From Escherichia phage KKP 3954: a stretch of DNA of 64,000 nucleotides. The stretch lies in sequence record OR067838.1. The stretch is one strand, 5' to 3'. The translations under genes and the position numbers were made by a program. Positions 1-64,000 of this stretch are shown here, piece by piece (position 1 is the stretch's first letter; the number at the start of each line of letters is the position of its first letter). The notes under the pieces are model-generated. The model saw only the letters and a program-made list of their open reading frames with translations. It was not told the origin of the DNA and ran no database searches.

Positions 1-1224
1 AGTTGTTCCGTTGACAGTTTGATAAACAAGTTTTACGGAATACATAGCAGAGGCTCCAGGAGAGAAACGAATAATTTCTTGTCCTCCGTCTTCTGTTGTA
101 ACTGTTATGTTCGTTGTTCCATGTGTCAAAGTGTTGATTGGTTTAGTTTTATAAATAACCTCGGCAACTTCTTCAGCACTTCCTCCATAAACTATAGTCT
201 GGAAAGTCATAGCTGGAGCATGTTCTTGATCATGCAATGTAGGGTTATCATAAATCTTCACCTTGGTAACACCATCGGTAAGCAACAGTGCTTTCACAAT
301 AGCTGCACGTGTCCCTGCATTAGCTTCGTCTACGTTGTCATTGAAACGAGAACGGAATTCTGCATCTGTCTCAACGTCTCGACCAGGAGAAAATGAATAG
401 AAGTTACCACTATCAAGATAACCTGTGAAGGTAGAAGAGATACCTGTAATGGACTCTACACCCACCGGATTATATCCTTTCTCTGCTGCAACTACCGGAA
501 TTTCACTCCATTTGGTTCCAACTGGAACACTAGCATAAAATTTGATAGGAGTTACTAGTCCCACTGGAGTATCATTGGTTAAAGAAGTAAAACCAATTGA
601 CAAGTTACCAGAATCAGAAAATACAAGACTACGATCAGCCTCTGTTAAGTTTGCCTTGATAAAAGTTTCAAGATCGGCTATAAATGTAGAAGAACCAGGT
701 GCAAGTGTTTTACTGTTTAGTCCTCCATCTATCGCACTTTGTGCATAAAAGGTAATATTTGGAACACCTGTAGCAGTTGCATTAGCACGAGAAATTTGAT
801 AAGCTGCAATCTTAGCATTCAACATAGTTGGTGTGCTAACATAGTAGTTCATATCGCTATCAGAGTTGAAGTAAATATCTGTGCCTAACTCGTAAGTCCA
901 AGCTGCTTTGTTATTACTTTTAACATATGCATAACCTGTGCTTGCTGCTGCCCCTGCTCGATAGAAACCACGTTTAGAAAAGATTTCGTCAAGATAAATA
1001 CCTTCTGCACCATCCAGTGTTTGAGTATTATAAACCCCTTGCATACCTTCCCACAATGTGTAATCTGTGTATGCAATTATTCTAAACAGTTGTCCGATCA
1101 CAGTATCTTCCGAAGTGGCTGCATCTGCACCAAATGTGTTTTTTACTGCTGTCATGTAGTTGTTTAAAACATCGTCAAAAGTCGGGATTACAAATCCCGC
1201 ATCTGTCAAACCATATTCGTCCAT
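1..1224 (-). CDS. structural protein, baseplate-J-like N-terminus; C-terminus lies beyond window start
   Basis: Stop-free minus-strand frame from ATG (1224..1222) to the window edge, absent from ORF track because no stop in window. N-term MDEYGLTDAGFVIPTFDDVLNNY. Start overlaps upstream stop (TAATG). Confidence 0.4.
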   Translation of the reverse strand, partial: MDEYGLTDAGFVIPTFDDVLNNYMTAVKNTFGADAATSEDTVIGQLFRIIAYTDYTLWEGMQGVYNTQTLDGAEGIYLDEIFSKRGFYRAGAAASTGYAYVKSNNKAAWTYELGTDIYFNSDSDMNYYVSTPTMLNAKIAAYQISRANATATGVPNITFYAQSAIDGGLNSKTLAPGSSTFIADLETFIKANLTEADRSLVFSDSGNLSIGFTSLTNDTPVGLVTPIKFYASVPVGTKWSEIPVVAAEKGYNPVGVESITGISSTFTGYLDSGNFYSFSPGRDVETDAEFRSRFNDNVDEANAGTRAAIVKALLLTDGVTKVKIYDNPTLHDQEHAPAMTFQTIVYGGSAEEVAEVIYKTKPINTLTHGTTNITVTTEDGGQEIIRFSPGASAMYSVKLVYQTVNGTT

Positions 1225-1466
1225 TAGTCATCCTCTTTGGTAGATTGTGATCTGCCCCAACGTAAATCAATAAGATTTTTCATGAGGCGAGAAGGGGTTA
1301 TCATGAAAACAAAAGCCCAACCCATCCATTCAGGAATTTCTTTTTCTATTCCTAAAAAGATAAACATGCCTGTCATAACCGACATGCCTACAGCGTTCCA
1401 GACTTTAGTAGAACTGACTTTATTATCAGGATATATACAGAACATACCTATTAAAAATTTTCTCAT
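1224..1466 (-). CDS. small membrane protein, possible holin-like
   Basis: 80 aa with two to three hydrophobic segments (VGMSVMTGMFIFLGI, MGWAFVFMI). Confidence 0.25.
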   Translation of the reverse strand: MRKFLIGMFCIYPDNKVSSTKVWNAVGMSVMTGMFIFLGIEKEIPEWMGWAFVFMITPSRLMKNLIDLRWGRSQSTKEDD

Positions 1467-1768
1467 AGTGCGTTCTCATTACTTTTTAAATCACGAGATA
1501 CAGCTAATTCCCCAAGGTCTACAGAACCCGCTGAATGCACAAATACAGCAGCACTAAGACTAATGGCAGTAGTACCTGGGGCAATATCAGCAGGTAGGGA
1601 ATACGCCCTTTGCGTCTCCTTGTCATAGATAACCTTATACCCACCCAAATCCACACCAACTGAGAAATAAACAACTTCTGATTGCTTAACTCCGAAGTGA
1701 CGGGCTATAGCTTGCTTGTTAGTTTGTTTTGCTACCGAGCCTGTTGGCTGAGTAAACATTTCATTCAT
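1463..1768 (-). CDS. hypothetical protein
   Basis: 101-aa ORF, 4-nt overlap with downstream gene. Confidence 0.3.
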   Translation of the reverse strand: MNEMFTQPTGSVAKQTNKQAIARHFGVKQSEVVYFSVGVDLGGYKVIYDKETQRAYSLPADIAPGTTAISLSAAVFVHSAGSVDLGELAVSRDLKSNENAL

Positions 1769-1820
1769 GGATTAATCCTCGTGTTTTAGTTTTAAATGCC
1801 CCGCCGAAGCGGGGTTTTGT

Positions 1821-4217
1821 TTAGTCGGTTATGCTTGATATCGCTGCATACTGGTTCACGGATACAGGAGTTGCGTCTATTCTAGTGTTTCTCGATGATG
1901 ACCTAACCATCAGAAACACCATAGCGCGTCCAGATCCGTCAACATACTTGAGTATCCCTGTTGTATTTGCGGATATTTGTTGTAGGAATATCTGTCCTTG
2001 CGTTGTCGATGTAATAACAGCCGGAGTAGACACCACGGCTGAACCGATTATAAATACACTTATTTTTCCGGATAATTGATACAAAAGCGCCGCAGTTCCA
2101 GAAAACGTACCGGATGCCAATGTAACATTTATATCCCCCGACAACCGGATATACGCGCTTGGTGATGCCGTTATTGTTACGGATGAAGCGTTTATACGAA
2201 ACCCTTTATAACTGGTTACGACTCTGGTAAGTGAGACAGACCCTGTTACATTTATAACGAAGTCGCCGCGAAAACCACCTTTTTGTCTAACGATGTTTAC
2301 AATTTCTATCGCCCGCTCCAGAGATGCTACAGCCCTACCAGAAACAAATCCGGAGTTCTCATCGTTACCAGTTGCAGGGTTAACAAAGATTTCTCTCGTG
2401 AAATCCATCCCTAAATAGTTTACAGCAGACCAGTTACCAATACTTCCATAATCAGTAATAGCAGGGCTTACATTCTCTACGCGCAATGGTGCATTAGTGA
2501 ATGTTCCACCAACCATCCCATTAGAGAACCCTCCGACTGGGGGCATACCACGAGCAATAACTTTACGCTCAGTACCATCTTGACCACAGAAGAAGAACCC
2601 ATAGGAAAGACAGGTATAGTTAATTTGCGACCAGTTATCCAAATCTATATAACTGTTAGCTATCACAAAATTGTGACGCATAATCATATTGCCGCCTACA
2701 TCTTCTACGTGCGGCTTTCGTAAGTGAATGTCTGTATCGTTAAATGCGAACGCCTGCCTCCACCATTCAACGACAGGTTCGTCGATAACAAAATCACGAA
2801 CTGTATCGCAAGTTATACCAGTATTCTGATTTTTTCCTTCAGCAGTCCATGCCGTTGCTGGATAGACTAATTCTGGATTGTCGGCGTTAGCACCAACTCG
2901 TGCAACATAAGGATTGGTTATACGTAGCCCGGCGTTTGCCTTATAAAGATGGATACCCTGACGCATAGCCAGCACTTTAGGGGAACGGAAATCAGCACCC
3001 CATGACCATCTAAAATACATTCCTAACATGGGTGCTGATACCAGATTACCGCCACGTTCTGTGATTCCTATACTGGTTTTTGTACCTTTACATCCAGGGG
3101 ACATTGAGAAGTTAAGACCTATCTTGACACCGCCAGAACATGCTACTGATAGGTCGAATAGGAATCCATCTGACATCGTGATATAACCGTTCACATCGGT
3201 AATATCGTTGTCAGGCGTGCCGATTAAAGCGCCAGTTTTCCTCACATAAGAAATACCTGACAACTCAAAAACAACTGGTTCTGTAGCAGCGGTGTTTAAA
3301 TCCGTCGGAGCATAATAAAAACCAACTGGTATTTGTCTGTTGAAATAGGTCTGCGCACCAACCTGATCGTAATGTACATGACGCATAAGCAGGAGCGGAA
3401 CAGCAGACTCTACACGAGAAGTAAACACCACATGAACTGGTTTAAGGCTATATTTATATGCCTCCAAAGCTGTAGCGTTGGCGTAAGATGATGCCATACC
3501 CGCTGTGATATAAGAGTTCAGAGCGTTGATTTTTTCTGTGCCTGTTCCGGCGAAATCATCAACGTAAAGCTCATTAATCAGTTTCGCATACAATCCATTC
3601 ACGATTGGCATCGGCGTGACTTCGGAAACAATCTCCCATCTGGATCCACCAGTTGACACTTTCTGACCCAGAATAAGAGTTGCATCAGCAGCCATAGCCT
3701 GGATATTACTAAAGCCGTGCACATAACGATCTCCACCCTCACTAGAGATGTTTTCTTTAAGAGATGCATCGCCAACACTAACCCACGCTCCTAATTTAAC
3801 CTCACCTGTGCTATCTGGAGTTGAACCAGTTGGAACTATTTTTGGTAGGTCACTATCCCAAGTGTAGCACTGACCACCTGCAATATACCAAACAGCATCA
3901 GTAGATGTGGATACAGTAGCCCCCTCTTCAAAACTACCATCAACAAGTGTTAACCCCGCTTCAGCAAGACTACGACGCCACTGTTCACGATCATTAAGAA
4001 GATTGTTATTCAACTCTTCCTGAACAGTATTACCATTTGAGGATTGTATTAAATCTGCTCCATCTGTATCTTTCAACTGGGTGGCTAAAACCACCCCAGT
4101 GTCAGTAAGAAAGTTGGAAACTGTGCTTTTAACAGTTTTATCAGGTTGATCTAAAACCAGGTAATCTGAACCATTAACTTTTGATGTTTCGGGTAAATTA
4201 GTAATTGTAGTTGACAT
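1821..4217 (-). CDS. tail spike / tail fibre protein
   Basis: 798 aa, Gly/Ser/Thr/Asn-rich repetitive composition typical of beta-helix tailspikes; position in tail module. Confidence 0.45.
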   Translation of the reverse strand: MSTTITNLPETSKVNGSDYLVLDQPDKTVKSTVSNFLTDTGVVLATQLKDTDGADLIQSSNGNTVQEELNNNLLNDREQWRRSLAEAGLTLVDGSFEEGATVSTSTDAVWYIAGGQCYTWDSDLPKIVPTGSTPDSTGEVKLGAWVSVGDASLKENISSEGGDRYVHGFSNIQAMAADATLILGQKVSTGGSRWEIVSEVTPMPIVNGLYAKLINELYVDDFAGTGTEKINALNSYITAGMASSYANATALEAYKYSLKPVHVVFTSRVESAVPLLLMRHVHYDQVGAQTYFNRQIPVGFYYAPTDLNTAATEPVVFELSGISYVRKTGALIGTPDNDITDVNGYITMSDGFLFDLSVACSGGVKIGLNFSMSPGCKGTKTSIGITERGGNLVSAPMLGMYFRWSWGADFRSPKVLAMRQGIHLYKANAGLRITNPYVARVGANADNPELVYPATAWTAEGKNQNTGITCDTVRDFVIDEPVVEWWRQAFAFNDTDIHLRKPHVEDVGGNMIMRHNFVIANSYIDLDNWSQINYTCLSYGFFFCGQDGTERKVIARGMPPVGGFSNGMVGGTFTNAPLRVENVSPAITDYGSIGNWSAVNYLGMDFTREIFVNPATGNDENSGFVSGRAVASLERAIEIVNIVRQKGGFRGDFVINVTGSVSLTRVVTSYKGFRINASSVTITASPSAYIRLSGDINVTLASGTFSGTAALLYQLSGKISVFIIGSAVVSTPAVITSTTQGQIFLQQISANTTGILKYVDGSGRAMVFLMVRSSSRNTRIDATPVSVNQYAAISSITD

Positions 4218-4225
4218 TTTTACTC

Positions 4226-6379
4226 CTATATATAAAATTTTTGTGTTGTTACTAAATCTTCTCCAGATTTAGTGGCTAATGTAATTCCACTTATGGTGGC
4301 AATCTCAACATTTACCTGTTTAAGAGTGATATCCTGTAAATAAACGTTCAAAGGCACGTTACCCATATAGAAAACTTGGGATTGAGAATTAACTACCGTG
4401 ATAGAATCATGCATTATTTGAGGATAGGCCCATATATATTGTGTAAGTCCGTCAAACTTATTGGCGTTCAACACTATGTTACCTATAATCATCTTCCAAA
4501 GATATGTGCGGTAGTTTGATTTAGGATCAAAGCCATACAAAGGTGCAAGAGTAGCATCTGGAACAAAACCTGAAAGGTAGTGAATATCAGAATATTCAAA
4601 ACCTAATTTTTCATGTGGTATAGTAATTGCATCAAATGCTTTCATCATCTTACCTTCCAGAAGCCAGTCATAACACTCTGAACAGTAAAAATCAAAAGCT
4701 TCAGGAATGTAGTAATCAGACGGGAAGTTAACTTTCTCCATCAAACCGTTGCCGATAATTGATGGCAAGAACGGAAGCAATGTTACCTTGGCTCCTGGGT
4801 AAGTTGCTCTAGTATCTGTTGCAAACTTTGTAACTCTTAATCCTAGTTTACGAGACAAAAATGCATAGTATTCGTCAAACGGCGTTCCTGTTTTATAATT
4901 ATCTATTGTTCCTGCATCTTGTGCAAATAAACCTGTTTCTGTGTTGAATGCCAGTTTGGTAGTGTAATCATATATGCAAGGCATTTTACTTGCTGTATTA
5001 TACCACCACCAAGGCTCACCAATTTGAATGACAACTGGAATATTATTAGCTTGCGAAATAGATGCTATTTTATTAATAACATTTTGCAAATATTCCATAC
5101 CTTCGTCAATAGTTGGAGACAATACGTAACTAGGAGGCTCATACCCTGTTGCTGCAAGAGCATCGTTCCAATCATGCTGGACCCATTCTACAGGACAAAC
5201 TGTGCTCATCAACTCAAAACTTAAAGAGTTCATTATTGTGTAACCCTTCTCGTTCGCTATAGCATGGAAACTATTTAGCCAAGCTTCTGTAGCGGGATTC
5301 AGGAAGACAGATCTATTTAAAGCCCAAGATGTTCCGTTCCATGAGAACTCATAATAGTGAGACATTCCATTGTAATGGTTAATCATTCCACGATAACCTA
5401 GCGCATATGTATTATAAATAACTCTCTCTGGAGTCAGGTTATACATATCATCATAAGATGTGCACATGCGAATATCATGTTCAGGCTGGACAAGGTTGCT
5501 GACTTTCATCATACTATAACCAGAAGTAGGTTCAAGAAGAGTGAAAGTAAACCAAGCCTCTTGACTGTCAATAGGTACAATCTCTTCTATTTCTTCATAC
5601 CTCGTTGTAATCAAAGAGAAGAAAATATCATCTACAGCACTCATATCCAAAGGAATATCATTATTAGGACCAGAGAAGATATTACCAAAATCTAATTTGA
5701 TTGTGGCTGTTTTACCATCTTCTGAAATATCTGAAGCGTAGAATCCTAAACTGACATAATGAACACTTTTATCCAAGAGAGTTACAGTCAAAGTCGGCAC
5801 CAAAGGTTCTTCTTTAAAACCTGGCATGTTTTGACTAATTTCCATTTTAAACCAAAGTTTCTCTGAACTTAAATCTGTGTGGGGTAAATACCCAACACCT
5901 TTATGGTCATATTTGTCAACTGTGCTCCAGATAACCCCTGCCAAACCTGCTGCTGTTCTGTTTACAAATCTTGCAGTAAAAGAGTCTCCATGAGATACAA
6001 TAGAACAACTTTCCGTTGCTTGAGAATCTATTGTCCAATACATAGGAGAGAACATTTTAACGTCTTTTGTAGTCCAAGTTATTGGAGTAGTATTTTCTTG
6101 GATCGTAGTTATAATACAATTGATGGTCGTTTCAACCATCATGTTATTTTGACTAATCCCTGAAACTTGGAGGGAGAAGTTAAGATCTATTGAGTTCTTT
6201 GGTCGTTCAAATACTTCAACCACAATGGTAGCAGAATCAGCATCATCAGGGAACACAAGTGTTCCCGATTTTGCAATATAATCTCTACCAGCGACTGCTG
6301 TTCCATCAACAGTCGTGTAGTTAAATGAACTCGCATTTACTCTCTTGTCTCGCGTGACAGTAAATATAGCTTGTTTCAT
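4226..6379 (-). CDS. tail fibre / receptor-binding protein
   Basis: 717-aa ORF adjacent to other tail fibre genes. Confidence 0.4.
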   Translation of the reverse strand: MKQAIFTVTRDKRVNASSFNYTTVDGTAVAGRDYIAKSGTLVFPDDADSATIVVEVFERPKNSIDLNFSLQVSGISQNNMMVETTINCIITTIQENTTPITWTTKDVKMFSPMYWTIDSQATESCSIVSHGDSFTARFVNRTAAGLAGVIWSTVDKYDHKGVGYLPHTDLSSEKLWFKMEISQNMPGFKEEPLVPTLTVTLLDKSVHYVSLGFYASDISEDGKTATIKLDFGNIFSGPNNDIPLDMSAVDDIFFSLITTRYEEIEEIVPIDSQEAWFTFTLLEPTSGYSMMKVSNLVQPEHDIRMCTSYDDMYNLTPERVIYNTYALGYRGMINHYNGMSHYYEFSWNGTSWALNRSVFLNPATEAWLNSFHAIANEKGYTIMNSLSFELMSTVCPVEWVQHDWNDALAATGYEPPSYVLSPTIDEGMEYLQNVINKIASISQANNIPVVIQIGEPWWWYNTASKMPCIYDYTTKLAFNTETGLFAQDAGTIDNYKTGTPFDEYYAFLSRKLGLRVTKFATDTRATYPGAKVTLLPFLPSIIGNGLMEKVNFPSDYYIPEAFDFYCSECYDWLLEGKMMKAFDAITIPHEKLGFEYSDIHYLSGFVPDATLAPLYGFDPKSNYRTYLWKMIIGNIVLNANKFDGLTQYIWAYPQIMHDSITVVNSQSQVFYMGNVPLNVYLQDITLKQVNVEIATISGITLATKSGEDLVTTQKFYI

Positions 6380-6387
6380 TTTACCCC

Positions 6388-7305
6388 TTACTCGGTAACG
6401 TCCACACTAATGTTTGCCATTGTCAAAACAGTAAGTGCAGGAATATTGCTCGAATCCAAAACAGGTAATGCATTTTGGGGATTAAGTTTTTTGTATAAAG
6501 CATACAACCCAAAACCACGTAACAACTCTCCAGCGTGGAAGCCAAAGAAGACTCCGTTATCACTATCTGGTCTAGGAGCGGAACTCCAACAGCCATTCAT
6601 AACATGATTAGGACCAAGAACAATATAATTTTCCTGAATAAGTTCAAAACAGCGGTCTGCTACTATTTTAATGTTAGGAATTTCTGAATCATACCCAGCC
6701 ATCCCCATTATAGCACATCCTGCCATAAAGAGCGCAGACATGTGACTTGTAAAGTCATCTACAGGTGCTGCCACTTCTCCGTTGGGATAAAATATTGTTG
6801 GTGTTCTTCCTTCGTTGTTGTCTTGGAACCACTTTAGATAGTTGATCCAGTTTTTACAAACTGTTAAAAGTTTTTCAGGAACTTCTGCCCCTCGTTGTTT
6901 CAGTTCGTATACTGTATGACACGCACAGAAGAATGCTCGTGCTTCATAACCATCCCAAGCTTTATCGTTCCAATGATACATTGTGAACTCATTCTTGTTT
7001 CCGTATTTATGAGCATCCCAACGATCCCAAACATAAGCTTGTGCCATTGGTCCAGGCATCACAGGGGCAAACTTATTATAAAACCACATTTGTGAATCAT
7101 ATAAAAAGTCTATACTGTTGTTCATACGAACCCAATCAATATCTCTCCCTTTAAAACAATATAAGGATGGGTATTGATAACCTGGGTAAGGAATACCACG
7201 CCAACCGTCATATAAGGCTGTGTTAGGATCACTGATATTGGAAAATGGAATGATTCCTGGAGTATAATTCAAACTGTTAAGTTTGTAGTCCAGTATTGTA
7301 TACAA
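6388..7305 (-). CDS. tail-associated protein, glycoside-hydrolase-like
   Basis: 305 aa, Trp/Tyr-rich, resembles alpha/alpha-barrel glycosidase fold by composition only. Confidence 0.3.
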   Translation of the reverse strand: MYTILDYKLNSLNYTPGIIPFSNISDPNTALYDGWRGIPYPGYQYPSLYCFKGRDIDWVRMNNSIDFLYDSQMWFYNKFAPVMPGPMAQAYVWDRWDAHKYGNKNEFTMYHWNDKAWDGYEARAFFCACHTVYELKQRGAEVPEKLLTVCKNWINYLKWFQDNNEGRTPTIFYPNGEVAAPVDDFTSHMSALFMAGCAIMGMAGYDSEIPNIKIVADRCFELIQENYIVLGPNHVMNGCWSSAPRPDSDNGVFFGFHAGELLRGFGLYALYKKLNPQNALPVLDSSNIPALTVLTMANISVDVTE

Positions 7306-9266
7306 TCTCCAAGTTTTGCTGTATAAGGATTTTCAGATGAAACTGTAACCCTGAAATACATTGTGTAATCATCACCAGTGGCTGAAGAATACAAAGATGG
7401 TATATCGTTAACGCAATAAAAATCGATTGCCCCTGTCAAGCCATTTGCAGGTTCAGAATCCAATGCAATATTGATCTGATCAACAGCAGTCAGGTTTATT
7501 GACGAAGGTTTTGCCTCTGTGTCTTCGTGATTAGGTTGCCAAGTACTTAATTTGAAATCGGCAGGACTTAAAGCTTTAGTAACCCATGCAGAATTTGTTT
7601 TTTCTAACATGGCCCACCATCTCCAACCTGCGGAATCCGTAATAGTGATGTTAAAATCATCTGCGTATGAACGATACGTAATAGATTTTAAATTGGCTGT
7701 TTTAGTTGGTGTTAACCAAAACCCAACAGTAAAACCACCATCTGAATCCATATTAGCAGAAACTATCTGATCACTATTTGTCCCAGCAATACCAGTTGCA
7801 TATTTATATTGTATCACAGTATTGCTTCCCCAGTCAACAATGATTCTAGGTTCAGCAATAATATATACACCACCCCCAGGAGGTTCGGTGCGCATAAAAC
7901 TGGATAGAGGTATATCCATCTTAGTCATATTAGCTGCACCAAGAGGTAAGCCACAACGATATGTCACTGTATCTGTTTCACTCTTAGTCTTGCTTAATTC
8001 TAACTCTGGACGGAAAAGAACACCTTCCCCTGCATCATCTACACCTTGAAACTCAATACGCAGTTTTGAATTCTGATCCACTCTGAACCAAACTGCCTGT
8101 TGTTCTAGAGTTGTTTGTGCTGCAACATCTTGGCGAATTACTGTGTATCCTAACTCGTCACGAGAATATTTAGGTATTGCTGTAGATGGGTATGAGTAAT
8201 CATACGAGATACCGTCTGTAAAAGGAATTATTGCTGTAGTAGATCTACGGAAGAATTTATCAAACATATCAATGTTTGAGTAGTCTTGGCACAGCAATAA
8301 AGAAGATTGCCAGCAAAGCCAGTATTTTCTCTCTCCTGTGATCTGATACATCAGGTAGTTTGCATCACACCACCACGTTTCAGCATCGGAAGCATTATCT
8401 TGATAACCTAACTCTACCGGAACGTTTACAGGACGGTTATGCCACATCTCATTACGCTTAAGCAGATATCCACCGTGTTCTACAGGGTTGCATGTAGCGT
8501 AGTTGAATTTATAGTCACCGTTCACAGAAGCATTTTTAAGCTGCACTGTTCCATATTCTGCGAAGCTGTGACCTGTAGATAAAATGTTACCATCCCAATC
8601 AACTTTACGTCCTAGACGATCTATAATCCATTCAACGTCCCACTGATCTCCATATTCTTTCCAGTTGGTTGAACCATCTGGGTTAATTGCATAAACTGTT
8701 GCGTTAACGGAGTTCCAACCAAGATTACCATTGAAAGCAAACCAAGCTTTATCTAAGTATTCCCCCCAATGCGGTGCACCTTTAGGAATAACAGTCCTTC
8801 CGTTAATCCAAGTCATCATGCTACCTTTGAACCCGCCGTGCGTAGGATACCCATCATCTGTGAGAGGGTAATGTGCTAAACGTGGTTCTTTACCATTGAT
8901 GATCCAGTTGGGACGATATTTAGCTGGAGGATCAGGAATAGGTTGGCCCCCGAAGAAGTGATCTATATAAGCTTGCCAATACTTTTCGGCAGATTCAAGA
9001 TATTTTTTATCCCCTGTAGCCAAATATGCATAAGCAAAACCAGTGATAAGCACAGATTGACCTTCGGTAGTAGCGTCACCGTTTGGTTGCCCTTCCTGCG
9101 CTGTCCAGTTAATAAAGTGTCTGTTGTTCGCCAATACGTTTTGTGGGTTGATAATGTAGTGCTGAACCGTAGGATCTATGGTAAGCCCAGTATTTCTTTC
9201 CAAAAACTGAACCAACCCTTCAATCAACTGAAACGTGTTGTCAATATTGTGCTTAACTCTTGACAT
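7269..9266 (-). CDS. tail protein with putative polysaccharide-degrading domain
   Basis: 665 aa; segment GFAYAYLATGDKKYLESAEKYWQAYIDHF recalls alpha/alpha-toroid glycoside hydrolases; aromatic-rich. Confidence 0.35.
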   Translation of the reverse strand: MSRVKHNIDNTFQLIEGLVQFLERNTGLTIDPTVQHYIINPQNVLANNRHFINWTAQEGQPNGDATTEGQSVLITGFAYAYLATGDKKYLESAEKYWQAYIDHFFGGQPIPDPPAKYRPNWIINGKEPRLAHYPLTDDGYPTHGGFKGSMMTWINGRTVIPKGAPHWGEYLDKAWFAFNGNLGWNSVNATVYAINPDGSTNWKEYGDQWDVEWIIDRLGRKVDWDGNILSTGHSFAEYGTVQLKNASVNGDYKFNYATCNPVEHGGYLLKRNEMWHNRPVNVPVELGYQDNASDAETWWCDANYLMYQITGERKYWLCWQSSLLLCQDYSNIDMFDKFFRRSTTAIIPFTDGISYDYSYPSTAIPKYSRDELGYTVIRQDVAAQTTLEQQAVWFRVDQNSKLRIEFQGVDDAGEGVLFRPELELSKTKSETDTVTYRCGLPLGAANMTKMDIPLSSFMRTEPPGGGVYIIAEPRIIVDWGSNTVIQYKYATGIAGTNSDQIVSANMDSDGGFTVGFWLTPTKTANLKSITYRSYADDFNITITDSAGWRWWAMLEKTNSAWVTKALSPADFKLSTWQPNHEDTEAKPSSINLTAVDQINIALDSEPANGLTGAIDFYCVNDIPSLYSSATGDDYTMYFRVTVSSENPYTAKLGDCIQYWTTNLTV

Positions 9267-9739
9267 TAAATAACTCCTGCTAAAACTAAGCTACCTGTCC
9301 AAGTTGCACCATTATCATAACTGATAAACTCAAAAGTGTCTGTTGCACCTTGACGATAACTCAAAACTGGGGAACGACCAAAACTCCATTTTACAGAAGA
9401 AGGCCATACGACTTTATTTGCACCACTTCCTTGACGCAAAGATAAAGTAAAGTTTAAAACTGCATTCGTTGCTACTGGAATATTAGTAAAACTAATTGTG
9501 CACGTTGCAGAAGATAAGGTTGCCGAAAAATATTCTGCTGAACTAATATCTAATGCCAAGGTGCTAGTTACTGTTCCCCGTGCATTTAAACGGTTTCTAG
9601 TTACCCCTGCACCACTCAATAGCACTTTCAAAGAAGTCTTCTTTGTTATTCCAGCCTGATCTGTTACAAAGAAATCTGTATCAGATACAGAGGTTGTTTG
9701 TGTAAGATCAGAAACTTTGATCGTAGTTAAATCTGCCAT
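9266..9739 (-). CDS. baseplate/tail protein
   Basis: 157-aa ORF translationally coupled to gp25-like gene. Confidence 0.3.
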   Translation of the reverse strand: MADLTTIKVSDLTQTTSVSDTDFFVTDQAGITKKTSLKVLLSGAGVTRNRLNARGTVTSTLALDISSAEYFSATLSSATCTISFTNIPVATNAVLNFTLSLRQGSGANKVVWPSSVKWSFGRSPVLSYRQGATDTFEFISYDNGATWTGSLVLAGVI

Positions 9740-10365
9740 TATTCTTCTACTCCTGTCATAGCTGTTATACCGAAATTATTGTTTGTAGCTAATGCATCAC
9801 CTTTTTCGTTAACCATGATTCTTTCCCCTGCTGACTCTGTAGACCATTCATTCCACCAAGTAGAGTAGGTATCACGTGGCAAACCAACAAAGTTGATAAA
9901 GCGATAAAGTCTATTCGAATTCTCAACAATACTGTAAGCTTCACAAATGATCGCTGCATTGTCTTCACCAGCTTCAGGGTAAATAAACTCTTCAGAAGGT
10001 TGAGTATTGAATATAGATGTTACTGTATCTGCTCCAACTGTGACCATAACTGTCATTGAGTAATAACGTTGATCCATGTCATAAGCAGATTTATAACTGT
10101 TTATTGTATCTATGTAAACGTTTTTGGCAATCTCTGCTAAAAATATTCTGTCTACAATATCTTTCTTTCTGGCAACACCAATAATCTCTTGTAAGTAAGG
10201 AACACCGAAGTTAGTATTTAAAAACCACTCTCCACGATACGTGTTCAGAGTTATCCCAAGAGTTTGTGCTGCAATTTCTGTTCTGGTTGTGGTGAGGACC
10301 AAATCCCCATCATCCATGATGAGGTCGTTGTTTGGTCCAAGCTTTAAGTCAAAAGGGATTCCCAT
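9739..10365 (-). CDS. baseplate wedge protein, gp25/GPW-like
   Basis: N-term DLKLGPNNDLIMDDGDLVLTTTRTEIAAQTLGITLNTYRGEWFLNTNFGVPY matches the GPW/gp25 family pattern. Confidence 0.55.
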   Translation of the reverse strand: MGIPFDLKLGPNNDLIMDDGDLVLTTTRTEIAAQTLGITLNTYRGEWFLNTNFGVPYLQEIIGVARKKDIVDRIFLAEIAKNVYIDTINSYKSAYDMDQRYYSMTVMVTVGADTVTSIFNTQPSEEFIYPEAGEDNAAIICEAYSIVENSNRLYRFINFVGLPRDTYSTWWNEWSTESAGERIMVNEKGDALATNNNFGITAMTGVEE

Positions 10366-10366
10366 G

Positions 10367-11101
10367 TTAGGCTCCTGTTGGTTTTAAGGACTCGGCACTT
10401 GAGCTACCGCTCTGAATGTTACGAACCGTGTGCGTGTGAGTATGGAATCCGATGCCATTACCATCTGTCATCAAACCGTTCTGATCTATTTTAAGACCAT
10501 TAATATCTGCTACGCCGCCTTTGAAAGTTAAATTACCACCTTTTAGATCCAAAGTCCCTGTGCCATCTGTAATAGTAATACCAGAGGTAGTAATATCTAT
10601 TCTCATCCCTTGACTATTCCATATTGAAATATTACCTGTAGGGTCGAAAGAAGCGTATGTGTTTTTGTTATTAGAAATAACTACCTTTTCAGAATCTACG
10701 GCTTCTGTTGAATCTGTTCCTGTAGCTATTTTGGGAATAAAACAAATAGGGTATAATCCACAAGGCTGCATAAAAGTGGATGACGAAGAGGTTTCCCCAC
10801 TAGTTTGCAGTGCATTAGAAGGATCTCTTTCAGAAAATATAACAGTTCCTAAATCGCCAGCTTTAATAGGGAATGAGATTCTTCCTGTCCCACCACCATT
10901 AACCATAAAAGGAACGTCTTCAAAAGTAGGATAATCTATTTCATCTTCACTAGATCGTGTGTTTTTAACAATAGACTCTAAAGTGACAGTTTTAGCACCA
11001 TAATTAACGCCAGTCACACGGACTGGCAAGGCTGTATGGACTTCTGCTAATTGTTCTGTCATTAAGCCACGCATTGCTGTGACAAAATTCAATGCATCCA
11101 T
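10367..11101 (-). CDS. baseplate central spike (gpV/gp5-like)
   Basis: C-terminal beta-helix-like G/T repeats and HTHTH metal-binding-like tip motif. Confidence 0.5.
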   Translation of the reverse strand: MDALNFVTAMRGLMTEQLAEVHTALPVRVTGVNYGAKTVTLESIVKNTRSSEDEIDYPTFEDVPFMVNGGGTGRISFPIKAGDLGTVIFSERDPSNALQTSGETSSSSTFMQPCGLYPICFIPKIATGTDSTEAVDSEKVVISNNKNTYASFDPTGNISIWNSQGMRIDITTSGITITDGTGTLDLKGGNLTFKGGVADINGLKIDQNGLMTDGNGIGFHTHTHTVRNIQSGSSSAESLKPTGA

Positions 11102-12111
11102 TATTTCTCCTTAGTCATTATTTCAGACACGGATACACACTCCACTTCAGTAACCCACTCTTTACCCTCTTTATCACCATTGTGAGAAACAGAAACAACT
11201 TTAAATGGACCATCATAATCTCGGCTTTTTAACCAGATTGTTTTTTCTGGTAAAATTGCACCGTTCATTTGGCATTTAAATTTAACACCATCTGTAGGTT
11301 TCTTTGCCTTCTTAGAGGACTTGGTAACTTTTTTAGTAGGTTTAATATCGTTGTGGAATGGTTCTGGACTTCCTATCAGACCAGTTTCAGGGCTAATATA
11401 GGCGCTACGTGCACTAGACATTTGTGAACGAGGAGTGACATAAACAGATCCATCTTGTATTGACACATTGTGATCAATACTTTTACAAATATGTTCTAGG
11501 TAATGTGAAGTGTTTCCACACATAGCTGTTGCTGAAGATAAGGTTTGATCATTATCTACGTGTATATTACCTTCTGTAGTTCCTAAATCCTTTACCAAAT
11601 CTGTAACAACACGTTTGATTTTAGTTCCTTTTGGATAACTGCGGCTTGTTCTTGCTTCTGCAATGTTAATACCGCCATCCAAACAGTGTAAAGTGGTTTT
11701 CCTGTCTACCGAGTCAAAAGTATCACTAACCCACTGGATAGTTCCTTTGAAGACCATAACCAACTCTTCACCTTCGTATCCTACCGCTAAAGCAACAGCC
11801 AAGTTATTTCGGATACCACGGTTTATATAGTTAACAGTATCATCCGAAAGGTTATAAACTACAATCTCTGCTTGGTTAGGATCTTTGTTATTATCTTTCT
11901 TAATGCTGAAGGTTATTTGATGGTCTTGCAACAAATACAAATTAGAAGAGGATTTTTCTGTTGTCCCTAACTTGGTATCCAAATCTACCGTAGATTTAAA
12001 TGCCGAGTTCTTAGTTCTCTTCTGTATTGTGTTTGTGGCAGAACCAATTAATAATTTGTATGCCCTGTTTAAATTAGGGGCAGGAGCTTTTGTATACTCT
12101 CTTTCTGCCAT
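11101..12111 (-). CDS. baseplate hub protein (gpD/XkdQ-like)
   Basis: 336 aa, position between TMP-proximal genes and spike. Confidence 0.4.
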   Translation of the reverse strand: MAEREYTKAPAPNLNRAYKLLIGSATNTIQKRTKNSAFKSTVDLDTKLGTTEKSSSNLYLLQDHQITFSIKKDNNKDPNQAEIVVYNLSDDTVNYINRGIRNNLAVALAVGYEGEELVMVFKGTIQWVSDTFDSVDRKTTLHCLDGGINIAEARTSRSYPKGTKIKRVVTDLVKDLGTTEGNIHVDNDQTLSSATAMCGNTSHYLEHICKSIDHNVSIQDGSVYVTPRSQMSSARSAYISPETGLIGSPEPFHNDIKPTKKVTKSSKKAKKPTDGVKFKCQMNGAILPEKTIWLKSRDYDGPFKVVSVSHNGDKEGKEWVTEVECVSVSEIMTKEK

Positions 12112-12120
12112 ATTATCTCC

Positions 12121-12399
12121 TTACGCCTGATTAGGTTTGTTATCAATATAAACCAATACAAAACGTTTATCTCGACCTGTAGTTGTATACCCAGGACGAC
12201 CATTAATCTTAACTGTATCTACTATATACAATTGACCATCTGGCACACTTTCAAGATATTTATAAGGTTTAAGAAGATCTAAACCATTTGTAACTTTGAA
12301 ACTTATACTTGGATCATCTCCAGATAATCCTATCTGACATTGCCAAGACTCGTCCCTAGTGTTCCACCTTAAACGAATGTCATAATCAACTCCATCCAA
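12121..12399 (-). CDS. small tail/baseplate protein; N-terminus probably extends to ATG near 12449
   Basis: Track start is TTG; adding one A to the A4 run upstream gives MVSEKLKSIPDQTYTVTLDGVDYD in frame from ATG at about 12449..12447. Confidence 0.3.
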   Translation of the reverse strand: MDGVDYDIRLRWNTRDESWQCQIGLSGDDPSISFKVTNGLDLLKPYKYLESVPDGQLYIVDTVKINGRPGYTTTGRDKRFVLVYIDNKPNQA

Positions 12400-12537
12400 T
12401 GTAACTGTATATGTTTGATCAGGTATACTCTTCAGTTTTCAGATACCATGCAAAATAAGTAGAATGGTCCTCCAGATAAACTGCACTGTAGCCTGTATTA
12501 CTTGTAGACCTTGTTGTTTTAGAATAAGTTGTCACTA

Positions 12538-13239
12538 TTAACCTCCGTTGTTTGTTGGGGTATTAGTAGCTTCAGCAGTTCTTACTGTAATATCTGACTT
12601 AGGACCATTCGAAGCAACTTGACCTTTCACATCACCACCAGTTGACTTATTTGGTGCTGTTTTTACAGCAATAGCGTTAGTAGTGGCCTTAGAAACGAGA
12701 CGGATTTGTTCAAACTCTAAATCAAATTGCATAGCAAATTCAGATTTATAATCATACGAATAACCTTTGAGGATAACATTTTCAAAAGTTCTGTGTTCTG
12801 TCAAAAGAACTATTGGTTGTCTTGCCTCAAATATTTGGTCTAGATATTCTATTGCTTGAGAAATCCTTGCTCCATTTACACCTGCACTGTATAATTGATC
12901 TCGCATAAGCCGAATTGGTGTTTCGGTAATTATACCTGAAAGTTTAAATCTGTTGTTTTTTATTTGAACGTGGTCACTTACATCCGATCCTGATTCTACT
13001 GGAAAACTTGTAACATCTGCCTCACGAGTTACACCTACTTCAGGGACCGAATCGAAAGTAATTGCTTTAAAGTTTTGAATGTATTGATCACTTGAACTAT
13101 TATAAACACTTGCTAAAATGCAGAAACCATTATCACCCTTTACAGTAGATGCCGAGGTATTTTTATTCTCGGTAGAGTTGATTTCCTGTTCTGCCTTATA
13201 GACGGCTCTCACCGACTGTTGTGGAGTCATTGCTGCCAT
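12538..13239 (-). CDS. tail protein of unknown function
   Basis: 233-aa ORF between tape measure and baseplate genes. Confidence 0.3.
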   Translation of the reverse strand: MAAMTPQQSVRAVYKAEQEINSTENKNTSASTVKGDNGFCILASVYNSSSDQYIQNFKAITFDSVPEVGVTREADVTSFPVESGSDVSDHVQIKNNRFKLSGIITETPIRLMRDQLYSAGVNGARISQAIEYLDQIFEARQPIVLLTEHRTFENVILKGYSYDYKSEFAMQFDLEFEQIRLVSKATTNAIAVKTAPNKSTGGDVKGQVASNGPKSDITVRTAEATNTPTNNGG

Positions 13240-13365
13240 GATAACCTCGTAGTAATGATAATGCCAAAAGGAAGATGCAAGATCTTCCCATATTGATTAT
13301 TGTAACACATATAGAAACTTCGTGTCAAGGAAAACGAAAATACCCCGCCGAAGCGAGGTATTTTA

Positions 13366-14985
13366 TTAACCACCAGTGTTAGATTGTCCACTTAGAGTTG
13401 AAAGAGACAAACGTTGGAAAATACTATTTCCGCTATTTTGAATTCTTGCATCAAGAATATTTCCAAACTCGGAAGAAGGGCTGATCGTAACTTTGATAAG
13501 ATCACTTGGTATTGCTACCGTATTCTCAACAACAGGTTGATTACGAGCCAAACTTACGTTAGGTGTATAGGCTGATTCACGTAAATCTTCAAGAGGATTA
13601 CCAAATCCAAAAGCACGTGTCCTTGTTTGTTCTCCTCTCCACATACGACCAATATCTTGTGTATCAATACCTGTTAAATTATACAACCAATCTGCTACAG
13701 GATTGCTGTCTCCACTTTGCGTTGCCTCGTATGCTTTTTGTGCCAAAGATTTATTAGGATCTGTGTTGTCTCCGAAGGTATCTGGGAATGTTTCTTTAAG
13801 CCAATTGGTAAAAGATCCGAAACCATCTCCTAATTCTTTAGCAAAACCACCAAGTTGAACTGTTGTTTTACCAAGTTCTTCACCTAAATCTTTGGCGAAC
13901 TGATCTAGCACTTTAACGTTATCCAACCAAGAATCATCTTTAGGTAAAGCTTTTACAAAACCTTCTAAGAAATGGTTCTGCATACCTTGACCTACAAGCT
14001 GAACTGTTGCAGCAAAACGAGTAAACTCTTTAGAAGCATCTATTTGTTCTTGAGTTAATGTTGCACCTGTTCTTTGAAGCATTTTCAATACTTCATTATA
14101 CCCTTCGCCGTTTTTACTAAACATACGTTGGTAGTGCATAAGGTCATCACCAAGGTTTTCAAGAAGTCGCCCGATTTGAGCGGAGTTCATACCTCGACGC
14201 TCACCTTCATTAACAGTAGCCTGAATAAAAGCTAAAGGATCGTTCTGTAAAGGTTTAAGCTGTTCTGGATTCCATCCAAACAAGTTCATAATGTCAGTTA
14301 TGCCATTATCACCGCCTTTCCACTTCCCTTCTTTCTCATTCCACTTTGCAGCTAAAACTGTATTACCAAGACGTTCACGAACGTCTTTAATATTATCTAT
14401 TGATTTAATAATATTTGCAGAGTCTACACCGTTCTGTTCACCCCAAGCTGTCATTGCCAAAATAGCGTTGGCGTTTGTCTGAACGTTTTCAGCACCACGG
14501 CTTACAAGTTTAATTCTTTCGTTAGTATTCATCAACGTGTTACCAACTACAGAACCACCTGCAAACAGCCCAGCACCTATTAAAGAGGATGCAATCATGC
14601 GTGGATTAAGACCTGCCGCACCTTCTTTTAATTGTCCATATCGACGATCACGATCACGTTTTTGTTGAGCTAATTCACGCTTACGGTTGCGTTCTATATC
14701 TCTAAGTTCACGATTTCGCATACGTATACGCATTTTAGCTTCTGCTTCTAACTCTCTACGAATACGGCGACGACCGCGAACCTCGTCTTCTATTTCAGCA
14801 TTCTTTTCACGATGCGATCTGCGTAAAGCATCCAACTGGTGAGCAAGAGCTTGGTTCATACGTTGAAGAGTTATTTCACCCTTTTTGTATTGCTCTACAG
14901 CTTTACCCATAACATCTCTAGCTTCTTGCATAGCGCCAGGACTGGCTTTACTAAATGCTCTTGCTCTGTAGTTAAAGTTCTGCAA
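13366..14985 (-). CDS. tail tape measure protein, main part
   Basis: 539 aa, Arg/Glu-rich coiled-coil N-region then Gly-rich hydrophobic segment; follows tail chaperones. Confidence 0.5.
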   Translation of the reverse strand: MQNFNYRARAFSKASPGAMQEARDVMGKAVEQYKKGEITLQRMNQALAHQLDALRRSHREKNAEIEDEVRGRRRIRRELEAEAKMRIRMRNRELRDIERNRKRELAQQKRDRDRRYGQLKEGAAGLNPRMIASSLIGAGLFAGGSVVGNTLMNTNERIKLVSRGAENVQTNANAILAMTAWGEQNGVDSANIIKSIDNIKDVRERLGNTVLAAKWNEKEGKWKGGDNGITDIMNLFGWNPEQLKPLQNDPLAFIQATVNEGERRGMNSAQIGRLLENLGDDLMHYQRMFSKNGEGYNEVLKMLQRTGATLTQEQIDASKEFTRFAATVQLVGQGMQNHFLEGFVKALPKDDSWLDNVKVLDQFAKDLGEELGKTTVQLGGFAKELGDGFGSFTNWLKETFPDTFGDNTDPNKSLAQKAYEATQSGDSNPVADWLYNLTGIDTQDIGRMWRGEQTRTRAFGFGNPLEDLRESAYTPNVSLARNQPVVENTVAIPSDLIKVTISPSSEFGNILDARIQNSGNSIFQRLSLSTLSGQSNTGG

Positions 14986-15043
14986 ACGAAGATTACCTAA
15001 GTCTTCCCTACGTGCTGCTGCTTTAGCTTCGCGTTCAGCAGCT

Positions 15044-15355
15044 TTACGAGCTTTTTTCTTCTTCTCTTCCTTGCGGGGTTTTAGGAGTTCTAGGTCTGCC
15101 AGATCCGCCTACAGGAGCACCCGCTCCAGCGGGAGTAGGTGCTCGCATAGGTTTTTGACTTTGAGTTTGAGCTTTCTTAAGTTCACGCTCAATCTCTTTC
15201 ATTTGTTGTCTAAACTTGGTCATGTTCATAGTGGGTTGCATTTTATTTGCAAACTTCTGAACACTCAACACGGCATCTTTTGCTTCCTTGAGACTGTTCT
15301 TGTCCACCTTAAACGTAACCACGTTACTAATTTTGGAGGCGTTAATTTCTAACAA
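15044..15355 (-). CDS. tape measure protein N-terminal segment, separated by apparent frameshift
   Basis: Frame stays open from 15099 into the 13366..14985 ORF; deleting one A of the A6 run at 15047-15052 fuses them. Confidence 0.4.
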   Translation of the reverse strand: MLEINASKISNVVTFKVDKNSLKEAKDAVLSVQKFANKMQPTMNMTKFRQQMKEIERELKKAQTQSQKPMRAPTPAGAGAPVGGSGRPRTPKTPQGREEEKSS

Positions 15356-15375
15356 AGTATGTTCCTCGTGTTGGA

Positions 15376-15714
15376 TTAAACAAGTTTCTTAAACAAATCT
15401 GACATTTTATTTGTCTGGTTTTGATGTTTTCTCTTTATTGAAGTGTCTTTAACATACATGGCTTCAACATACTCTTCGTATGTTAAATACTCATATAGTT
15501 TTAAAAGATAATCTACACCGTAGTTATCCAATGTTTTCAGTGTTTCCGAGGTATCTTTAACGACTTTGCAAAGAATAACCTCATACCACTTCAAAGTAAG
15601 GGTTTTCGTTGCTGTGTCGATAGCATGTTCAATCGCAGGTGTTAATTTGCTGCTAAACTCGTCATCGCCTGAAGCTGTGTGAACAGTTTTCCGAAACCTC
15701 GTTTGAAAAAAGGG
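15376..15714 (-). CDS. tail assembly chaperone frameshift extension (gpGT-like)
   Basis: The -1 frame is open from the slippery site into ORF 15376..15594. Confidence 0.45.
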   Translation of the reverse strand, partial: PFFQTRFRKTVHTASGDDEFSSKLTPAIEHAIDTATKTLTLKWYEVILCKVVKDTSETLKTLDNYGVDYLLKLYEYLTYEEYVEAMYVKDTSIKRKHQNQTNKMSDLFKKLV

Positions 15715-16124
15715 CCGTAGTTTACCTCCAGAACTTTAGCAGTAAGATCTAACACTAGTTCTGGGTGAGCCATAAATAATTCATCAAAATTTTCTGCAAC
15801 GTTATAACCGTCTTGAGTATAAACCTCATCTAAAATTTTACGCAAAAAGACAGTTAAATTCTTTTCTTCCAAACCTGCAAAAAGTTGGATCAGTGCCATA
15901 GCAATACGTGACTCAAGGTCTTCGTCTGCGGACATTGTTGCTGTGCTATACATAGTCATAGGAACAACCAGAACACTACCCAATTCTGGAATCCTGTCAA
16001 ACACTTTAGATGGACTCCACTTCATAATACGGAAAGTAACAGATCTGTTTCCATCTAACGGAATCTCAACTACTTCTTCTGGTCGAGCATATTTTTGAAT
16101 TGTGTTATCTTGTTCTTGTGACAT
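15642..16124 (-). CDS. tail assembly chaperone (gpG-like)
   Basis: 160 aa between tube and tape measure; contains slippery heptamer near 3' end. Confidence 0.5.
   Translation of the reverse strand: MSQEQDNTIQKYARPEEVVEIPLDGNRSVTFRIMKWSPSKVFDRIPELGSVLVVPMTMYSTATMSADEDLESRIAMALIQLFAGLEEKNLTVFLRKILDEVYTQDGYNVAENFDELFMAHPELVLDLTAKVLEVNYGPFFKRGFGKLFTQLQAMTSLAAN
15708..15714 (-). promoter_or_regulatory. -1 ribosomal frameshift slippery heptamer C_CCU_UUU
   Basis: Minus-strand GGC CCT TTT TTC; X_XXY_YYZ in the zero frame of the chaperone gene. Confidence 0.5.
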
Positions 16125-16169
16125 ATTTTCCTCTCTAATGATAAAAAGGGCATTTCTGCCCTTTATTTA

Positions 16170-16649
16170 TTATTGAATTGTCAGAGCAGAGATTGAGTTA
16201 AGGGTGCTCAAACCTACACCAACTTCATTACGCAGAAGGCTTGCATCTTTAAGACCAATAACCCATTGGTTCTCTGTAATCATTTCGCCAATAGTATCTT
16301 CAGGCTGACTTTGAATCCATCCAATCGTGCTAATGTAATAGCCACGTGGGTCTTCCAAGTAAACACTGAATGCTACTTGACGAGTAGAATACATTGTTTG
16401 TGCATATGTTGCAAGTACTTCGTTAGCTGGAGATGTGCGTTGCAAAGACATTGTGAGTGTTCCCAAACGGTTACGACTCAAAGCTAGTGAAACGTCGCCA
16501 TCAGTCCCTGAATAAGGGTTGATAATATCGTTAGATTTAGCAATAACGATTTTAGTATCAGCCGCAAAACCCCACGGTTCCCAACCACCTAATGAAAGGA
16601 TAACTTGAGATGGGTCGTAGGCCATTACGCCAGTAAGCATTTTATCCAT
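16170..16649 (-). CDS. tail tube protein
   Basis: 159 aa directly downstream of sheath. Confidence 0.5.
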   Translation of the reverse strand: MDKMLTGVMAYDPSQVILSLGGWEPWGFAADTKIVIAKSNDIINPYSGTDGDVSLALSRNRLGTLTMSLQRTSPANEVLATYAQTMYSTRQVAFSVYLEDPRGYYISTIGWIQSQPEDTIGEMITENQWVIGLKDASLLRNEVGVGLSTLNSISALTIQ

Positions 16650-16661
16650 TATAGATCCTCT

Positions 16662-17783
16662 TTATTTTGATAACGGGGGGCTTAACCCCCGCCGTATTAG
16701 TTTGCAAGTACGGTTAGTCAGGACGTTGACCTGAACTTTAACGTAATGGAAGAAGCCAGCGTAAACATATTCAATCTTCATCCCATCAACCAGACGAGCA
16801 TTGATTTGCGCATCGGTCATATCGGCACGAGAAGGAATATAAACAATAGGTTTCAGATCGACACGCAAACCAGTCTCTTCAGAAGTAACAACTTCATTAG
16901 CGATGGAACCGTTGAGGATACCTACTTGGATCGGGTTAGCCAGAACAGCTTGTCGAATCAAAGCCAGACCGTTTGAAGTAGCACGAACACCACCACCCAG
17001 CATAGACTGTTGTTTAAACAGTGTAAACAGTGATTCTTCTGTGCGAGCTTTAAACCACAAAGCATGAACAACATAGTCAACAAAGAAACCGCTAACCATC
17101 AATCCATCACGATAGAACAGAGTTCCATGCTCTTTACGATAGATGTTACCGTTCTGTTGAACAATATTGTTTTCCGAAGTCTGATCCAGTTTCTCGATCT
17201 CTACTCCTACCAGTGTTTTACCGTGAAGGGTAGTTAAACCAGGTTGACGAGAACAGATTGCACCAACAACTGCTGCTTCTGGGAATACAGAATCTGCATC
17301 AGTCATCCACAAAGCAAAGCAAGTGTTATTATAACCGAGGTCATTCAGTCGTTCCAGAACGTTATCTTCTGCTTTCGTTTTAATTCCAGGTTCAGAGCTA
17401 GAGAAGAAGTAAACTTTATCATTCTCTTCTACCCATGCAGCCAAAGCTAGAACATCTTCTGTTTCATGGGAATCTGAAAGGGTCCAGAACCAGCTACTAT
17501 CAATATCATGCAGAGCAGCGATATCTTCCGTAATAGCATTAGCATAGACAGTTTCTTGAGTGAAACCTGTGCTGTCAATAGAACCAAACTTACCTTCTAC
17601 TGGAGTGAAAGTCATTGCAGCGCCGTTGTTAGCTACTGTAAACAGTGGGCCATAAACAAGATCTGCATTGATCATTTCAGTCAGACCAACTACAATCTCT
17701 TGTGCAGTTGCAGTGTCATCAGCAATGAATTTAAATTCTTTTTTCTTGGGTACCATTTTTGATGGTAATTGTGTAAGTTGCAC
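16662..17783 (-). CDS. tail sheath protein, C-terminal part
   Basis: 373 aa; overlaps upstream fragment in another frame at an A6/T6 run. Confidence 0.5.
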   Translation of the reverse strand: MQLTQLPSKMVPKKKEFKFIADDTATAQEIVVGLTEMINADLVYGPLFTVANNGAAMTFTPVEGKFGSIDSTGFTQETVYANAITEDIAALHDIDSSWFWTLSDSHETEDVLALAAWVEENDKVYFFSSSEPGIKTKAEDNVLERLNDLGYNNTCFALWMTDADSVFPEAAVVGAICSRQPGLTTLHGKTLVGVEIEKLDQTSENNIVQQNGNIYRKEHGTLFYRDGLMVSGFFVDYVVHALWFKARTEESLFTLFKQQSMLGGGVRATSNGLALIRQAVLANPIQVGILNGSIANEVVTSEETGLRVDLKPIVYIPSRADMTDAQINARLVDGMKIEYVYAGFFHYVKVQVNVLTNRTCKLIRRGLSPPLSK

Positions 17784-18072
17784 TATCTTCTACGATTGGA
17801 GTTAGAGTAAAGTTTGTAACTTCACGCTTACCAACCATGACTTGATCTGGTGGGAACAAACCGTTAAACAGTTTGACTGCCATAATATACGCTGGATCAT
17901 TTAATCCATAACCTGCTTCCAAAAGTGCATCGGAAGAAGAGTAATATTGAATCGCTTCGCCAGTTACGTTCTGACCTGTAAGGATCAGAGGAATATCGAA
18001 CTGGGTTTCACGAATTGATGTAGCACCATACAGTAAAGTTACGGTTGCTACCTTTTCACGAAAAGTTGCCAT
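17731..18072 (-). CDS. tail sheath protein, N-terminal part
   Basis: 113 aa; together about 486 aa, typical sheath length. Confidence 0.45.
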   Translation of the reverse strand: MATFREKVATVTLLYGATSIRETQFDIPLILTGQNVTGEAIQYYSSSDALLEAGYGLNDPAYIMAVKLFNGLFPPDQVMVGKREVTNFTLTPIVEDSATYTITIKNGTQEKRI

Positions 18073-18106
18073 TTATGCTCCTGTTAGAAACTTAATTCCA
18101 ATGAGT

Positions 18107-18766
18107 TTATTCGGTAGGGTTGTTAAATAATGATCCATTTTGATTGACTGACGAGTATTCGCCTGGAACCAAAGTAATTGCATAAACCCTGTTTAGAATT
18201 AAATCTAAAGGGATAGGATCATTGTAACTATCTCTGAATGAACGGATGTGCATGTTGATTGCTTCTATTGGTGTAGTAGCAATATCTTCAATACTCATAC
18301 GAGTGTTGAACGTCATAACCATACGCGCTCTTAATTCAGTCTTATCTCCGTCTACAATCGTATTGGCTTGAGCTATATTAGAGGCTCCTAAAAAACCAAG
18401 ACCTTTAGAATAGAGATGTTTGTATTTTAATTCCTCTGCACCACGGAGAGCAGCCAGAACATAGCTCATCAAAGTGGTAGGTCTTCCACGATAGGCTACA
18501 AGTTCAATCTCGTAGGTATTATCCATCTCGTAGGAATACATATCATTTTGAATAGAGCTTCGGTAAGACCAACCTCCAGAATCGCTGGAAGTGATAATAC
18601 GTAGTGCTAGGTAAGGAGTATCCGGTTTAATGAATGGCTTATCCATAACATAGACTGGCAACCCCACTAATTCTTGAAGGAAGCCACCTATATTTAAGTA
18701 GATGGCATTTTCGTATGCTTCTATTTGTTGGTAAATATTAGCCAAAGTTTCCTCCTTCTGTTCCAT
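18107..18766 (-). CDS. head-tail joining / tail completion protein
   Basis: 219 aa, position between head and sheath genes. Confidence 0.3.
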   Translation of the reverse strand: MEQKEETLANIYQQIEAYENAIYLNIGGFLQELVGLPVYVMDKPFIKPDTPYLALRIITSSDSGGWSYRSSIQNDMYSYEMDNTYEIELVAYRGRPTTLMSYVLAALRGAEELKYKHLYSKGLGFLGASNIAQANTIVDGDKTELRARMVMTFNTRMSIEDIATTPIEAINMHIRSFRDSYNDPIPLDLILNRVYAITLVPGEYSSVNQNGSLFNNPTE

Positions 18767-19187
18767 AAGACCAGGAGTTGTTTTGATCGTCTAATATTGC
18801 AACACAGTGATGATGGACTAAGAAAGATGTTCTGGTCCAATCTTTAAGGGAATAAACAGAATACCATTTACCATCTATCAGTATCTGATCTGATAACTGT
18901 TCTGTTCCTTGTTGTAACCCCTTCATTTCTGTTTTAGTCCAGAAACTATATTGAGCCTTAGATCTGTAACCTTCAGGTAGTGCATTCAGTGTTTTACCAG
19001 ATATCGGTTGTAAGCTTGCCGCTTCAATAGTAAATGGTTCATATTCTACACTACTTTCTAAGTTAGCAATAACTGAACCAACCGCCTCTTTGTAGACTCG
19101 TCTACGACCTTGGTATTCAGTTAGATCAAGGAGAGTAAATTGATCTAGTAACACTTGTATCTCCTTTTTAGTATACATCAAAAACAA
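18738..19187 (-). CDS. hypothetical head-tail connector protein
   Basis: 149-aa ORF in morphogenesis operon. Confidence 0.3.
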   Translation of the reverse strand: MFLMYTKKEIQVLLDQFTLLDLTEYQGRRRVYKEAVGSVIANLESSVEYEPFTIEAASLQPISGKTLNALPEGYRSKAQYSFWTKTEMKGLQQGTEQLSDQILIDGKWYSVYSLKDWTRTSFLVHHHCVAILDDQNNSWSYGTEGGNFG

Positions 19188-19199
19188 AGTTTATGCAAG

Positions 19200-19688
19200 T
19201 TATTTTTTAGACTTGCTTTTTGTGATTTTTGTTTCGATTGCATTTATCATGTATGCCGTATCTATTAAGATATGATTAGAATAGTTGCCTTTATCTTGTC
19301 GTATCTTAATTGTCACAGGAGATAAAGGACGATAACGTTGCATTGCAATCGCTTGAGCTATTCCTTCTCTAGAGGCTCTCGCTATAGGCTCAAAAACAGC
19401 TAACCCAACATTATTCATTAAGTAATTTGCAAACACCTGCTTCATCTTTTTAGCGATATTGTTCTGTGAGATAACAGCACCATCTGTTATAAAAGGGCGA
19501 GCAGGTATGTTATTTGTTTCATTACCATATTGTTGAATAGCTGCTATTGCAGGAATAGTGAGATCTGATTCAGGATGCCTTTTGTTTGTTAAAAAACCAG
19601 CTTCGATTTGAACTTGTTCAAGGTCCATCATCTTTTTGATAATGGTTTCCCAATCCGTATCATCACCTGGTAAGATCTCACTTTCCAT
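19200..19688 (-). CDS. hypothetical head-tail connector protein
   Basis: 162-aa ORF in morphogenesis operon. Confidence 0.3.
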   Translation of the reverse strand: MESEILPGDDTDWETIIKKMMDLEQVQIEAGFLTNKRHPESDLTIPAIAAIQQYGNETNNIPARPFITDGAVISQNNIAKKMKQVFANYLMNNVGLAVFEPIARASREGIAQAIAMQRYRPLSPVTIKIRQDKGNYSNHILIDTAYMINAIETKITKSKSKK

Positions 19689-20236
19689 TATTTGTCCCTA
19701 CGATAAAAAGAAACAGGTCCATAATTTCGCAAATAATTAACGTTGCGTGTATTACGATCAACACTTGCAACATTACCAAGACCATTTACAGAGTTAGGAT
19801 CGCTGTTTACTCGATCAATCTCACGAGCATCAACACCACCAATAAGAACTTTACTGGTTGCTCCTCGTCCTGCCATGCACCCAGGAATAACCATAAGACC
19901 ATTTAAATAGTTATGATAAATATCTTCCCACGGAGACTTATAAGTTACTTGACCGTTGTTAAATTTAACTTCAACTTCGACTTCACCCATCTTTTCTCTG
20001 CGGGACATAGCTCCTCCTGTTTGAGTATTGTTATTAAGAACATCGTTGTTCCATAAATACTCTAAAACAGAAATCAAGCTGTTCCACAATACTGCACACT
20101 TATCCTTATCTTCATTCCCTATAATATCAATCCAAGTCTGGATGATCTGAATCAGCATTGCATCTGGCAATACTTCTTGAGAAGGGTTATAAACAAGAAT
20201 TCGGATCAGTGGTGCCAACTCTACCGCATTCAGCAT
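19688..20236 (-). CDS. hypothetical head completion protein
   Basis: 182-aa ORF, start/stop overlap with neighbour. Confidence 0.3.
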   Translation of the reverse strand: MLNAVELAPLIRILVYNPSQEVLPDAMLIQIIQTWIDIIGNEDKDKCAVLWNSLISVLEYLWNNDVLNNNTQTGGAMSRREKMGEVEVEVKFNNGQVTYKSPWEDIYHNYLNGLMVIPGCMAGRGATSKVLIGGVDAREIDRVNSDPNSVNGLGNVASVDRNTRNVNYLRNYGPVSFYRRDK

Positions 20237-20245
20237 AAGCCCACC

Positions 20246-20644
20246 TTATTTTTTACGAAGGGAACGTTTTTTAGCTGGAGTGTCTACCGCTTCTACTTTT
20301 AAAACTTCTTCTTTGATTTTTACAGGTGCATAGTCTTCGTAACTTACAAGATAGTAACCCATGTGTTCTTCACTTGCAAAAGGATGCACAAGAATACCTG
20401 TTTCTTCTCTCAAACGCGTGAGGAAGTGAATGAAGTTTCCACCTAATGCAATACGACCATCTTTCAGATAGAAAGACATTGGTGGCGCAGATACTAATGT
20501 TTTATCAGCATCAATCAGTGGTGAAAGCGATTCGAAATCACGAATCATTTCGTGATAACTAAAGTAACGTTTCAATTCTGGGTTTGACATATCAATCTCC
20601 TCATTGTAAACTCTTGTTGTAAACAGAAAAGGCTCGCCCATCAC
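20246..20644 (-). CDS. hypothetical protein
   Basis: 132-aa ORF downstream of major capsid. Confidence 0.3.
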   Translation of the reverse strand: MMGEPFLFTTRVYNEEIDMSNPELKRYFSYHEMIRDFESLSPLIDADKTLVSAPPMSFYLKDGRIALGGNFIHFLTRLREETGILVHPFASEEHMGYYLVSYEDYAPVKIKEEVLKVEAVDTPAKKRSLRKK

Positions 20645-20674
20645 GGACGAGCCTCTAATATTAACAGAGTTCTG

Positions 20675-21676
20675 TTAAGCCGTAGTCAGTTTAACTACCA
20701 GTTCTGGACGGGTGTTAACTGCGAGCAGCGAGAATTCAGACTGAAGCTGAATGGTGCGGTGCTGGCTGATCATGAAGGTATACAGTTCACGAGCCTGGGT
20801 GTTAGCCAGTTCTGGAGTATCCGCAGGAGCGTAGTGCGCCTGGAACATACCTTCGATACCCATAGGCAGAACATATGCTTCACCAGCAGGGATGTTACCG
20901 TGGATATCTTCAATGTAAGTTACACCGTTCCATTCGAACACCTGAACATCCATGTTACCGCTAAGGCGGTCACGCAGAAGGTTAGGAGTTCCCTGGAAAT
21001 ACTGATATGCCTGGCGAACAAATGGAGAGTTAACCAGAGATGCGAAAAATTCACGAGAACACAGAGCTACGATACGGGTAGCGGTAGAGCCATCTTGTTT
21101 AGTATCGATGATGTAAGCACGAGCTTCTTGTTCGATAGTGGCTGCTGGAGAAACAGTGGTAGAAGCAAAGTCTACAGCAACAGATTTCTGGGTAGCACCC
21201 CATTCGGTATACCAGTTGTATGCAGAGTTAGCTGCACCACCTACGCCGTTATAGGCACGACCCATAACTGCTTCTGCAAAGATTTTCTCTTTGGTTTTTG
21301 CTACGTCACGCAGAATCTGGGACATATAGCGGTTAACAACTTCAGCGTCTGTGCGCAGAGAGTCATTGATTCCTGCCATCGCAAAGCTACGGAAAGATTG
21401 AATATCTTGAGCTTTGATGTTTTTATCCAGAGGGAAGAACGGAATACGGAACGCTTTCAGTTCTGGATTTTTCATGGTCAGGAAGTTACGCTCACCACCA
21501 CGCTCACGAGCGGAGATCAGAGCATCTTCAGCTTTTTCTTTACCGATTTCAATAGCGGTAGTTGAATGATAGTCAACGCTGAACAGATTCAGGCTGGCAA
21601 TCAGTGTATCAGGGGAATCCTGAAGTTCGATCATAGGGCTGAAATCTACAACCTGATCTAAAATTACTGCTGGCAT
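20675..21676 (-). CDS. major capsid protein, lambda gpE-like family
   Basis: 333 aa; C-terminal block PMGIEGMFQAHYAPADTPELANTQARELYTF resembles lambda E (NTQAR). Confidence 0.65.
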   Translation of the reverse strand: MPAVILDQVVDFSPMIELQDSPDTLIASLNLFSVDYHSTTAIEIGKEKAEDALISARERGGERNFLTMKNPELKAFRIPFFPLDKNIKAQDIQSFRSFAMAGINDSLRTDAEVVNRYMSQILRDVAKTKEKIFAEAVMGRAYNGVGGAANSAYNWYTEWGATQKSVAVDFASTTVSPAATIEQEARAYIIDTKQDGSTATRIVALCSREFFASLVNSPFVRQAYQYFQGTPNLLRDRLSGNMDVQVFEWNGVTYIEDIHGNIPAGEAYVLPMGIEGMFQAHYAPADTPELANTQARELYTFMISQHRTIQLQSEFSLLAVNTRPELVVKLTTA

Positions 21677-21697
21677 TATATTAATCTCCTATTAAAA

Positions 21698-21973
21698 TTA
21701 AGAAGTGAAAACGACTTTTTCGGTCAGTTTCAGATCATGTGTTTCCAGTGCTGCTACGCCAGCGTCATCTACCAGGGAGCCATCTTTGTAGTATACTGCA
21801 AAGCGGTTCAGAGTAAGATCACGTACGCCAACAACTGCGGTGAAAGTGTCACCTACTGCTACATCATCAATACCGAACAGAGCATCAGTCCAAATCAGAA
21901 CTTTAGCAGCATCGGCAGCTTCAGCTTTAGCAGCTTCAGTGTTGTCAGCTTTCAGGATAGAACCAATTTTCAT
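21698..21973 (-). CDS. small head protein (decoration-like)
   Basis: 91 aa between scaffold and capsid. Confidence 0.3.
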   Translation of the reverse strand: MKIGSILKADNTEAAKAEAADAAKVLIWTDALFGIDDVAVGDTFTAVVGVRDLTLNRFAVYYKDGSLVDDAGVAALETHDLKLTEKVVFTS

Positions 21974-22117
21974 GGTTGCTGTTTTAACCAGGTTAACTTC
22001 ACGTATACACAGTGTCCAAGGTCAGAGCTAAACACTCCACCCAGAACCAGGTGTCCGAATTCCTGGCGAGAGTTAGATAAAGTAATTCCTTTAGCCATTT
22101 AATTTAATCTCCTAAGA

Positions 22118-23233
22118 TTATTGTTTCTGGGCTTTTTTAAGTTCAGCAGCTTTCTGACTAATCAGTTCAGAAGAAGATTTAGCTACAGGTTGAGTATTGA
22201 TCACATCAACACCACGTTCTGCTCCAAATTCTTTCTTAACTGCGTCCACTTCTGCACGTGCTTTTTCGAATGCTTTGACGATAGTTTCAGCGATATCTTT
22301 ATTATCTACCAGATATTTAACGAGAGCTTCAACTTTGTCTTCTTCTACGAAAGAATAGGATTTAACAACAGTTGTATATTCTTCTTCGATACGAGCTTGT
22401 TCAGCTTTACGAAGTTCTTCTGCTTCCTGTTCTGCCTTAGCGATTTTTTCCTGTGCTTCAAGTTCTGCGGCTGCACGTGCATCTGCGGCTGCTTTTTCTA
22501 CAGCTTCAGCGATCTGTGCTTTCATCAGTTCTTGGAATTCAGCAGATTTCAGGAATTCTTCTTTGTTGATATTTTCCAAAGGGGTTTCTCCTTTATTGAT
22601 TCCAGTTGTGTTTGCAGATTTATCACCTGCGGGGTTAGCCTCTGCATCCACAGAGTTTGTATTAGCTTTAGCGTGAGCTTTCACTAAATAATCTTTAACT
22701 TGACTTTGTTTCAAGGAACTCTTAACGAGATTACTCAAAGCATCGTCTAAAACGTCCTCAAAGAAATCAATGGAGATCATTACATCACCATCAACAACTT
22801 GATAATCAGTAACACGAACAACAGGTTTAGCAACCTCTTCAACTTCAACATTCAGTCCGTCAACTTTAAAGCCAACAGAGAACATACCGTTATCTGAACA
22901 GAAAATTGCAACGTTCGCATCGAAGTCAGCATCAATAACGTAAACCCAATCCCAACCAGCTTCAAATTTTTCACGCACTTTTTCAGAGATGCGATCCATC
23001 ACTTGTTGAATATAGCTTTTACGTAACTCTGTAACATCTTCTCCCATTTTAGTGAGAGCTTCTAACTTTTCAAAAGTTATGTCTGGAGATCCGTCTGACT
23101 TAAATAAAAGGGGGGTATTATAACCAGATGCCGCTCCACCTTGAAAATCAAAAGTGTAAGCAATATGAGCACCTAGTGACTCTTCCGTAGCTTTTCCTGA
23201 AAAGTCTACGTTAGTTAAATATGTATTTGCCAC
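22118..23233 (-). CDS. capsid scaffolding protein
   Basis: 371 aa, acidic, long Ala/Glu/Lys coiled-coil C-region. Confidence 0.5.
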   Translation of the reverse strand: MANTYLTNVDFSGKATEESLGAHIAYTFDFQGGAASGYNTPLLFKSDGSPDITFEKLEALTKMGEDVTELRKSYIQQVMDRISEKVREKFEAGWDWVYVIDADFDANVAIFCSDNGMFSVGFKVDGLNVEVEEVAKPVVRVTDYQVVDGDVMISIDFFEDVLDDALSNLVKSSLKQSQVKDYLVKAHAKANTNSVDAEANPAGDKSANTTGINKGETPLENINKEEFLKSAEFQELMKAQIAEAVEKAAADARAAAELEAQEKIAKAEQEAEELRKAEQARIEEEYTTVVKSYSFVEEDKVEALVKYLVDNKDIAETIVKAFEKARAEVDAVKKEFGAERGVDVINTQPVAKSSSELISQKAAELKKAQKQ

Positions 23234-23235
23234 GA

Positions 23236-23715
23236 TTAGTCCTTCTTGACTTTAACGCCCATTGCGCCTATACTCAAACCTTTAAGAACGCCGTCTTTAC
23301 GAGCTTGATATAATTCAGGGTCGTTGAATTGGATTTTAACGAGGGGAGTTCCTTCCACAACGAGTTCGTCACCAATGTAACAATCGACTTCATTTACCCA
23401 AGCTTTAATTGGAGAAAACTTATCGGTGTTCTTCATGTGACCAAGATTACCACTAATGTTGGTAATATTCTCATTGAAGTTGTCAACCATCTTCCTGATT
23501 TCCAAATCAGACATGCGCTCTCCGTGGAGATCGTCTTCTTCAGGTGGACAATACAAGACCTCAATAACCTGCATCTTTTCTTCATCAAATTTATTTTGTT
23601 TGACTAAAGTTTCAGGTTTTTGAGATGGTATAGAATCTTGTTGGGATTCAGAATTCTCTTTAAAACCAGCGAAGGTTTTGAAGAGTTCCCACAGTGTATC
23701 TTTATTGAGTTCCAT
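23236..23715 (-). CDS. head morphogenesis protein
   Basis: 159-aa ORF between portal and scaffold. Confidence 0.3.
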   Translation of the reverse strand: MELNKDTLWELFKTFAGFKENSESQQDSIPSQKPETLVKQNKFDEEKMQVIEVLYCPPEEDDLHGERMSDLEIRKMVDNFNENITNISGNLGHMKNTDKFSPIKAWVNEVDCYIGDELVVEGTPLVKIQFNDPELYQARKDGVLKGLSIGAMGVKVKKD

Positions 23716-23808
23716 TTGAAACCTCTTAAAAACAGATATCCCATAAATCTTAGTCTACAGGATATTTGTTGTTTTGTCAATAGAAAAATTAAAAAATATT
23801 AAATATTT

Positions 23809-25374
23809 TTAATTCGACAGGTTTTGTGCTGAAGGATCTAAAGCAGAAACAGTATCAGATGTTCCAGTCCCTGCTGTAGCTAAACCATCTCCTGATCGTG
23901 AAGTTTTGTCAGGCATATAGTTATCCATGAATTCAAAGAATTTCTCTTTATTGGCAACAATATCGTCAGGGATGCGATATTCAAAACCAATTTTTTCAAG
24001 GAACTCGTTAATAACTTCTGGGGTTAAAGGTATTGCACCAGAGGCTACCAACTGTTGAATAGCTTTAGCATTTACTTCAATATCAGGATCACCCATTTCA
24101 CCACTGACAAACTTAGGCATATCTTCATCAGAAAGGAAGATATTGTTTAGTCGTAGTGTTTGAGGGATTAGTTGAGAGTTTATAGCTTCTACAACAATAT
24201 CTACATCTCGCTCAATAAAATGAGACAATAGTGTTTGTTTGTTGTCAGAAAGCGCAAAACTTCCTGCATCACCATCACCCATAATCAACACACCCGCACC
24301 AAAGCGGTTATAAATATCTAGTTTGCGTTGTTTGATTAGTGCTTGAGTGTCAAACTGTTTACCCGTGCCATCAACACCTTGGAATACAAGATCGTATTGA
24401 CGCATCACTGTACCTTCATAAACGTCTGAAGGCAATACCATGTAGGCTTGCTCACCAGAGTGCAGGTTAGCGATGTTGGCTTGGAGAACTCGAAGAGATT
24501 GTGCTTCATCCCCAGCAGGATCTAAAGATGCCCTGTTTAGAATGTCACTTGGAACCTTAAGAACTGGCATACCGCCTAAATCTTTAGATACCCCAATAAC
24601 CTCAAATTCCTGAATAAGAGATTTTTCACGCCAGCTACGATATACAGCTAAAAGCGGACTAACTCCTAGTGGGTTATTCTCTGTAATGTTGCTACCAACA
24701 AATAAAACTTTACTGAAAGGAATTTCTTTAATACCCGTTTCTAAAGTTGTATTACCTGGGGCTAACATTGTATTGGTGATATTCTGGTTAACAGACAAGA
24801 TAGAACGTCCGTCTGCCGAATATGTAAAAGGTTGAGCCATGTGAAGAGTATCTTGTGGTCTAAAAGCCAGCTTAGTTAATCGCCAATACCCAAAGTAAGG
24901 ACTCTTAGGATCTTCATCCAACTCATAAACTTTTTCTGCGAATGCAAACCCGTATTGCTTATATGTCAAAAGTGATCTAACATATTGACGTAGAGGGGCT
25001 TGCATATTACGTAACATATAATCAATAAACTTAGCAGCTTTTCTTGACTTTGCCGAGCTTACATTGTATTTTATCTTAAAATCAAAGAATGCTCTATCTA
25101 CAAAGATATACGTAGCATCAAGAGCAGTAGCTACATCAGGGTCTTCACCCATCTCTTTAAAAGTTCGAATACATTCTGGGAAACGAGTCTCATAAGGCTG
25201 CATGAAATTCGTAAATGCTTTGATTGAGTTTAATCCGATCGTTCCTATTTCAGGTGACAGGAGTAACGTTTTCTCTTTCTCTGCTTCTTTTGTTGGAGAG
25301 AGAGCAGCTTTATTTGCAGCACCTTTGTCCCAGTATTCTGACTTTTTAGTATACGTTCTTTTTCCTGTTGACAC
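23809..25374 (-). CDS. portal protein
   Basis: 521 aa immediately downstream of terminase large subunit. Confidence 0.65.
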   Translation of the reverse strand: MSTGKRTYTKKSEYWDKGAANKAALSPTKEAEKEKTLLLSPEIGTIGLNSIKAFTNFMQPYETRFPECIRTFKEMGEDPDVATALDATYIFVDRAFFDFKIKYNVSSAKSRKAAKFIDYMLRNMQAPLRQYVRSLLTYKQYGFAFAEKVYELDEDPKSPYFGYWRLTKLAFRPQDTLHMAQPFTYSADGRSILSVNQNITNTMLAPGNTTLETGIKEIPFSKVLFVGSNITENNPLGVSPLLAVYRSWREKSLIQEFEVIGVSKDLGGMPVLKVPSDILNRASLDPAGDEAQSLRVLQANIANLHSGEQAYMVLPSDVYEGTVMRQYDLVFQGVDGTGKQFDTQALIKQRKLDIYNRFGAGVLIMGDGDAGSFALSDNKQTLLSHFIERDVDIVVEAINSQLIPQTLRLNNIFLSDEDMPKFVSGEMGDPDIEVNAKAIQQLVASGAIPLTPEVINEFLEKIGFEYRIPDDIVANKEKFFEFMDNYMPDKTSRSGDGLATAGTGTSDTVSALDPSAQNLSN

Positions 25375-25475
25375 TTGTTCCTCCAGTCAGGTATAAAATC
25401 GTTAAGGCAAGGCTGTATTATATACAACCTCACCTATCTAGTTATAATACACTTTAAAGTGACTTTTGTCAACAA

Positions 25476-27551
25476 TTATCTTTTACGGACACTATACGGT
25501 TGGTGAAATCCGCTGTTCATTCTACTGTATCCTGTAGGAGCATTTGTTGTTGTAGGAATAGCTACTGCCTTGAAAGTATTCTCTTTTGACAGAGTATTGA
25601 AACAAGAAGCAGCAGCATCGGGAATGTCATCTTTAATAGTGGCTGTAGATCTTTCACCATTGAAAGATTCCAATTCTTTATAAAAGTGGGTTAGAGTTTC
25701 CACATTAGGGAAAGAATCTTCAACAATATAAACAAAACCATTTTGACACGCACTACTAAAAGGCATAAAACGCTGAAGCTTTTTCTTGTTGCCTGGCATA
25801 GCATCTGGTTTAACAACAAAACCTTCTAGAATAAGTTTCTTTGCAGACTCTGTATATTCTATTGTTCCAGCACCAGATGGGTCTTTAGGAAGCACTACTG
25901 TAACTTCTGGTCCATCAATCTTACATTGATTAAGAATCAGATTATCCCTTTCCCCAGGTAGTCTTCTAAACCTTCCGAAAATTTTACTTTTCTCATCCAC
26001 AGCGTCATAGTCATAGTCACCAAAGATGTAGATATTACCATCCTGATCTTTACCCATTTTGACAGACGTTGTATAGTCTGGATAACGATAAGTTTCTGTA
26101 GGAACTGAAACAGCTTTATCCCAGGCTCGCATTAGTTTAAGATTGTTAGGAACATCTTTATAAGATATTTTATGTAACCATTCACGTTGAAAGAAAGATT
26201 CTTTCTGAATACGTGCAAACCAACAACCATCCAGAAGCTGTGCTCTTTTAATTGCTGTTTGTGATTTAAGCTGTGCTAAGTAATTAGGGTTAAGCCTAAT
26301 CAGTTCTGGGTTATCAAATATTGTCCCACCAATAAATACGAAAGTTTGTGGTTCAATAACAACTGTCTCCCCTGTATTAGGGTTTTCCATGAAACAGTTT
26401 TCTGGATATTTTTCTTTCAGTTCTTCAGGTGTGTCAGCAAAAACAGGTTCATCGTTAACAATGATGAAATATTTTTGTTTACCACACATATCTTCTCTAG
26501 GATAACCACCCTCATCAAGATAAGGTAACACCCAATTCAAAACCCAACTATCTGCATCGGGGTTACATGTGCACAACATGAAGCTTGTTTCTGATTCTGA
26601 ACGCATACGTCCCAGAAGATAGAGCATTTCATATTGCGTGAAGTGGGTTAACTCGTCAAAACCTACCATTGAATACTGTATACCCTGATGGTTTGTTTCT
26701 GCTGTTACGTTATCATTTTCCAAATGGTCGAATTTGAGGGTTCCACCACCAGTGGCTTCAAAAATGATATCCATTGTACTTTCTTTTACGTGCGGTTGTA
26801 AAGGAAGATACAAACGTTTTGCTTCTGTAAACAGACCACCTGGTTTACGGTGAGCAGTGGTGTTCTTACGAAAAAGTATTCCACCAAACAAAGGATCTTT
26901 GTAGGCGTATTTTAAAGCTTTCAGCAATAGCAGACGAGACTTGCCGCTATTCCCAGTAACGAAGCAGTGATCGCCACGTCTAAAGACAATATAGCTGCTT
27001 GGAGTCTCAAAACAATATTTCTTATCATCTGTTGAAATAACCTCGTGTATTTTTAAGTAAGTGCTCTTTTTACCAGGTATGTTAAAAGGAACACGTTTAC
27101 CGAATGGATTTTCTACATAACCTTGAAGGGGTTTTCCTATTTGCTGTAATGCAATAAGATCTCCTACAAGAATCTCGAAATGTTTCTTTGATTTCTTTTT
27201 CTTATAGAATACAAAACGGTGTTCCATACTAAGTTCTTGGAACAATCCTACACCATTTGTTATTCTGTATAGGTTATCTCCATTTAAATCGTATTCTACA
27301 AAATAAGGTGTTACCAATTCTAAACGCTTATTCTTAGGATTGTATTGGTAAATATCCTCTCCTGAATATTCACTAATCTGTCTCCAACCATCTTTTGTAA
27401 GATATTCCGTTTCAGCAGAAACACATCCAGCGGCACCACCATAAATCATAACTTCTGGCATTAAATCCATTGCAAGAGTCTGTTTACCTGGTTGAGCCTT
27501 TACTTCAATATCTACTCCAGCTAAACTACCTGCTGCCTTTTTCTTTGCCAC
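25476..27551 (-). CDS. terL: terminase large subunit with in-frame intein
   Basis: 691 aa; Walker A is split (YGGAAG / SGKSRLL) by a 159-aa Hint-like insert; C-terminal nuclease region. Confidence 0.75.
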   Translation of the reverse strand: MAKKKAAGSLAGVDIEVKAQPGKQTLAMDLMPEVMIYGGAAGCVSAETEYLTKDGWRQISEYSGEDIYQYNPKNKRLELVTPYFVEYDLNGDNLYRITNGVGLFQELSMEHRFVFYKKKKSKKHFEILVGDLIALQQIGKPLQGYVENPFGKRVPFNIPGKKSTYLKIHEVISTDDKKYCFETPSSYIVFRRGDHCFVTGNSGKSRLLLLKALKYAYKDPLFGGILFRKNTTAHRKPGGLFTEAKRLYLPLQPHVKESTMDIIFEATGGGTLKFDHLENDNVTAETNHQGIQYSMVGFDELTHFTQYEMLYLLGRMRSESETSFMLCTCNPDADSWVLNWVLPYLDEGGYPREDMCGKQKYFIIVNDEPVFADTPEELKEKYPENCFMENPNTGETVVIEPQTFVFIGGTIFDNPELIRLNPNYLAQLKSQTAIKRAQLLDGCWFARIQKESFFQREWLHKISYKDVPNNLKLMRAWDKAVSVPTETYRYPDYTTSVKMGKDQDGNIYIFGDYDYDAVDEKSKIFGRFRRLPGERDNLILNQCKIDGPEVTVVLPKDPSGAGTIEYTESAKKLILEGFVVKPDAMPGNKKKLQRFMPFSSACQNGFVYIVEDSFPNVETLTHFYKELESFNGERSTATIKDDIPDAAASCFNTLSKENTFKAVAIPTTTNAPTGYSRMNSGFHQPYSVRKR
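26949..27425 (-). mobile_element. mini-intein in the terminase P-loop
   Basis: Insert begins CVSAETEYLTKDGWRQI, ends FVTGN followed by Ser+1; splicing restores GAAGSGKS. No endonuclease domain. Confidence 0.6.
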
Positions 27552-27560
27552 ATTTCCTCC

Positions 27561-27905
27561 TTATTCAGCAATAATACCTTTTTCTTGCAGTGTTTTAATA
27601 TATGTTTGTAAACCTAAAACCTTTCGTCTATCTTGCTCCCAAAGAGCGTTGTTTTGAGTTTGGTTGTTAACAACTTCAGATCTACTGACCCCTTTTGCAA
27701 TTTGATTTTTAGTGTATGGCACAGGTGTCGATACTTTATCCATCAAGTCTGAATCTGGACCTTTAACCTTTTCTATGGCTACAGCCTTACACTCATCAAT
27801 AAGAACTGGGGAAACTTTTGTTGATGATGAACAACCCGTCATCATTAGGGGCAAAGCAAGACATACTGCCAGAATTAGTTTTTGCATAATTCGTTGTATC
27901 CTCAT
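27561..27905 (-). CDS. o-spanin (Rz1-like outer-membrane lipoprotein)
   Basis: Signal peptide with lipobox LMMTGC; overlaps i-spanin gene. Confidence 0.55.
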   Translation of the reverse strand: MRIQRIMQKLILAVCLALPLMMTGCSSSTKVSPVLIDECKAVAIEKVKGPDSDLMDKVSTPVPYTKNQIAKGVSRSEVVNNQTQNNALWEQDRRKVLGLQTYIKTLQEKGIIAE

Positions 27906-28206
27906 TGATCGTTTGTTTCTTCTTCTCTAAATCTGCTTTTAATTGTGCATTGTTTTTAGACAAGTTGTTTATTTGAGTATTTAATAATGCTCTTTCTTCA
28001 TCGGCTCTTTTTTGAAGAACATCAAAATCCTGTTTTGCTTTTGCTTGGGCTGCTTGATATAATTGCGTTTGATAGGCAACACCATCTTTGTAGCCAGACT
28101 CACGTATCTTGTTATAAGCAAACATTCCGGTAAGAATAAGAACAACAATTAAAACAAAACCTAATACAGTTTTAGTCTTTAGATTCATTATCTTCTGCTT
28201 CCTCAT
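27796..28206 (-). CDS. i-spanin (Rz-like)
   Basis: N-terminal TM helix then coiled coil; overlaps o-spanin in another frame. Confidence 0.5.
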   Translation of the reverse strand: MRKQKIMNLKTKTVLGFVLIVVLILTGMFAYNKIRESGYKDGVAYQTQLYQAAQAKAKQDFDVLQKRADEERALLNTQINNLSKNNAQLKADLEKKKQTINEDTTNYAKTNSGSMSCFAPNDDGLFIINKSFPSSY

Positions 28207-28387
28207 AAAATTTTATTTTAGGAAGAGAAGGGGCATTATTAACTATCTTCTTCACTTCCATTGGTTGAGCCTCCACTAGGATCTCTTCCCACGTCTTCTC
28301 TGTCATCATAAAGTTCTTCCTCCAAGTTCCAAGCCCGTGTGTAATCATTCTTTTTATCTTTATGATAAGAAGAACGGTTAAAATCAT
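28172..28387 (-). CDS. hypothetical protein
   Basis: 71-aa ORF upstream of spanins. Confidence 0.2.
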   Translation of the reverse strand: MILTVLLIIKIKRMITHGLGTWRKNFMMTEKTWEEILVEAQPMEVKKIVNNAPSLPKIKFYEEAEDNESKD

Positions 28388-28464
28388 TTTTAACTACAAA
28401 ATTGCGCATATTTTATCCTCCTCATATCTGATCTTATCACAAAAGGATATACAATTGCAAGCAT

Positions 28465-28500
28465 TAAAAATAAAAAAGCCCCTAACCTTTCGGAGAGGGG
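28465..28500 (-). terminator. rho-independent terminator
   Basis: GC hairpin followed by a U-tract on the minus strand. Confidence 0.4.
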
Positions 28501-28549
28501 TGTTAAAAATAACAAGGAGGAGGGCCAAAGCCCCAAGAGAGGAGAGGGA

Positions 28550-28846
28550 TTAGATTACGATCTTTTTAGGAACGTCATCTGTATTCTGCACGGCAGGGGT
28601 TTCTTCTTCCATAGCTTCATAATGTTCTTCTAACCATTCTTCTACTTGCTCTTTAATAGCTTTAGCTGCTTGGAAGCGGAGAGGTTTTGCTGCATCCTTA
28701 TCATTAACAAGTTCAACAATATACCGCATAGCTTCTAAATAATGCTCTGCAAATAATTCTTTTACACTTGCTTGCGCCGCATCCATTGCGTAAATCTGTT
28801 GCATTTCGGCTGTTGGTCTTCCACGACCACGTTTTAGTTTAGGCAT
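28550..28846 (-). CDS. small DNA-binding protein, possible terminase small subunit
   Basis: 98 aa with N-terminal KRGRGRP basic motif, acidic C-terminus. Confidence 0.25.
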   Translation of the reverse strand: MPKLKRGRGRPTAEMQQIYAMDAAQASVKELFAEHYLEAMRYIVELVNDKDAAKPLRFQAAKAIKEQVEEWLEEHYEAMEEETPAVQNTDDVPKKIVI

Positions 28847-28914
28847 AATAAAATCCTCCTAAACTTTATCTTAACATATAAAAAATAATAAGTCAAGTTT
28901 TATTCAATAGATAG

Positions 28915-28937
28915 CAAAAAGCCTCCAATAAGGAGGC
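28915..28937 (-). terminator. rho-independent terminator downstream of tRNA cluster
   Basis: GCCTCC-AATAA-GGAGGC hairpin with U-tract on minus strand. Confidence 0.45.
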
Positions 28938-29053
28938 CAATAAATACTGTTAATTTGAAATGCTTTATTATGATTGTGCGTTAAGGAGTCGCACCCCTCC
29001 ATCTTAGAAGGAACCAGGCAAGGTCTTCAAAGATACCGCTGGCAAGCGATATT

Positions 29054-29132
29054 TGGAGGCGGGAATTGGATTTGAACCAATGATCTCCAGCATATGAAAC
29101 TGGCGAGGACGACCAGACTCCTCTATCCCGCT
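29054..29132 (-). tRNA. tRNA-Met (CAU), CCA encoded
   Basis: Manual fold: acceptor AGCGGGA/UCCCGCC, D-stem GAGG/CCUC, anticodon loop UUCAUAU, T-arm AUUGG-UUCAAAU-CCAAU. Confidence 0.6.
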
Positions 29133-29139
29133 ATCATGT

Positions 29140-29208
29140 ATCCCGTGCTGGATTCGAACCAGCGTCACAATAAATTGTGGATCTCTTATCCTGTAAGTCT
29201 AACGGGAA
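29140..29208 (-). ncRNA. tRNA-like RNA with aberrant anticodon arm
   Basis: Canonical T-arm GCUGG-UUCGAAU-CCAGC and 6-bp acceptor, but the middle folds only as CACAA-UUUA-UUGUG; 69 nt. Confidence 0.35.
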
Positions 29209-29210
29209 AC

Positions 29211-29284
29211 TGGTTGTTTCGACAAGAATCGAACTTGTGTCTCACGATTATCAGTCGTGGGTTCTACCATTGAACTACGAAACA
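29211..29284 (-). tRNA. tRNA-Ile (GAU)
   Basis: Perfect 7-bp acceptor, D-arm GUUC/GAAC, anticodon loop CUGAUAA, T-loop UUCGAUU, CCA encoded. Confidence 0.7.
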
Positions 29285-29290
29285 TTTAAT

Positions 29291-29367
29291 TGGTCGGAAT
29301 TGCAGGATTCGAACCTGCGACCCTACGCTCCCAAAGCGTATGCTCTACCAAACTGAGCTAAATTCCG
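29291..29367 (-). tRNA. tRNA-Pro (UGG)
   Basis: 7-bp acceptor, D-arm GCUC/GAGC, anticodon stem UACGC/GCGUA, loop UUUGGGA. Confidence 0.7.
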
Positions 29368-29372
29368 TTATA

Positions 29373-29448
29373 TGGCTGGTCTGTCTGGATTTGAACCAAA
29401 CCTACGACAGTCAAAGTGTCGTGTGCTACCGGACTACACTACAAACCA
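29373..29448 (-). tRNA. tRNA-Gln (UUG)
   Basis: Acceptor with one G-U, anticodon stem CGACA/UGUCG, loop CUUUGAC. Confidence 0.65.
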
Positions 29449-29546
29449 ATAAATCATTTAATGAAGGGCAACCAGAAGAAGTGTGAGAGAAGGAGAAAAC
29501 CATGAGTAAAAGAGAAAGTTTTCTGGCAACCCTTTATTAAATAATT

Positions 29547-29620
29547 TGGAGCGTTCTACGAGGATCGAACTCGTGCCGCCGACTTGGAAGGACGGAATGC
29601 TACCGCTACACCAAGAACGC
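29547..29620 (-). tRNA. tRNA-Gly (UCC)
   Basis: 7-bp acceptor, T-arm ACGAG-UUCGAUC-CUCGU, anticodon loop CUUCCAA. Confidence 0.65.
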
Positions 29621-29933
29621 CCTATATATTTACTATACTACATTTTACTATTTGTTGTCAAGACTTTTATTGATTGGGACAGTGACGAGTATCCCGTTGG
29701 GTGACTAGCCCTACGTTCGGTAAGCTAACTTAAAATAATACAAAACCAAAGTCAAATATTATTCTTCGTTGCTGTCGATGGGAGAGCCGCTTCTCATTTT
29801 GCCCCATCCAACCCTACTCCGGTCAAGTTTCGGGTGACTCTTTTTGTGATCAACACAATACTAAGAACACTGTCTTTCGAGCAGACCTTGTGCACAGGAA
29901 CGACGATCAATCACAATGCTCTTAATGTTGTGT

Positions 29934-30008
29934 TGGTGCTCCCACACTGAATCGAACAGAGATCCACGGATTACAAAACCGTTGTAATAGCCATTATACT
30001 ATAGGAGC
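29934..30008 (-). tRNA. tRNA-Thr (UGU)
   Basis: Acceptor GCUCCUA/UGGGAGC, anticodon loop UUUGUAA; D-stem weak. Confidence 0.5.
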
Positions 30009-30015
30009 AATGCTG

Positions 30016-30091
30016 GGACTCGGCAGGATTCGATACCTGCAATTCCAGAAGCCTATTGGCGACTGGGGGTTTACCTTAACTCTACAAGTCC
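30016..30091 (-). ncRNA. tRNA-like RNA with 8-nt T-loop and no canonical anticodon arm
   Basis: Perfect 7-bp acceptor and T-stem GCAGG/CCUGC with loop UAUCGAAU; interior gives only short tetraloop hairpins. Confidence 0.3.
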
Positions 30092-30098
30092 ATAATTC

Positions 30099-30184
30099 TG
30101 GCGATGAGTATAGGATTCGAACCTATATTGTTCTTTCGAACACGGATTAACAGTCCGCCGCTTAAACCGTTCAGCCAACTCATC
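30099..30184 (-). tRNA. class-II-shaped tRNA with anticodon GUU (Asn anticodon on Ser-like body)
   Basis: 7-bp acceptor, G73, anticodon stem GCGGA/UCCGU, loop CUGUUAA, long variable arm GUUC-GAAA-GAAC. Confidence 0.45.
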
Positions 30185-30190
30185 TTAATT

Positions 30191-30278
30191 TGGTGGTGAG
30201 TGATGGAGTCGAACCACCCGAATCGCAATGATAACAGATTTACAGTCTGCCCCGCTACCCCTACGGAATTAACTCACC
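30191..30278 (-). tRNA. tRNA-Tyr (GUA)
   Basis: 88 nt with long variable arm, anticodon loop CUGUAAA, A73, CCA encoded. Confidence 0.6.
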
Positions 30279-30409
30279 TAAATACTAATATTTAAATTCT
30301 TTTTAAAATAGCCAGTGTTCGCACCACTAACTATGAGTTATCGGTAAGATGGTGGGGGGCTATCTTCCGAAAGTTTACTCTATTAAAGTAAGCTACATTA
30401 AAAAGAACT

Positions 30410-30495
30410 TGGCGGTAGATGTAGGACTCGAACCTACACGCCGTTTCCGACTACAGTTTAGCAAACTGTCGTGGCTACCATTTCACCAATCTACC
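30410..30495 (-). tRNA. tRNA-Ser (GCU)
   Basis: Long variable arm GUCG-GAAA-CGGC, anticodon loop UUGCUAA, G73. Confidence 0.65.
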
Positions 30496-30500
30496 TAATC

Positions 30501-30591
30501 TGGCGGAAGGAGGGAGAGTCGAACTCCCAAGGCTCTTTCAAGCTCGGCGGTTTTCAAGACCGTTTTCGTCGCCACATCGATTTGCCCTTCC
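30501..30591 (-). tRNA. tRNA-Ser (UGA)
   Basis: 91 nt, long variable arm, anticodon loop CUUGAAA, T-arm GGGAG-UUCGACU-CUCCC; position 8 is C. Confidence 0.5.
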
Positions 30592-30825
30592 ATACTTATA
30601 ATCTAACATAAAATAATGATTGTTGTCAATACTTTTTTAAAACATTTTACCATGAATGGTGACTCCACCAACCCCCGTTCTCCACGAACGGTGCTCTTCG
30701 AGCATTTATGTCTTCTAATATAACCGTGGCCTTTGTTTATAATGTCTGACATACTTGCCTCATTCTCTGCCACCATGATCAGTAGTGGGTTCAAATCACT
30801 TGAGCTAATTCATGTTAAAATGTTC

Positions 30826-30900
30826 TGGTGTCTTTACAAGGAATCGAACCTTGACTAAGAGTTTAGAAGACTCCTGTGCTATCCATTACACCATAAAGAC
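30826..30900 (-). tRNA. tRNA-Arg (UCU)
   Basis: Perfect acceptor, D-arm GUGU/GCAC, anticodon loop CUUCUAA. Confidence 0.7.
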
Positions 30901-30902
30901 GT

Positions 30903-30977
30903 TGGTGGCCCTGGCTGGTTTCGATCCAGCTACCTATCGGTTATGAGCCGACAGCTCTCCCATTGAGCTACAGGGCC
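30903..30977 (-). tRNA. tRNA-Met or Ile2 (CAU)
   Basis: Perfect acceptor GGCCCUG/CAGGGCC, D-arm GCUC/GAGC, anticodon loop CUCAUAA. Confidence 0.6.
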
Positions 30978-31224
30978 ATAAATGTGGTAACAGAGACGCT
31001 GACGATTGTAGAGAACCGCTACATTCTCTAAGACCAAGCCCAACTTTCAGCGTAAAAGTTCTTGAGCCGAGACTATTCCTTTTCCTCTTTGGTAGCTAAC
31101 CTCTGAAGAAGTAGTCTCTAACACTATCCGCAGTGCAAGCCCCTCTTAACAAAAGTCAACGACCCTGTTACCACACTTGATGAACGTATCCTAACATATG
31201 AAGGATACGTTTGTCAATAGTTAT

Positions 31225-31539
31225 TTAAGCATATTCTGCTACTTCTTCACTATCTTTCTTTTCCAGAAGAGCAACAACCAAAGCTTCTGCGTTAAAAGTA
31301 TTAATTTCAAGATCCATCTCTCGCATCAGAGCCAAGAAATCAATAACTTTAACATCTTTAGTGATTACAATAGAAGTTGTACCATTGTTTTCAGATGTGT
31401 ATTTTTCTGGATGGAAAAGAAAAACTGCATTGCCGTTACCATCTTCAAACACGTGTTTTTCTAATAGAGACATTGTTCCTCCTAATCTGTTAGTTGTTCG
31501 TCCTCTACCAAGTTTGACACGAGAACGTCTGTTATACAT
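31225..31539 (-). CDS. hypothetical protein
   Basis: ORF with probable true start at internal ATG near 31472 preceded by GGAGGA. Confidence 0.25.
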   Translation of the reverse strand: MYNRRSRVKLGRGRTTNRLGGTMSLLEKHVFEDGNGNAVFLFHPEKYTSENNGTTSIVITKDVKVIDFLALMREMDLEINTFNAEALVVALLEKKDSEEVAEYA

Positions 31540-31733
31540 TGATGCTGATAAACCCTTTCGGGACTATCATCAAAAGCCAAACCTGTGCAAATAGAACAGA
31601 GGTCTGATTCCTTGATGACTCCATTTTTATCACGTCTGGAGTGGTTTGTCAAATGCCTATTACAAGCACGGCACCTAAAATAAAAGCTATTTTGCATATA
31701 TCCTTCGAACCCCAAATGGGGAGTGATCGGCAT
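31482..31733 (-). CDS. zinc-ribbon protein
   Basis: 83 aa with CRACNRH and CSICTG cysteine pairs. Confidence 0.3.
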   Translation of the reverse strand: MPITPHLGFEGYMQNSFYFRCRACNRHLTNHSRRDKNGVIKESDLCSICTGLAFDDSPERVYQHQCITDVLVSNLVEDEQLTD

Positions 31734-31770
31734 CTCCTCACTTCTAGTTTAGCACGAAGGATATCTTAAG

Positions 31771-31956
31771 TCAACTAGGAATAATTTTATCCCTTTTGGT
31801 TTCATAACCAGTCCAATCTAAATCCTCCCAGCCTTCATCATCGTCTAACACATTGTCATCGTCATAAGATGCAATGTTATAAATAGAACGTGGATTACAA
31901 GACATACAATCTTTAATAGGCACATGATGCCATTTGCACGGATTATCACTAATCAT
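31771..31956 (-). CDS. small Cys-rich acidic protein
   Basis: 61 aa, CKWHH and CMSCNP motifs. Confidence 0.25.
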   Translation of the reverse strand: MISDNPCKWHHVPIKDCMSCNPRSIYNIASYDDDNVLDDDEGWEDLDWTGYETKRDKIIPS

Positions 31957-32433
31957 TGCACACCTCCATTCTTGTTAAGATGTTTCATGTATTGTACTTC
32001 ATACTAATCTATAGATCAAGTATTATTTATAATAATTTATTATTTTAATTGATAGAAGTTGATCTATACATACCAGTTCTGATACACTGTACCTGTTTGT
32101 TAGATCTAATAATTATTTATTATTAATATTTAATAATTATTAATCTAATACGAATGACAATATTTGAGTATGAGAGTACTACATCAACAACCTAAAACCT
32201 TAACTCGCTGCGCTCGTTAATAGATTTCTAGGGTAGCATACTTCGAACACAAAAGTCAAGTGTTTTATTAAAATTATTTTCTGTGTGCAAAAACCTTGCT
32301 TAAACAGGTAGCAATAGTATAGCCTATAACATAAGCTTCATAAGAGGCTCGTAGAGCAAGTTTACTTACTAGGTAAGGTGATTTATCATCTTATATATAA
32401 AAAGTGCGTCAGAGACGCGTTTAGGAGGCTAGA
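31957..32433. promoter_or_regulatory. AT-rich divergent control region
   Basis: About 480 bp without ORFs between minus and plus gene blocks; TAATAATTATTTATTATT-type repeats, palindrome GATCTATAGATC, inverted repeat GCGTCAGAGACGC before first RBS. Confidence 0.4.
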
Positions 32434-32757
32434 ATGAGATTTACAAGACAAGAGGTGGTTGTGCTGGACGAAGCAATGACAATGATCGTCTTTTACTATG
32501 AGGATATCTTCTGTGCAGCATATCATTTAAATGACATTCAGATTGAATGGCAGCAGATAGCATTCCTGTTGGACAAGAGTAATCATTTAGATGGCTTTGA
32601 GTATTTGGAGTGGGATGGTGCAAAGGAAGTTAAAATTGTAGGGTTAAATCACGATCAGATTGTTGACATGCAATGTAAGTTGTGTCATTATCAGTTCTCA
32701 AATAAAGTTAAACTCGAAAGGCAACTGGAGGTAGTTAAAGATGATAGCACTAATTAG
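32434..32757 (+). CDS. hypothetical early protein
   Basis: 107-aa ORF with AGGAGG RBS. Confidence 0.3.
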   Translation: MRFTRQEVVVLDEAMTMIVFYYEDIFCAAYHLNDIQIEWQQIAFLLDKSNHLDGFEYLEWDGAKEVKIVGLNHDQIVDMQCKLCHYQFSNKVKLERQLEVVKDDSTN

Positions 32758-32853
32758 TGAGCATCCAATCCTGGCAACAATTGTTCTGATTTTCGCCATT
32801 TGTGTGGTTCACGATGTTCTGGTAAGCTATTTTGACAACAAAGGAGGTAAGAA

Positions 32854-33048
32854 ATGAAAGACGTTATTCAAATGGTATTCCGTGTCACCCTGGATGATAT
32901 TCATGTTGTTAAAGGCACCCAGAACTACACAGAAGCGAAAGAACATTTCCTGGAATGGGTTGAGACGTTGAAGACACAAAACGTTTCCTACAACCGTGTG
33001 ACGCTCACTGGCGACCATACCCCAATCATGGAGTACGTAAAGAAATGA
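32854..33048 (+). CDS. hypothetical early protein
   Basis: 64-aa ORF with RBS. Confidence 0.3.
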   Translation: MKDVIQMVFRVTLDDIHVVKGTQNYTEAKEHFLEWVETLKTQNVSYNRVTLTGDHTPIMEYVKK

Positions 33049-33284
33049 GCAAATATCCAATTACAGGTGTAACCTATTCTTGTGTATCCAAAGGTGGCTT
33101 ATATACGGTCGTGGAATTTCCAAAACCTGCCGGAATATCTAAAGTGTTTGATCCTGTTGTTATCTATGAAGATCTTAGAACAGGTCAACGTTATTGGAGA
33201 TTTGTGAATGACTTTTTAGATCGTATGGAGGTAGTAAGTGGCGAAAACACCGAAGAAGTTATCAAAGCCAAAGAACGTTACTAA
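33045..33284 (+). CDS. hypothetical early protein
   Basis: 79-aa ORF, translationally coupled. Confidence 0.3.
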   Translation: MSKYPITGVTYSCVSKGGLYTVVEFPKPAGISKVFDPVVIYEDLRTGQRYWRFVNDFLDRMEVVSGENTEEVIKAKERY

Positions 33285-33591
33285 GAAACCGAAAAACGAG
33301 GTTCTCAAAGTAGCCAAATCAGTTCCTAAGAAAGATAAATTTGATACGGAGGCATTCGTCTTTGACACACCAATCGAGAAGATTGAAGAAGCGTTGCAAC
33401 GTCTTGAGGAGCAGGAGGCAGATCCAATGGCTGAACCACTCACGGCAGACCAAATTTATTGGTGGGGAATATGGACTTTGCAACTACCAGAAGCAAAAAG
33501 AAGAGGAATGACTTCAGTTCCTACTTGCGCAAAAGAAGCGGCTGTGTTAGGTTTGTATGAGAAATCTAAAAAGAGGAGCAAAAAGAAATGA
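33238..33591 (+). CDS. lysine-rich basic protein, possible nucleic-acid binder
   Basis: 117 aa, Lys-rich at both termini. Confidence 0.3.
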   Translation: MAKTPKKLSKPKNVTKKPKNEVLKVAKSVPKKDKFDTEAFVFDTPIEKIEEALQRLEEQEADPMAEPLTADQIYWWGIWTLQLPEAKRRGMTSVPTCAKEAAVLGLYEKSKKRSKKK

Positions 33592-33869
33592 TCAAGACTT
33601 TCCTGAAGTGTGTAAAAGCAACAGATAATGAGTGGTACTCTGGATTATTCACTGCTGGCAAGAAATACGAGATCCTCAACGGGACAGGCAAGAAGTTTTC
33701 TCTCGTTATAAACGATGAAGGCACGAAGCAAATGGTATTTGCTGAAAGTTCTGTTTATGGTATTTTTGAAGTAGTGCAAGAAGGCTCTCCAATGATTCTG
33801 GAGTATCATGGCACTAATAAACCATATACTGCTATGGATGTTATCAACAATAAGAGGAATGCAAAATGA
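33588..33869 (+). CDS. hypothetical early protein
   Basis: 93-aa ORF. Confidence 0.3.
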   Translation: MIKTFLKCVKATDNEWYSGLFTAGKKYEILNGTGKKFSLVINDEGTKQMVFAESSVYGIFEVVQEGSPMILEYHGTNKPYTAMDVINNKRNAK

Positions 33870-34048
33870 TTTTACTTTATTCCGGTAAGGCGAAATACAT
33901 GCAAGGTGTTAAACGTGTAGAGGTTACTAAGACAGTAACAATCGGAAAATCTTTTATAGTTTATTATTTCATTATTAATGGGAAGGAGTATGCTGTAGCA
34001 AAGACCTTGGTTGATAATGGTAAAACGTGGAAAGTGGAGGCACTATGA
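33866..34048 (+). CDS. hypothetical early protein
   Basis: 60-aa ORF. Confidence 0.25.
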   Translation: MILLYSGKAKYMQGVKRVEVTKTVTIGKSFIVYYFIINGKEYAVAKTLVDNGKTWKVEAL

Positions 34049-34251
34049 TCCCTGTAGCTGGGTGGGTGGTATTGGCAACACTTAATGGGAATGTTACTGT
34101 GGAGACTAAAACCATCTTCAAAGCACCAGAAGATTGCTATAACTCCTTGGTAACTTGGCCTCGTGACGAGGATGATAAGGCAGAGTATCAGTGTTTTTAC
34201 ATTGAGGGTAAGCCTGTAGAATTTGAGGTTAAAGTGAAGGAGGAAAAATGA
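34027..34251 (+). CDS. hypothetical early protein
   Basis: 74-aa ORF. Confidence 0.3.
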   Translation: MESGGTMIPVAGWVVLATLNGNVTVETKTIFKAPEDCYNSLVTWPRDEDDKAEYQCFYIEGKPVEFEVKVKEEK

Positions 34252-34718
34252 GAATTAAAGTAACTAAAGCTTACGATGATAACCCGAAGTTTATCTCTTT
34301 GAATAAGAGTTATGGTGTCGAAAACGGCGATGAGTTCGAGGTTATCGATCTTTTTGAGGACCACGGTTATATTGTCAAAGCCCCAATCACAGAGCAGGCT
34401 ATTATCATCTTACGCACAGAGGCTGTTGAGGTAGGTTCTGATGAGCCTCAATATGACAGCCCATACATGACAGAGTGGATTGTGGCTGTAGATGTTGGAG
34501 GCAGGGTTTCTGTATTGAAAGCTCCTAATCTCCATCCTAGTTTTACAGAGAACGGTAAGACAGCTTTGGATTATGGGTTGCCAGAAGATGTTGAGAATAC
34601 ACCGCCAGGTATGTACCGTTGGATTTGCTCTTTCCATGAAGAGAAGGATTGGGAATCAGGGCTTGTTGATGATTGGCATTTTGAAGTGGAAAGTTCTTTT
34701 TTAATCATGCCAGCTTAA
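34248..34718 (+). CDS. hypothetical early protein
   Basis: 156-aa ORF. Confidence 0.3.
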   Translation: MRIKVTKAYDDNPKFISLNKSYGVENGDEFEVIDLFEDHGYIVKAPITEQAIIILRTEAVEVGSDEPQYDSPYMTEWIVAVDVGGRVSVLKAPNLHPSFTENGKTALDYGLPEDVENTPPGMYRWICSFHEEKDWESGLVDDWHFEVESSFLIMPA

Positions 34719-34728
34719 AGGAGGTTAT

Positions 34729-35073
34729 ATGAAAGTTTGGATAGATGATATGCGGAACCCAGCCGACTATGGACAGGAAGATGCAATTTGGTTTAAAACG
34801 TCACAAGAAGCTATGGCCTTTCTCAATGATCCTGCTAAACTGTATCGAAGAGTAACCGAGTGGTCTTTTGACAATGATTTAGGTATGGAGTCAGACCAAG
34901 ATGGGTATGATGTTTTCCTGCACCTGGAAGAACTTCTGGCGTTTGGTAAACCTTGCTTTGGTTCACCTACCATTTTCGTGCATACTTCTAATCCCGCCGC
35001 TGGGGATAAATTCATGCTTGCAAAAGAATCCATGCTGCGTTATGGTATTAAAATGATTCGTGTGCACTACTAA
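34729..35073 (+). CDS. hypothetical early protein
   Basis: 114-aa ORF. Confidence 0.3.
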   Translation: MKVWIDDMRNPADYGQEDAIWFKTSQEAMAFLNDPAKLYRRVTEWSFDNDLGMESDQDGYDVFLHLEELLAFGKPCFGSPTIFVHTSNPAAGDKFMLAKESMLRYGIKMIRVHY

Positions 35074-35232
35074 GGAGAGAACATGCATCATTTGGTTTGG
35101 TCGGAACAAGAAGAGGACGAAGGTTACTTTATCTACCGAGAAGAAGAGGATTGGCCCGACACAAGTAATGATCTTTTACTTCCAGACACTAGTTTTTTCG
35201 AGGATAACTTAAGAGAGGAGGATTAGGAAACA

Positions 35233-35589
35233 ATGAGTGGTATTGAAAACAACATTTGTTACCAACCTCTTACCTGGATGGGTGAGGGTCATTATGCGCA
35301 ACGTGTTATCGTCTGTGCTGCAAATAAGTATATTTTGAATAATGGTGAAGAGTTAATTATTCCTTGTGTTCGACATGCAAATCCTGTACTATATGCACAG
35401 TTAAACGTGTTGAAAGAAGCAGGTGTAATCAACAAAACTTTGTGCACACCAGATAATCAAGGCTTTATCGATCAGTATTACAATTGGTGGAGTCGTGCGG
35501 ATGCTTACATCATCGCGGAAAATGCTGACCAGATCGACCATGAGCGTAATGGTCACGACCATGAATTATTTAGCGAGGGATTATACTAA
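35233..35589 (+). CDS. hypothetical protein
   Basis: 118-aa ORF with RBS GGAGGA. Confidence 0.3.
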   Translation: MSGIENNICYQPLTWMGEGHYAQRVIVCAANKYILNNGEELIIPCVRHANPVLYAQLNVLKEAGVINKTLCTPDNQGFIDQYYNWWSRADAYIIAENADQIDHERNGHDHELFSEGLY

Positions 35590-36140
35590 TGTTTATTACA
35601 AGCGATTTGCATTTTATGCATAAACGTATTCGAGAGTTTGCTCCTGAATATCGTCCCTGGGAAGATATGGACCACATGACAGAAGCCTTGATCGAAGCAT
35701 GGAACAAATGTGCTACTACTCCTGGTGTTAAGATGTGGCATTTGGGCGACTTCTGTTTCGGAACTGAAGAAGATACCCGTAAAATTGCTTCCCGTCTCCA
35801 AGGAGATATCACCTACTGTGTTGGGAACCATGACTACAGCAAACACCGAGAAGTGCTTGCAGAGTATGGAGAAGTGGTGTATTATGACGAAGTGAAATAT
35901 CAGAAGCTGTTCTTCGTCTTAAGCCATTACCCTATGGCCTCCTGGAATAAACAAGGTCGTGGATCAATCATGCTACACGGGCATTCCCACGGATCTTTCC
36001 CTGATGAAGCTTATGGTAAAATGTTAGATGTGGGTTGGGATGCACACGGAAAAATCTTGCATTTTGATGAGATAATTTCTATGATGAGTAAACGAGATAT
36101 CGTGACTGTAGACCATCACAAAATAATCAAAGGAGAGTAA
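35589..36140 (+). CDS. calcineurin-like metallophosphoesterase
   Basis: Motifs SDLHF, GDFCFG, GNHD, GHSHG. Confidence 0.6.
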   Translation: MFITSDLHFMHKRIREFAPEYRPWEDMDHMTEALIEAWNKCATTPGVKMWHLGDFCFGTEEDTRKIASRLQGDITYCVGNHDYSKHREVLAEYGEVVYYDEVKYQKLFFVLSHYPMASWNKQGRGSIMLHGHSHGSFPDEAYGKMLDVGWDAHGKILHFDEIISMMSKRDIVTVDHHKIIKGE

Positions 36141-36141
36141 T

Positions 36142-37074
36142 GTGACTAAATTTAATTGCGACGATTTGGTTGAAAAAGGTTTAGTTCATAAGAAAACATA
36201 TAAAGAAGGAGAGTATTCTGGTCTATCTGTTCTTAAGTATAAGAACAAAGTTTTCTGGGATAACTTATGGAGCATTGATTCTCGTCTTCTAGAATGTCGC
36301 GGAATCGTTGTTGATGCTGATGACAATGTTGTTATTTGGCCTTTCACTAAGATTTTTAATCGTTTTGAGAATGGCACAGATCTACCATTGGATGAACTTG
36401 TAGATGTGGTTCGTAAAGTAAATGGTTTTATGGCCTCTGTAGGTGTATATAAAGGTCAACTTATTGTATCGACAACAGGAAGCCTTGAATCAGATTTTGC
36501 AAGTATTGCAAAGAATCGTATTGTTTCAGAGTGTGATGACATAGAACATTTCATCAAATGGACAGAGAGTGCAAAAGCAACTTTCCTTTTTGAAATCTGT
36601 GATCCTTCTGATCCGCATATTGTCGAAGAAGAACCAGGTGCATACTTAATTGGTGCCAGAATTCAAAATCCTGATGGGACAAGTTTTATGTTACCTGAAG
36701 GTGCTCTTGATGGAATTGCTTCTGTCACCAAATTTAAGCGTCCTGAAGTTCATCCAATGGTTAAGTTTTCAGATGTTGTTGAAATGTCTAAACATTGTAA
36801 ACACGAAGGGTTTATTGTTCGTGAAACAAACTGTCCGTTTAACTTACTTTTAAAGATTAAGTCACCATACTATCTTACTAAGAAGTTTCTTATGCGTGGT
36901 GGAGATAAGAAGTGGGATCTTATTTGGGATAATCCAAAAAATGCCAAACAAATTGTTGACGAAGAATATTACACTTTGTTAGAATGGATTCGAAATAATT
37001 TTACGAAGACTCAATGGGCTGCTTTAAATCAGCAAGAGCGACGTGAAGAAATCGAAAACTTCTTTGGAGGATAA
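36142..37074 (+). CDS. RNA ligase, T4 Rnl1-like
   Basis: LLECRGIVVD and motif I KVNG, EGFIVRE, LLLKIKSPYY parallel T4 RnlA blocks. Confidence 0.6.
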   Translation: MTKFNCDDLVEKGLVHKKTYKEGEYSGLSVLKYKNKVFWDNLWSIDSRLLECRGIVVDADDNVVIWPFTKIFNRFENGTDLPLDELVDVVRKVNGFMASVGVYKGQLIVSTTGSLESDFASIAKNRIVSECDDIEHFIKWTESAKATFLFEICDPSDPHIVEEEPGAYLIGARIQNPDGTSFMLPEGALDGIASVTKFKRPEVHPMVKFSDVVEMSKHCKHEGFIVRETNCPFNLLLKIKSPYYLTKKFLMRGGDKKWDLIWDNPKNAKQIVDEEYYTLLEWIRNNFTKTQWAALNQQERREEIENFFGG

Positions 37075-37479
37075 ATGAAACAACTTATCATTTTACGTGG
37101 TGTTTCAGGTGCTGGTAAATCTACAGTAGCAGAAATTATTTCTGAAGGTTATTGGCCTATCTGCGAGGCAGATCAATATCATTACACAGAAAGTGGTGTT
37201 TACGATTGGAAGCCAGAAAATGTAGGTAAAGCACACGCATGGTGTCAGAGTATTGTTCGTGATGCTATGGCGTCTAATCTTAACAAGATTATTGTTTCTA
37301 ACACTTCAACCACAGAGAAAGAACTTAAACCTTATCTAGCTCTTGCTGAAGAGTTTGGTTATCAAGTTATCTCTTTAGTTGTTGAAAATAGGCACGGTAA
37401 TGATTCAATTCACGAGGTTCCACAATATATCCGTGATCAGCAAGAGAAACGTCTTCGTGGTTCACTTAAACTTCAATAA
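37075..37479 (+). CDS. polynucleotide 5'-kinase (P-loop)
   Basis: Walker A GVSGAGKST, IVSNTS block like T4 Pnk kinase domain. Confidence 0.55.
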   Translation: MKQLIILRGVSGAGKSTVAEIISEGYWPICEADQYHYTESGVYDWKPENVGKAHAWCQSIVRDAMASNLNKIIVSNTSTTEKELKPYLALAEEFGYQVISLVVENRHGNDSIHEVPQYIRDQQEKRLRGSLKLQ

Positions 37480-37488
37480 GGAGAAATA

Positions 37489-37815
37489 ATGCAGATTTAT
37501 ACAGATGATCGTAAATATGAGACAATTTTAGATGAAGATACTGGACGAATTACCGTTCTCCGTCACGGTGAAGAGTGGCGTGATGAAACGGGAGACAATT
37601 ATATCTTGTCTCTGATTCATCTTATTGAACAAATGCGTGATGATTACGCTGAACTGCATTATGAAAATGAGGCGAATAAAGTAAAATTTGAAAATGAATT
37701 AGAAGAGAAAGAATCTGAAATGGTATATCTAAAAGAAGAGATCTCCCGTTTGGAGGAAGAGATTGATGCTCTTCAGGAAGAGATTTACGAACTCAACAGC
37801 GAACTGAATGCTTAA
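37489..37815 (+). CDS. coiled-coil protein
   Basis: 108 aa, Glu-rich heptad C-terminus. Confidence 0.3.
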   Translation: MQIYTDDRKYETILDEDTGRITVLRHGEEWRDETGDNYILSLIHLIEQMRDDYAELHYENEANKVKFENELEEKESEMVYLKEEISRLEEEIDALQEEIYELNSELNA

Positions 37816-37824
37816 GGATGAATT

Positions 37825-38013
37825 ATGAAAAAAGATATCGTTGTTGATTGGCTGACTTGTCCTTGTGGCAGTCATGAAATCTCTGTAAACACAGAAGGTG
37901 ATAAACATTATTTGTTCTATGGTGATAAAATCACTTGCCTTTCTTGCGGACGCATTGGTATTATAGAAACAGATGATTGCTGTGTTTTTGAATCTTGGGA
38001 TGAAGATGAATGA
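37825..38013 (+). CDS. zinc-ribbon protein
   Basis: CPCG and CLSCG pairs in 62 aa. Confidence 0.3.
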   Translation: MKKDIVVDWLTCPCGSHEISVNTEGDKHYLFYGDKITCLSCGRIGIIETDDCCVFESWDEDE

Positions 38014-38231
38014 GTACTGCATTTTATGTTCGTAGCGGAGACGAGGATTTTCTAGCTACTTTTGATGACGGTGATCTTGAAGATATGTATGAAGATATGC
38101 TTGACTATGCCAAAGGGCAAGGTTTCACAAGCATTGATTATATGTTGGCAACATCTACAACGTTACTCGACGCAGATTTGGATGAAGTGTGTAACAGATT
38201 GAAAATTTCAGTTTTTAAATGGGAGGACTAA
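38010..38231 (+). CDS. acidic small protein
   Basis: 73-aa Asp/Glu-rich ORF. Confidence 0.25.
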   Translation: MSTAFYVRSGDEDFLATFDDGDLEDMYEDMLDYAKGQGFTSIDYMLATSTTLLDADLDEVCNRLKISVFKWED

Positions 38232-39346
38232 TGCAACAAACAAATCAAACGCTGTATGGTAAAGATTCAAAAGGAAAACTTAAACAGTGGACAGTGTATA
38301 CAGATGGTGCAGTTGTTACTGTAGCTCATGGAAGGGTAGGTGGAAAAATCACAGAAAAATCTTATACAGCAGAAGCAAAAAACATTGGTCGTTCCAATGA
38401 AACAACACCGGAAGAACAAGCTGAACTTGAAGCTTTTGCCAAATGGACAAAACAGTTAAAGAATGGCTATTATAAAACAAAAGAAGAAGCTGAAAACCAT
38501 GTTCCTTCTACACCAATGAAATGCCAGGATTATAAAGATTATCCTGAAAGGGTTGTGTTCCCTGGTTATGCACAATACAAACTGAACGGGTTACGTTCTA
38601 TGATTAACATGAAAGGGGAGTGTTTATCAAAAGCTGGGGAAGTGTATAACCTGCCACCTCATTGGGAAGGTATTCCAAACTTTATTAGTGAAGTTGTTGG
38701 TCATCCTCTTGATGGTGAAGTGTTTGCTGGGTTAGGTGTCCTTAGTCTGCAACAAATTAACAGTGCCTGGAAGAAGCATAATGCAAATACACCTTTGCTG
38801 AATTATTACGTATACGATATTCCAGTTCCAGATCTACCGTTTGAAAAACGTGTTGATGTTCTGGCTGCTCTTAAGGCAGTAGTGGAAGATTATGGTCTTG
38901 ATGAGCTTATTTGTGTAGTTCATACAGAGTATATTGAAAACCAAGAACAGTTTGATGCTTTCTATGAAAAAGCTTTACTTGAAAAGGCTGAAGGTGTAGT
39001 ATATCGTAATGCTCGCGGAGTTTACGAATTTGATAAACGTTCTTATGACGTTATTAAACGTAAGCCTCGCCACACCCTTGAAGTTAAAGTAACAAATTCA
39101 AAAAGTGATAAAAATGGCGATGGAGTGTTGACAGGTGAGATGGAAAATGGTAAAGTAGTCGAATTCTTAATGCGTAAAGATGCTCATGAGACTATCAATT
39201 ATCGTAAAGCAGAGAATGCTTCTACCTTGATTAATCAGTTCGTTGAAATAGAGTATGAAGAATTTTCAGATGAAGGTATTCCAACAAAACCTGTTGGTGT
39301 TCGTATTCGAGAAATGATCCCAGGCACTTGGGAACCAGCAGAATAA
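38219..39346 (+). CDS. ATP-dependent DNA ligase
   Basis: Motif I KLNGLR, motif IV EGVVYR, downstream KRK. Confidence 0.55.
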   Translation: MGGLMQQTNQTLYGKDSKGKLKQWTVYTDGAVVTVAHGRVGGKITEKSYTAEAKNIGRSNETTPEEQAELEAFAKWTKQLKNGYYKTKEEAENHVPSTPMKCQDYKDYPERVVFPGYAQYKLNGLRSMINMKGECLSKAGEVYNLPPHWEGIPNFISEVVGHPLDGEVFAGLGVLSLQQINSAWKKHNANTPLLNYYVYDIPVPDLPFEKRVDVLAALKAVVEDYGLDELICVVHTEYIENQEQFDAFYEKALLEKAEGVVYRNARGVYEFDKRSYDVIKRKPRHTLEVKVTNSKSDKNGDGVLTGEMENGKVVEFLMRKDAHETINYRKAENASTLINQFVEIEYEEFSDEGIPTKPVGVRIREMIPGTWEPAE

Positions 39347-39355
39347 GGAGGAAAA

Positions 39356-39550
39356 ATGTTCTTAGCCATTCTAATCGTTTTCAGTGTGCTTTCTTTTTAT
39401 TGTATGAATGCTTCTGAAAACTTTCCTAAGAATTCAAAGAAAAGAACCGTATGTATTGCGATTGATTCATGTATGTCTGGAGTTGGGTATGCGGTAGTTT
39501 CTTGTTTCTTAGCTTATCATTGTGCAAAATACCTGGAGGCATTTTTATGA
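39356..39550 (+). CDS. small membrane protein
   Basis: 64 aa, hydrophobic. Confidence 0.25.
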   Translation: MFLAILIVFSVLSFYCMNASENFPKNSKKRTVCIAIDSCMSGVGYAVVSCFLAYHCAKYLEAFL

Positions 39551-39729
39551 TAATTTTAGCAACAATTCTTATGATGTTGATAGCCATTGCTATTGTAATT
39601 CTGGCATCTTTTCCGGCGGATAAATGGTATTTCAATATTCCACGTATGCTTGTTTTCGGTTTCGCAGGAATTTACATGGGTGAGACTGTAGTAAATATTA
39701 GCAACTTTCTAGAAAGCTATTTTAAATAA
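39547..39729 (+). CDS. small membrane protein
   Basis: ATG overlaps previous stop (ATGA); two hydrophobic helices. Confidence 0.3.
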   Translation: MIILATILMMLIAIAIVILASFPADKWYFNIPRMLVFGFAGIYMGETVVNISNFLESYFK

Positions 39730-39738
39730 GGAGTTATA

Positions 39739-40464
39739 ATGATCGAGAATTTTTTTAAAGATATTAAATTCGATACTGAATTTTTCAAAAATGCAGCAAA
39801 GCACGTGATTGACTGGAATGCCAAAGCACGAGGTGGTGAACAACCGGAATTCACTCAAGAGCTATTTATGTCCCAAATCGGGTTCGTTCGTGAAGAGCTT
39901 AAAGAGTATGAAACAGCCGCGAAAGTAAACGATCATGTAGAACTCTTGGATGCAGCAGCGGATATTTTTGTAGTATCAAGTTATCTGACTTACATGTTCT
40001 TTGGTGAAGAACATACGATGAATTTCTTGGACTATGCTGTAGGCGATGTTTTTACTCCAACTGTGTATACTGATTTTGATGCTTTGGAACAAACATTTAC
40101 AGAGCCAGTTCAAATGGCACTAATGGCTGCTGGTATTATGCGTATGTCTCGTGACACTCTAATCCGTTCAAAATATCCAGAAAAGAAAGTTATTAAAGAG
40201 GTATTGAAAAGTAATGATTCCAAGTATCCAACTAAACAACAGTTGCTGAAAACTTGGAAAACTTCAGATATCGATTCAGCCATTGCACAAGAATGCACTG
40301 CAATTGAAGAACGAAATGCCAATCGTCCAGAAGGAGCATACACTGGTGTTCATGCTGTTTATAATGAAAAACAGAAAGTGTATGTGTTCTTTGATGATAA
40401 AGGTAAGATCATGAAACCATCGACCTTTGTCAAACCTAATATTGCAGGTATTATTAATAAGTAA
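39739..40464 (+). CDS. MazG-like NTP pyrophosphohydrolase
   Basis: EELKEYETAAKVNDHVELLDAAADIFVV resembles the MazG EExxE...D motif. Confidence 0.35.
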   Translation: MIENFFKDIKFDTEFFKNAAKHVIDWNAKARGGEQPEFTQELFMSQIGFVREELKEYETAAKVNDHVELLDAAADIFVVSSYLTYMFFGEEHTMNFLDYAVGDVFTPTVYTDFDALEQTFTEPVQMALMAAGIMRMSRDTLIRSKYPEKKVIKEVLKSNDSKYPTKQQLLKTWKTSDIDSAIAQECTAIEERNANRPEGAYTGVHAVYNEKQKVYVFFDDKGKIMKPSTFVKPNIAGIINK

Positions 40465-40520
40465 TGTTGTAAGCCGCCCTTTATGGGCGGTAATGTGAGA
40501 TGTATTAAATAGGAGGAAAC

Positions 40521-41399
40521 ATGTTTGTAAAATCTTTTAAATCCGCTCTGCCTATGGTTGTTGGTGACAATGCTTCTGTAGCATCCCTTAACAGCATTAC
40601 AGATATTCCTCTGGAATTTGTAACAGCAGAAGGCTCCCAGTCACACACTATCGGTCTTGTTCGTTTCGAAGATGACTCTAAATTTGTAAAAGAGTTTTCA
40701 GATCTTGAACTGCTTAATGTAGGTCAATCTGTGAAGAAGGTAGATAAAAAGAAAGTTAAACGTATTCTGAATGAACGTCTAGAAGAAATGCGTCAGGACA
40801 TGGAGAGCGAAGGTAAAGAGTTTTATGTCGATAAAGAAGTAGTCAAAGCAATGAAGGAAGATATTGAATTTGCACTATTGCCTGAAACAGAACCTGAAGA
40901 TTTCTTTAACTATGTTGTCTTGGATAAAACTACGAATCTTCTTTATGTTCTTAATGGAAGTAAAAAGGTTGCAGAAGAGATTACTTCTTTCCTCCGTTCC
41001 GTTCTGGGGACTTTCCCTTCGGTAGGTTTTAGTGTGCACGAAGAAGCTATTGTAAAAGGTTTTGGTGAATTGCTGGAGAATCACGAAGCAGATCGTATTA
41101 CTCTCGGAAATTATATCAAAATGGAGGATAGCGAGGGCGTTGTTGTTTGGAGTAAAGAATCTCTATACGAGTCTAAAGCTGTCGAACTAAAAGAAGATGG
41201 TAAAGATGTGGTTGCAATTGGTCTTGAATATGACGGTGTTGTAGATTTTGTAGTGGATAAAGAGTTTAAACTTTCTAAACTACGTTTTCCGAAATATTTT
41301 GCAGACGAAGAAGGTAGTATTGAAGCTTCAGTTCTTCTGTGCTTCAATGAGATTCGAGGTCTGATGGAAGATTTAACCAAAGCAACAATCCTTAAATAA
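40521..41399 (+). CDS. RdgC-like recombination-associated protein
   Basis: LLYVLNGSKKVAEEITSFLRSVLGTFP parallels RdgC; about 300 aa, acidic. Confidence 0.4.
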   Translation: MFVKSFKSALPMVVGDNASVASLNSITDIPLEFVTAEGSQSHTIGLVRFEDDSKFVKEFSDLELLNVGQSVKKVDKKKVKRILNERLEEMRQDMESEGKEFYVDKEVVKAMKEDIEFALLPETEPEDFFNYVVLDKTTNLLYVLNGSKKVAEEITSFLRSVLGTFPSVGFSVHEEAIVKGFGELLENHEADRITLGNYIKMEDSEGVVVWSKESLYESKAVELKEDGKDVVAIGLEYDGVVDFVVDKEFKLSKLRFPKYFADEEGSIEASVLLCFNEIRGLMEDLTKATILK

Positions 41400-41403
41400 G
41401 TTC

Positions 41404-41432
41404 TTGACTTGCGGGATTAGTTATGATATTAT
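41404..41432 (+). promoter_or_regulatory. sigma70-like promoter
   Basis: TTGACT, 17-nt spacer, TATTAT. Confidence 0.45.
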
Positions 41433-41461
41433 GCCTACCTACTTAATGAGGTAGGCTTTTT
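41433..41461 (+). terminator. rho-independent terminator
   Basis: GCCTACCT/AGGTAGGC hairpin plus TTTTT. Confidence 0.45.
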
Positions 41462-41471
41462 AGGAGGCGTT

Positions 41472-41681
41472 ATGAAAAAGATTCTGACAGTCGTTCTTTT
41501 AGCTTTTAGTTTCACAGTAGCAGCAGGTCAAATTACTTTAATCTTGTCTGATTCTGAAGTTAATGGCAACACAAAATATTGCTACTATTCTAACGCTAAC
41601 CAAGATGAAGTTATAGCAATCCCGAAAAGTCGTCAATGTCCGTATACTAAAACATTCTCAACAGAGGATGACGATGAATAA
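41472..41681 (+). CDS. small secreted protein
   Basis: N-terminal signal-like MKKILTVVLLAFSFTVAAG. Confidence 0.3.
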   Translation: MKKILTVVLLAFSFTVAAGQITLILSDSEVNGNTKYCYYSNANQDEVIAIPKSRQCPYTKTFSTEDDDE

Positions 41682-42122
41682 TTAGGGGGAAATATTAGCG
41701 GTTATATTTTAATTAAACCTGAAGATCTTCATTTATATGTCAACGAAGAAACAATAGCTGCAATTGATTATGATCAGATCGCTTTCCAAGCAGCGTCTGC
41801 ATTAGAGAAAAGAACAATCATTGCGAAGCACATCCCTTCGGGTGCTCAAAAGGAATTTAAAAATAAGACAGAGTTTTGGGGTAAAAGCAAGACTAAAATT
41901 GGAGGTTGGCTAGGAGATACAAATGCAGAAAGAGCCTCCAAAAACAAACGTCCCTTCACAAAGGAAGAGTTCGAAATCATTGATAAGCAATACCCGCCAG
42001 AAGATATCGGACACACCTTCCAAGCAGCTAAAACAAAAGTCTTAGGTATTCTAAAACATCTACGTTTAGAAAAATATTGCGGAGTTATTGGCGTAGGAAA
42101 AACTTTCAGACACGCCTTCAAA

Positions 42123-42812
42123 ATGCCCGTAGAATATAAATCTGAACGGTTAGATATCAAACCACTTCAGCTTTCAGAAACCAAAGATTATCTTGTGGAA
42201 TTCCACAATGGTGATGTTGTTACTGTAATAGAGGCTGACGATGAGTTGGAGAAATATGGTTTCCAGGGTTATAAAGATTATAAAAGGACGGGTAAATTTT
42301 CTTATATCGTAGTGTCTATCGATAAAGATAGTTTACATACTCCTAGTATCCTTTTTAATTTCTACAAAGAAGATGGAGTCTTTAAAAACCCAGATATAAT
42401 TCTTATTGATGAATCTATTGGCGACATATGGATCGTAGATAAAGGTAAAAAGAAAGAAGTTAAAGGTTGGGGCAGTTACTGGTTAGCATATCAAATGCTA
42501 ATGGGAGATAAAACAGATAGTATCCGACCTTATCAAGATTTTGATATTAAGTTTGGAGATATTACTTGTTTTAATCTTCTTTCAGCTTGTAAAACTCAAG
42601 CAGAGCTTTTCCAAACAGTTAAAGATACTTACTACTCATGGTTCCCAGATGGTGTTAATTTTACTTCTTGGGATGGAGAAGAAGTCCATATGACAACAGA
42701 TGAATGGATAGAAACAATTTTCCAGTTGGTATACATGAAACGCTGGGATAATGACGATACAACATTTGAGAGTATGCTTCAGTCATACATCTCACAACAG
42801 GAGGCAGAGTGA
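42123..42812 (+). CDS. hypothetical protein; open frame extends upstream to 41682 without canonical start
   Basis: Same frame is stop-free for 377 codons from 41682; strong SD AGGGGGA at 41683-41689. Confidence 0.35.
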   Translation: MPVEYKSERLDIKPLQLSETKDYLVEFHNGDVVTVIEADDELEKYGFQGYKDYKRTGKFSYIVVSIDKDSLHTPSILFNFYKEDGVFKNPDIILIDESIGDIWIVDKGKKKEVKGWGSYWLAYQMLMGDKTDSIRPYQDFDIKFGDITCFNLLSACKTQAELFQTVKDTYYSWFPDGVNFTSWDGEEVHMTTDEWIETIFQLVYMKRWDNDDTTFESMLQSYISQQEAE

Positions 42813-43459
42813 GCAGATTAACAGAAGAGCAGAAAGCAGATATCCTTAGTATGAGTGCAGAGGGTATGTCTTCTCGCAATATTGCAGCAATTGTTTTAGG
42901 TAGTCCAACAAGAAAAAGCACAGTAAATGATTTCCTTGCACGTTTCGGTGCAAGTAAACAAGAGCCAGTTAAAAAGAAACAACCAGTTATTAAAATTATT
43001 GATGTTGAAACTGCACCAGAGATTGCATATACTTTCCGTCGATTCAAAGCCTTCATTTCTCCAGACCAGGTAATTCGTAGGGGTTATTTGTTATCTTACT
43101 CTTCTGCTGATTTGTATACAGGTGAAGTAGAAGGTAAGAACTTATCTTCTTATCCTCTTTTCGATATCGATCATACAGACGATTGGGAGCTTTGCCAAGA
43201 TCTTTGGAACCTTCTGAATGAGGCAGATGTAGTTGTGGCACACAACGGGTATAAGTTTGACCGTGCATACATTAACCAACGATTTGCATATCACGATATG
43301 GCTCCTCCTTCTAATTATGTAGTTGTTGATACATTGAAGGCAGCTAAGAAACAATTTGCACTTCCTTCCAACTCCCTTAAAGAAATGGGAGCATATTTCG
43401 AAACAGAAAGTGAAAAACTGGATAACGAGGGGTTCCCCTTTATGGAAAGCATGTTGTGA
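42809..43459 (+). CDS. DnaQ-like 3'-5' exonuclease, N-terminal part
   Basis: Exo I IDVETAP, Exo II AHNGYKFD; N-terminal HTH-like segment. Confidence 0.5.
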   Translation: MSRLTEEQKADILSMSAEGMSSRNIAAIVLGSPTRKSTVNDFLARFGASKQEPVKKKQPVIKIIDVETAPEIAYTFRRFKAFISPDQVIRRGYLLSYSSADLYTGEVEGKNLSSYPLFDIDHTDDWELCQDLWNLLNEADVVVAHNGYKFDRAYINQRFAYHDMAPPSNYVVVDTLKAAKKQFALPSNSLKEMGAYFETESEKLDNEGFPFMESML

Positions 43460-43769
43460 AGGTGATCGTGATGCTTTTGAACGTATGCAGATTTACAATG
43501 ATGGCGATGTTGTTTCACTCCGTGATTTGTATATGAAAATCCTTCCGTGGATTCCACAGCATCCTAACTTATCCGCTTATTACCCAGATGAGAAGGTCCG
43601 TTGTTCTCGTTGTGGCAGTGATCACGTTCACGTTGTTACTGGTAAACAATACCACACTGCGGTAAGTTCTTTCGATATCATTCGTTGTGAATCTTGCGGA
43701 GGTTTGTCACGTAGTAGAGCAAACACCAGATCCAAGGATAAACGAGCAGCAACTATCATCGGAATCTAA
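43356..43769 (+). CDS. DnaQ-like exonuclease, C-terminal part after frameshift
   Basis: Exo III YNDGD then Cys4 zinc ribbon; frames meet at GGGG/CCCC runs near 43420-43430. Confidence 0.45.
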   Translation: MHFLPTPLKKWEHISKQKVKNWITRGSPLWKACCEGDRDAFERMQIYNDGDVVSLRDLYMKILPWIPQHPNLSAYYPDEKVRCSRCGSDHVHVVTGKQYHTAVSSFDIIRCESCGGLSRSRANTRSKDKRAATIIGI

Positions 43770-43775
43770 TAATAA

Positions 43776-43798
43776 GGGAGCTTCTTGCTCCCTTTTTT
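43776..43798 (+). terminator. rho-independent terminator
   Basis: GGGAGC-TTCTT-GCTCCC plus TTTTTT. Confidence 0.6.
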
Positions 43799-43799
43799 A

Positions 43800-43828
43800 T
43801 TGACAAAAATTTGATATTAGTGTATACT
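43800..43828 (+). promoter_or_regulatory. consensus sigma70 promoter
   Basis: TTGACA, 17-nt spacer, TATACT. Confidence 0.55.
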
Positions 43829-43855
43829 CTGCTAACCACAATAAAAGGAGGAAAT

Positions 43856-44083
43856 ATGAGCATTACATTAACAGGTAACGAAATTTTCGAACTGTTTGAA
43901 ATGTTAGGTTTGAACTATACCATCGAGAAAGACCCAGATTTACTTGACGTTGAAATAACAATTCAAGAAGATACAGCAATCTACAATGACGATGGTGATG
44001 TTATCTATCAAGGTAGGGTAGCTTATTATACAGACTACCCAGAAGAAGGCGCAGTAGGAATTCAGGAGGAAAATTATGTCTAA
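43856..44083 (+). CDS. hypothetical protein
   Basis: ATG after GGAGGA RBS. Confidence 0.3.
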   Translation: MSITLTGNEIFELFEMLGLNYTIEKDPDLLDVEITIQEDTAIYNDDGDVIYQGRVAYYTDYPEEGAVGIQEENYV

Positions 44084-44471
44084 TGCTTTTGATAATCAGG
44101 TTGACGGTGATCACTACACAAAAATGGCAATGCAACCTATCGAATTAGCTTATTTGGTTGGTGGCACACCTTGTTTTTGCAAATTGGCAAAATACGCAAC
44201 ACGTATTAAAGGTGAGCGTCAGATTAACCTGGATAAAGCTATCCATTGTATTGAACTGGAAAGAACGCTCATGGAAAATAACACGTATATGGTTCGTGAA
44301 AATTATCCGTCTATGACTAGTGCAGCTAAACATGATCAAGCTATGCTTCTTATCGATTTCTTCACAAAAGATCCTTTAATCCGAGTAGCACTGAAACACA
44401 TGTATAACTCTTCTTATGTAGATGCAATCGAAGCTATTAAACAACTTAAGGAACGTATTAGTGGCGAGTAA
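44076..44471 (+). CDS. phage protein, DUF3310-like
   Basis: VDGDHY ... MQPIELAY ... AKYATRIKG pattern. Confidence 0.3.
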   Translation: MSNAFDNQVDGDHYTKMAMQPIELAYLVGGTPCFCKLAKYATRIKGERQINLDKAIHCIELERTLMENNTYMVRENYPSMTSAAKHDQAMLLIDFFTKDPLIRVALKHMYNSSYVDAIEAIKQLKERISGE

Positions 44472-44644
44472 TACTAAACAATATGGAGCAGGAGAAGTTT
44501 ATAAAATATTCAACCGCAAAGGTGATAAACTTTTACTAACTTTGACTATTCCAGAAACAATGTGCAAGGCGGGGTTAGACCGCCTTTTGTTTTTTAAACA
44601 TAATATCCCACCAGGGGAATATACAGCTAAAAAGGTGAGCAATA

Positions 44645-45220
44645 TTGGCAGGTGAACCAAAAATAATGTGGGGTGAAGGAACACCCTGGAAAACACAAGC
44701 TGAATTTTATACTTATCTTAGGGGATGTTTTAGAAAAGCATGGATGAGACACCCTAATAAAATTAAGGTTATCAATGCAAGGCGTTTTAAAGTTGATCGT
44801 GTAGATAAAGACGGCAATGTAATGATAGACAAGAAAACTGGAAAACCAAAACAAGTTTGGAATTGTGAGTGTGAAATATGTGGACATAGAGGAGGAATGA
44901 AAGACTTCCAAGTGGATCATATTCACGCAGCAAAACAACTTCAATGTTTTGATGATATTCCTCTTTTTGTTTTCCGTTTAATCTATGTGAAAGAAGAAGA
45001 TTTGCGCATGGTTTGTAAATTGTGCAACTCTATTCTTGCTTATGCAGACAAACAAGGTATATCTTTTGAAGAAGCGAAAGCTGAAAAAGAGGCGATAGCT
45101 TTGTGTAGAGCTAAGAAAGATAAAGCTTGGTTGAAGAAGCGTAAAATAGAACCTGAAAGCACAGTAGCAAAACGCCGTAAACAAATAGTCAAAATCCTAT
45201 TGCAGGAAATTGAAAGTTAG
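44645..45220 (+). CDS. HNH endonuclease
   Basis: CECEICGH, VDHIHA, CKLCN arrangement. Confidence 0.5.
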   Translation: MAGEPKIMWGEGTPWKTQAEFYTYLRGCFRKAWMRHPNKIKVINARRFKVDRVDKDGNVMIDKKTGKPKQVWNCECEICGHRGGMKDFQVDHIHAAKQLQCFDDIPLFVFRLIYVKEEDLRMVCKLCNSILAYADKQGISFEEAKAEKEAIALCRAKKDKAWLKKRKIEPESTVAKRRKQIVKILLQEIES

Positions 45221-45256
45221 TATAAGATAACTATACTAAAAGAGAGAGGAGGTTTT

Positions 45257-45865
45257 ATGCAGATAGTATGTGATTGGGATTTAGTTGTGGCTCCGTTAGA
45301 TGTTGCTTGGTTAGAATGGTTGAATAAGATTAGTGGCCTTGGTGTTAAAATCGACACATTCACAAAAAATGCAGATTATGATCTTACCAACTATTTTCCT
45401 GGTTTCAGGGAAGAGTTCAACATAGATCCTTACGGATTTCTGGATAATCCTCATCTCTACGATACAATGGGTTTTGTTCCAGGTATGCCAGATTTCTTAA
45501 AGTATGTTTCAAGGAAAGGTAGCAATCTTTTGATCGCGAGTGTGACAAAAGGTGGTCACTTAAGTTCTAAACATAAACATGTTTTAAGAACATTAGATAC
45601 GATTGATTTTAGCAAAGGATCTGGTAACGGCTTTTTTGCTACGAAAGAAAAATACTTATTACCTTGTGATATAGCAATAGATGACAGGGCTGATAACCTA
45701 TTATATTTTCCAGATGAAGTAGTTAAAATATATTTTAATACACCTTATAAAGATAACCATCTAGAAGAACTAAAGAAAAAACCAAATGTTGTGATCACAG
45801 GTTTAGAAGATCAGTGGCTAACATGTTTGGATGTTTTTAACACTTTGAACAATTTTAAAAACTAA
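45257..45865 (+). CDS. HAD-like hydrolase, possible 5'-deoxynucleotidase
   Basis: N-terminal CDWDLV and later IAIDDRADN; sits upstream of thyX-like. Confidence 0.3.
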   Translation: MQIVCDWDLVVAPLDVAWLEWLNKISGLGVKIDTFTKNADYDLTNYFPGFREEFNIDPYGFLDNPHLYDTMGFVPGMPDFLKYVSRKGSNLLIASVTKGGHLSSKHKHVLRTLDTIDFSKGSGNGFFATKEKYLLPCDIAIDDRADNLLYFPDEVVKIYFNTPYKDNHLEELKKKPNVVITGLEDQWLTCLDVFNTLNNFKN

Positions 45866-45875
45866 GGAGAAAAAA

Positions 45876-46289
45876 ATGACAAAACAGATTTCGGCTAGTA
45901 TTATTGCACATTCCATCACTGAAGACGGAAAAGAGATTGTAACTTTCGAACTTGAATATCCACGTATTATTCATTCAGAACTGATGACTCACCGCCTGTT
46001 CAGTCGTAACGCTGCTTCTAGCCGTGCTATACCTGTTAAAACACTGATCGAAATGGTGCGAAATCAGCCTGCTCGTCCTTATCGTTTTGGTGCTAACCAA
46101 CCTGGTATGCAGGACAAAGGTGTTGACCATGATGCTCTTATTGATGCAGGTTATACTGCTCAAGAGTGGTGGGATCTTGCCGCGCTTAGCGCAGCACGTT
46201 TTGCAGAAGAATTCTCTTTGGCAGGGAATACCACAAACAAGTTGCAAACCGTCTTCTGGAACCTTTCCAACGAATTAAAACAGTTCTGA
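45876..46289 (+). CDS. thyX: flavin-dependent thymidylate synthase ThyX-like, N-terminal part
   Basis: THRLFSRNAASSR fits ThyX (R)HR-x7-S-x-R with Thr for the first Arg. Confidence 0.5.
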   Translation: MTKQISASIIAHSITEDGKEIVTFELEYPRIIHSELMTHRLFSRNAASSRAIPVKTLIEMVRNQPARPYRFGANQPGMQDKGVDHDALIDAGYTAQEWWDLAALSAARFAEEFSLAGNTTNKLQTVFWNLSNELKQF

Positions 46290-46357
46290 CAGCAACAGAA
46301 TATGAAAATTTCTGGTGGCTACGTGATGACAAAGAAGCCGATCCTACTATCGAAGCT

Positions 46358-46876
46358 TTGGCTAAAGAGATGCACAAAGAGTATGAAGAATCTACACCAG
46401 AAGTGCTGAAACCAGGGCAATGGCACACACCTTATGTAGACCATTTCTATGATAATATTGGCACAGAAGGTGACGATCATTTTGTTTTTGGTGGATACTA
46501 CGTTCAAGATGAATCTGGAGAAGTTGTTGTGCTTACTTTGGAAGAAGCTAAAGCTATTTCAGCTTCGTGTTGTGCACAGGTTAGCTATCGTCGTTTGAAT
46601 GCAACTAAAGATAAAGCTTTAGATATTTATGGTCGTTTGCTAACTGGGCGCAAGGTTCATGCTTCTCCATTTGAACATCAAGCCACCCCAATGCAAGAAA
46701 CATGCGAACAATACGGAGAGAACTGTTTTGAAGATTTGTTTATCAATGCTCCTTGGGATTTTAACTCTTGGGAACCAGGTATTACCCATGTAGATCGTAA
46801 TGGTAAGTTTTGGTCTGGCAATTTCAAAGGTTGGATTCAACATCGTCAACTTTTAACAAATCATACTAAATGGTGA
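46358..46876 (+). CDS. thyX: ThyX-like, C-terminal part after frameshift
   Basis: Frame open from 46190; ANRLLEPF...TATEYENFWWLRDDKEADPTI matches ThyX NF-x-LR-xD block. Confidence 0.45.
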   Translation: MAKEMHKEYEESTPEVLKPGQWHTPYVDHFYDNIGTEGDDHFVFGGYYVQDESGEVVVLTLEEAKAISASCCAQVSYRRLNATKDKALDIYGRLLTGRKVHASPFEHQATPMQETCEQYGENCFEDLFINAPWDFNSWEPGITHVDRNGKFWSGNFKGWIQHRQLLTNHTKW

Positions 46877-46892
46877 TCTGTTTAAATAGTTA

Positions 46893-46920
46893 TTGACTTT
46901 AGTATTAGTTTTAGTATAAT
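46893..46920 (+). promoter_or_regulatory. sigma70-like promoter
   Basis: TTGACT, 16-nt spacer, TATAAT. Confidence 0.5.
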
Positions 46921-46941
46921 ATAGCACAATACTGGGAGGAG

Positions 46942-47385
46942 GTGAGTCCTCCCATTCAAAACGAAGGAGAAAATATGTCATTAGTAAATACTACAACTTG
47001 GGCTACCGTAAGCATGTCTACTGTAATGTCTACCCCTATCTGGAAACTAGAATCAAATAAACACAATGGCAATATCCCACACGAGAAACAAAATGCTGTT
47101 ATTAGAGCGTCGCTTGTAATGCTGGGTATGGCTGAAGATTCACACTATTCTGTTGAGCGTAATGTGAATATCCGAAGCAATAACGATAAGCGAGTAGTGT
47201 TTGCAAATACAACGCTTTTCACTTTCCCTGTTTCACCTAATTGTGGTTTTAAACGAATCTATCAAGAAAATGATATTTTTCATTTTGGTGATGAAGAATT
47301 TACAGGTTGGGGTGCGTCACATATTAAGATGGATGATTTCGGTAACTCTTATGATCCTGCGAAAGCAGATGATACTAATCAATGA
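46942..47385 (+). CDS. hypothetical protein
   Basis: 147-aa ORF with RBS AAGGAG. Confidence 0.3.
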   Translation: MSPPIQNEGENMSLVNTTTWATVSMSTVMSTPIWKLESNKHNGNIPHEKQNAVIRASLVMLGMAEDSHYSVERNVNIRSNNDKRVVFANTTLFTFPVSPNCGFKRIYQENDIFHFGDEEFTGWGASHIKMDDFGNSYDPAKADDTNQ

Positions 47386-47636
47386 GAGGGACAATGACTG
47401 ATAATAAATATGAAGGCTGTGAAATCGAAGTCTATTTTGATGAAACTGTTGGTTGTAATGTAACTGTAATTCTAGACACTTCAAAACGTTTATCTCCTAA
47501 AAGACAAGAAGCAGATCGTCGAGCAAAAGCAAAAGGGTTTGATGACATAACTCATTTTGAAGGTTTTCTATATGCTAATGGACTTTTTAATGAAATGAAG
47601 TTCGGTTATGATGTAGATGTTTTGAATATGCATTAA
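47382..47636 (+). CDS. hypothetical protein
   Basis: 84-aa ORF. Confidence 0.3.
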   Translation: MRGTMTDNKYEGCEIEVYFDETVGCNVTVILDTSKRLSPKRQEADRRAKAKGFDDITHFEGFLYANGLFNEMKFGYDVDVLNMH

Positions 47637-47652
47637 TAATAGGGAGGAGAAG

Positions 47653-49893
47653 TTGATTCGTTTTGTAACTAAATCTAATGGTAAGACAGAGGAGTTTAAC
47701 CCAGAAAAACTTCGCAAGTGGTCTGAATTTGCAGCAGGTAAACTAAACTGGTCTGAAATTGAATTAGAAGCTGTGAAGCGGTGTTATGACGGTGTGTCTA
47801 CACGTGATCTGCATAAAGCAATGATTGCAGCGTGTATTGACAAGAAAACACAAGCTTACAGTGATATGGCAGGAAGACTTCTTCTAGGTATGATTTACAA
47901 ACAGGCTCATGGGGGATACCACAGTATCCCTTCACTGAATACCTTTTATCATGATATGGTAGAACGTGGACACTGGGCTAAAATGGATTATACTGATGAA
48001 GAGATCAAAGAAATCGGTAAGATTGTAAAGCATAATAAAAATCTAACTTATGGTTATTCTGTTTTACGTCAGATGGTAGATAAATATCTTATTCGAGATG
48101 CAGTAAACGATGTGGTGCATGAGTCTCCACAGTTTCTTTTCATTGGTATCGCAATGAAGGTTATGGAGATCCAACCAAAAGAACGCCGTATAGAAGATAT
48201 TAAAAAACTTTATACTTATGTTAGCGATCTTAAGATTAATCTGCCATCGCCGTATCTGACAACTCTACGAACTCCAATCAAAGGAAGTGCGTCTTGTTGT
48301 TTATTCCGTGCAGATGATACGGCAGAGTCTTTAGCCATTGCTAATTACTTAGCTCATGAGTATACATTGAATAACGCAGGTATTGGTGTTAATCTTCAAA
48401 CTCGTGCCACAGGTCAAGGTGTTAAGAATAATCGTATTATTCACGGTGGTCTTCTTCCGTATCTGAAATGGATGGAAGATAGTGTTGGAGCTTCAAAGCA
48501 AGCAAGCCGTGGAGGTAGTGCTACAGTTACCTTTACCATACTTGAACCAGACTTCGACGATCTGATTCGACTGAAGAATCCAACAACACCTATAGATAAA
48601 CGAGTGGATAAACTAGATTATTCTATTGTTGTTAACCGTTCGTTCTTGCGTCGAGCAGCAAAAAACGAAGACTGGATGTTAGTTAGTTGTGATGATGCTC
48701 CTGAACTTTATGAAGCTTTATATAAAAGTGAAGAAGAGTTTGATGCAGTTTATGACAAAGTAAGTCGTCGTCGCATTAAGAAAAAATTTGTTAAGGCTCG
48801 TGATCTTCTGACAGAGATTATTGTTCAACGTGCAGAAACAGGACGTATTTACATGTTCTTTGCTGACAACGTTAACAACCATACACCTTTCTTGGATACG
48901 GTGTATCAATCAAACCTGTGTCAAGAGATCTTCTTGCCAACTAAAGCTTTCCACAGTATGCCGGATCTCTTTACTGGTGAGAATACAGAAGATCAAGAAT
49001 TGGCTTTATGCTTCTTATCTTCTATTGTTGCTGGTCGTGTATTACCTGAAGAATATGAGGATGTTGCATACTACACTGTATTGACAATTGACAACGTTAT
49101 TGAAACAATGGATTATCCATTTAAACATAACGAAATAACTGCTAAAGCACGTAGATCTATTGGTGTAGGTATTACAAACTTAGCGCATTACTTGGCAAGT
49201 AATTTTGTAAATTATTCAGATGCTTATGCTAAAAAATTAATGCATGAACTTGCAGAACGTCATTACTTTTGGTTGGCAAAAGCCTCTCTGCGTCTGGCTA
49301 AGGAAAAAGGTAATGCGGAATGGATCGATAAGACAAAATGGCCTCAAGGTTGGCTACCAATTGACACCTATGCTAAAACAGTAGATAGTATCGGTAATTT
49401 TGATCTTAAAATGGACTGGGAAGGCTTACGTGCTGAAATCATTGAACAAGGTGGTATCCGTAACAGTGTATTGGCTGCTATTGCACCTAATGAGTCCAGC
49501 AGTTTGGTAAGCAATACTACTAACTCTCTGTATCCTGTTCGTGATACCATTATGTATAAACAAAGTCAGAAAGGTAGTGTATTATTTATTGTTCCAGACT
49601 ACGAAAAACTGAAAATGTTCTACCAATCTGCCTGGGATACTCCGGCTAAAGACCTTGCAGAAATGTATGGTATCTTTACCAAGTTTACTGACCAAGGAAT
49701 TTCTTGTGATTCTTGGCTAGATTATTCTAAATTGGTAGGTGGACGTTTATCCGTGAAAGCTGAGATGCAGTTTATTTTGAATTTTGCTAGACTGGGTGGC
49801 AAATCATTGTATTACCTTAATAGTAGAACAAAATCAGCAGACTCTTTAGCACAAGAAGATTCTGATGGTGGTTGTGAAGCTTGCAAGATGTGA
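47653..49893 (+). CDS. nrdA: ribonucleoside-diphosphate reductase alpha subunit
   Basis: 746 aa, N-terminal ATP-cone, class I RNR large-subunit length and C-terminal Cys pair. Confidence 0.9.
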   Translation: MIRFVTKSNGKTEEFNPEKLRKWSEFAAGKLNWSEIELEAVKRCYDGVSTRDLHKAMIAACIDKKTQAYSDMAGRLLLGMIYKQAHGGYHSIPSLNTFYHDMVERGHWAKMDYTDEEIKEIGKIVKHNKNLTYGYSVLRQMVDKYLIRDAVNDVVHESPQFLFIGIAMKVMEIQPKERRIEDIKKLYTYVSDLKINLPSPYLTTLRTPIKGSASCCLFRADDTAESLAIANYLAHEYTLNNAGIGVNLQTRATGQGVKNNRIIHGGLLPYLKWMEDSVGASKQASRGGSATVTFTILEPDFDDLIRLKNPTTPIDKRVDKLDYSIVVNRSFLRRAAKNEDWMLVSCDDAPELYEALYKSEEEFDAVYDKVSRRRIKKKFVKARDLLTEIIVQRAETGRIYMFFADNVNNHTPFLDTVYQSNLCQEIFLPTKAFHSMPDLFTGENTEDQELALCFLSSIVAGRVLPEEYEDVAYYTVLTIDNVIETMDYPFKHNEITAKARRSIGVGITNLAHYLASNFVNYSDAYAKKLMHELAERHYFWLAKASLRLAKEKGNAEWIDKTKWPQGWLPIDTYAKTVDSIGNFDLKMDWEGLRAEIIEQGGIRNSVLAAIAPNESSSLVSNTTNSLYPVRDTIMYKQSQKGSVLFIVPDYEKLKMFYQSAWDTPAKDLAEMYGIFTKFTDQGISCDSWLDYSKLVGGRLSVKAEMQFILNFARLGGKSLYYLNSRTKSADSLAQEDSDGGCEACKM

Positions 49894-49900
49894 TGAAACT

Positions 49901-49922
49901 AGGGGCTTCGGCCCCTTTTTAT
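49901..49922 (+). terminator. rho-independent terminator
   Basis: AGGGGC-TTCG-GCCCCT plus TTTTT. Confidence 0.6.
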
Positions 49923-49937
49923 TGAGGAGAATTTTAA

Positions 49938-51026
49938 ATGGCAGCAATTAATTTACACAATGAAGTTTACAAAACAGGAAAATATCCAGTATTTTTAGGG
50001 GAACAATTAGGGATCTTTGATTCTGTTAACGTAACTTATCCAGAGATGCACAAACTCTACAAACTTCAAAAAGCACAAGATTGGGATGAGAATGAAGTCA
50101 ATCTGGATCAGACACGTAAAGATTTCGTAGCTTGTTCTAAAAACAACTATGATGTTATGATTAAAAACTTATCGTTCCAATGGGAAAATGATTCTCTTGC
50201 AAAATCAATCATCACTTTGTTCTCTCCATTCTTGAGTAACAATGAAGCCTGTGCTATGATGATGAAGCAGAGTGAAATGGAAGTTCTCCATGCGTTAACG
50301 TATTCTGAAATAATCCGTCAATGTACTCCAGATCCAATCGAAGTCATCAATCAGATTATGATTAATGATAAAATTTTCAATCGTATGGGTATCATTGCTG
50401 ATATCATGGGTCAGTTGGAAGAAGCTGGTCATAAGTATGCTCTAGGATTGATTGAAGCTAACGATGAACTTCGACTGCTGATTCTTAAAGGGATGGTAGC
50501 CCTGATTGGATTAGAAGGTATTCAGTTTATATCTTCCTTCTCTGCTACTTTTGCTATGGCAGAACAACAACTGTTTGTTGGGGCTTGTAAACTGATCCAG
50601 AAAATTATGCTAGATGAAATCTTGCATGTTAAGATGGATTATGCTGTAATTGATGCATTGATGCATGACCCAATTTGGCGTAAAATTTACGAAGACAATA
50701 TTGAAGAGTTGACTTTGATCCTCGACACTGTTGTTGAACAAGAGGAACAGTGGTGTGACTACCTGTTTAGTGAAGGTCGTTTTATTGTAGGTCTTAACGC
50801 CGAATTGTCTAAACAGTGGGTTTATTTCAATGCTGCTCCTATTTATCGTCGATTGAAAATGAAAGCCAAGTTTAAAGCACCTAAACATAGCCCTTTAGCT
50901 TGGATGGAAAAATGGTTGAATCCTGATTTGATTCAGTCAGCAGCCCAAGAGATTCAGTTAACTAACTACAAATTGAATTCAGCTAACAAAGATCTCTCTG
51001 ATGATGAGGAGCTTGACTTCGAATGA
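49938..51026 (+). CDS. nrdB: ribonucleoside-diphosphate reductase beta subunit
   Basis: 362 aa directly after nrdA, diiron/tyrosyl-radical subunit architecture. Confidence 0.85.
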   Translation: MAAINLHNEVYKTGKYPVFLGEQLGIFDSVNVTYPEMHKLYKLQKAQDWDENEVNLDQTRKDFVACSKNNYDVMIKNLSFQWENDSLAKSIITLFSPFLSNNEACAMMMKQSEMEVLHALTYSEIIRQCTPDPIEVINQIMINDKIFNRMGIIADIMGQLEEAGHKYALGLIEANDELRLLILKGMVALIGLEGIQFISSFSATFAMAEQQLFVGACKLIQKIMLDEILHVKMDYAVIDALMHDPIWRKIYEDNIEELTLILDTVVEQEEQWCDYLFSEGRFIVGLNAELSKQWVYFNAAPIYRRLKMKAKFKAPKHSPLAWMEKWLNPDLIQSAAQEIQLTNYKLNSANKDLSDDEELDFE

Positions 51027-51232
51027 TTTTGAAATGTGTTGGTATAATCGACACATTCAAAGACGTTTTTGATAAAGGGGCTTCTTATGAAGCCTCTGAA
51101 ATGAAGAATGGTTTTTGTGATGTATTCGGTAAACGCCTGAAGAAAAACGGCGATCCTTGGCTAGGAGTTATGTCTTGTGGTCATATTATTGTAAATGGTG
51201 TTGCCAAATTTGAAATAATTAAGGAGGAATAG
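51023..51232 (+). CDS. hypothetical protein
   Basis: 69-aa ORF. Confidence 0.3.
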   Translation: MILKCVGIIDTFKDVFDKGASYEASEMKNGFCDVFGKRLKKNGDPWLGVMSCGHIIVNGVAKFEIIKEE

Positions 51233-51384
51233 TGGCTGAAAAACTTATTTTTTGTCCTGTGTGCGGTGGGACGGGACAGATGGAAGTGGAAATTATGGTA
51301 ACATTTCCTTGCCTGAATTGTCATGGTGAGGGACGAGTAGTAGTCTTTGAAAAAGAAGGGTTGGAGGTAGAAGATGGAGAGTGA
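51232..51384 (+). CDS. zinc-ribbon small protein
   Basis: GTG start after AAGGAGG; CPVCGG and CLNCHG; below track cutoff. Confidence 0.3.
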   Translation: MAEKLIFCPVCGGTGQMEVEIMVTFPCLNCHGEGRVVVFEKEGLEVEDGE

Positions 51385-51527
51385 AAAAGAGTATGTCCGC
51401 ATTCCACGAGAATTAACAGATCACATTGCAGAAGCAATAGCTTTCGAAGCTAGATGTTGTGGAGGTATTGCTTACGATATTTATGAAGCAATTATTAAAG
51501 CTGCTCAAGAAGAGGAGGAGATGAATA

Positions 51528-51854
51528 ATGGGTATTGATATCGAATGGCGTATGTTACAGGGTGCACCATATGATAAATGGAAAGAAATATTTGGAGACG
51601 ACCCACAAGTTGAAGACCAGTTCGATGGGGACTTTAATTGGTTTCTCTGCGAAGGTTTGGGCTTGGAAAACATTTCCCCGTGGTACGATGCAGATCCTGA
51701 AGATTGTGTCTTCGGTGTCAAGCTGTGTAGCGGTTGTGGTGCTTGTGCCATAGACCTCACAAGCTTAAATAAAAAAGCAAATGAGATCTATTTTGAACTA
51801 CTTAATAAGTATAATATTGAAACTGAAACATTAGTGTCACAAAACGTCTGGTAA
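51528..51854 (+). CDS. hypothetical protein
   Basis: 108 aa with CSGCGAC motif. Confidence 0.3.
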   Translation: MGIDIEWRMLQGAPYDKWKEIFGDDPQVEDQFDGDFNWFLCEGLGLENISPWYDADPEDCVFGVKLCSGCGACAIDLTSLNKKANEIYFELLNKYNIETETLVSQNVW

Positions 51855-51863
51855 GGAGAACTG

Positions 51864-52349
51864 ATGCGCTATCTGGTAACAGGTGGTCTTGGTTTTATTG
51901 GGAGCGCCGTGGTGCGCTCTCTTTGTCAAGATCCTAATAACGAAGTTTTTATCATTGATAAAATGGGTTATGCAGCAGACATTGAGAATGTAGGTGATAT
52001 CACTCACGCTAAACTAAGCATGACAGATTTGGCAAACGAAGCCCAGGTCAAAAGTTTAGTAGTAGAGTGCAATCCCGATTTCATCATTCACTTAGCGGCA
52101 GAGAGCCATGTGGATAATTCTATCAAGAATCCACGAGCTTTCATCGACTCCAATATTATTGGTACATACAATTTATTGGAAGCTGCAAGGCTCCTCCCAA
52201 AGAATAAACTGAAGATGTTCATACACGTCTCCACAGACGAAGTGTATACGGTGATATGGCAGACTCTGGCGTTCCCTTTACCGAAGAGACAGCTTATGCC
52301 CCTTCAAGCCCGTACAGTGCGTCTAAGGCAGCATCTGACCATCTTGTGA
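51864..52349 (+). CDS. rmlB: dTDP-glucose 4,6-dehydratase, N-terminal fragment
   Basis: Rossmann GGLGFIGS; reads through HVSTDEVY then leaves frame. Confidence 0.75.
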   Translation: MRYLVTGGLGFIGSAVVRSLCQDPNNEVFIIDKMGYAADIENVGDITHAKLSMTDLANEAQVKSLVVECNPDFIIHLAAESHVDNSIKNPRAFIDSNIIGTYNLLEAARLLPKNKLKMFIHVSTDEVYTVIWQTLAFPLPKRQLMPLQARTVRLRQHLTIL

Positions 52350-52858
52350 AAGCTTGGCACCGTACCTACGATTTACCTGTTGTGATAACCAACTGCTCCA
52401 ATAACTTTGGACCCTATCAACATCCAGAAAAGCTGATCCCAAAAATCATCACAAGTATCTTGACGAATAAAGAGATTCCGGTGTATGGTAAAGGCGATCA
52501 GGTGCGAGACTGGCTTTTTGTTGAGGATCATGCGCGAGCTATTCTTCAAGTGGCAACAGGTGGAGAACCAGGTAAAACGTATAATGTGGGAACACGTAAT
52601 CCCAAAACCAATATGGAGATCATCTATATGGTTTGTGACTACATGGATGCTGTACATCCAGAAGCAGGAACCTACCCTTCTTCCAACTTGATAACTTTTG
52701 TTGAAGATCGTAAAGGGCATGACTTGCGTTATGAAATCAATCCTTCTAAGATAGAGTTTGAACTGGGTTGGAGTGCAAACTCTACATTTGAACAAGATCT
52801 CTACTCAACGATTGAATGGTACTTAAACAACCCTCAATGGTGGAGTGGGAAGATTTAA
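52256..52858 (+). CDS. rmlB: dTDP-glucose 4,6-dehydratase, C-terminal fragment
   Basis: Continues VYGDMADSG...[13 protein letters not shown] (YxxxK) in shifted frame. Confidence 0.75.
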
Positions 52859-52866
52859 GGAGGGCT

Positions 52867-53745
52867 ATGAAAGGTATTATTTTGGCGGGAGGAAGTGGAA
52901 CCCGCCTTCATCCGGTAACACGCAGTGTGAGCAAGCAATTGCTCCCTGTGTATGACAAACCCATGATCTACTACCCTTTATCGGTATTGATGTTGGCTGA
53001 CATTAAGGATATCTTAATCATTACCACACCAGGCGATCAGGAAGACTTTGAGTATCTTCTCGGAGATGGGTCTATGTTTGGGATAAAACTCACTTACGCA
53101 ATCCAATCCGAGCCACGAGGTCTTGCGGACGCTTTCATCATCGGTAAAGATTTTATCGGAGAAGACTCTGTTGCTCTTATTTTAGGTGACAACCTATTCT
53201 TCGGACAAAGCTTTGGTAAACTACTGATTAACGCCAGTGAGATGGTAGATGTTTGTGGCGGAGCTTGTATCTTCGGGTATTTGGTGAAAGATCCTGAACG
53301 ATTCGGTGTGGTTGAATTTGGGAGTAATCGTCAAGCTATTTCTATTGAAGAGAAACCTGAAAATCCTAAATCAGATTATGCTGTCACAGGTTTGTATTTC
53401 TATGATAACTCTGTTGTTCAACGTGCATTAGAAGTAACCCCTTCCGCGCGTGGAGAACTGGAGATCACAGATATCAATCGCAGCTACCTCGAAGACAGGA
53501 AGTTACAAGTGGAAGTTCTCGGACGAGGATTTACTTGGCTTGACACAGGAACACACGCCAGTCTGATGGAAGCTGGTCAATTCGTGCAGACTATTGAGAA
53601 CCGTCAAGGATTGAAGATTGCGTGCCTGGAAGAAATTGCTTTCAAAAAAGGGTGGATTTCTTTAGAGACTTTGTTGTATCATGGAAACTCACTGAAGAAA
53701 ACAGAATACGGGCAATACCTACTCAAATTAGCGGAGAGAAAATGA
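52867..53745 (+). CDS. rmlA: glucose-1-phosphate thymidylyltransferase
   Basis: [32 protein letters not shown], near-identical blocks to enterobacterial RfbA. Confidence 0.9.
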
Positions 53746-54308
53746 AAGTAGAAAAAACAAAAATTGAAGGTGCGGTAATTATCAAACCAGACGTTTATAA
53801 AGATGATCGTGGTTTCTTTTTAGAAACATATAATGAACAAAAATACGAAGATATCATTGGTAGACAAACTTTCGTTCAAGATAACATGTCTAAATCAAAC
53901 TTCGGTGTTTTGCGAGGAATGCACTTTCAAACAAATAATCCGCAAGGTAAGCTTGTTCGTTGTGTAAGTGGGGAAGTATTGGATTTCGCTGTAGACCTAC
54001 GTAAAGATAGTCCTACTTACGGTGCTTGGGACGGTGTTGTTCTTCGTGCACGACACCATACACAGTTCTGGCTTCCACCTGGTTTGGCACATGGTTTTAT
54101 AGTGCTGAGTATGGATGCTATCTTCGAATACAAATGCACAACTCCATACGACCCTTCCAGCGAACAAAGTTTACGTTGGGATGATCCTGATATAGGGATT
54201 GATTGGGGCTTCGATATGATTTTTGACGAAGATTTTAAACCTATCTTATCAACAAAAGATGCAATGGCTAAGTCTTTTCAACAGCTACGTAGCGAGGGTG
54301 TATGCTAA
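53742..54308 (+). CDS. rmlC: dTDP-4-dehydrorhamnose 3,5-epimerase
   Basis: ATG overlaps rmlA stop; RGMHFQ cupin motif. Confidence 0.8.
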
Positions 54309-55144
54309 CATATCTGGTATTGGGTGGTAATGGACAACTGGGACAAGCTTTACGTAAAGTGGCTCCTTCAAATGTGTCTTTAATTTATCCTAAAGAACGT
54401 GTAGATATTACAAATTTTGAAGCTGTGCGAAACGCTATTGTTGAAGATTATGTAGATGGTGTTATTAATTGCGCTGCTTATACGGCTGTAGATAAAGCAG
54501 AACATGATTTTGCTACTGCTTTGGCTGTTAATGCCTATGGCCCTGCAAATACTGCGGCAGTGTGCAGCAAACTTAAAATTGATTTTGTGCATATTTCTAC
54601 AGACTATATTTTTAATTATTCTCATCCTATTTTTGAAGATACTACACCTAACCCAATAAACAATTATGGGTATACGAAAGAACTTGGTGAAAAAATGGTG
54701 CGAGGAGTTAACCCAAATGCATATATTATTCGAACAGCCTCGGTATATAGCGAATTTGGAAATAACTTTCTAAAAACCATGTTGTCTCGCTATAATGATG
54801 GACAACGTGATTTTATTATTGTTGCTGATCAGTTCTCTTGTCCAACATATGCCCCAGATTTAGCAGAAGCTATTTTTGAAGTATTAAAAACAGGTTGGTC
54901 AAGATCTGTAAAGACTTACCATTTTGCAGGAAGCCATCTTATTTCTTGGGCGGAGTTTGCGGAAAAGATCTTGACACAGATGCCAGAACCTGTTAAGATA
55001 TCGGCGGTATCAGCTTCAACCTATAATGCTCCAGCAGCACGTCCGGTGAAGTCACAATTAGTAACCAGTCACTATCTTACAAAATCAGATTTAAATAAAG
55101 GTATTGAACGGTCTTTAGCAGTATTACTTAATAAGGAGAGGTAA
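54302..55144 (+). CDS. rmlD: dTDP-4-dehydrorhamnose reductase
   Basis: 280 aa, N-terminal GGNGQLG Rossmann motif, operon position. Confidence 0.75.
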   Translation: MLTYLVLGGNGQLGQALRKVAPSNVSLIYPKERVDITNFEAVRNAIVEDYVDGVINCAAYTAVDKAEHDFATALAVNAYGPANTAAVCSKLKIDFVHISTDYIFNYSHPIFEDTTPNPINNYGYTKELGEKMVRGVNPNAYIIRTASVYSEFGNNFLKTMLSRYNDGQRDFIIVADQFSCPTYAPDLAEAIFEVLKTGWSRSVKTYHFAGSHLISWAEFAEKILTQMPEPVKISAVSASTYNAPAARPVKSQLVTSHYLTKSDLNKGIERSLAVLLNKER

Positions 55145-55404
55145 TGGAATTTGTAATTTTTGGTAAACCTAACTGTCAATTTTGCGAAATGTCAAAACAA
55201 CTATTAACCATGCGCAATAAACAGTTTGAATATTTAAGTCTTGACCAAGACTACGATTTAGAATCAATGACTAAAACAGTTGTTGATCTTACCGGAGTTC
55301 CTCCACGCACATTTCCACAAATTCTGTCTGAAGTGAACGGGGAGGTAACATACGTAGGCGGTTTTACCGAACTGCGTGATCTCATGGCTCAAATTGCGGA
55401 GTAA
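55144..55404 (+). CDS. glutaredoxin-like protein (NrdH/NrdC type)
   Basis: 86 aa with CQFC active site. Confidence 0.7.
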   Translation: MEFVIFGKPNCQFCEMSKQLLTMRNKQFEYLSLDQDYDLESMTKTVVDLTGVPPRTFPQILSEVNGEVTYVGGFTELRDLMAQIAE

Positions 55405-55409
55405 CAATT

Positions 55410-55559
55410 ATGAAAAGTAAACAGAAACGTAAGATCTTTTCTCGTGCTTTGGCAAATGAGCTGAAGTCCAACATAAAGAAAACGAAACCAAAACGTGAAA
55501 CTTCTCCAGAACACCTGTTGTTTAACGAGTTGGATCACGGAGTAGGAGACGACGAATAG
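55410..55559 (+). CDS. small basic protein
   Basis: 49-aa Lys/Arg-rich ORF, below track cutoff. Confidence 0.2.
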   Translation: MKSKQKRKIFSRALANELKSNIKKTKPKRETSPEHLLFNELDHGVGDDE

Positions 55560-55566
55560 GAAGTAA

Positions 55567-56067
55567 ATGGCTAAAGTAGTAGATGAGTTTGATATGCTAC
55601 GAGTCGATGAAGGACTGAAGCTTACTGTTTATCAAGACCATCTTGGTTATTGGACAGTCGGCATAGGACACCTTCTGACTAAAATAAAAGATAAAGCAAA
55701 GGCTATTCAAATCTTAGATAATCTCCTTGGTCGTAAGACCAATGGAGTTATCACAGAAAAAGAAGCCCGTCAAATCTTTGCTGACGATGTTGCAAAAGTG
55801 AAGAGAGACATAAAAAACAGTGCTATCTTATCACCAATCTATGATAAGGTGAGTGATACTCGTAAATTGGGAATAATCAACATGGTTTTCCAGTTGGGGT
55901 TAAAAGGTGCTGAAGGGTTTCAAAATAGCTTGACTTTAATCAGCAATGCATATTATACTCAAGCAGGTAAAAACATGCGTAAAAGCCGATGGTATAGCCA
56001 GACGCCAAACCGTGCTGAACGAGTAATTAAAGTTCTGACTTCTGGAACTTTAGATGCTTACAACTAA
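55567..56067 (+). CDS. endolysin, T4 lysozyme (gpe) family
   Basis: DEGLKLTVYQDHLGYWTVGIGHLL matches T4 lysozyme catalytic region. Confidence 0.85.
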   Translation: MAKVVDEFDMLRVDEGLKLTVYQDHLGYWTVGIGHLLTKIKDKAKAIQILDNLLGRKTNGVITEKEARQIFADDVAKVKRDIKNSAILSPIYDKVSDTRKLGIINMVFQLGLKGAEGFQNSLTLISNAYYTQAGKNMRKSRWYSQTPNRAERVIKVLTSGTLDAYN

Positions 56068-56104
56068 TAAAGGGGCTTCGGCCCCTTCTAAAAGGAGTGC
56101 TACT

Positions 56105-56863
56105 ATGGGAAATAAAACCGCAGCTAAAACACAACGGCAGAAACTGGCTAATTCAGCAAAGATTGAAAGCCGTTATGCAGCAAAAGCGGTAGGTAATGAC
56201 GATTACCGTTTAGATGAATTTATGCCTGAAGGGGACCAAAATAAGATTGTTCAAAGCATGATTTGGAATGATCTGACTGTTGTAAATGCTCCGGCAGGGA
56301 CTGGTAAAACCTCTGTTGCTTTATGGAAAGCTTTGCAGATGCTTCGTTCAGGAGACTTCCGTAAACTACTTTTTATCAAGAACCCTACTGAAGTCGGAGA
56401 TGATCAGATTGGTTTCTTGTCTGGGGATAAAACAGATAAACTAGCAGCACACTATGAATCTACAAAACGTATTTTCCAGCAATTCATGACAGCCAACAAA
56501 TTGGAAAACGATATTGGATCAGGTAAGATCGAATTGAATATTCCTAACTATTTGTTGGGAGCTACCCTGGATAATACAATTGTCATTATTGACGAAGCAC
56601 AACTTATGTCAACAGAAACACTTAAACTTCTTATTGAACGTGCAGGTATTAATACGCATGTTATTGTATTAGGCGATGTTCGCCAGACATATGCAATTAA
56701 AAAACGTAGCAATGGTCTGCATCAAATTTTGGAACTTTTATATCCAGAAAATGAAGAAGGTGTTCGTGAGCCAATTGTAGATTTTATTGGATATGTTGAA
56801 CTGACAACGGACGATAATAAACGTGGACGTTTGTCTAAACTGATTACTGAAGTGTTTATTTAA
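56105..56863 (+). CDS. phoH: PhoH-like ATPase
   Basis: Walker A APAGTGKT and Walker B IIDEAQ; ATG with RBS (track uses upstream alt start 56054). Confidence 0.8.
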   Translation: MGNKTAAKTQRQKLANSAKIESRYAAKAVGNDDYRLDEFMPEGDQNKIVQSMIWNDLTVVNAPAGTGKTSVALWKALQMLRSGDFRKLLFIKNPTEVGDDQIGFLSGDKTDKLAAHYESTKRIFQQFMTANKLENDIGSGKIELNIPNYLLGATLDNTIVIIDEAQLMSTETLKLLIERAGINTHVIVLGDVRQTYAIKKRSNGLHQILELLYPENEEGVREPIVDFIGYVELTTDDNKRGRLSKLITEVFI

Positions 56864-56898
56864 TAACGTGGCAGGGAAGCCATTTATAAGGAGGATTG

Positions 56899-57399
56899 AT
56901 GGGTGTAGCAACAATAGCTATCGGAAGAAGCGGTATAGATGAGTGCTATCAAACGGGACTCGTAAAACCTAACGAATTTCGTCAAATTTGTGTAAACCAT
57001 ATTGAAAAAGAGATTGCTCTTACTTTAGAGAATATGACCCTCCGAGATAAACTGGAAATGTTTAAATGTTGGTGTCTAGGAGAAGATTGGCTTTTAAACC
57101 ATTTTCAAGAACTTTCTGATAGTAAAGAAAGCTTGTTTGATTGTATAATAGGAATAGCTGGCTCCGATCCTAGCCTTCTGCACATAACAGAAGAAGAGGC
57201 GAAGTTACTGTTCTTAAGTAATTTGTTTAATAAGAAAGCACTGCTTGTTCGTGATTGCAGTGATCTTCTTAATAACCCGCTCGCAACGTCTGATCAAATT
57301 TTTGTTGACAAAGAGACACTACGTGCGATAGAATACATCTGCAAATATGTGAATGGCGGGAAAGCGGTTCTTAAAACATTAACAGAGGAGGAAGAATAG
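56899..57399 (+). CDS. hypothetical protein upstream of HslV-like gene
   Basis: 167 aa, translationally coupled to next gene. Confidence 0.3.
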   Translation: MGVATIAIGRSGIDECYQTGLVKPNEFRQICVNHIEKEIALTLENMTLRDKLEMFKCWCLGEDWLLNHFQELSDSKESLFDCIIGIAGSDPSLLHITEEEAKLLFLSNLFNKKALLVRDCSDLLNNPLATSDQIFVDKETLRAIEYICKYVNGGKAVLKTLTEEEE

Positions 57400-58091
57400 T
57401 GACGACAATTATTGCAACCAAAAATAAGATTTTGAGTGACGGTAAGGTAACTTTTGGTGGACGTGTAGATTCTATTAATTTCAAAAAGGTCCGAAAAATT
57501 GGAGATTACCTTGTAGGTGGTGCTGGTCGTCTGACCTCCGTGCTTTCTTTCTTTCAATGGTTTGAACAAAATCTACAGTGCGAAGCAGCACGTGATGCTG
57601 TCCCTGGTTTGATGATTCACTCTGATCCAGATAAAGAAGATGAAGAGTTTATTGCACTTGTTGTTCATCCTGACGGACGTATTTTCCTGCACGAAGGTAA
57701 CAACCCAACACGTGCATATCCGATTGATGAAGAATATTATGCGGTAGGAAGCGGGTCAGACTTTGCTTTAGCTGCTCTTGATGCAGGGGCAACACCAGAA
57801 CAGGCTATGGAAGTAGCTAAAAAGCGAGATGCTTTTTCTGGTGGTGAAACATTTGTTGAAGAACAAGATGAGATTATTGAATTAACAGACGATGATTTAG
57901 AAAACTTCTCCAAAGAAGAATTGATCAATCTTTTGAAATTCGGTAATCCCTACGGTGAAGAAGAACCTCGTAACGTGGCAGGTAACGAGGCGGATACTGA
58001 AGAAAAATCTGTTGCAGAAAACAACTTGACTTCTAAATCTGAAAATATTAATCTCGTAAATGTGGCGGATTTCGAAGGAACCGCTATTTAA
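57399..58091 (+). CDS. HslV/ClpQ-like Ntn-hydrolase peptidase
   Basis: MTTIIA N-terminus, KKVRKI, GGAGRLTSVLSFFQWFE and YAVGSGSDFALAA parallel E. coli HslV; acidic C-terminal tail. Confidence 0.6.
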   Translation: MTTIIATKNKILSDGKVTFGGRVDSINFKKVRKIGDYLVGGAGRLTSVLSFFQWFEQNLQCEAARDAVPGLMIHSDPDKEDEEFIALVVHPDGRIFLHEGNNPTRAYPIDEEYYAVGSGSDFALAALDAGATPEQAMEVAKKRDAFSGGETFVEEQDEIIELTDDDLENFSKEELINLLKFGNPYGEEEPRNVAGNEADTEEKSVAENNLTSKSENINLVNVADFEGTAI

Positions 58092-58096
58092 CAAAC

Positions 58097-58118
58097 TGCC
58101 CCTTCGGGGGCATTTCTT
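58097..58118 (+). terminator. rho-independent terminator
   Basis: TGCCCC-TTCG-GGGGCA plus TTTCTT. Confidence 0.5.
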
Positions 58119-58218
58119 AAACATAGGAGATTAATAATGTTACAAGTTCCTGCTAAGTTTGTTGAAGGCGCTATCCACTCTTACCGTCAAACATGTAAGA
58201 GGGCAAGAAACTGTTTAG

Positions 58219-58572
58219 ATGGTCTGGTGGCAAAAACCTATACTGTTGAAAAAGAAAAAACGTTGGTTTGGCAAAGATGTTTACGAAGTTAATATTTTTG
58301 GTGAACATAAACTAAACCACGATACTCCTGAAAACATGTTAGAAATATTTCTAAGAGATGACAAAATATCTCCTATGGATTACCAACTTTTAAAATTTTA
58401 TGATTCTTCTTTGGCTATTGATAAGTTTGTTGAAGATATTCTGTCTAGAAAAACAGATAAAAACACTTATCCTCTAGAGGCTGATCAAATAGGATTATTA
58501 AACGAGATTTCATCCTTTAAAGAGTTGGATAATATTACAAAAGAGGAGATTTTAGATGGCATTAGATTATGA
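58219..58572 (+). CDS. hypothetical protein; probably starts at ATG 58137 before a frameshift
   Basis: ORF from 58137 (RBS AGGAG) joins this frame at an A6 run near 58250. Confidence 0.3.
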   Translation: MVWWQKPILLKKKKRWFGKDVYEVNIFGEHKLNHDTPENMLEIFLRDDKISPMDYQLLKFYDSSLAIDKFVEDILSRKTDKNTYPLEADQIGLLNEISSFKELDNITKEEILDGIRL

Positions 58573-59065
58573 TCGCCCAACGAGCGATTATTATCCGACA
58601 CCGCAAAAAGCAATCAACAGTTTGTTTAGTGTTATAGATTTCAAAAATCTAAAGGAAGAAGGTTGGGTTTTTGCAGAACCTTGTAGAGGTGAAGCTGAAG
58701 CGATTTATCGCCATTTTCCTGAAGGTTCAGAATATTGTGAACTTGAAGAAGGTAAAGATTATTTTAGTCATGAATGGGAAAATCGTCCCGACATTATAAT
58801 CACAAATCCTCCATTCAAGTTAGCAATGGAGTTCTTGGAAAAGAGCTTAAAAGAGGCGGATGTTTGTATTTATCTTCTTCGGTTGGGCTTCTTGGAGTCA
58901 AAGAAACGACGAGAGTTCCATCAAAAGAATCCACCAACAAACCTTATAGTCCTTTCAGAACGGCCTTCGTTTGTTGCAGGTGGAACAGATAAGACAGCAT
59001 ACGCTTGGTATGTATACGACCCAAAGAATCGTTTGGGCCTCTCTCAACCATTTTATTTTGTTTAA
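58556..59065 (+). CDS. N6-adenine DNA methyltransferase, phage Dam-like
   Basis: DYYPTP and IITNPPF motifs in 169 aa. Confidence 0.55.
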   Translation: MALDYDRPTSDYYPTPQKAINSLFSVIDFKNLKEEGWVFAEPCRGEAEAIYRHFPEGSEYCELEEGKDYFSHEWENRPDIIITNPPFKLAMEFLEKSLKEADVCIYLLRLGFLESKKRREFHQKNPPTNLIVLSERPSFVAGGTDKTAYAWYVYDPKNRLGLSQPFYFV

Positions 59066-59077
59066 GGAGTGTGAACT

Positions 59078-59314
59078 ATGGGTAAACTAATTATGACAGT
59101 GGCTATTGATTTTGATGAAGTAGATGAAAGCCTCAACCTTTCACTTTCTACTGATGTAGAGGGTGAAATGGATAATATTGAAGCAGCTACTGCTCTTTTC
59201 TTCAAAAAGGCCATTGAAGTTTATGCCGAACATGCTGCAAATCAGGCAGTAGATTACGGTGGTATCGTGCGAGCTTTGGTTCACTCTACCGAGGACAATG
59301 ACTGGGAAGACTAA
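59078..59314 (+). CDS. hypothetical protein
   Basis: 78-aa acidic ORF. Confidence 0.3.
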   Translation: MGKLIMTVAIDFDEVDESLNLSLSTDVEGEMDNIEAATALFFKKAIEVYAEHAANQAVDYGGIVRALVHSTEDNDWED

Positions 59315-59517
59315 TGGCTTACAATTATTACTGCATTTATGCACATGAAAAGAAGAAAGGTGACACTGGGACTAACGTTTATGCGGAGTCTGAATCTCAT
59401 GCAAAAGAGATTGGTGCTATCCTTTTATCACGCTGGACTGGAAATAATTACAGTGCAGAAGATATGTTTGCAGAAGTGGATTCTAGTATCCAAGAAGGCA
59501 ACATAACAACTACGTGA
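59314..59517 (+). CDS. hypothetical protein
   Basis: 67-aa ORF. Confidence 0.3.
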   Translation: MAYNYYCIYAHEKKKGDTGTNVYAESESHAKEIGAILLSRWTGNNYSAEDMFAEVDSSIQEGNITTT

Positions 59518-59525
59518 TATACTTA

Positions 59526-59552
59526 TACTCCCTTCTCGGAGGGAGTATTTTT
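59526..59552 (+). terminator. rho-independent terminator
   Basis: TACTCCC / GGGAGTA hairpin plus TTTTT. Confidence 0.5.
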
Positions 59553-59563
59553 AAGGAGGGATT

Positions 59564-59758
59564 ATGCAGAGCGGAGAAGAACTTTTAGAGAAACAATTCT
59601 CAACGCGTCAACAAGCTTTAAGTTATATGGTTTTTCTAAGCAATCTTGATGTGAATGAGATACTTTTACGGCGCGAAGGTAATTTCTGGAGCGTTAAATA
59701 CCATGCAACAAGATCTGTAATCTACCTAGAAGAGGCGGAATTCTCTTTGGTAGAATGA
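59564..59758 (+). CDS. hypothetical protein
   Basis: 64-aa ORF. Confidence 0.3.
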   Translation: MQSGEELLEKQFSTRQQALSYMVFLSNLDVNEILLRREGNFWSVKYHATRSVIYLEEAEFSLVE

Positions 59759-60345
59759 TCCGAGGAGTAGTTATGCGTTCAACTTTCACTGGCAAAATAA
59801 ACGCTGGTTTAATTTTTACCGCAGTAAGCATTCTTAGCAAAAAGTTTAAAGTTGTTAACTTACCTGTGTGTGTCGATTTCGATCATGTCTTTGATCCTTC
59901 GAACCCCACTCGTTGCATAGTAAGGAGTAATGTTGAAAACCCAACAGAAAATCTTTTTTATGTAACAAAACCATCTCAAAGCATACTTAACCAGGTTGAG
60001 GCGAAATTGATACCTAACGGTAAATATTACTCCTTTTTACCTTGCAAGTCGGTTGAAGTAGAGAATAGCAATACTTTCGCTAACAACTTGTCTGTATTCG
60101 TTTTCTTTGTTTCGCACGAAGATGAAACAGATGAAATGGTAGCAACAGTGAGATCACTTTATGACTCTTTAGGGGTTGTTTATAGACAACAAGTGTGCGA
60201 AAATAATAAAGCTTGTGTAGATTTCATTATCAACGGTATTTGTGTTTGTAGAGTAGAATCTTTTTGGCTGCACGATACATATGTGACTGTAGCAGAGGTT
60301 ATATCTGAACCAAAATTTAGTCATGCGGTTTCGTTAATAATTTGA
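59755..60345 (+). CDS. hypothetical protein
   Basis: 196-aa ORF. Confidence 0.3.
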   Translation: MIRGVVMRSTFTGKINAGLIFTAVSILSKKFKVVNLPVCVDFDHVFDPSNPTRCIVRSNVENPTENLFYVTKPSQSILNQVEAKLIPNGKYYSFLPCKSVEVENSNTFANNLSVFVFFVSHEDETDEMVATVRSLYDSLGVVYRQQVCENNKACVDFIINGICVCRVESFWLHDTYVTVAEVISEPKFSHAVSLII

Positions 60346-60355
60346 GGAGGAAGGA

Positions 60356-60685
60356 ATGGAAATTACTACAGAACAAGCCCTTATCGACGAGGGTCGTAAA
60401 ATCTTAGAAAAGCATTTAGGGGAGATTCATAAAACTCCTGGCTATTTGGGTTGGAGAATTGTTGAAGCTGTAGATTTCCTTCCTCGTAACAGTAAAAGCG
60501 TCGAAATGCGATCTCTTTTCTTATTAGTAAAGGTGGATGGGGATACACCTTTTAAAGATGCCGCAGAGCATATTGAAAAAGTTGAAGAGAAAGCTTATGC
60601 AGAATTTGCCGATCTTGTTTTAGAACAAAAGATTGAAGGAAAGGTGAATATTTTTATTTTCTTAGATTTTGAGGAGGATAAGTGA
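60356..60685 (+). CDS. hypothetical protein
   Basis: 109-aa ORF. Confidence 0.3.
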   Translation: MEITTEQALIDEGRKILEKHLGEIHKTPGYLGWRIVEAVDFLPRNSKSVEMRSLFLLVKVDGDTPFKDAAEHIEKVEEKAYAEFADLVLEQKIEGKVNIFIFLDFEEDK

Positions 60686-61425
60686 TCATACATAGAGAAA
60701 TTACTGTTAAAAGCGATCAAGATCTTTTTATAATTGGAGATCTACACGGTTGTTATAATTTGTATGAAAAAGGAAAGGCAAAGTTAGGTATCCGAGATAC
60801 AGATGTAGTTGTATCTTTAGGAGATCTTACTGACCGTGGAAAGCAAAACTTTCGTTGTGTTTTAGAATTTACTCGTAAACACAATCGCTACGCTATTCGT
60901 GGAAATCATGAAGACATGATGATTAAAGGTATGCTGGAAGGAGATCGTAGCTACTTCGAGTGTTGGTATCAAAATGGAGGATATACAGTCCTTGAAGAAT
61001 GTGGTGAAGAAGGAGCTACAGCCTTAGCAATGATGACAGAAGATTTACCTGTTGTTCTCATTGTTAACTACAGAGGCATGAAACTTGCGTTTATTCATGG
61101 TGGGTATCCATCTTCTTTGGAATATCTCCCTGTAACAGATATTCCAGAATACACTTTGAAGATGACAAAAACACAGGAAAACCGTTTTGCTGAAGCACTT
61201 ATGTGGGACAGAGATATGGTGGACTGTGCTAAAGAGGGAATGAAACTTCCTGTTGTGATGGGTGTGGACTATGTGTTTCATGGACACTCTTATGTAAAAA
61301 CACCTATTATCAATGCGAATCGTGTTTATATGGATACTGGATCTGTGTTCAATAATAACTTAACATTTGCTTATTTCGATATGGACGGTGGTCTTCAATT
61401 TTATTCAACTCTTGAGGAGGATTAA
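60682..61425 (+). CDS. PPP-family Ser/Thr protein phosphatase
   Basis: GDLHG, GDLTDRG, GNHE motifs. Confidence 0.65.
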   Translation: MIIHREITVKSDQDLFIIGDLHGCYNLYEKGKAKLGIRDTDVVVSLGDLTDRGKQNFRCVLEFTRKHNRYAIRGNHEDMMIKGMLEGDRSYFECWYQNGGYTVLEECGEEGATALAMMTEDLPVVLIVNYRGMKLAFIHGGYPSSLEYLPVTDIPEYTLKMTKTQENRFAEALMWDRDMVDCAKEGMKLPVVMGVDYVFHGHSYVKTPIINANRVYMDTGSVFNNNLTFAYFDMDGGLQFYSTLEED

Positions 61426-61733
61426 TGTATAAGATTACAATTATTCAAAGTGTAGGTAATATCCGTAAAGAAGTTATCTTAGAAACAGAAGATGTTAATC
61501 TTGTTCGTGAGATTGTTTTTAAGGAAGATAACCTGCAAGCTGTAGAATCGGATGCACCGAATCTTATGGTGGATCAAGAATATTCTGAACTTCGTCGTAT
61601 TTTTGAAGAGATTCAGAAGAAAGAAACACAACCTACCATAAAACCTTTTGGTCCTTATGATCCGAGCAATCCTAGCAGTCCTTGGATCATGAGAAATACA
61701 GAACCATATACACCTTTTGAAATTACTTGCTGA
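61425..61733 (+). CDS. hypothetical protein
   Basis: 102-aa ORF. Confidence 0.3.
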   Translation: MYKITIIQSVGNIRKEVILETEDVNLVREIVFKEDNLQAVESDAPNLMVDQEYSELRRIFEEIQKKETQPTIKPFGPYDPSNPSSPWIMRNTEPYTPFEITC

Positions 61734-61740
61734 GGTGTTT

Positions 61741-62322
61741 ATGGCAGAATTGTTTTATACGGGAGTTGGAAGTAGAGACATCTCCGAAGAAGAGTGGGCT
61801 TTGATGGTAGGCATAGGGAAATGGCTTTCCAACCTTGGGTTTAAATTAAGGTCTGGGAAGGCAGAGGGTAGTGATTCTGCTTTTGAAACAGGTGTCCAAG
61901 AGTCTGAAAATCCTACTAACAAGGAGATTTATGTTCCTTGGGAAAATTTCAAAGGTAATCAGATTCCAGGTGATGTTATTGTTCTTGCAAAACCAGATAC
62001 AATGAACTATGCTATCTCTGTGCAATGGATCAAAGATGTTCACCCAGCTTATGAAAAGCTTAAGCAGGGTGCTAGAAAATTGCACCAACGTAATGTGCAT
62101 CAGGTGTTAGGTAAAGATTTGGAGAATCCTGCTCCATCATGTTTCTTGTTGGCTTGTGCCGATACTGATAAACACGGAGATGCAAAAGGCGGAACAGCTA
62201 CGGCTTGGAAGATAGCTAAAGCAAATAATGTTCCTTGTTTAAACATTCGTGGGAGAACAAAACAAGAGATTTATGATTTTCTACGACCTTTGGTAATGAG
62301 GGCAATAACAAGTGATTCCTAA
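61741..62322 (+). CDS. Rossmann-like SLOG/DprA-like protein
   Basis: YTGVGSRD and SGKAEGSDSAFE motifs. Confidence 0.3.
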   Translation: MAELFYTGVGSRDISEEEWALMVGIGKWLSNLGFKLRSGKAEGSDSAFETGVQESENPTNKEIYVPWENFKGNQIPGDVIVLAKPDTMNYAISVQWIKDVHPAYEKLKQGARKLHQRNVHQVLGKDLENPAPSCFLLACADTDKHGDAKGGTATAWKIAKANNVPCLNIRGRTKQEIYDFLRPLVMRAITSDS

Positions 62323-62824
62323 ACGTAAACGTGGTGAACAAAGAACAAACTTGGCAGAAATCTTAGATTACAACATGGTTAATGATGTGACAAAAGAAAT
62401 TCTCCCTGTTGTAGAAGATATTCTTCGTAGAGGGTTACGATTCTGCTCGGATCGGGTGCATTTCATGTGGACACATAAAAGTGATTCCGCTTTGAATTTC
62501 TATCCTTTAGACTACACTCTGAACAATGCAGAGATGAAAGATATTAACAAATATTTAATGGGGTATAAAGATATAACCGAAACTGTTCTTGGAGAATTGG
62601 CAGAAATCTTGGCTAACGATATCCTTAGAAATATTAATAAGGCTCTTGACAGAAGCCCAGAAGGAGTAGTAGTATCTTTTGCTGTGCCAGATATGGTTAA
62701 ATATGAGTCTACAATACCTAATAAAGCTTATGCCTTTCTTCGGAGAGACGTTCGTGGAAATGTGTTGGAGATGGAGTCAAACTACAAGATTGAGGAGGTT
62801 TTATGGCAGAGTTCGGATCAGTAA
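62312..62824 (+). CDS. hypothetical protein
   Basis: 170-aa ORF. Confidence 0.3.
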   Translation: MIPKRKRGEQRTNLAEILDYNMVNDVTKEILPVVEDILRRGLRFCSDRVHFMWTHKSDSALNFYPLDYTLNNAEMKDINKYLMGYKDITETVLGELAEILANDILRNINKALDRSPEGVVVSFAVPDMVKYESTIPNKAYAFLRRDVRGNVLEMESNYKIEEVLWQSSDQ

Positions 62825-63093
62825 CAAGTTTTGAAAGTAACTTCGTTACAGCTTGGGAAGCTTGGGATGAAATGGGTGTTGGGGAACTTTATTTTTACAA
62901 TGTAACATTACGTCCAGAGTATGCTTACCTGGTACCAGAAGGAACAGTTCAAATTGGCATGTATTTGTCTTCTCAAGACGGTGTTGTTCAATTTGAGTTT
63001 TATTCGAACACAACGGACAACGAATTTACATATCGTGCATTTCATGTCACCATGTCTTTAGGAGAGGAGAAATTTTATGACGACCAAGTTTAA
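62803..63093 (+). CDS. hypothetical protein
   Basis: 96-aa ORF. Confidence 0.3.
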   Translation: MAEFGSVTSFESNFVTAWEAWDEMGVGELYFYNVTLRPEYAYLVPEGTVQIGMYLSSQDGVVQFEFYSNTTDNEFTYRAFHVTMSLGEEKFYDDQV

Positions 63094-63274
63094 AACAGTA
63101 GAAGAAGCCGTAAAAGCAGCTTATGAGGCTTTAGCGGAAGCAGAGCAGTTAGCAGATGAGACTGGTAAAGGTTTCCGTTTCTCCCCTGAATATGGGATGG
63201 GTGGCTATTATGATCCAGAAGATGAAAATGAGAATACTGGAACAAATTGGCATCCATCTTCTTTAAGTTGTTAA
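63077..63274 (+). CDS. hypothetical protein
   Basis: 65-aa ORF. Confidence 0.3.
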   Translation: MTTKFKTVEEAVKAAYEALAEAEQLADETGKGFRFSPEYGMGGYYDPEDENENTGTNWHPSSLSC

Positions 63275-63561
63275 TAGGAGGTAAAGTGGGAATCGAAGAT
63301 ATCAAAGGTTATAAGGCGCATACTGACGATAAGATTGGCAAGGTTAACGCTATTAAAGATGCAGAAGAGCGTTTAGGTTTAATCTTCAAAGCTTTAGAGG
63401 AAGAGTATTGTGAAGCATATCATGGGTCTTTTGACGGCACAGAAAAAGAATTAGATCTTGCATACGAACGTATTGATCAAATCCGTTGTGCTATTAAACA
63501 TTTAAAAGAAGCTAGTATGTGGGCTTGTCGTTCAGTTTTCCAACCAGAGGAGAAATACTAA
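63247..63561 (+). CDS. hypothetical protein
   Basis: 104-aa ORF. Confidence 0.3.
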   Translation: MASIFFKLLIGGKVGIEDIKGYKAHTDDKIGKVNAIKDAEERLGLIFKALEEEYCEAYHGSFDGTEKELDLAYERIDQIRCAIKHLKEASMWACRSVFQPEEKY

Positions 63562-63779
63562 TGAGTGATCGTAATGTTGAAGAATTAACTGAAAAAGCCC
63601 AAGCTATTATGGCTTTAGTGGACGAACTTACAAAAGAAGCTGAAGATGCTGGTTTTGGTCTTAGTTTAGAAAATGACGCAATCTGTTTTGAAGATTGGCA
63701 ATCCTCTTCTTGTTATGGTGAAGGTGATGATGGTTTCGTCGTTAATTCTCAAGGCGTTTGGCACAGTAGTAGCTGTTAA
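63561..63779 (+). CDS. hypothetical protein
   Basis: ATG after GAGGAG; acidic, Cys-containing. Confidence 0.3.
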   Translation: MSDRNVEELTEKAQAIMALVDELTKEAEDAGFGLSLENDAICFEDWQSSSCYGEGDDGFVVNSQGVWHSSSC

Positions 63780-63788
63780 GGAGAGATT

Positions 63789-64000
63789 GTGGAGTCTGAA
63801 GGCGAACTGCTGATAAAAAAGAAAGTTAAAGAGATGGAACAAGCACAAAGAAAGTTTCGTAAGGAGATTGAAGAACTTTGTGAACAGTTTCAGGAACAAG
63901 CTTGGATAGGTGACTACGGTAACGGAGAAACTTATTACCCTACAGGAACGCCAGCCGCAGATCACTATATTGATTTCATTTGTGAAGATTATGGTGTAGA
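63789..64000 (+). CDS. hypothetical protein, 3' end beyond window
   Basis: GTG after AAGGAGAG; open to window edge. Confidence 0.3.
   Translation, partial: MESEGELLIKKKVKEMEQAQRKFRKEIEELCEQFQEQAWIGDYGNGETYYPTGTPAADHYIDFICEDYGV

Follow-up and report, generated by a model that had tools for sequence, protein, structure and literature searches.

A probable glycan-engaging tail module of three proteins in Escherichia phage KKP 3954, a phAPEC8-like myovirus

With a probability of about 0.75, the region described here is the portion of a phAPEC8-like myovirus tail that engages glycans. It is composed of a 958-aa protein, whose gene appears split through a sequence error, a 717-aa protein and a modular tailspike (Table 1). 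It lies in a window of 64,000 nucleotides from Escherichia phage KKP 3954 (record OR067838.1), which shows ~97% DNA identity to Phapecoctavirus (phAPEC8-like) genomes and whose exact proteins are present in the KKP 3954 record. A previous sequence-only reading had seen four consecutive tail proteins following the baseplate. The ORFs of 798, 717, 305 and 665 aa are real, but they correspond to three genes, the 665-aa and 305-aa ORFs belonging to one, and these genes are themselves part of the baseplate module. On one side they are flanked by the genes of the hub, central spike and wedge, and on the other by a Baseplate-J-like wedge gene, which extends past the window start. The locus is an ordinary host-recognition tail module in an already known group of E. 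coli phages, and its practical value is modest.

The tail-fibre locus of Phapecoctavirus (SKA64, ZCKP1, Ro121c4YLVW), and also that of the phi92-like Justusliebigvirus, has the identical gene order, with ~97% DNA identity. KKP 3954 and Phapecoctavirus have in common the hub, central spike and wedge genes, the genes of the 157-aa fibre protein (published as TfpS3; PMC12695924), the 958-aa protein (99% identical) and the 717-aa protein (98% identical), the spike anchor, the 101-aa ORF and the Baseplate-J gene. In contrast, the receptor-binding module of the KKP 3954 tailspike shows no relationship to its counterparts in these relatives, and the interruption of the 958-aa gene occurs in the KKP 3954 record only, the gene being intact in the relatives.

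Table 1. Features of the tail locus and other features discussed, in window coordinates
Feature	Position	Strand	Basis or remark
101-aa stand-alone tailspike anchor (TD1-like) domain	1463-1768	-	Directly downstream of tailspike
798-aa ORF	1821-4217	-	Mosaic tailspike gene
Tailspike residues 153-797, exchanged receptor-binding module (TSP1-type beta-helix)	1827-3761	-	Homology
Tailspike residues 1-157, genus-conserved N-terminal anchor	3747-4217	-	87% identical to SKA64 tailspike
Tail_spike_N, tailspike residues 93-150	3768-3941	-	Pfam PF18668, E=2.1e-14, 53.8 bits
717-aa ORF	4226-6379	-	Conserved tail protein; 'non-contractile tail sheath' in relatives' annotation
TIM barrel of 717-aa protein	4406-5485	-	PF23845 (TIM-barrel_NCTSP), 3e-79, 267 bits
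NCTSP_N beta-sandwich of 717-aa protein	5504-6061	-	PF23844, 5e-16, 58.8 bits
Calx-beta domain of 717-aa protein	6134-6370	-	Pfam PF03160, 7e-11
958-aa conserved tail protein gene 'TfpL'	6388-9266	-	Appears as 665-aa and 305-aa ORFs
305-aa ORF	6388-7305	-	C-terminal piece of 958-aa gene
958-aa residues 701-930, C-terminal helical segment	6475-7164	-	Six long helices (AF2), all in 305-aa fragment
665-aa ORF	7269-9266	-	N-terminal piece of 958-aa gene
GTATAC (GTAC in relatives)	7298-7303	.	2-nt TA insertion (7301-7302) splitting 958-aa gene; alignment
958-aa residues 346-653, CBM-like beta-sandwich region	7308-8231	-	Foldseek CBM11 (prob 1.0, TMt 0.55), CBM22
958-aa residues 1-115, N-terminal helical segment	8922-9266	-	Helices 3-24, 67-84, 87-104 (AF2)
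157-aa small tail-fibre protein 'TfpS3'	9266-9739	-	First gene of fibre block; phrog_9017 tail fiber, E=1.4e-68
Hub, central spike, wedge genes	9739-12111		Baseplate module
rmlB/A/C/D-type genes	51864-55144	opposite	Inside nucleotide-metabolism block, ~45 kb from tail genes

Judged by homology, the 798-aa protein (WLW41413.1), a singleton at the 90% cluster level that matches many PHROG tailspike families, is a beta-helix tailspike, as the sequence-only reading had proposed. It is also a mosaic, in which a genus-specific N-terminal anchor with a Tail_spike_N domain (Pfam cut-off, 25 bits) is joined to a TSP1-type beta-helix of apparently horizontal origin. No similarity to the SKA64 tailspike was found past residue 157, and the module that follows has a local GC content of 44%, compared to ~38% elsewhere. 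The nearest known module, 79% identical, is that of the 1029-aa tailspike of Gamaleyavirus VTCCBPA_322 (XFC51913.1; G7C-like, N4 family), a protein in gp66 position with which the KKP 3954 spike has residues 153-797 in common, but which is a podovirus protein with its own N-terminal branching/anchor region. Horizontal exchange of such spike modules among these genera is documented (PMC10408124). The module has not been seen in other Phapecoctavirus genomes, and could help in predicting host range or in engineering spikes.

Residues 285-788 of the spike align to residues 257-760 of CBA120 TSP1 (ORF210; PDB 4oj5) with E=2e-37 (phmmer). This Kuttervirus tailspike is specific for the Salmonella O:21 antigen and has Tail_spike_N, the beta-helix and the C-terminal region, ~500 residues, in common with the 798-aa protein. 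The five residues proposed to be catalytic in TSP1 (W380, Y411, E456, H481 and E483) are all kept, as W406, Y437, E484, H503 and E505, although the Glu-Glu site of TSP1 is itself proposed from structure and not from mutation. The KKP 3954 spike has a different N-terminal anchor and would be mounted on a different baseplate, and its identity to TSP1 is only ~26%, so that the TSP1 substrate is not transferable to it. We propose that its target is an O-antigen or exopolysaccharide specific to the strain, to which it would bind and which it would cleave with the pair Glu484/Glu505, located at the interface of subunits. Through this binding and cleavage, the module probably sets the strain range of KKP 3954.

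The 665-aa and 305-aa ORFs are, by alignment, two pieces of a single gene. They match successive stretches of phrog_2871 (positions 113-772 and 772-1071), and relatives carry at the same place one CDS of 2877 nt, coding for 958 aa. In silico removal of the inserted TA gives one 958-aa ORF again, and the repaired protein differs from the intact representative P0001 at 8 residues and retains 102/102 family-invariant residues. The start of the 305-aa ORF is a mechanical TTG, for which no usable ribosome-binding site was found. Two products made through programmed ribosomal frameshifting would be in keeping with the 37-nt overlap of the two ORFs, but the overlap arises from an insertion without counterpart in the relatives, all of which have one continuous ORF. 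The arrangement is therefore not conserved, a +1 or -2 shift would be required and no slippery site is evident at the overlap; comparison with the relatives effectively refutes this mechanism.

The insertion itself is most probably a sequence error, because the genes of the tail sheath, of the tape measure and of a DNA polymerase subunit are broken in the same record. Compared to a 98%-identical relative, the KKP 3954 record has 20 frame-breaking indels, whereas two other relatives have 0 between them. The sheath gene is broken by +1 insertions directly adjoining GTAC sites, and the genes of the tape measure and of the DNA polymerase exonuclease subunit by homopolymer indels. As a viable myovirus without these three products is untenable, the indels are read as errors of the record, and GTAC-associated indels in it can therefore be artefacts. 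The TA insertion is one of this record-wide set, the same change of GTAC to GTATAC being also found at 22004 and 52245, in the head decoration and RmlB genes. Alternatively, the frameshift might be real and represent a natural knock-out or truncation, with only the 665-aa N-terminal fragment being made. The TA insertion is indeed no homopolymer slip, the two identical changes fall in possibly dispensable genes, and 29 of 51 GTAC sites are lost in the record, in one direction only, compared to a 4-mer median of 7%. Coding substitutions at GTAC sites are biased toward synonymous changes (10 synonymous and 7 non-synonymous); part of the GTAC-associated change is therefore real evolution, suggestive of selection against GTAC, so that the TA insertion, too, has a small chance of being genuine. 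It could be the scar of G^TAC restriction, fill-in and ligation, which would give exactly GTATAC, and a DNA ligase is encoded by this phage group. However, apart from the damage to essential genes described above, the insertion occurs in 0/60 related phage records and the remainder of the gene is pristine, with 8/958 residues changed and every invariant residue in place, which makes a genuine frameshift improbable. Read as sequence errors, the frame-breaking changes of the public KKP 3954 record, concentrated at GTAC, concern all users of its gene calls.

The sequence-only reading had noted aromatic-rich segments in the 665-aa and 305-aa ORFs, and both exceed the window mean, with Trp contents of 3.8% and 3.3% (1.5 +/- 1.0% in the 48 window ORFs of at least 150 aa) and W+Y+F contents of 13.2% and 15.7% (10.1 +/- 2.5%). 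The likeness to alpha/alpha-barrel glycoside hydrolases that it had drawn from them is plausible at the fold level only, from an AF2 model and weak, convergent HMM and Foldseek matches, and does not hold for two separate barrel proteins, as the helices are divided between two fragments of one gene. In the AF2 model of the 958-aa protein (pLDDT 86), 11 long helices are shared between the two ends and separated by CBM-like beta-sandwiches. The helices of the two ends probably come together as an (alpha/alpha)-barrel, into which a conserved beta-domain and the CBM-like sandwiches are inserted; the CBM-like region of residues 346-653 shows the lowest conservation of the family. The N-terminal segment contains the invariant residues N47, N48, R49, H50, D64 and Y81, and the C-terminal one W746, R748, D750, Y754, W765, W770, Y773, R776, W806, W893 and E913; the invariant acidic residues of the family include D64, D294, E296, D336, D750 and E913. 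All HMM matches of the family are sub-threshold (E = 0.0016 to 0.09): GH76 (E=0.0016, in 1 of 38 members; profile positions 78-106, assigned to the N-terminal segment), C5-epim_C (0.021) and GH127 (0.087). P0001 itself gave no match in the HMM search, and no (alpha/alpha)6 glycosidase family was matched above its curated threshold. Foldseek with the whole-chain model returned GH116, GH78, C5-epimerase and GH65, with prob 0.5-0.97 and TM <0.2. Six-hairpin (alpha/alpha)6 enzymes (GH76, GH116, GH78, GH127, GH65, glucuronyl C5-epimerase), whose closed barrel is built of ~12 helices, likewise have helix-rich ends and beta-sandwich accessory domains, but in the 958-aa protein, of which the fold is a predicted one, the helices are discontinuous and beta-domains of ~190 and ~370 residues are inserted.

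The 958-aa family comprises >300 protein clusters and occurs in 533 phage records, 520 of them with one continuous match. In a P2/HP1-like prophage a member is located at the fibre position, and in an SU10-like podovirus one is fused to the NCTSP domains. Identity is 43-55% across hosts that include Pseudomonas, Enterobacter and marine bacteria.

Among the three proteins, the clearest enzyme-like fold is predicted for the 717-aa protein, which had not been singled out when two proteins of hydrolase-like composition were proposed. Its W+Y+F content is also 13.2%. Structure prediction, suggested at that time as a check, does give enzyme-like folds, a TIM barrel in this protein in addition to the helix-rich ends and CBM-like sandwiches of the 958-aa protein. 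The NCTSP_N and TIM-barrel_NCTSP matches compare to a gathering cut-off of 27 bits, and the barrel model was covered from 1 to 346 of 348. The AF2 model (pLDDT 91) was matched by Foldseek to N4 gp64 (TMt 0.62, rmsd 3.0), to the C-terminal domain of E. coli PgaB (4p7q, TMt 0.63; 4p7l, 0.61; prob 1.0) and to C. difficile Cwp19 (0.55). By homology, the protein corresponds, as one chain, to the N4 pair formed by gp65 (its N-terminal part) and gp64. In the N4 heterodimer (PDB 9lc0, 9yf4), gp65 residues 43-416 correspond to the NCTSP_N beta-sandwich and the first part of the barrel, and gp64 residues 107-410 to the remainder of the barrel; the 717-aa protein has an additional Calx-beta domain and lacks the domains that follow ~416 in gp65, the tail-plug-binding ones included. 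The N4 pair is a non-contractile tail sheath, whereas the 717-aa protein occurs in a myovirus with a true contractile sheath gene (at ~16.7-18.1 kb of the window, from a relative's sheath gene), so that 'sheath' is a misnomer and a role as sheath of a non-contractile tail is ruled out.

PgaB and Cwp19 are the best compact non-phage matches to the barrel, at a sequence identity of only 10-12%, and no GH153/PgaB-type Pfam or NCBIfam match was found. Such a protein has been published as a 'poly-GlcNAc deacetylase' (PMC8594841), but the likeness is to the barrel and not to the deacetylase (CE4 domain), because the isolated PgaB C-terminal domain alone gives the match. D310, D311, E389, E455, D563 and E568 are invariant in the 717-aa family, and E455 lies in a 'QIGEPWWW' motif after a beta-strand, GEPWWW being also found in N4 gp64.

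For the 958-aa and 717-aa proteins, we propose binding to, and perhaps also processing of, a conserved glycan of the envelope. A candidate is the wecB-dependent ECA/NGR type published for this phage group. The N4 gp64 homologue is treated in the literature as a conserved lateral-fibre component of wecB-dependent phages, and with regard to the NfrA/NGR receptor the dependence of related phages on wecB is indirect literature evidence (PMC8594841, PMC8669472). A competing view, to which we give somewhat less than even odds, is that both proteins are non-catalytic, that their folds serve at the periphery of the baseplate for glycan binding or as structural modules, and that the tailspike is the sole enzyme. 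Neither protein matches a catalytic-family HMM above threshold, PgaB-like TIM barrels can serve in binding alone, the literature presents N4 gp64 and gp65 as sheath and receptor-binding proteins only (PMC13434306), and the identity of the 958-aa family across distant hosts fits structural constraint equally well as a shared substrate. On the other hand, many of the invariant residues of both families are acidic or aromatic ones, as occur in sugar-binding or catalytic pockets, and the GEPWWW motif is common to the 717-aa family and gp64. More doubtful is the bolder proposal that the 958-aa protein, as a discontinuous six-hairpin barrel, and the 717-aa protein, as a PgaB-C-like TIM barrel, are virion-borne carbohydrate-active enzymes that jointly process an ECA/NGR-type glycan. 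If so, they would be primary-receptor machinery common to phAPEC8-, phi92-, rV5- and N4-like phages, and gp65 and gp64 of N4 would stem from a split of the same TIM barrel. The two families are widespread, yet annotated merely as 'tail fibre' or 'non-contractile sheath', and their enzyme-like sugar-handling folds provide testable hypotheses on conserved-glycan recognition by broad-host-range 'Swiss-army-knife' phages.

The several depolymerase-like fibres of the sequence-only reading are thus reduced to one, since the tailspike alone is a depolymerase spike of the classical variable kind, whereas the 958-aa and 717-aa proteins are deeply conserved across phage groups. Nothing was found to connect the three proteins to the rhamnose pathway, a link that the sequence-only reading had drawn; the rml-type genes, far off on the other strand, have been called putative dTDP-sugar glycosylation machinery (PMC8594841).

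The 101-aa ORF aligns with the beginning (~95 positions) of many tailspike PHROGs, for example with positions 1-95 of phrog_18484 (E=5e-40). It contains the sequence GTTAISL, which resembles GTTAVSL, the recombination motif of Kuttervirus TD1 domains (PMC8432352).

The tail locus of phage KKP 3954 is a glycan-recognition module of an ordinary type, found in an already known phage genus, and comprises three genes, one of which is mis-split in the record. The first 12.2 kb of the window are ~97% identical to Phapecoctavirus genomes (phAPEC8-like, Stephanstirmvirinae), with 17% of the stretch uncovered, and the 665-, 717- and 798-aa proteins correspond exactly to WLW41416, WLW41414 and WLW41413 of Escherichia phage KKP 3954. 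The ORFs of 798, 717, 305 and 665 aa proposed in the sequence-only reading were all found on the minus strand, exactly where it had placed them. In the order of transcription, the genes for the tape measure, tube initiator, hub, gp138-like central spike and a wedge protein are followed by those for a 157-aa fibre protein, a 958-aa protein, the 717-aa protein and the tailspike, and then by a 101-aa ORF, an 80-aa ORF and a Baseplate-J-like wedge gene. As wedge genes lie on both sides, the tail proteins belong within the baseplate module and not after it, as had been proposed.

Positions in the window of the tail ORFs, the rhamnose-type genes, the broken genes and examples of GTAC changes
Feature	Position	Strand	Remark
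798-aa ORF	1821-4217	minus	
717-aa ORF	4226-6379	minus	
305-aa ORF	6388-7305	minus	TTG start
665-aa ORF	7269-9266	minus	
Tape measure	13366-15355		split, 539 + 103 aa vs 624
Tail sheath	16662-18072		split, 373 + 113 aa vs 457
Head decoration protein	21698-21973		split or truncated vs close relatives
DNA polymerase exonuclease subunit	42809-43769		split or truncated vs close relatives
Hypothetical gene	45876-46876		split or truncated vs close relatives
RmlB-type dehydratase	51864-52858		split vs close relatives
RmlB-, RmlA-, RmlC-, RmlD-type genes	51864-55144	plus	
GTAC change examples	7298, 12423, 22003, 46226, 52244, 16706, 17748, 31920-32172		whole window affected

The 665- and 305-aa ORFs had been taken for two proteins, but they are a single 958-aa gene split by a 2-nt insertion. 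Both fragments match phrog_2871, at positions 113-772 and 772-1071, respectively, and the relatives carry one CDS of 2877 nt (958 aa). In the alignment, the relatives' TTGTACAAT reads TTGTATACAAT here, and taking out the two extra bases restores the 958-aa ORF. The insertion is absent from all 60 related phage records, and the homologue match is one continuous piece in 520 of the 533 phage records with a 958-aa homologue. None of the in-frame starts of the 305-aa ORF has a Shine-Dalgarno sequence at a usable distance. After repair, the protein shows 8 differences in 958 residues from the intact cluster representative, and 102 of 102 family-invariant positions are kept; an old pseudogene was rejected because all these invariant residues are still present. 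A programmed frameshift was also rejected as the cause of the split.

The tail proteins had further been connected to a rhamnose pathway. This link is unsupported. The Rml-type genes lie ~45 kb away, on the other strand and in a separate transcription block, flanked by ribonucleotide reductase genes and by glutaredoxin and lysozyme genes; they are described as putative dTDP-sugar glycosylation machinery (PMC8594841). When these genes were examined, the RmlB-type dehydratase was also seen to be split, and because of this second split gene the whole window was compared with a 98%-identical relative. The comparison revealed 20 indels whose length is not a multiple of 3, and there were none between two other relatives (over 13 kb). 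Indels of 1-2 nt break six genes (see table), and in about half of all indels the length of a homopolymer is changed. Besides the insertion at 7298-7303, sites of GTATAC or of indels include 15052, 16706, 17748, 22004, 43435 and 52245. A myovirus cannot be viable when its sheath and tape measure are broken, and the public record of KKP 3954 therefore contains frame-breaking sequence errors. Given these errors elsewhere in the record, the 665/305 split is most probably also a record artefact (probability about 0.8), and a real lesion specific to this isolate is unlikely.

Nine of the 21 distinct indel sites are at or adjoin GTAC, and two of the nine break the sheath. Of the 51 GTAC sites in the 98%-identical relative, 29 are altered in the window, whereas among the other 4-mers the median is 7% and the highest value 21%; in the opposite direction, only 2 of 22 window sites differ, so that the loss is selective and one-directional. 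It was not seen between two other relatives. The majority of the changes are G>A (ATAC/GTAT), GTAC>GTATAC occurs three times and GTAC>GAATAC once, and the substitutions in coding sequence are synonymous in 10 cases and non-synonymous in 7. These changes may reflect either systematic base-calling errors at a modified GTAC motif or the genuine elimination of restriction sites; a G^TAC cut followed by fill-in would yield exactly GTATAC. Such GTAC-focused anomalies of the record are a by-product worth keeping. At 31920-32172, where leftward transcription switches to rightward, the relative has dense intergenic repeats containing GTAC (about 8-10 sites/250 nt), nearly every one of which is changed in the window. 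A cluster of ten tRNA genes is annotated in a relative, in the region corresponding to window ~29000-31300.

The 958-aa protein is named 'TfpL, long tail fibre' in the literature, a name that derives from automated annotation only (PMC12695924). Its family is large and well conserved, with 43-55% identity in phages or prophages of Enterobacter, Pseudomonas, Stenotrophomonas and marine bacteria, 83% in phi92-like and 35% in rV5-like phages, and further homologues in 52-kb Salmonella myoviruses, Felix-O1-like, jumbo and Vibrio phages. In a P2/HP1-like Pseudomonas prophage, the 958-type gene comes right after Baseplate_J and Tail_P2_I and is followed by a classical fibre; it has no NCTSP neighbour, and an obligate 958/717 gene pair was therefore rejected. 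A metagenomic SU10-like podovirus sequence (L006, 6691-11364) carries a 1557-aa fusion of the 958-aa family with NCTSP_N and TIM-barrel domains, encoded right behind the head-tail adaptor gene. Further proteins of the family, about 1600 aa long, contain PF21722, and one contains PF09684. The position next to the prophage fibre and the podovirus fusion indicate that the 958-aa protein is a portable peripheral tail module and not a host-range cassette.

The fragments had been described as rich in aromatic residues and reminiscent of alpha/alpha-barrel glycoside hydrolases. The composition was borne out (Trp makes up 3.8% of the 665-aa and 3.3% of the 305-aa ORF vs 1.5 +/- 1.0% in window ORFs of at least 150 aa), and the 717-aa protein is likewise rich in aromatics by composition count. 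A confident AF2 model of the intact form (pLDDT 86, pTM 0.80) has long helices at 3-104, 293-329 and 711-927, divided between the two ORF fragments, with beta-rich domains between them that match CBM11 (Foldseek prob 1.0, TMt 0.55) and CBM22. Longer alignments were obtained with GH116, GH78 rhamnosidase, glucuronyl C5-epimerase (prob 0.97) and a viral GH65 domain; enzymes of these types combine a beta-sandwich with an (alpha/alpha)6 barrel. The sub-threshold HMM matches of the family were GH76, C5-epim_C and GH127, which are members of the six-hairpin clan. Pfam and NCBIfam gave nothing over threshold, the single-sequence search of solved structures gave no match and the profile search only one, insignificant, match. 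The low TM scores of the whole chain are due to its multi-domain, discontinuous architecture, and the viral structure library returned mainly unnamed homologues. Invariant polar and aromatic residues cluster in the helical segments, the first beta-domain and the 661-700 linker, and the CBM-like region is the least conserved. An alpha/alpha barrel is thus plausible at the fold level from the model and its convergent matches, although no family threshold was reached, and catalysis is putative.

Judged by its predicted structure (AF2 pLDDT 91, pTM 0.87), the 717-aa protein has the clearest enzyme-like fold of the locus, and it had not been singled out in the sequence-only reading. Pfam identified Calx-beta, NCTSP_N and TIM-barrel_NCTSP (E=3e-79). 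Foldseek matched phage N4 gp64 (TMt 0.62, rmsd 3.0), and the best compact non-phage matches were the PgaB C-terminal domain (TMt 0.61-0.63) and Cwp19 (0.55), along with many GH31, GH36 and GH2 TIM-barrel glycosidases. As the isolated C-terminal domain alone gives the PgaB match, this likeness lies in the C-terminal TIM barrel. The family-invariant acids include E455 in 'QIGEPWWW', right after a beta-strand, and E568 at a strand end; the GEPWWW motif is common to N4 gp64 and the 717-aa protein. The label 'non-contractile tail sheath' derives from N4 gp65 (PMC9230969, PMC13434306) and does not fit the role of this protein in a myovirus.

In N4 (L007, the phage N4 sequence, 10758-16192), the TIM-barrel_NCTSP model is divided over two chains, with positions 4-46 in gp65 (residues 374-416) and 60-347 in gp64 (residues 109-407), whereas positions 1-346 lie in the single chain of the 717-aa protein (window 4406-5485). 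The split barrel may therefore be what holds the gp65-gp64 heterodimer together. The N4 structure paper mentions no TIM barrel, split barrel or enzymatic role for gp64/gp65 (PMC13434306). The division in N4 of a barrel that is one chain here is a second by-product worth keeping.

The 798-aa protein was rightly read as a beta-helix tailspike, as the solved CBA120 TSP1, a Kuttervirus tailspike, aligns with it over about 500 residues (E=2e-37), and 5 of 5 residues proposed for TSP1 catalysis are kept. Over residues 1-157 it shares 87% identity with the spike of the Phapecoctavirus relative SKA64, with no likeness past 157, and residues 153-797 are 79% identical to a 1029-aa Gamaleyavirus tailspike and about 26% to Kuttervirus TSP1 proteins. 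TSP1 targets the Salmonella O:21 antigen (PMC8432352); with only 26% identity, the substrate of the tailspike cannot be inferred from it. Clustering at 90% leaves the protein as a singleton, and in the sequence searches its receptor-binding module proved rare. The combination of anchor and module is new, and the type of exchange is already known: Kuttervirus, Gamaleyavirus, Justusliebigvirus and others have been documented to swap such modules (PMC10408124). GC content is higher in the coding region, including the ~2-kb segment for the receptor-binding module, than in its surroundings. Of the 30 GTAC sites still present in the window, four (within 2107-3374) fall in this segment, at a density of about 1.9 per kb vs about 0.4 per kb elsewhere, and both features would fit a recent foreign origin of the module.

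The 101-aa ORF (1463-1768, minus strand) consists solely of a tailspike N-terminal anchor (TD1-like) domain with a GTTAISL motif near its end, close to the GTTAVSL at which spikes of Kuttervirus have been proposed to recombine (PMC8432352). It is kept as a small gene in relatives; it could encode a small adaptor or be left over from a second spike gene. The 157-aa fibre protein (9266-9739) and the tailspike (N-terminal part, 3747-4217), both on the minus strand, resemble each other at the N terminus and both match phrog_7760, and the two proteins may dock at one kind of baseplate site.

Follow-up and report, generated by a model that had tools for sequence, protein, structure and literature searches.

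Frame breaks in the deposited genome of an Escherichia phage concentrate at GTAC sites and homopolymers and probably reflect systematic sequencing errors

Several described systems offer terms of comparison for the split reading frames found in the genome of Escherichia phage KKP 3954. In tailed phages, programmed frameshifts occur in tail-chaperone genes. Restriction enzymes cutting at G^TAC, such as Csp6I and CviQI, leave 5'-TA overhangs, and fill-in of these overhangs followed by end joining (GTA+TAC) produces GTATAC. Homopolymer miscalls are a known feature of 454, Ion Torrent and nanopore sequences. Finally, the errors of nanopore consensus sequences fall preferentially in methylation motifs and, next, in homopolymers (Wick et al. 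2019, PMC6591954), and those induced by base modification are mainly C to T and G to A changes (Liu et al. 2024, PMC11610603).

The window, i.e. the whole stretch of 64,000 nucleotides of record OR067838.1 analysed here, was identified by database comparison as belonging to a Phapecoctavirus, a phAPEC8-like E. coli myovirus, with 98-99% identity to more than 60 Phapecoctavirus genomes. Private indels, meaning here short indels of non-triplet length found in a single genome, were counted on a five-genome alignment, which included the window and four close relatives. ESCO5 was used as the reference for intact genes and for the evaluation of amino-acid identity after repair.

The window contains 15 private indels, 14 insertions and one deletion, none with a length multiple of three, vs 2-4 private non-triplet indels in each of the four relatives: a number far above chance. 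Similarly, the best 20 matches to the region 12000-20000 are each 4-5 nt shorter than the window. Ten of the indels are located within coding sequences and break nine genes, all of them intact in ESCO5 and annotated as full length in the relatives (Table 1). Deletion in silico of the bases private to the window restored the full length of 9/9 genes, with 96-100% amino-acid identity to ESCO5, and the protein comparison revealed no decay downstream of any break. For the sheath gene, two insertions had to be removed, the one at 17748 and the one at 16706, the latter a few codons ahead of the stop. No break is common to any relative, either among the four aligned genomes or among database phages at the two sites tested: the insertion at 7299 is missing from 60/60 phage records spanning an 81-nt query, and that at 46227 from 64/64 records.

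Table 1. Private indels and GTAC-related features of the window. Gene coordinates, where available, are given with the name of the gene. The last column reports the two ORFs into which a broken gene is split, or a note on the position.
Feature	Position	Strand	Change	ORF pair after break or note
Tail protein, 958 aa, 6388-9266	7299..7300	-	+TA, GTAC>GTATAC	6388-7305 / 7269-9266
Virion structural gene, 137 aa, 12121-12535	12424..12424	-	+1, gives GGTATAC	12121-12399 / 12419-12535
Tape measure gene, 13366-15355	15052..15057	-	T5>T6 (coding-strand A6)	13366-14985 / 15044-15355; true run-length change
Non-coding hairpin GGGGG-CTTAA-CCCCC	16675..16680	.	G5>G6	directly 3' of sheath gene
Sheath gene, 16697-18072, second frame error	16706..16706	-	+A directly 5' of AGTAC	
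Sheath gene, 16697-18072, main frame break	17748..17748	-	+G directly 5' of GGTACC: TT(G)GGTACC	16662-17783 / 17731-18072
Head decoration gene, 132 aa, 21698-22098	22004..22005	-	+TA, GTAC>GTATAC	
Sole private deletion	29899..29900	.	-T, GGATACG>GGAACG	non-coding, between tRNA-Gly and tRNA-Thr
Exonuclease, 319 aa, 42809-43769	43435..43438	+	C3>C4 in GGGGTTCCC(C)	42809-43459 / 43356-43769
Run upstream of ThyX-like gene	45870..45876	+	A6>A7	between GGAG ribosome-binding site and ThyX-like ATG; frame unaffected
ThyX-like gene, 332 aa, 45876-46876	46227..46228	+	+AA, GGGTACC>GGGAATACC	45876-46289 / 46358-46876
dTDP-glucose 4,6-dehydratase gene, 51864-52858	52245..52246	+	+TA, GTAC>GTATAC	51864-52349 / 52256-52858
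Hypothetical gene, 144 aa, 58137-58572	58249..58253	+	A4>A5	58137-58292 / 58219-58572
Private substitution, example	13681..13681	.	GTAC>ATAC	
Further substitutions of the same class	938-940 (GTGC), 25351, 26680, 52221			plus the intergenic array
Intergenic GTAC array	31985..32180	.		

Six of the breaks had been listed in an original prediction, which regarded them as systematic miscalls and warned against reading the split coordinates as gene boundaries. All six were found in place, each matching an insertion missing from the four aligned relatives, while the coding breaks at 7299, 16706, 22004 and 52245 are additional to that list. The orthologue comparison proposed along with the prediction agrees with it on both points, since the breaks are private to the window, without counterpart in relatives, and repair rebuilds genes which the relatives carry as single, intact ORFs. 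Assembly of a contractile-tail phage requires both sheath and tape measure, and a phage encoded by the deposited sequence would be unable to make a tail. The breaks are therefore to be regarded as artefacts, rather than as the real pseudogenes or slippage sites which the prediction had allowed for in some cases, and the broken genes are almost certainly the product of sequencing or assembly errors, not of biology. Gene decay, considered as a separate candidate, was rejected on the absence of any shared break, on the identity of the repaired proteins and on the prevalence of synonymous over non-synonymous changes (206 vs 80) among private substitutions outside GTAC, a ratio in keeping with ongoing purifying selection.

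The other part of the prediction, a 1-nt change at a homopolymer as the common origin of the breaks, was only partly confirmed. It applies to the tape measure gene, to the exonuclease and to the hypothetical gene at 58249. It does not apply to the sheath, where the main break is an extra G at GGTACC, next to T6 and T5 runs having the same length in relatives; to the small structural gene, where the change falls not in an A4 run but in a sequence reading GGGTAC in ESCO5 and AV126 and GGATAC in DE16 and UP17; or to the ThyX-like gene, whose repair is a 2-nt change. In total, only five of the 15 indels alter the length of a homopolymer, and the other ten do not. About 290 runs of at least 5 bases are present in the window, and almost all of them are unaffected. 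The G added at 16675..16680 is unpaired in the hairpin, as the C5 arm offers no partner for it. Eight of the 15 indels, on the other hand, are located within 2 nt of a GTAC, a zone which accounts for about 0.6% of positions (binomial p ~8e-15), and three of them (7299, 22004, 52245) exactly convert GTAC to GTATAC.

The same motif stands out when private substitutions are evaluated. GTAC is the sole enriched 4-mer, with 12 of 32 sites substituted (p 1.8e-13; p ~1e-3 for the next best 4-mer), vs 1/225 for GATC and 2/55 for CCWGG. Of 14 private substitutions within GTAC, 11 are either G to A (eight) or C to T (three). Among the GTAC sites unanimous in the other four genomes, about 18 of 32 are altered in the window; when each relative was used as a control in the same test, 0-2 of 20-22 sites were altered. 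The resulting number of GTAC sites is 30 in the window, vs 54-62 in relatives. Taken together, the indels found near GTAC and the substitution enrichment limited to GTAC indicate that the dominant systematic factor is a sequence motif.

Some of these changes are found within an intergenic array. In the 241-nt stretch 31960-32200, relatives carry 9-10 GTAC sites and the window three. Seven sites are altered, by G to A and C to T changes, by a GT to TG swap and by insertions of AT (31987) and of G (32172); a 6-7-nt deletion within a T-rich stretch at 32042 is also present. Apart from the altered sites the segment is essentially the same as in relatives. Among 64 database records the top identity across it is only 93.8%, vs 98-99% genome-wide. 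Within genes, GTAC substitutions are few, three synonymous and two non-synonymous, and on these few sites do not differ from the background outside GTAC; some GTAC substitutions could therefore be genuine site losses.

The indels are thus private to the window and concentrated at GTAC and homopolymers, and their removal restores the genes. The explanation that we favour, and hold to be quite likely, is that the frame breaks are errors of the deposited sequence, of two systematic classes, the GTAC class deriving most likely from the signal of modified DNA and most plausibly from nanopore reads. The first class would consist of one-base over-calls of short homopolymers (T5 to T6, G5 to G6, A6 to A7, A4 to A5, C3 to C4). 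The second would include the errors at the GTAC palindrome, i.e. TA or AA placed inside the site, one base placed just 5' of it, or replacement of an outer base by a G to A or C to T change. Its most likely cause would be a read chemistry in which the native base shapes the signal, nanopore sequencing without short-read polishing being the most plausible candidate. A GTAC modification outside the training of the basecalling model would lead to miscalled GTAC, with the Dam (GATC) and Dcm (CCWGG) sites correctly called.

A combination of homopolymer errors with errors at a single palindromic motif seems to fit the nanopore consensus errors documented on modified DNA, and suggests nanopore as the probable platform. 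As with methylation-motif errors in nanopore sequences, for example at the Dcm motif CCWGG in Enterobacteriaceae, one short palindrome is involved together with homopolymer length, the substitutions are mainly G to A and C to T, and the remaining sequence is as accurate as that of the relatives. Unlike in those cases, the motif is GTAC rather than a Dam or Dcm site, with no coliphage report found, and indels are prominent, TA duplication above all; the likeness is drawn from the consensus sequence alone. The comparison with the homopolymer miscalls of 454, Ion Torrent and nanopore sequencing holds for the five indels which change runs of 3-6 bases by one, three of them breaking genes. These are, however, a minority here, they are all over-calls and the runs involved are short. 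Nanopore homopolymer errors are more commonly deletions than insertions, and polishing may over-correct them; the strong prevalence of insertions in the window is a bias without explanation, which speaks against the nanopore reading. Neither GTAC-specific nanopore errors nor nanopore frameshifts in Phapecoctavirus turned up in the literature searched.

The exact GTAC to GTATAC insertions are also the expected fill-in product of a G^TAC cut, and could have been generated by a library or finishing step in which DNA was cut with Csp6I/CviQI or with RsaI and the fragments were filled in and joined, physically or in silico. Such an origin is quite improbable, as it leaves unexplained the AA insertion at 46227 (GAATAC), the insertions located 5' of an intact GTAC (16706, 17748), the G to A and C to T substitutions, the GT to TG swap in the array and the co-occurrence of homopolymer over-calls. 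In addition, GTAC-cutting enzymes are, to our knowledge, part of no common phage-sequencing workflow.

Alternatively, the changes may be real, with GTAC sites lost under restriction or by deamination of methylated cytosine, and the indels representing repair scars or a defective, decaying genome. Selection against the site does exist: GTAC is 4-7-fold under-represented across the genus (30-62 occurrences vs about 225 expected), as in restriction-site avoidance, and relatives differ among themselves at some sites. Moreover, G to A and C to T changes are the expected outcome of 5-methylcytosine deamination at GTAC, and its coding substitutions show no non-synonymous enrichment. Nevertheless, we consider this very doubtful. 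Scars such as those of the window would be lethal, as no myovirus able to form plaques could carry frameshifts in sheath (two), tape measure, baseplate-region protein and tail protein. Several of them, including those at 16706 and 17748, leave GTAC intact and provide no escape from restriction, and about half of the sites, 30 in number, persist. No relative has any of the changes, the conservation of the repaired proteins downstream of the breaks gives no sign of pseudogene decay, and the homopolymer over-calls would require a separate cause. A last reading is that full-length proteins arise by programmed -1 ribosomal frameshifting, or by slippage of the transcript, on runs of A or T. In its favour, the tail module shows a gene written as two overlapping frames next to such a run, and three breaks fall within or close to one (15052, 58249, and 17748 with its neighbouring T-runs). 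Its probability is nevertheless close to nil, because programmed sites are conserved among relatives, whereas here neither the two-frame architecture nor the slippery run is conserved, the four aligned relatives and the database records tested having one uninterrupted ORF per site, with the run one base shorter, because most breaks are located away from slippery runs, and because sheath, tape measure, ThyX-like and exonuclease are not known to us as frameshift genes.

Under the preferred explanation, that of errors in the deposited sequence, the pattern hints at a chemical modification of the phage DNA at GTAC, which could be due either to a host methyltransferase or to a phage-encoded methyltransferase-like protein. 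It is conceivable, although we lean slightly against it, that the GTAC errors trace a genuine, so far undescribed GTAC-specific modification carried by virion DNA, and that the dense, conserved array at 31985-32180, located in a divergent intergenic region, is a regulatory region under heavy modification; the writer could then be a GTAC restriction-modification system in the host used for propagation, or one of three small methyltransferase-like proteins that Phapecoctavirus encodes. By motif inspection, ORF 58556-59065 of the window, which matches phrog_799, appears methyltransferase-like (EPCRG and NPPF motifs), and so do, by their catalytic motifs, ESCO5 gp218 (NPPF) and gp058 (FDGSG, PPC, ENP). 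Searches of Pfam, NCBIfam and PDB sequences assigned no family to this ORF or to the two ESCO5 candidates. No additional methyltransferase is peculiar to the window, and no segment of it is unique when compared to the relatives. The literature searched contains no report of GTAC modification in Phapecoctavirus; its GTAC methylomes are from Helicobacter, archaea and other organisms different from E. coli, and an E. coli-focused review mentions GTAC solely through a Helicobacter reference. In the BASEL phage-collection study, Phapecoctavirus-type phages were very sensitive to restriction systems (PMC8594841), which counts against a general protective modification.

For practical purposes, the nine split genes should be annotated as intact, and the approximately 20 differences at GTAC sites are unfit for use as phylogenetic or host-adaptation signals. 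A correction limited to homopolymers would mend five of the 15 indels, leaving untouched the more numerous errors linked to the motif. Should the proposed cause be right, a GTAC modification could be read indirectly, and at no cost, from the error pattern, in phages for which a high sensitivity to restriction has been reported.

A further run, T4 to T5 at 59548, was initially considered as a 16th error and was dropped, as the same run length is found in AV126, which identifies it as a natural polymorphism.

The window was compared with genomes of the same genus. A megablast search with positions 12000-20000 retrieved 63 phage records with at least 80% query cover, most at 95-99% identity and all belonging to Phapecoctavirus (phAPEC8-like E. 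coli myoviruses); the 20 best hits are each 7996-7997 nt long, slightly shorter than the 8001 nt of the window. The homologous ~64 kb and its annotation were taken from four relatives, ESCO5 (RefSeq), vB_EcoM_DE16, vB_EcoM_UP17 and AV126; the five genomes were aligned with MAFFT, and the 95 annotated ESCO5 CDSs were projected onto the window.

The alignment revealed 15 short indels in well-aligned context that are private to the window, i.e. absent from all four relatives: 14 insertions and one deletion, none a multiple of three in length. Private indels number 2 in ESCO5, 2 in DE16, 4 in UP17 and 3 in AV126. Ten of those in the window break nine genes, while the other five are non-coding (see table).

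Genes broken by private indels, private indels by sequence class, and related loci
Feature	Position	Change relative to relatives	Context
Tail protein gene	6388-9266	broken by private indel
Structural protein gene	12121-12535	broken by private indel
Tape measure gene	13366-15355	broken by private indel
Tail sheath gene	16697-18072	broken by two private indels
Head decoration protein gene	21698-22098	broken by private indel
Exonuclease gene	42809-43769	broken by private indel
ThyX-like gene	45876-46876	broken by private indel
dTDP-glucose 4,6-dehydratase gene	51864-52858	broken by private indel
Hypothetical gene	58137-58572	broken by private indel
GTAC-linked indels	7299, 22004, 52245	GTAC>GTATAC
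GTAC-linked indel	46227	GGGTACC>GGGAATACC
GTAC-linked indel	16706	C-AGTAC>CAAGTAC
GTAC-linked indel	17748	TT-GGTACC>TTGGGTACC
GTAC-linked indels	31987, 32172		intergenic GTAC array
Homopolymer indel	15052	T5>T6	tape measure gene
Homopolymer indel	16675	G5>G6	hairpin 3' of sheath gene; added G unpaired with C5 arm
Homopolymer indel	43435	C3>C4
Homopolymer indel	45870	A6>A7	ribosome-binding-site spacer
Homopolymer indel	58249	A4>A5
Two small methyltransferase-like proteins of ESCO5	NC_047776.2 19479-20162 and 104004-104798

Only five of the 15 indels lengthen a single-base run. Eight lie inside, or at most 2 nt from, a GTAC site of the relatives, although GTAC ±2 nt makes up ~0.6% of aligned positions (binomial probability of at least 8 of 15, ~8e-15). 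At a ninth position, 12424, the window reads GGTATAC and the relatives GGGTAC or GGATAC. Not every homopolymer difference in the window is an error: T4>T5 in the ribosome-binding-site region at 59548, seen against three relatives, is common to AV126 and is a natural polymorphism. Other deposited genomes of the genus carry occasional homopolymer errors too, as DE16 (OP595145.1) shows: at window-equivalent 20620 one of its A-runs is extended by a private +A, and the gene annotated there is 345 nt long, compared with 396 nt in ESCO5.

Substitutions point to the same tetranucleotide. The window contains 30 GTAC sites, compared with 62, 57 and 54 in the same ~64 kb of ESCO5, DE16 and UP17. When the test was restricted to positions unanimous in all four relatives, 14 of 323 window-private substitutions fell inside GTAC (odds ratio 22, p 3e-14), mostly G>A (eight) and C>T (three), with three others. 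GTAC is the only clearly enriched 4-mer (12 of 32 sites altered, p 1.8e-13; runner-up p ~1e-3), whereas Dam GATC (1/225) and Dcm CCWGG (2/55) stay at or under the 4-mer background of ~1.8%. As a control, every relative was in turn compared with the remaining four genomes; 0-2 of 20-22 sites were truly altered, against ~18 of 32 in the window. A minority of these substitutions may be genuine, since GTAC is 4-7-fold under-represented in the genus, some sites differ among the relatives themselves, and the five coding substitutions (three synonymous, two non-synonymous) are too few to inform. Once GTAC sites and indels are set aside, the window looks like an ordinary genus member, with 369 private substitutions against three relatives (300-458 in those relatives) and 206 synonymous to 80 non-synonymous changes outside GTAC.

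The clearest case of GTAC-confined change is 31960-32200, a divergent intergenic region with the structural/tRNA block of the minus strand on one side and the DNA-metabolism block of the plus strand on the other. Its (A)GTAC repeats provide 9-10 sites within ~240 nt in the relatives, all four of which keep the array despite the genome-wide depletion, and only 3 in the window; seven sites are altered, while the remaining segment is essentially identical. Among 64 database records, identity here reaches just 93.8%, against 98-99% elsewhere in the genome.

Filling in a G^TAC overhang (Csp6I/CviQI) likewise yields GTATAC from GTAC. Neither a library artefact caused by a restriction enzyme nor a scar of repair in vivo can explain all the events, however, as the +AA insertion, the insertions with GTAC intact, the substitutions and the homopolymer class are left over. 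Pseudogenes and a decaying genome are excluded for practical purposes, because every break is followed by conserved sequence and none occurs in any relative: after removal of only those columns gapped in all four relatives, 9/9 genes returned to reference length, without internal stops and with 96-100% amino acid identity to ESCO5. In addition, 81-nt queries spanning +AA at 46227 and +TA at 7299 matched 64 and 60 phage records, respectively, all over 79 nt and none reaching 99% identity. Programmed frameshifting is excluded, since the two-frame architecture is not conserved in the relatives.

The breaks are thus very probably artefacts of some kind in the record, and as a biological feature they are not real. 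Myovirus assembly is impossible without sheath and tape measure; in the window the sheath gene is frameshifted twice and the tape measure gene as well. The original prediction, in which six split genes were read as systematic homopolymer miscalls, located existing breaks, formed by overlapping or abutting ORF pairs, and the orthologue comparison confirms that they are unique to this record and far over the relatives' background. Its reading of the breaks as artefacts is supported. Its proposed homopolymer cause holds for the tape measure, the exonuclease and ORF 58137-58292, and for about one third of all events, but the dominant cause is GTAC-linked, as in the sheath, the small structural gene and the ThyX-like gene; the T-runs cited at the sheath site have the same length in the relatives.

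The distribution of changes, which affect homopolymers and a single short palindrome, the latter also by G>A and C>T substitutions, matches the two classes of consensus error documented for nanopore sequencing. Wick et al. found most consensus errors in a methylation motif unlearned by the model, followed by homopolymer lengths, whereas Dcm errors were few when the model had been trained on E. coli (PMC6591954); according to Liu et al., bacterial DNA modification induces chiefly C>T and G>A errors (PMC11610603). A basecalling model that had learned Dam/Dcm methylation of the E. coli type would be expected to leave Dam and Dcm sites clean. From the error distribution, these published patterns and the clean sites, it seems fairly probable that native DNA bearing a GTAC modification was sequenced on a signal-based platform. 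An insertion bias is atypical of raw nanopore homopolymer errors, and the 14:1 ratio counts against this reading. A literature search gave no report in which GTAC is connected with nanopore errors or with Phapecoctavirus. The genus is reported to be exceptionally restriction-sensitive (PMC8594841), which argues against a broad protective modification and is silent on GTAC. The sole biological interest of the breaks is this indirect hint of GTAC modification.

Possible writers of such a mark, judged by sequence motifs, are a 169-aa protein at 58556-59065 (EPCRG and NPPF motifs, matching phrog_799, 'DNA methyltransferase') and, beyond the window, ESCO5 gp218 (EPSAGEG and NPPF) and gp058 (FDGSG, PPC and ENP), which resembles a cytosine-5 methyltransferase; a Pfam/NCBIfam search gave no family match for the three. 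A host methyltransferase is equally possible. For 51864-55144 (ESCO5 107401-110545), the published suggestion that rhamnose glycosylates hydroxymethylated nucleotides (PMC7552041) is also raised.

No gene lacking from the relatives was found in the window. The remaining non-intact ESCO5 projections correspond to module replacements, absent HNH-endonuclease insertions or an ESCO5-private indel. The tailspike/tail protein module at ~1500-4100 differs strongly from that of all four relatives; two ESCO5 CDSs have no projection there because of this mosaic replacement, not sequencing error. An array of 10 tRNA genes occupies 29054-30977; the tRNA-Tyr located between tRNA-Asn and tRNA-Ser in UP17 and AV126 was not detected in the window, and this spacer (~30190-30400) is divergent among the relatives. 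Insertion polymorphisms occur at 33568, where ESCO5 carries an HNH endonuclease and the window and DE16 do not, and at 49898-49932, between two ribonucleotide reductase subunit genes, where ESCO5 carries an HNH endonuclease and a small ORF, AV126 and UP17 have shorter insertions, and the window and DE16 have none.

Follow-up and report, generated by a model that had tools for sequence, protein, structure and literature searches.

The tail assembly chaperone gene in the DNA analysed here, a stretch of 64,000 nucleotides from Escherichia phage KKP 3954 (sequence record OR067838.1, below called the window), very probably carries a canonical programmed -1 ribosomal frameshift. The window belongs to a Phapecoctavirus and is 99.8% identical to ESCO5 and vB_EcoM_REC over positions 15000-17000. 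A short product, G, and a longer frameshifted product, G-T, are predicted from the locus. The sequences directly show the signal, how the frames are arranged, and that both are conserved and under selection; we infer the actual slip, its efficiency and the roles of the two proteins from them.

The chaperone locus and its -1 reading frame

The tail genes in this region lie on the minus strand. The zero-frame chaperone ORF (G, or TAC-N; 15642..16124, minus strand) has an ATG start and an AGGA ribosome binding site, encodes 160 aa, and ends at a stop codon at 15644-15642. Its product matches the Pfam family PF21822 (Phage_TAC_15) with 84.3 bits against a cut-off of 22, and the PHROGs family phrog_3840, 'tail assembly chaperone', with 2.8e-55. 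The upstream neighbour is the tail tube gene (16170..16649, minus strand), which belongs to phrog_280, scores 24.4 bits against Pfam KPP10_Orf10, slightly below the 25-bit cut-off, and is named putative tail tube or DUF3277 in the records of relatives. Downstream lies the tape measure gene (TMP; 13366..15355, minus strand), with a TTG start 20 nt past the G-T stop; in ESCO5 this gene is a single 1989-nt CDS, and in the window it is broken by a 1-nt insertion near 15052. The window and 13 annotated relatives share the gene order sheath, tube, TAC, small ORF, TMP. The initial annotation had called the gene a tail assembly chaperone upstream of the tape measure gene, and the Pfam and PHROGs matches together with the gene order bear this out: as these matches indicate, ORF 16124-15642 is the tail assembly chaperone, located between the tube and tape measure genes.

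Around the putative slip site the zero frame of G reads GTA AAC TAC GGC CCT TTT TTC AAA CGA GGT TTC GGA. It contains a slippery decamer, C_CCT_TTT_TTC (15705..15714, minus strand), in which two heptamers overlap: C_CCT_TTT (15714-15708) and T_TTT_TTC (15711-15705) occupy codons 138-140 of the 160 in G and include a T6 run at 15706-15711. The initial annotation had named C_CCT_TTT at 15708-15714 as the slip heptamer, and it can indeed be read there in the X_XXY_YYZ register. It had further stated that the -1 frame stays open from the heptamer through ORF 15376-15594, which is also what we found: this frame, open between 15735 and 15376, spans the listed ORF 15594-15376 and meets a stop only at the TAA at 15378-15376. 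On the other side, the last -1 frame stop before the slip site, a TAA (15736..15738, minus strand), sets the upstream limit of productive shifting. Another heptamer further upstream in G, A_AAT_TTT, was rejected as a candidate; it precedes this -1 frame stop and would give 0 codons of extension.

Past the slip site the -1 extension amounts to 109-110 codons, and the T part (15376..15705, minus strand) consists of 109 codons and the TAA stop. The predicted G-T protein, join(16124..15705, 15705..15376), is 249 aa long, with 140 aa from G and 109 aa from the -1 frame, whose translation at the junction reads FQTRFRK. The two heptamers predict an identical 249-aa product, and the junction tryptic peptide, VLEVNYGPFFQTR, is likewise the same under both; the corresponding G peptide is VLEVNYGPFFK. 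The T part matches phrog_16039 and phrog_10409, which are both listed as 'unknown function'.

The length of this extension was compared with those at all 75 in-frame X_XXY_YYZ heptamers in the window's ORFs of 100 aa or more. The -1 extensions at these heptamers have a median of 6 codons and a 95th percentile of 48, compared with 109-110 at the chaperone site, and given the observed -1-frame stop frequency of 0.106, a run of 109 open codons is expected by chance with a probability of ~5e-6. The sole longer extension, of 192 codons after CCCTTTA (52274-52280), was rejected as a candidate frameshift because the dTDP-glucose 4,6-dehydratase gene is split there by an extra base in the window.

Conservation of the site and alternative explanations

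A tblastn search with the G-T fusion found ~358 phage records, and where both parts were matched, the match came in two pieces. For a closer comparison we used 12 divergent annotated loci, namely those of phiWec181, PHB05 (Justusliebigvirus), KP13-16, rV5, Hena1 and Ro1, as well as Av-05, SSE121, DU_PP_IV, A73, ChuuTotoro and F5M1E; in the most divergent of the annotated loci, G is just ~25% identical to that of the window. A sample of 39 loci from IMG/VR, 34 of them unique, was added. One of the two peptide patterns used for retrieving these includes FF, so that the sample is biased towards FF, without any bias on codon choice or on the openness of the -1 frame. T_TTT_TTC is present in frame in 13/13 annotated loci of Stephanstirmvirinae and Vequintavirinae, which cover Phapecoctavirus, Justusliebigvirus, Vequintavirus, Henunavirus, Mydovirus, Avunavirus, Seunavirus and Certrevirus, and in 34/34 unique IMG/VR loci; counted together, 46/46 unique loci have it. 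In the compared loci this heptamer lies 23-37 codons ahead of the G stop, the -1 frame opens just 4-24 codons before it, and the -1 extension runs for 101-131 codons, ending shortly before the tape measure gene.

C_CCT_TTT has a narrower distribution: it occurs only in Stephanstirmvirinae-like loci (14/34 unique IMG/VR loci). In Vequintavirinae, TGT or AGT precedes the T run instead of CCT, and the loci of this subfamily read GTTTTTTC at the site. Across the loci compared, the universally conserved candidate heptamer is thus T_TTT_TTC, which lies 3 nt downstream of C_CCT_TTT and overlaps it. The slip heptamer of the initial annotation is therefore a valid one, but it is not the one that relatives share; since either heptamer predicts the same G-T protein, the functional conclusion drawn from it stands. 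The expectation of a G and a G-T product agrees with the arrangement being conserved in every relative examined, and with the signs of selection at the site.

These signs are seen in the codons. In 47 unique G sequences, F139 is encoded by TTT in 47/47 and F140 by TTC in 47/47, and the wobble base just before the F139 codon is invariably T (CCT, TGT or AGT). Other invariant Phe columns vary in codon, with 25 TTC to 22 TTT at F31 and 32 TTC to 15 TTT at F117. Dual coding does not account for the codon invariance at F139 and F140, because translation in the -1 frame leaves out the bases before the slip point; a requirement that tRNAs re-pair at the predicted slip site does account for it. Three codons past the slip, the -1 frame encodes an R-F-R motif (AGG TTT CGG; 15691..15699, minus strand), which is present in 45/46 unique loci. 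The CGG to AGG change in rV5 is synonymous in the -1 frame and turns Phe into Leu in frame 0, and the CGG to CGC change in Ro1 is again synonymous in the -1 frame, with Gly becoming Ala in frame 0. The conserved GGTTTCGG motif was also considered as a spacing-dependent RNA stimulator, and was rejected because its distance to the heptamer differs by one codon between the subfamilies while the R-F-R translation is invariant. Past the G stop, the -1 frame has the periodicity usual for coding sequence: its column entropies at codon positions 1, 2 and 3 are 1.06, 0.91 and 1.60, and the corresponding values for frame 0 of G are 1.01, 0.64 and 1.51. Within the G/T overlap, frame 0 is dominant and the -1 frame there is a variable Ser/Gly/Asp-rich linker. 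Taken together, the comparison supports translation of the -1 frame from the slip site onward.

As to stimulatory elements, RNAalifold gave no consensus downstream structure for 9 Vequintavirinae sequences, and for 4 Stephanstirmvirinae sequences merely a weak fold that takes in the heptamer itself; the alignment folds held ~0 kcal/mol of structure downstream. The 85 nt downstream in the window folded no better than shuffles (z = +0.95), an Rfam scan of 15300-16200 found no element and just a chance sub-threshold match to SraG, and no conserved hairpin or pseudoknot 5-9 nt past the heptamer, of the IS3 or dnaX type, emerged from the fold tests. Because no conserved downstream structure was found, frameshift efficiency may be low. 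The lambda G-T frameshift likewise works without downstream RNA structure. Upstream of the site there is an internal Shine-Dalgarno (SD)-like GGAGG (15725..15729, minus strand), separated from T_TTT_TTC by 13 nt and from C_CCT_TTT by 10 nt. Of 28 unique contexts, 18 have such an SD-like core 13-14 nt before the site and 2 have one at 22 nt; the other 8, Certrevirus among them, lack it. The element overlaps conserved Glu-Val codons, and because of this coincidence GGAGG can be put forward only as a possible upstream stimulator of shifting. Sharma et al. measured heptamers of the class H_HH.U_UU.Y, which includes both of those found here, to be efficient in E. coli, and they list U_UU.U_UU.C as one that IS elements employ (PMC4066793).

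The frameshift could also work in a different way at the same run. In this phage C_CCU_UUU (15714-15708), and not U_UUU_UUC, might be the working slip site, with tRNA-Pro and tRNA-Phe slipping to CCC and UUU. It is a valid in-frame X_XXY_YYZ heptamer that is kept in all Stephanstirmvirinae-like loci, GGAGG lies 10 nt upstream of it at a dnaX-like spacing, and C_CC.U_UU.U gives measurable frameshifting in E. coli (PMC4066793). Yet it is missing from all Vequintavirinae relatives, which have the same G/G-T arrangement, the only universal heptamer among the unique loci being T_TTT_TTC (34/34 versus 14/34), and its Pro codon could merely reflect a Pro versus Cys/Ser difference in the residue; we consider it improbable as the sole slip site, a choice that would leave the protein product identical. 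A conceivable but doubtful variant is that Stephanstirmvirinae have extended an ancestral U_UUU_UUC to a double decamer, C_CCU_UUU_UUC, with GGAGG 10-13 nt upstream and without 3' structure, giving two consecutive chances to slip and a G:G-T ratio that is higher or differently tuned than in Vequintavirinae. If this were true, the decamer would be a small natural experiment in which frameshift efficiency is tuned by heptamer stacking. The T6 run might, on the other hand, act at the level of transcription, with RNA polymerase dropping or adding a U so that some mRNAs carry G and T in frame. The site is a homopolymer run, but efficient polymerase slippage usually needs runs of 7 to 9 or more, longer than T6, and the run is always exactly T6 with non-T flanks (28/28 unique contexts). 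Because of polymerase slippage, E. coli genes avoid U7 runs (PMC4066793). Moreover, the exact X_XXY_YYZ register and the fixed T wobble are needed by ribosomal re-pairing and not by polymerase slippage, so that the T6 pattern fits ribosomal re-pairing better, and transcriptional slippage appears very unlikely.

The remaining alternatives dispense with a frameshift altogether. The 72-aa ORF with a TTG start (15376..15594, minus strand), a 'hypothetical protein' in some records, might be an independent small gene beginning at this TTG, with the heptamer being incidental. Many relatives indeed have it annotated as a 'hypothetical protein' CDS, and it forms PHROGs families of its own, phrog_16039 and phrog_10409. 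Its TTG at 15594 lacks an SD sequence, however, whereas every G start has one, and its annotated start varies between records. The first start-like codon is found anywhere from T codon 29 to 84 depending on the lineage and is not conserved; in Hena1 and Ro1 it even falls past the conserved SSLxW(F/Y)DYL domain. The conserved residues and the -1-frame periodicity reach upstream of any start, up to the heptamer. We give a separate gene hardly any credence, and on this comparison 15376..15594 is the C-terminal part of the predicted G-T. Finally, the break between G and T might be a sequencing or assembly indel in what is one ordinary G-T ORF. Relative to ESCO5, the window does contain private insertions of single bases, at 12424, 15052, 16675, 16706 and 17748, and private 1-nt insertions break the tape measure, sheath and rfbB genes. 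Nonetheless, 15053-16486, including the T6 run, is identical to ESCO5, and therefore the frame break is no assembly artefact. The same break is present in 46/46 unique loci from independent genomes and metagenomes, and frame 0 in the overlap is still coding-like, which is consistent with a real G terminus, leaving an indel with next to no probability. A programmed ribosomal -1 frameshift is thus our preferred explanation of the locus.

Predicted products and annotation status

In the proposed mechanism, the majority of ribosomes would stop at the end of G after 160 aa, and a minority would slip one base back on C_CCU_UUU_UUC. The tRNA-Phe molecules on UUU in the P site and UUC in the A site would re-pair with UUU and UUU, while slipping of tRNA-Pro and tRNA-Phe on CCU-UUU may be a second route in this lineage. 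The next codon after the slip would be CAA at 15705-15703, and the slipped ribosomes would read 109 more codons to complete the 249-aa G-T. This protein would retain essentially the whole TAC domain (residues 1-140). In place of the 20-aa tail of G it would have the R-F-R motif and the variable Ser/Gly/Asp-rich linker, as well as a basic tail and a conserved, helical domain of ~60 aa. The roles of lambda gpG and gpGT suggest, by analogy, that binding to the tape measure protein would fall to the T part, with the G part coating that protein and recruiting tube subunits; neither G nor G-T would stay in the finished tail.

Structure prediction was applied to both products. An AlphaFold2 model of G built with 21 homologues has a pLDDT of 72 and a pTM of 0.68, and its last confident helix spans residues 121-141; the helix thus ends at the slip site, and G-T would therefore keep the whole TAC domain. 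A search of BFVD with this model matched predicted phage TACs with E values from 1e-6 to 1e-3, among them the G of Hena1 (1.2e-6), a Rheinheimera phage TAC (8.6e-6) and the 212-aa tape measure chaperone of Moogle (probability 0.99). The fold search of the PDB with the G model gave nothing at E <= 0.001, the best TM-score being that of the HK97 TAC, 2ob9, with E = 4.3, and a sequence search of the PDB with G-T gave no meaningful match. Single-sequence AlphaFold2 of the 249-aa G-T produced a mean pLDDT of 40, and this model was unusable.

The long chaperone is not represented in current annotations. In the RefSeq record of ESCO5, G alone is annotated and 15594-15376 is left empty, and in vB_Ec-G1 the latter stretch is annotated as a separate hypothetical protein. 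A joined CDS was found in 0/16 inspected GenBank/RefSeq records of Stephanstirmvirinae and Vequintavirinae; these records either lack the long chaperone or give its C-terminal part as a separate 'hypothetical protein'. When the G-T fusion was searched against 5.8 billion public proteins, there were 41 matches, all of 158-175 aa and corresponding to G only, and no fusion of ~250 aa. Our literature search found no report of a frameshift for Phapecoctavirus, Stephanstirmvirinae or Vequintavirinae, and no proteomics or genetics on G and G-T of this phage or genus. Recognition of T_TTT_TTC would allow a joined CDS to be annotated and one spurious gene family to be removed across the two subfamilies, many members of which are phage-therapy candidates against E. 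coli, Klebsiella, Salmonella, Erwinia and Pectobacterium. The biology is as phage specialists would expect and raises no new question, so the main value lies in annotation.

Comparison with known frameshift systems

The best-known parallel is lambda gpG/gpGT, part of a tail-chaperone frameshift that is reportedly conserved among dsDNA phages. The lambda locus resembles the one described here in having two overlapping ORFs between the major tail or tube gene and the tape measure gene, in a -1 shift that yields a short abundant and a long rare product, which in our case is predicted from sequence, and in needing no 3' stimulatory structure. The heptamer is G_GGA_AAG in lambda versus U_UUU_UUC, plus C_CCU_UUU, here; furthermore, we are dealing with a 150-kb contractile-tailed phage, whose G falls into another of the Pfam TAC families (PF21822). 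In the myovirus P2, the chaperone pair gpE/gpE+E' is likewise said to arise from a -1 frameshift, at a heptamer reported to be T_TTT_TTG. The similarity to P2 lies in a U-rich heptamer shortly upstream of the tape measure gene, whereas the protein family is unrelated in sequence. Signals of the dnaX type reportedly use an upstream internal Shine-Dalgarno sequence, and the GGAGG 10-13 nt before the slippery run is close to the stimulating spacing in dnaX; the differences are that a downstream hairpin is lacking here, and that the SD-like element varies by lineage.

More closely related systems are known as well. In 2025, a conserved -1 programmed frameshift with a GTTTTT motif was described at the TAC locus of Vandenendeviridae (Pakpunavirus) and Andersonviridae, and the accessible portion of that report presents these families as relatives of Vequintavirinae and Stephanstirmvirinae (PMC12846349). 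Judging from the same portion, those loci share with ours a TAC-N with poly-T at its 3' end and an uninterrupted -1 frame across a region that is labelled intergenic or 'hypothetical protein'. The frameshift alignments contained in it cover only Vandenendeviridae and Andersonviridae, and not Stephanstirmvirinae or Vequintavirinae. Compared with the GTTTTT motif given there, the window has a C instead of a G before the T run, and this C creates the second, overlapping heptamer.

The nearest annotated counterpart is found in the Felix O1-like Citrobacter phage Moogle (KM236239), in which a joined -1 CDS is annotated as 'tape measure chaperone', and whose genome announcement mentions a translational frameshift (PMC4319497). 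As in the window, the chaperone belongs to PF21822 (72 bits) and the joined CDS lies directly upstream of the tape measure gene, and T_TTT_TTC, in the context AGT TTT TTC, falls in the homologous N-x-G-x-F-F motif (N-F-G-S-F-F in Moogle) at the end of the TAC domain. The G of Moogle differs in being 133 aa long and very divergent, with a 39-residue local BLASTP match to our G (E = 2e-4), and its join is annotated, as opposed to the 16 Stephanstirmvirinae and Vequintavirinae records. The heptamer and its position in PF21822 are thus shared with Felix O1-like phages, which would make this an old, frozen recoding signal. Based on these sequence comparisons, the site in the window is an unannotated case of a well-known recoding signal, homologous to the annotated Felix O1-like site.

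Single-base insertions and split genes

Compared with phage ESCO5, a close relative, the window carries private single-base insertions at 12424, 15052, 16675, 16706 and 17748, and several of these insertions fall within or beside short homopolymer runs. One or more private insertions break the tape measure gene (15355-13366, minus strand), leaving one ORF of 103 aa and another of 539 aa; the sheath gene (18072-16662, minus strand) is broken in the same way, and its two ORFs measure 113 and 373 aa. In the alignment, 2001 bases of the window correspond to 1998 bases in the top relatives among the matches listed. The private single-base insertions relative to ESCO5 are probably sequencing or assembly errors.

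An in-frame heptamer, CCCTTTA, is also located at 52274-52280, within 51864-52858 on the plus strand, where it is followed by a -1 extension of 192 codons. This heptamer was considered as a second frameshift site and rejected, since the gene in question is a dTDP-glucose 4,6-dehydratase gene that has been split by one or more extra bases in the window. The same gene is an unbroken 993-nt CDS in phage ukendt, and the alignment of this region pairs 1401 bases in the window with 1399 in the relatives.

Related loci in other phage records

Pectobacterium phage DU_PP_IV has two additional annotated ORFs of 117 nt and 762 nt (2299-3177 in the DU_PP_IV locus L011), which separate the chaperone locus from the tape measure gene and are absent from the other relatives. 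These ORFs may represent a mobile insertion. Among the matches in the phage collection, several records labelled 'Campylobacter phage', including A110a, C9 and A12a, contain loci close to those of E. coli Justusliebigvirus and rV5-like phages, which suggests that the dataset in question includes phages that are mislabelled or are contaminants.

Hairpins and starts around the chaperone gene

A terminator-like hairpin is located in the interval between the tube and chaperone genes (16145-16164, minus strand; AAAGGGCAGAAATGCCCTTT, followed by a T-rich tail), and this hairpin could result in less transcription of the chaperone and tape measure genes than of the tube gene. At the other end of the chaperone locus, the tape measure gene starts with a TTG at 15355 on the minus strand, preceded by GAGGAA; this TTG start is common to the close relatives, and is annotated as such in ESCO5. 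The junction upstream of this gene differs between subfamilies. In the Vequintavirinae loci (L006-L014), the stop codon of the predicted G-T frameshift product and the tape measure gene are separated by a GC-rich hairpin with a T run, annotated as a rho-independent terminator in the rV5 record, whereas in the Stephanstirmvirinae the G-T stop is directly followed by an SD sequence and the TTG or ATG start codon of the tape measure gene.
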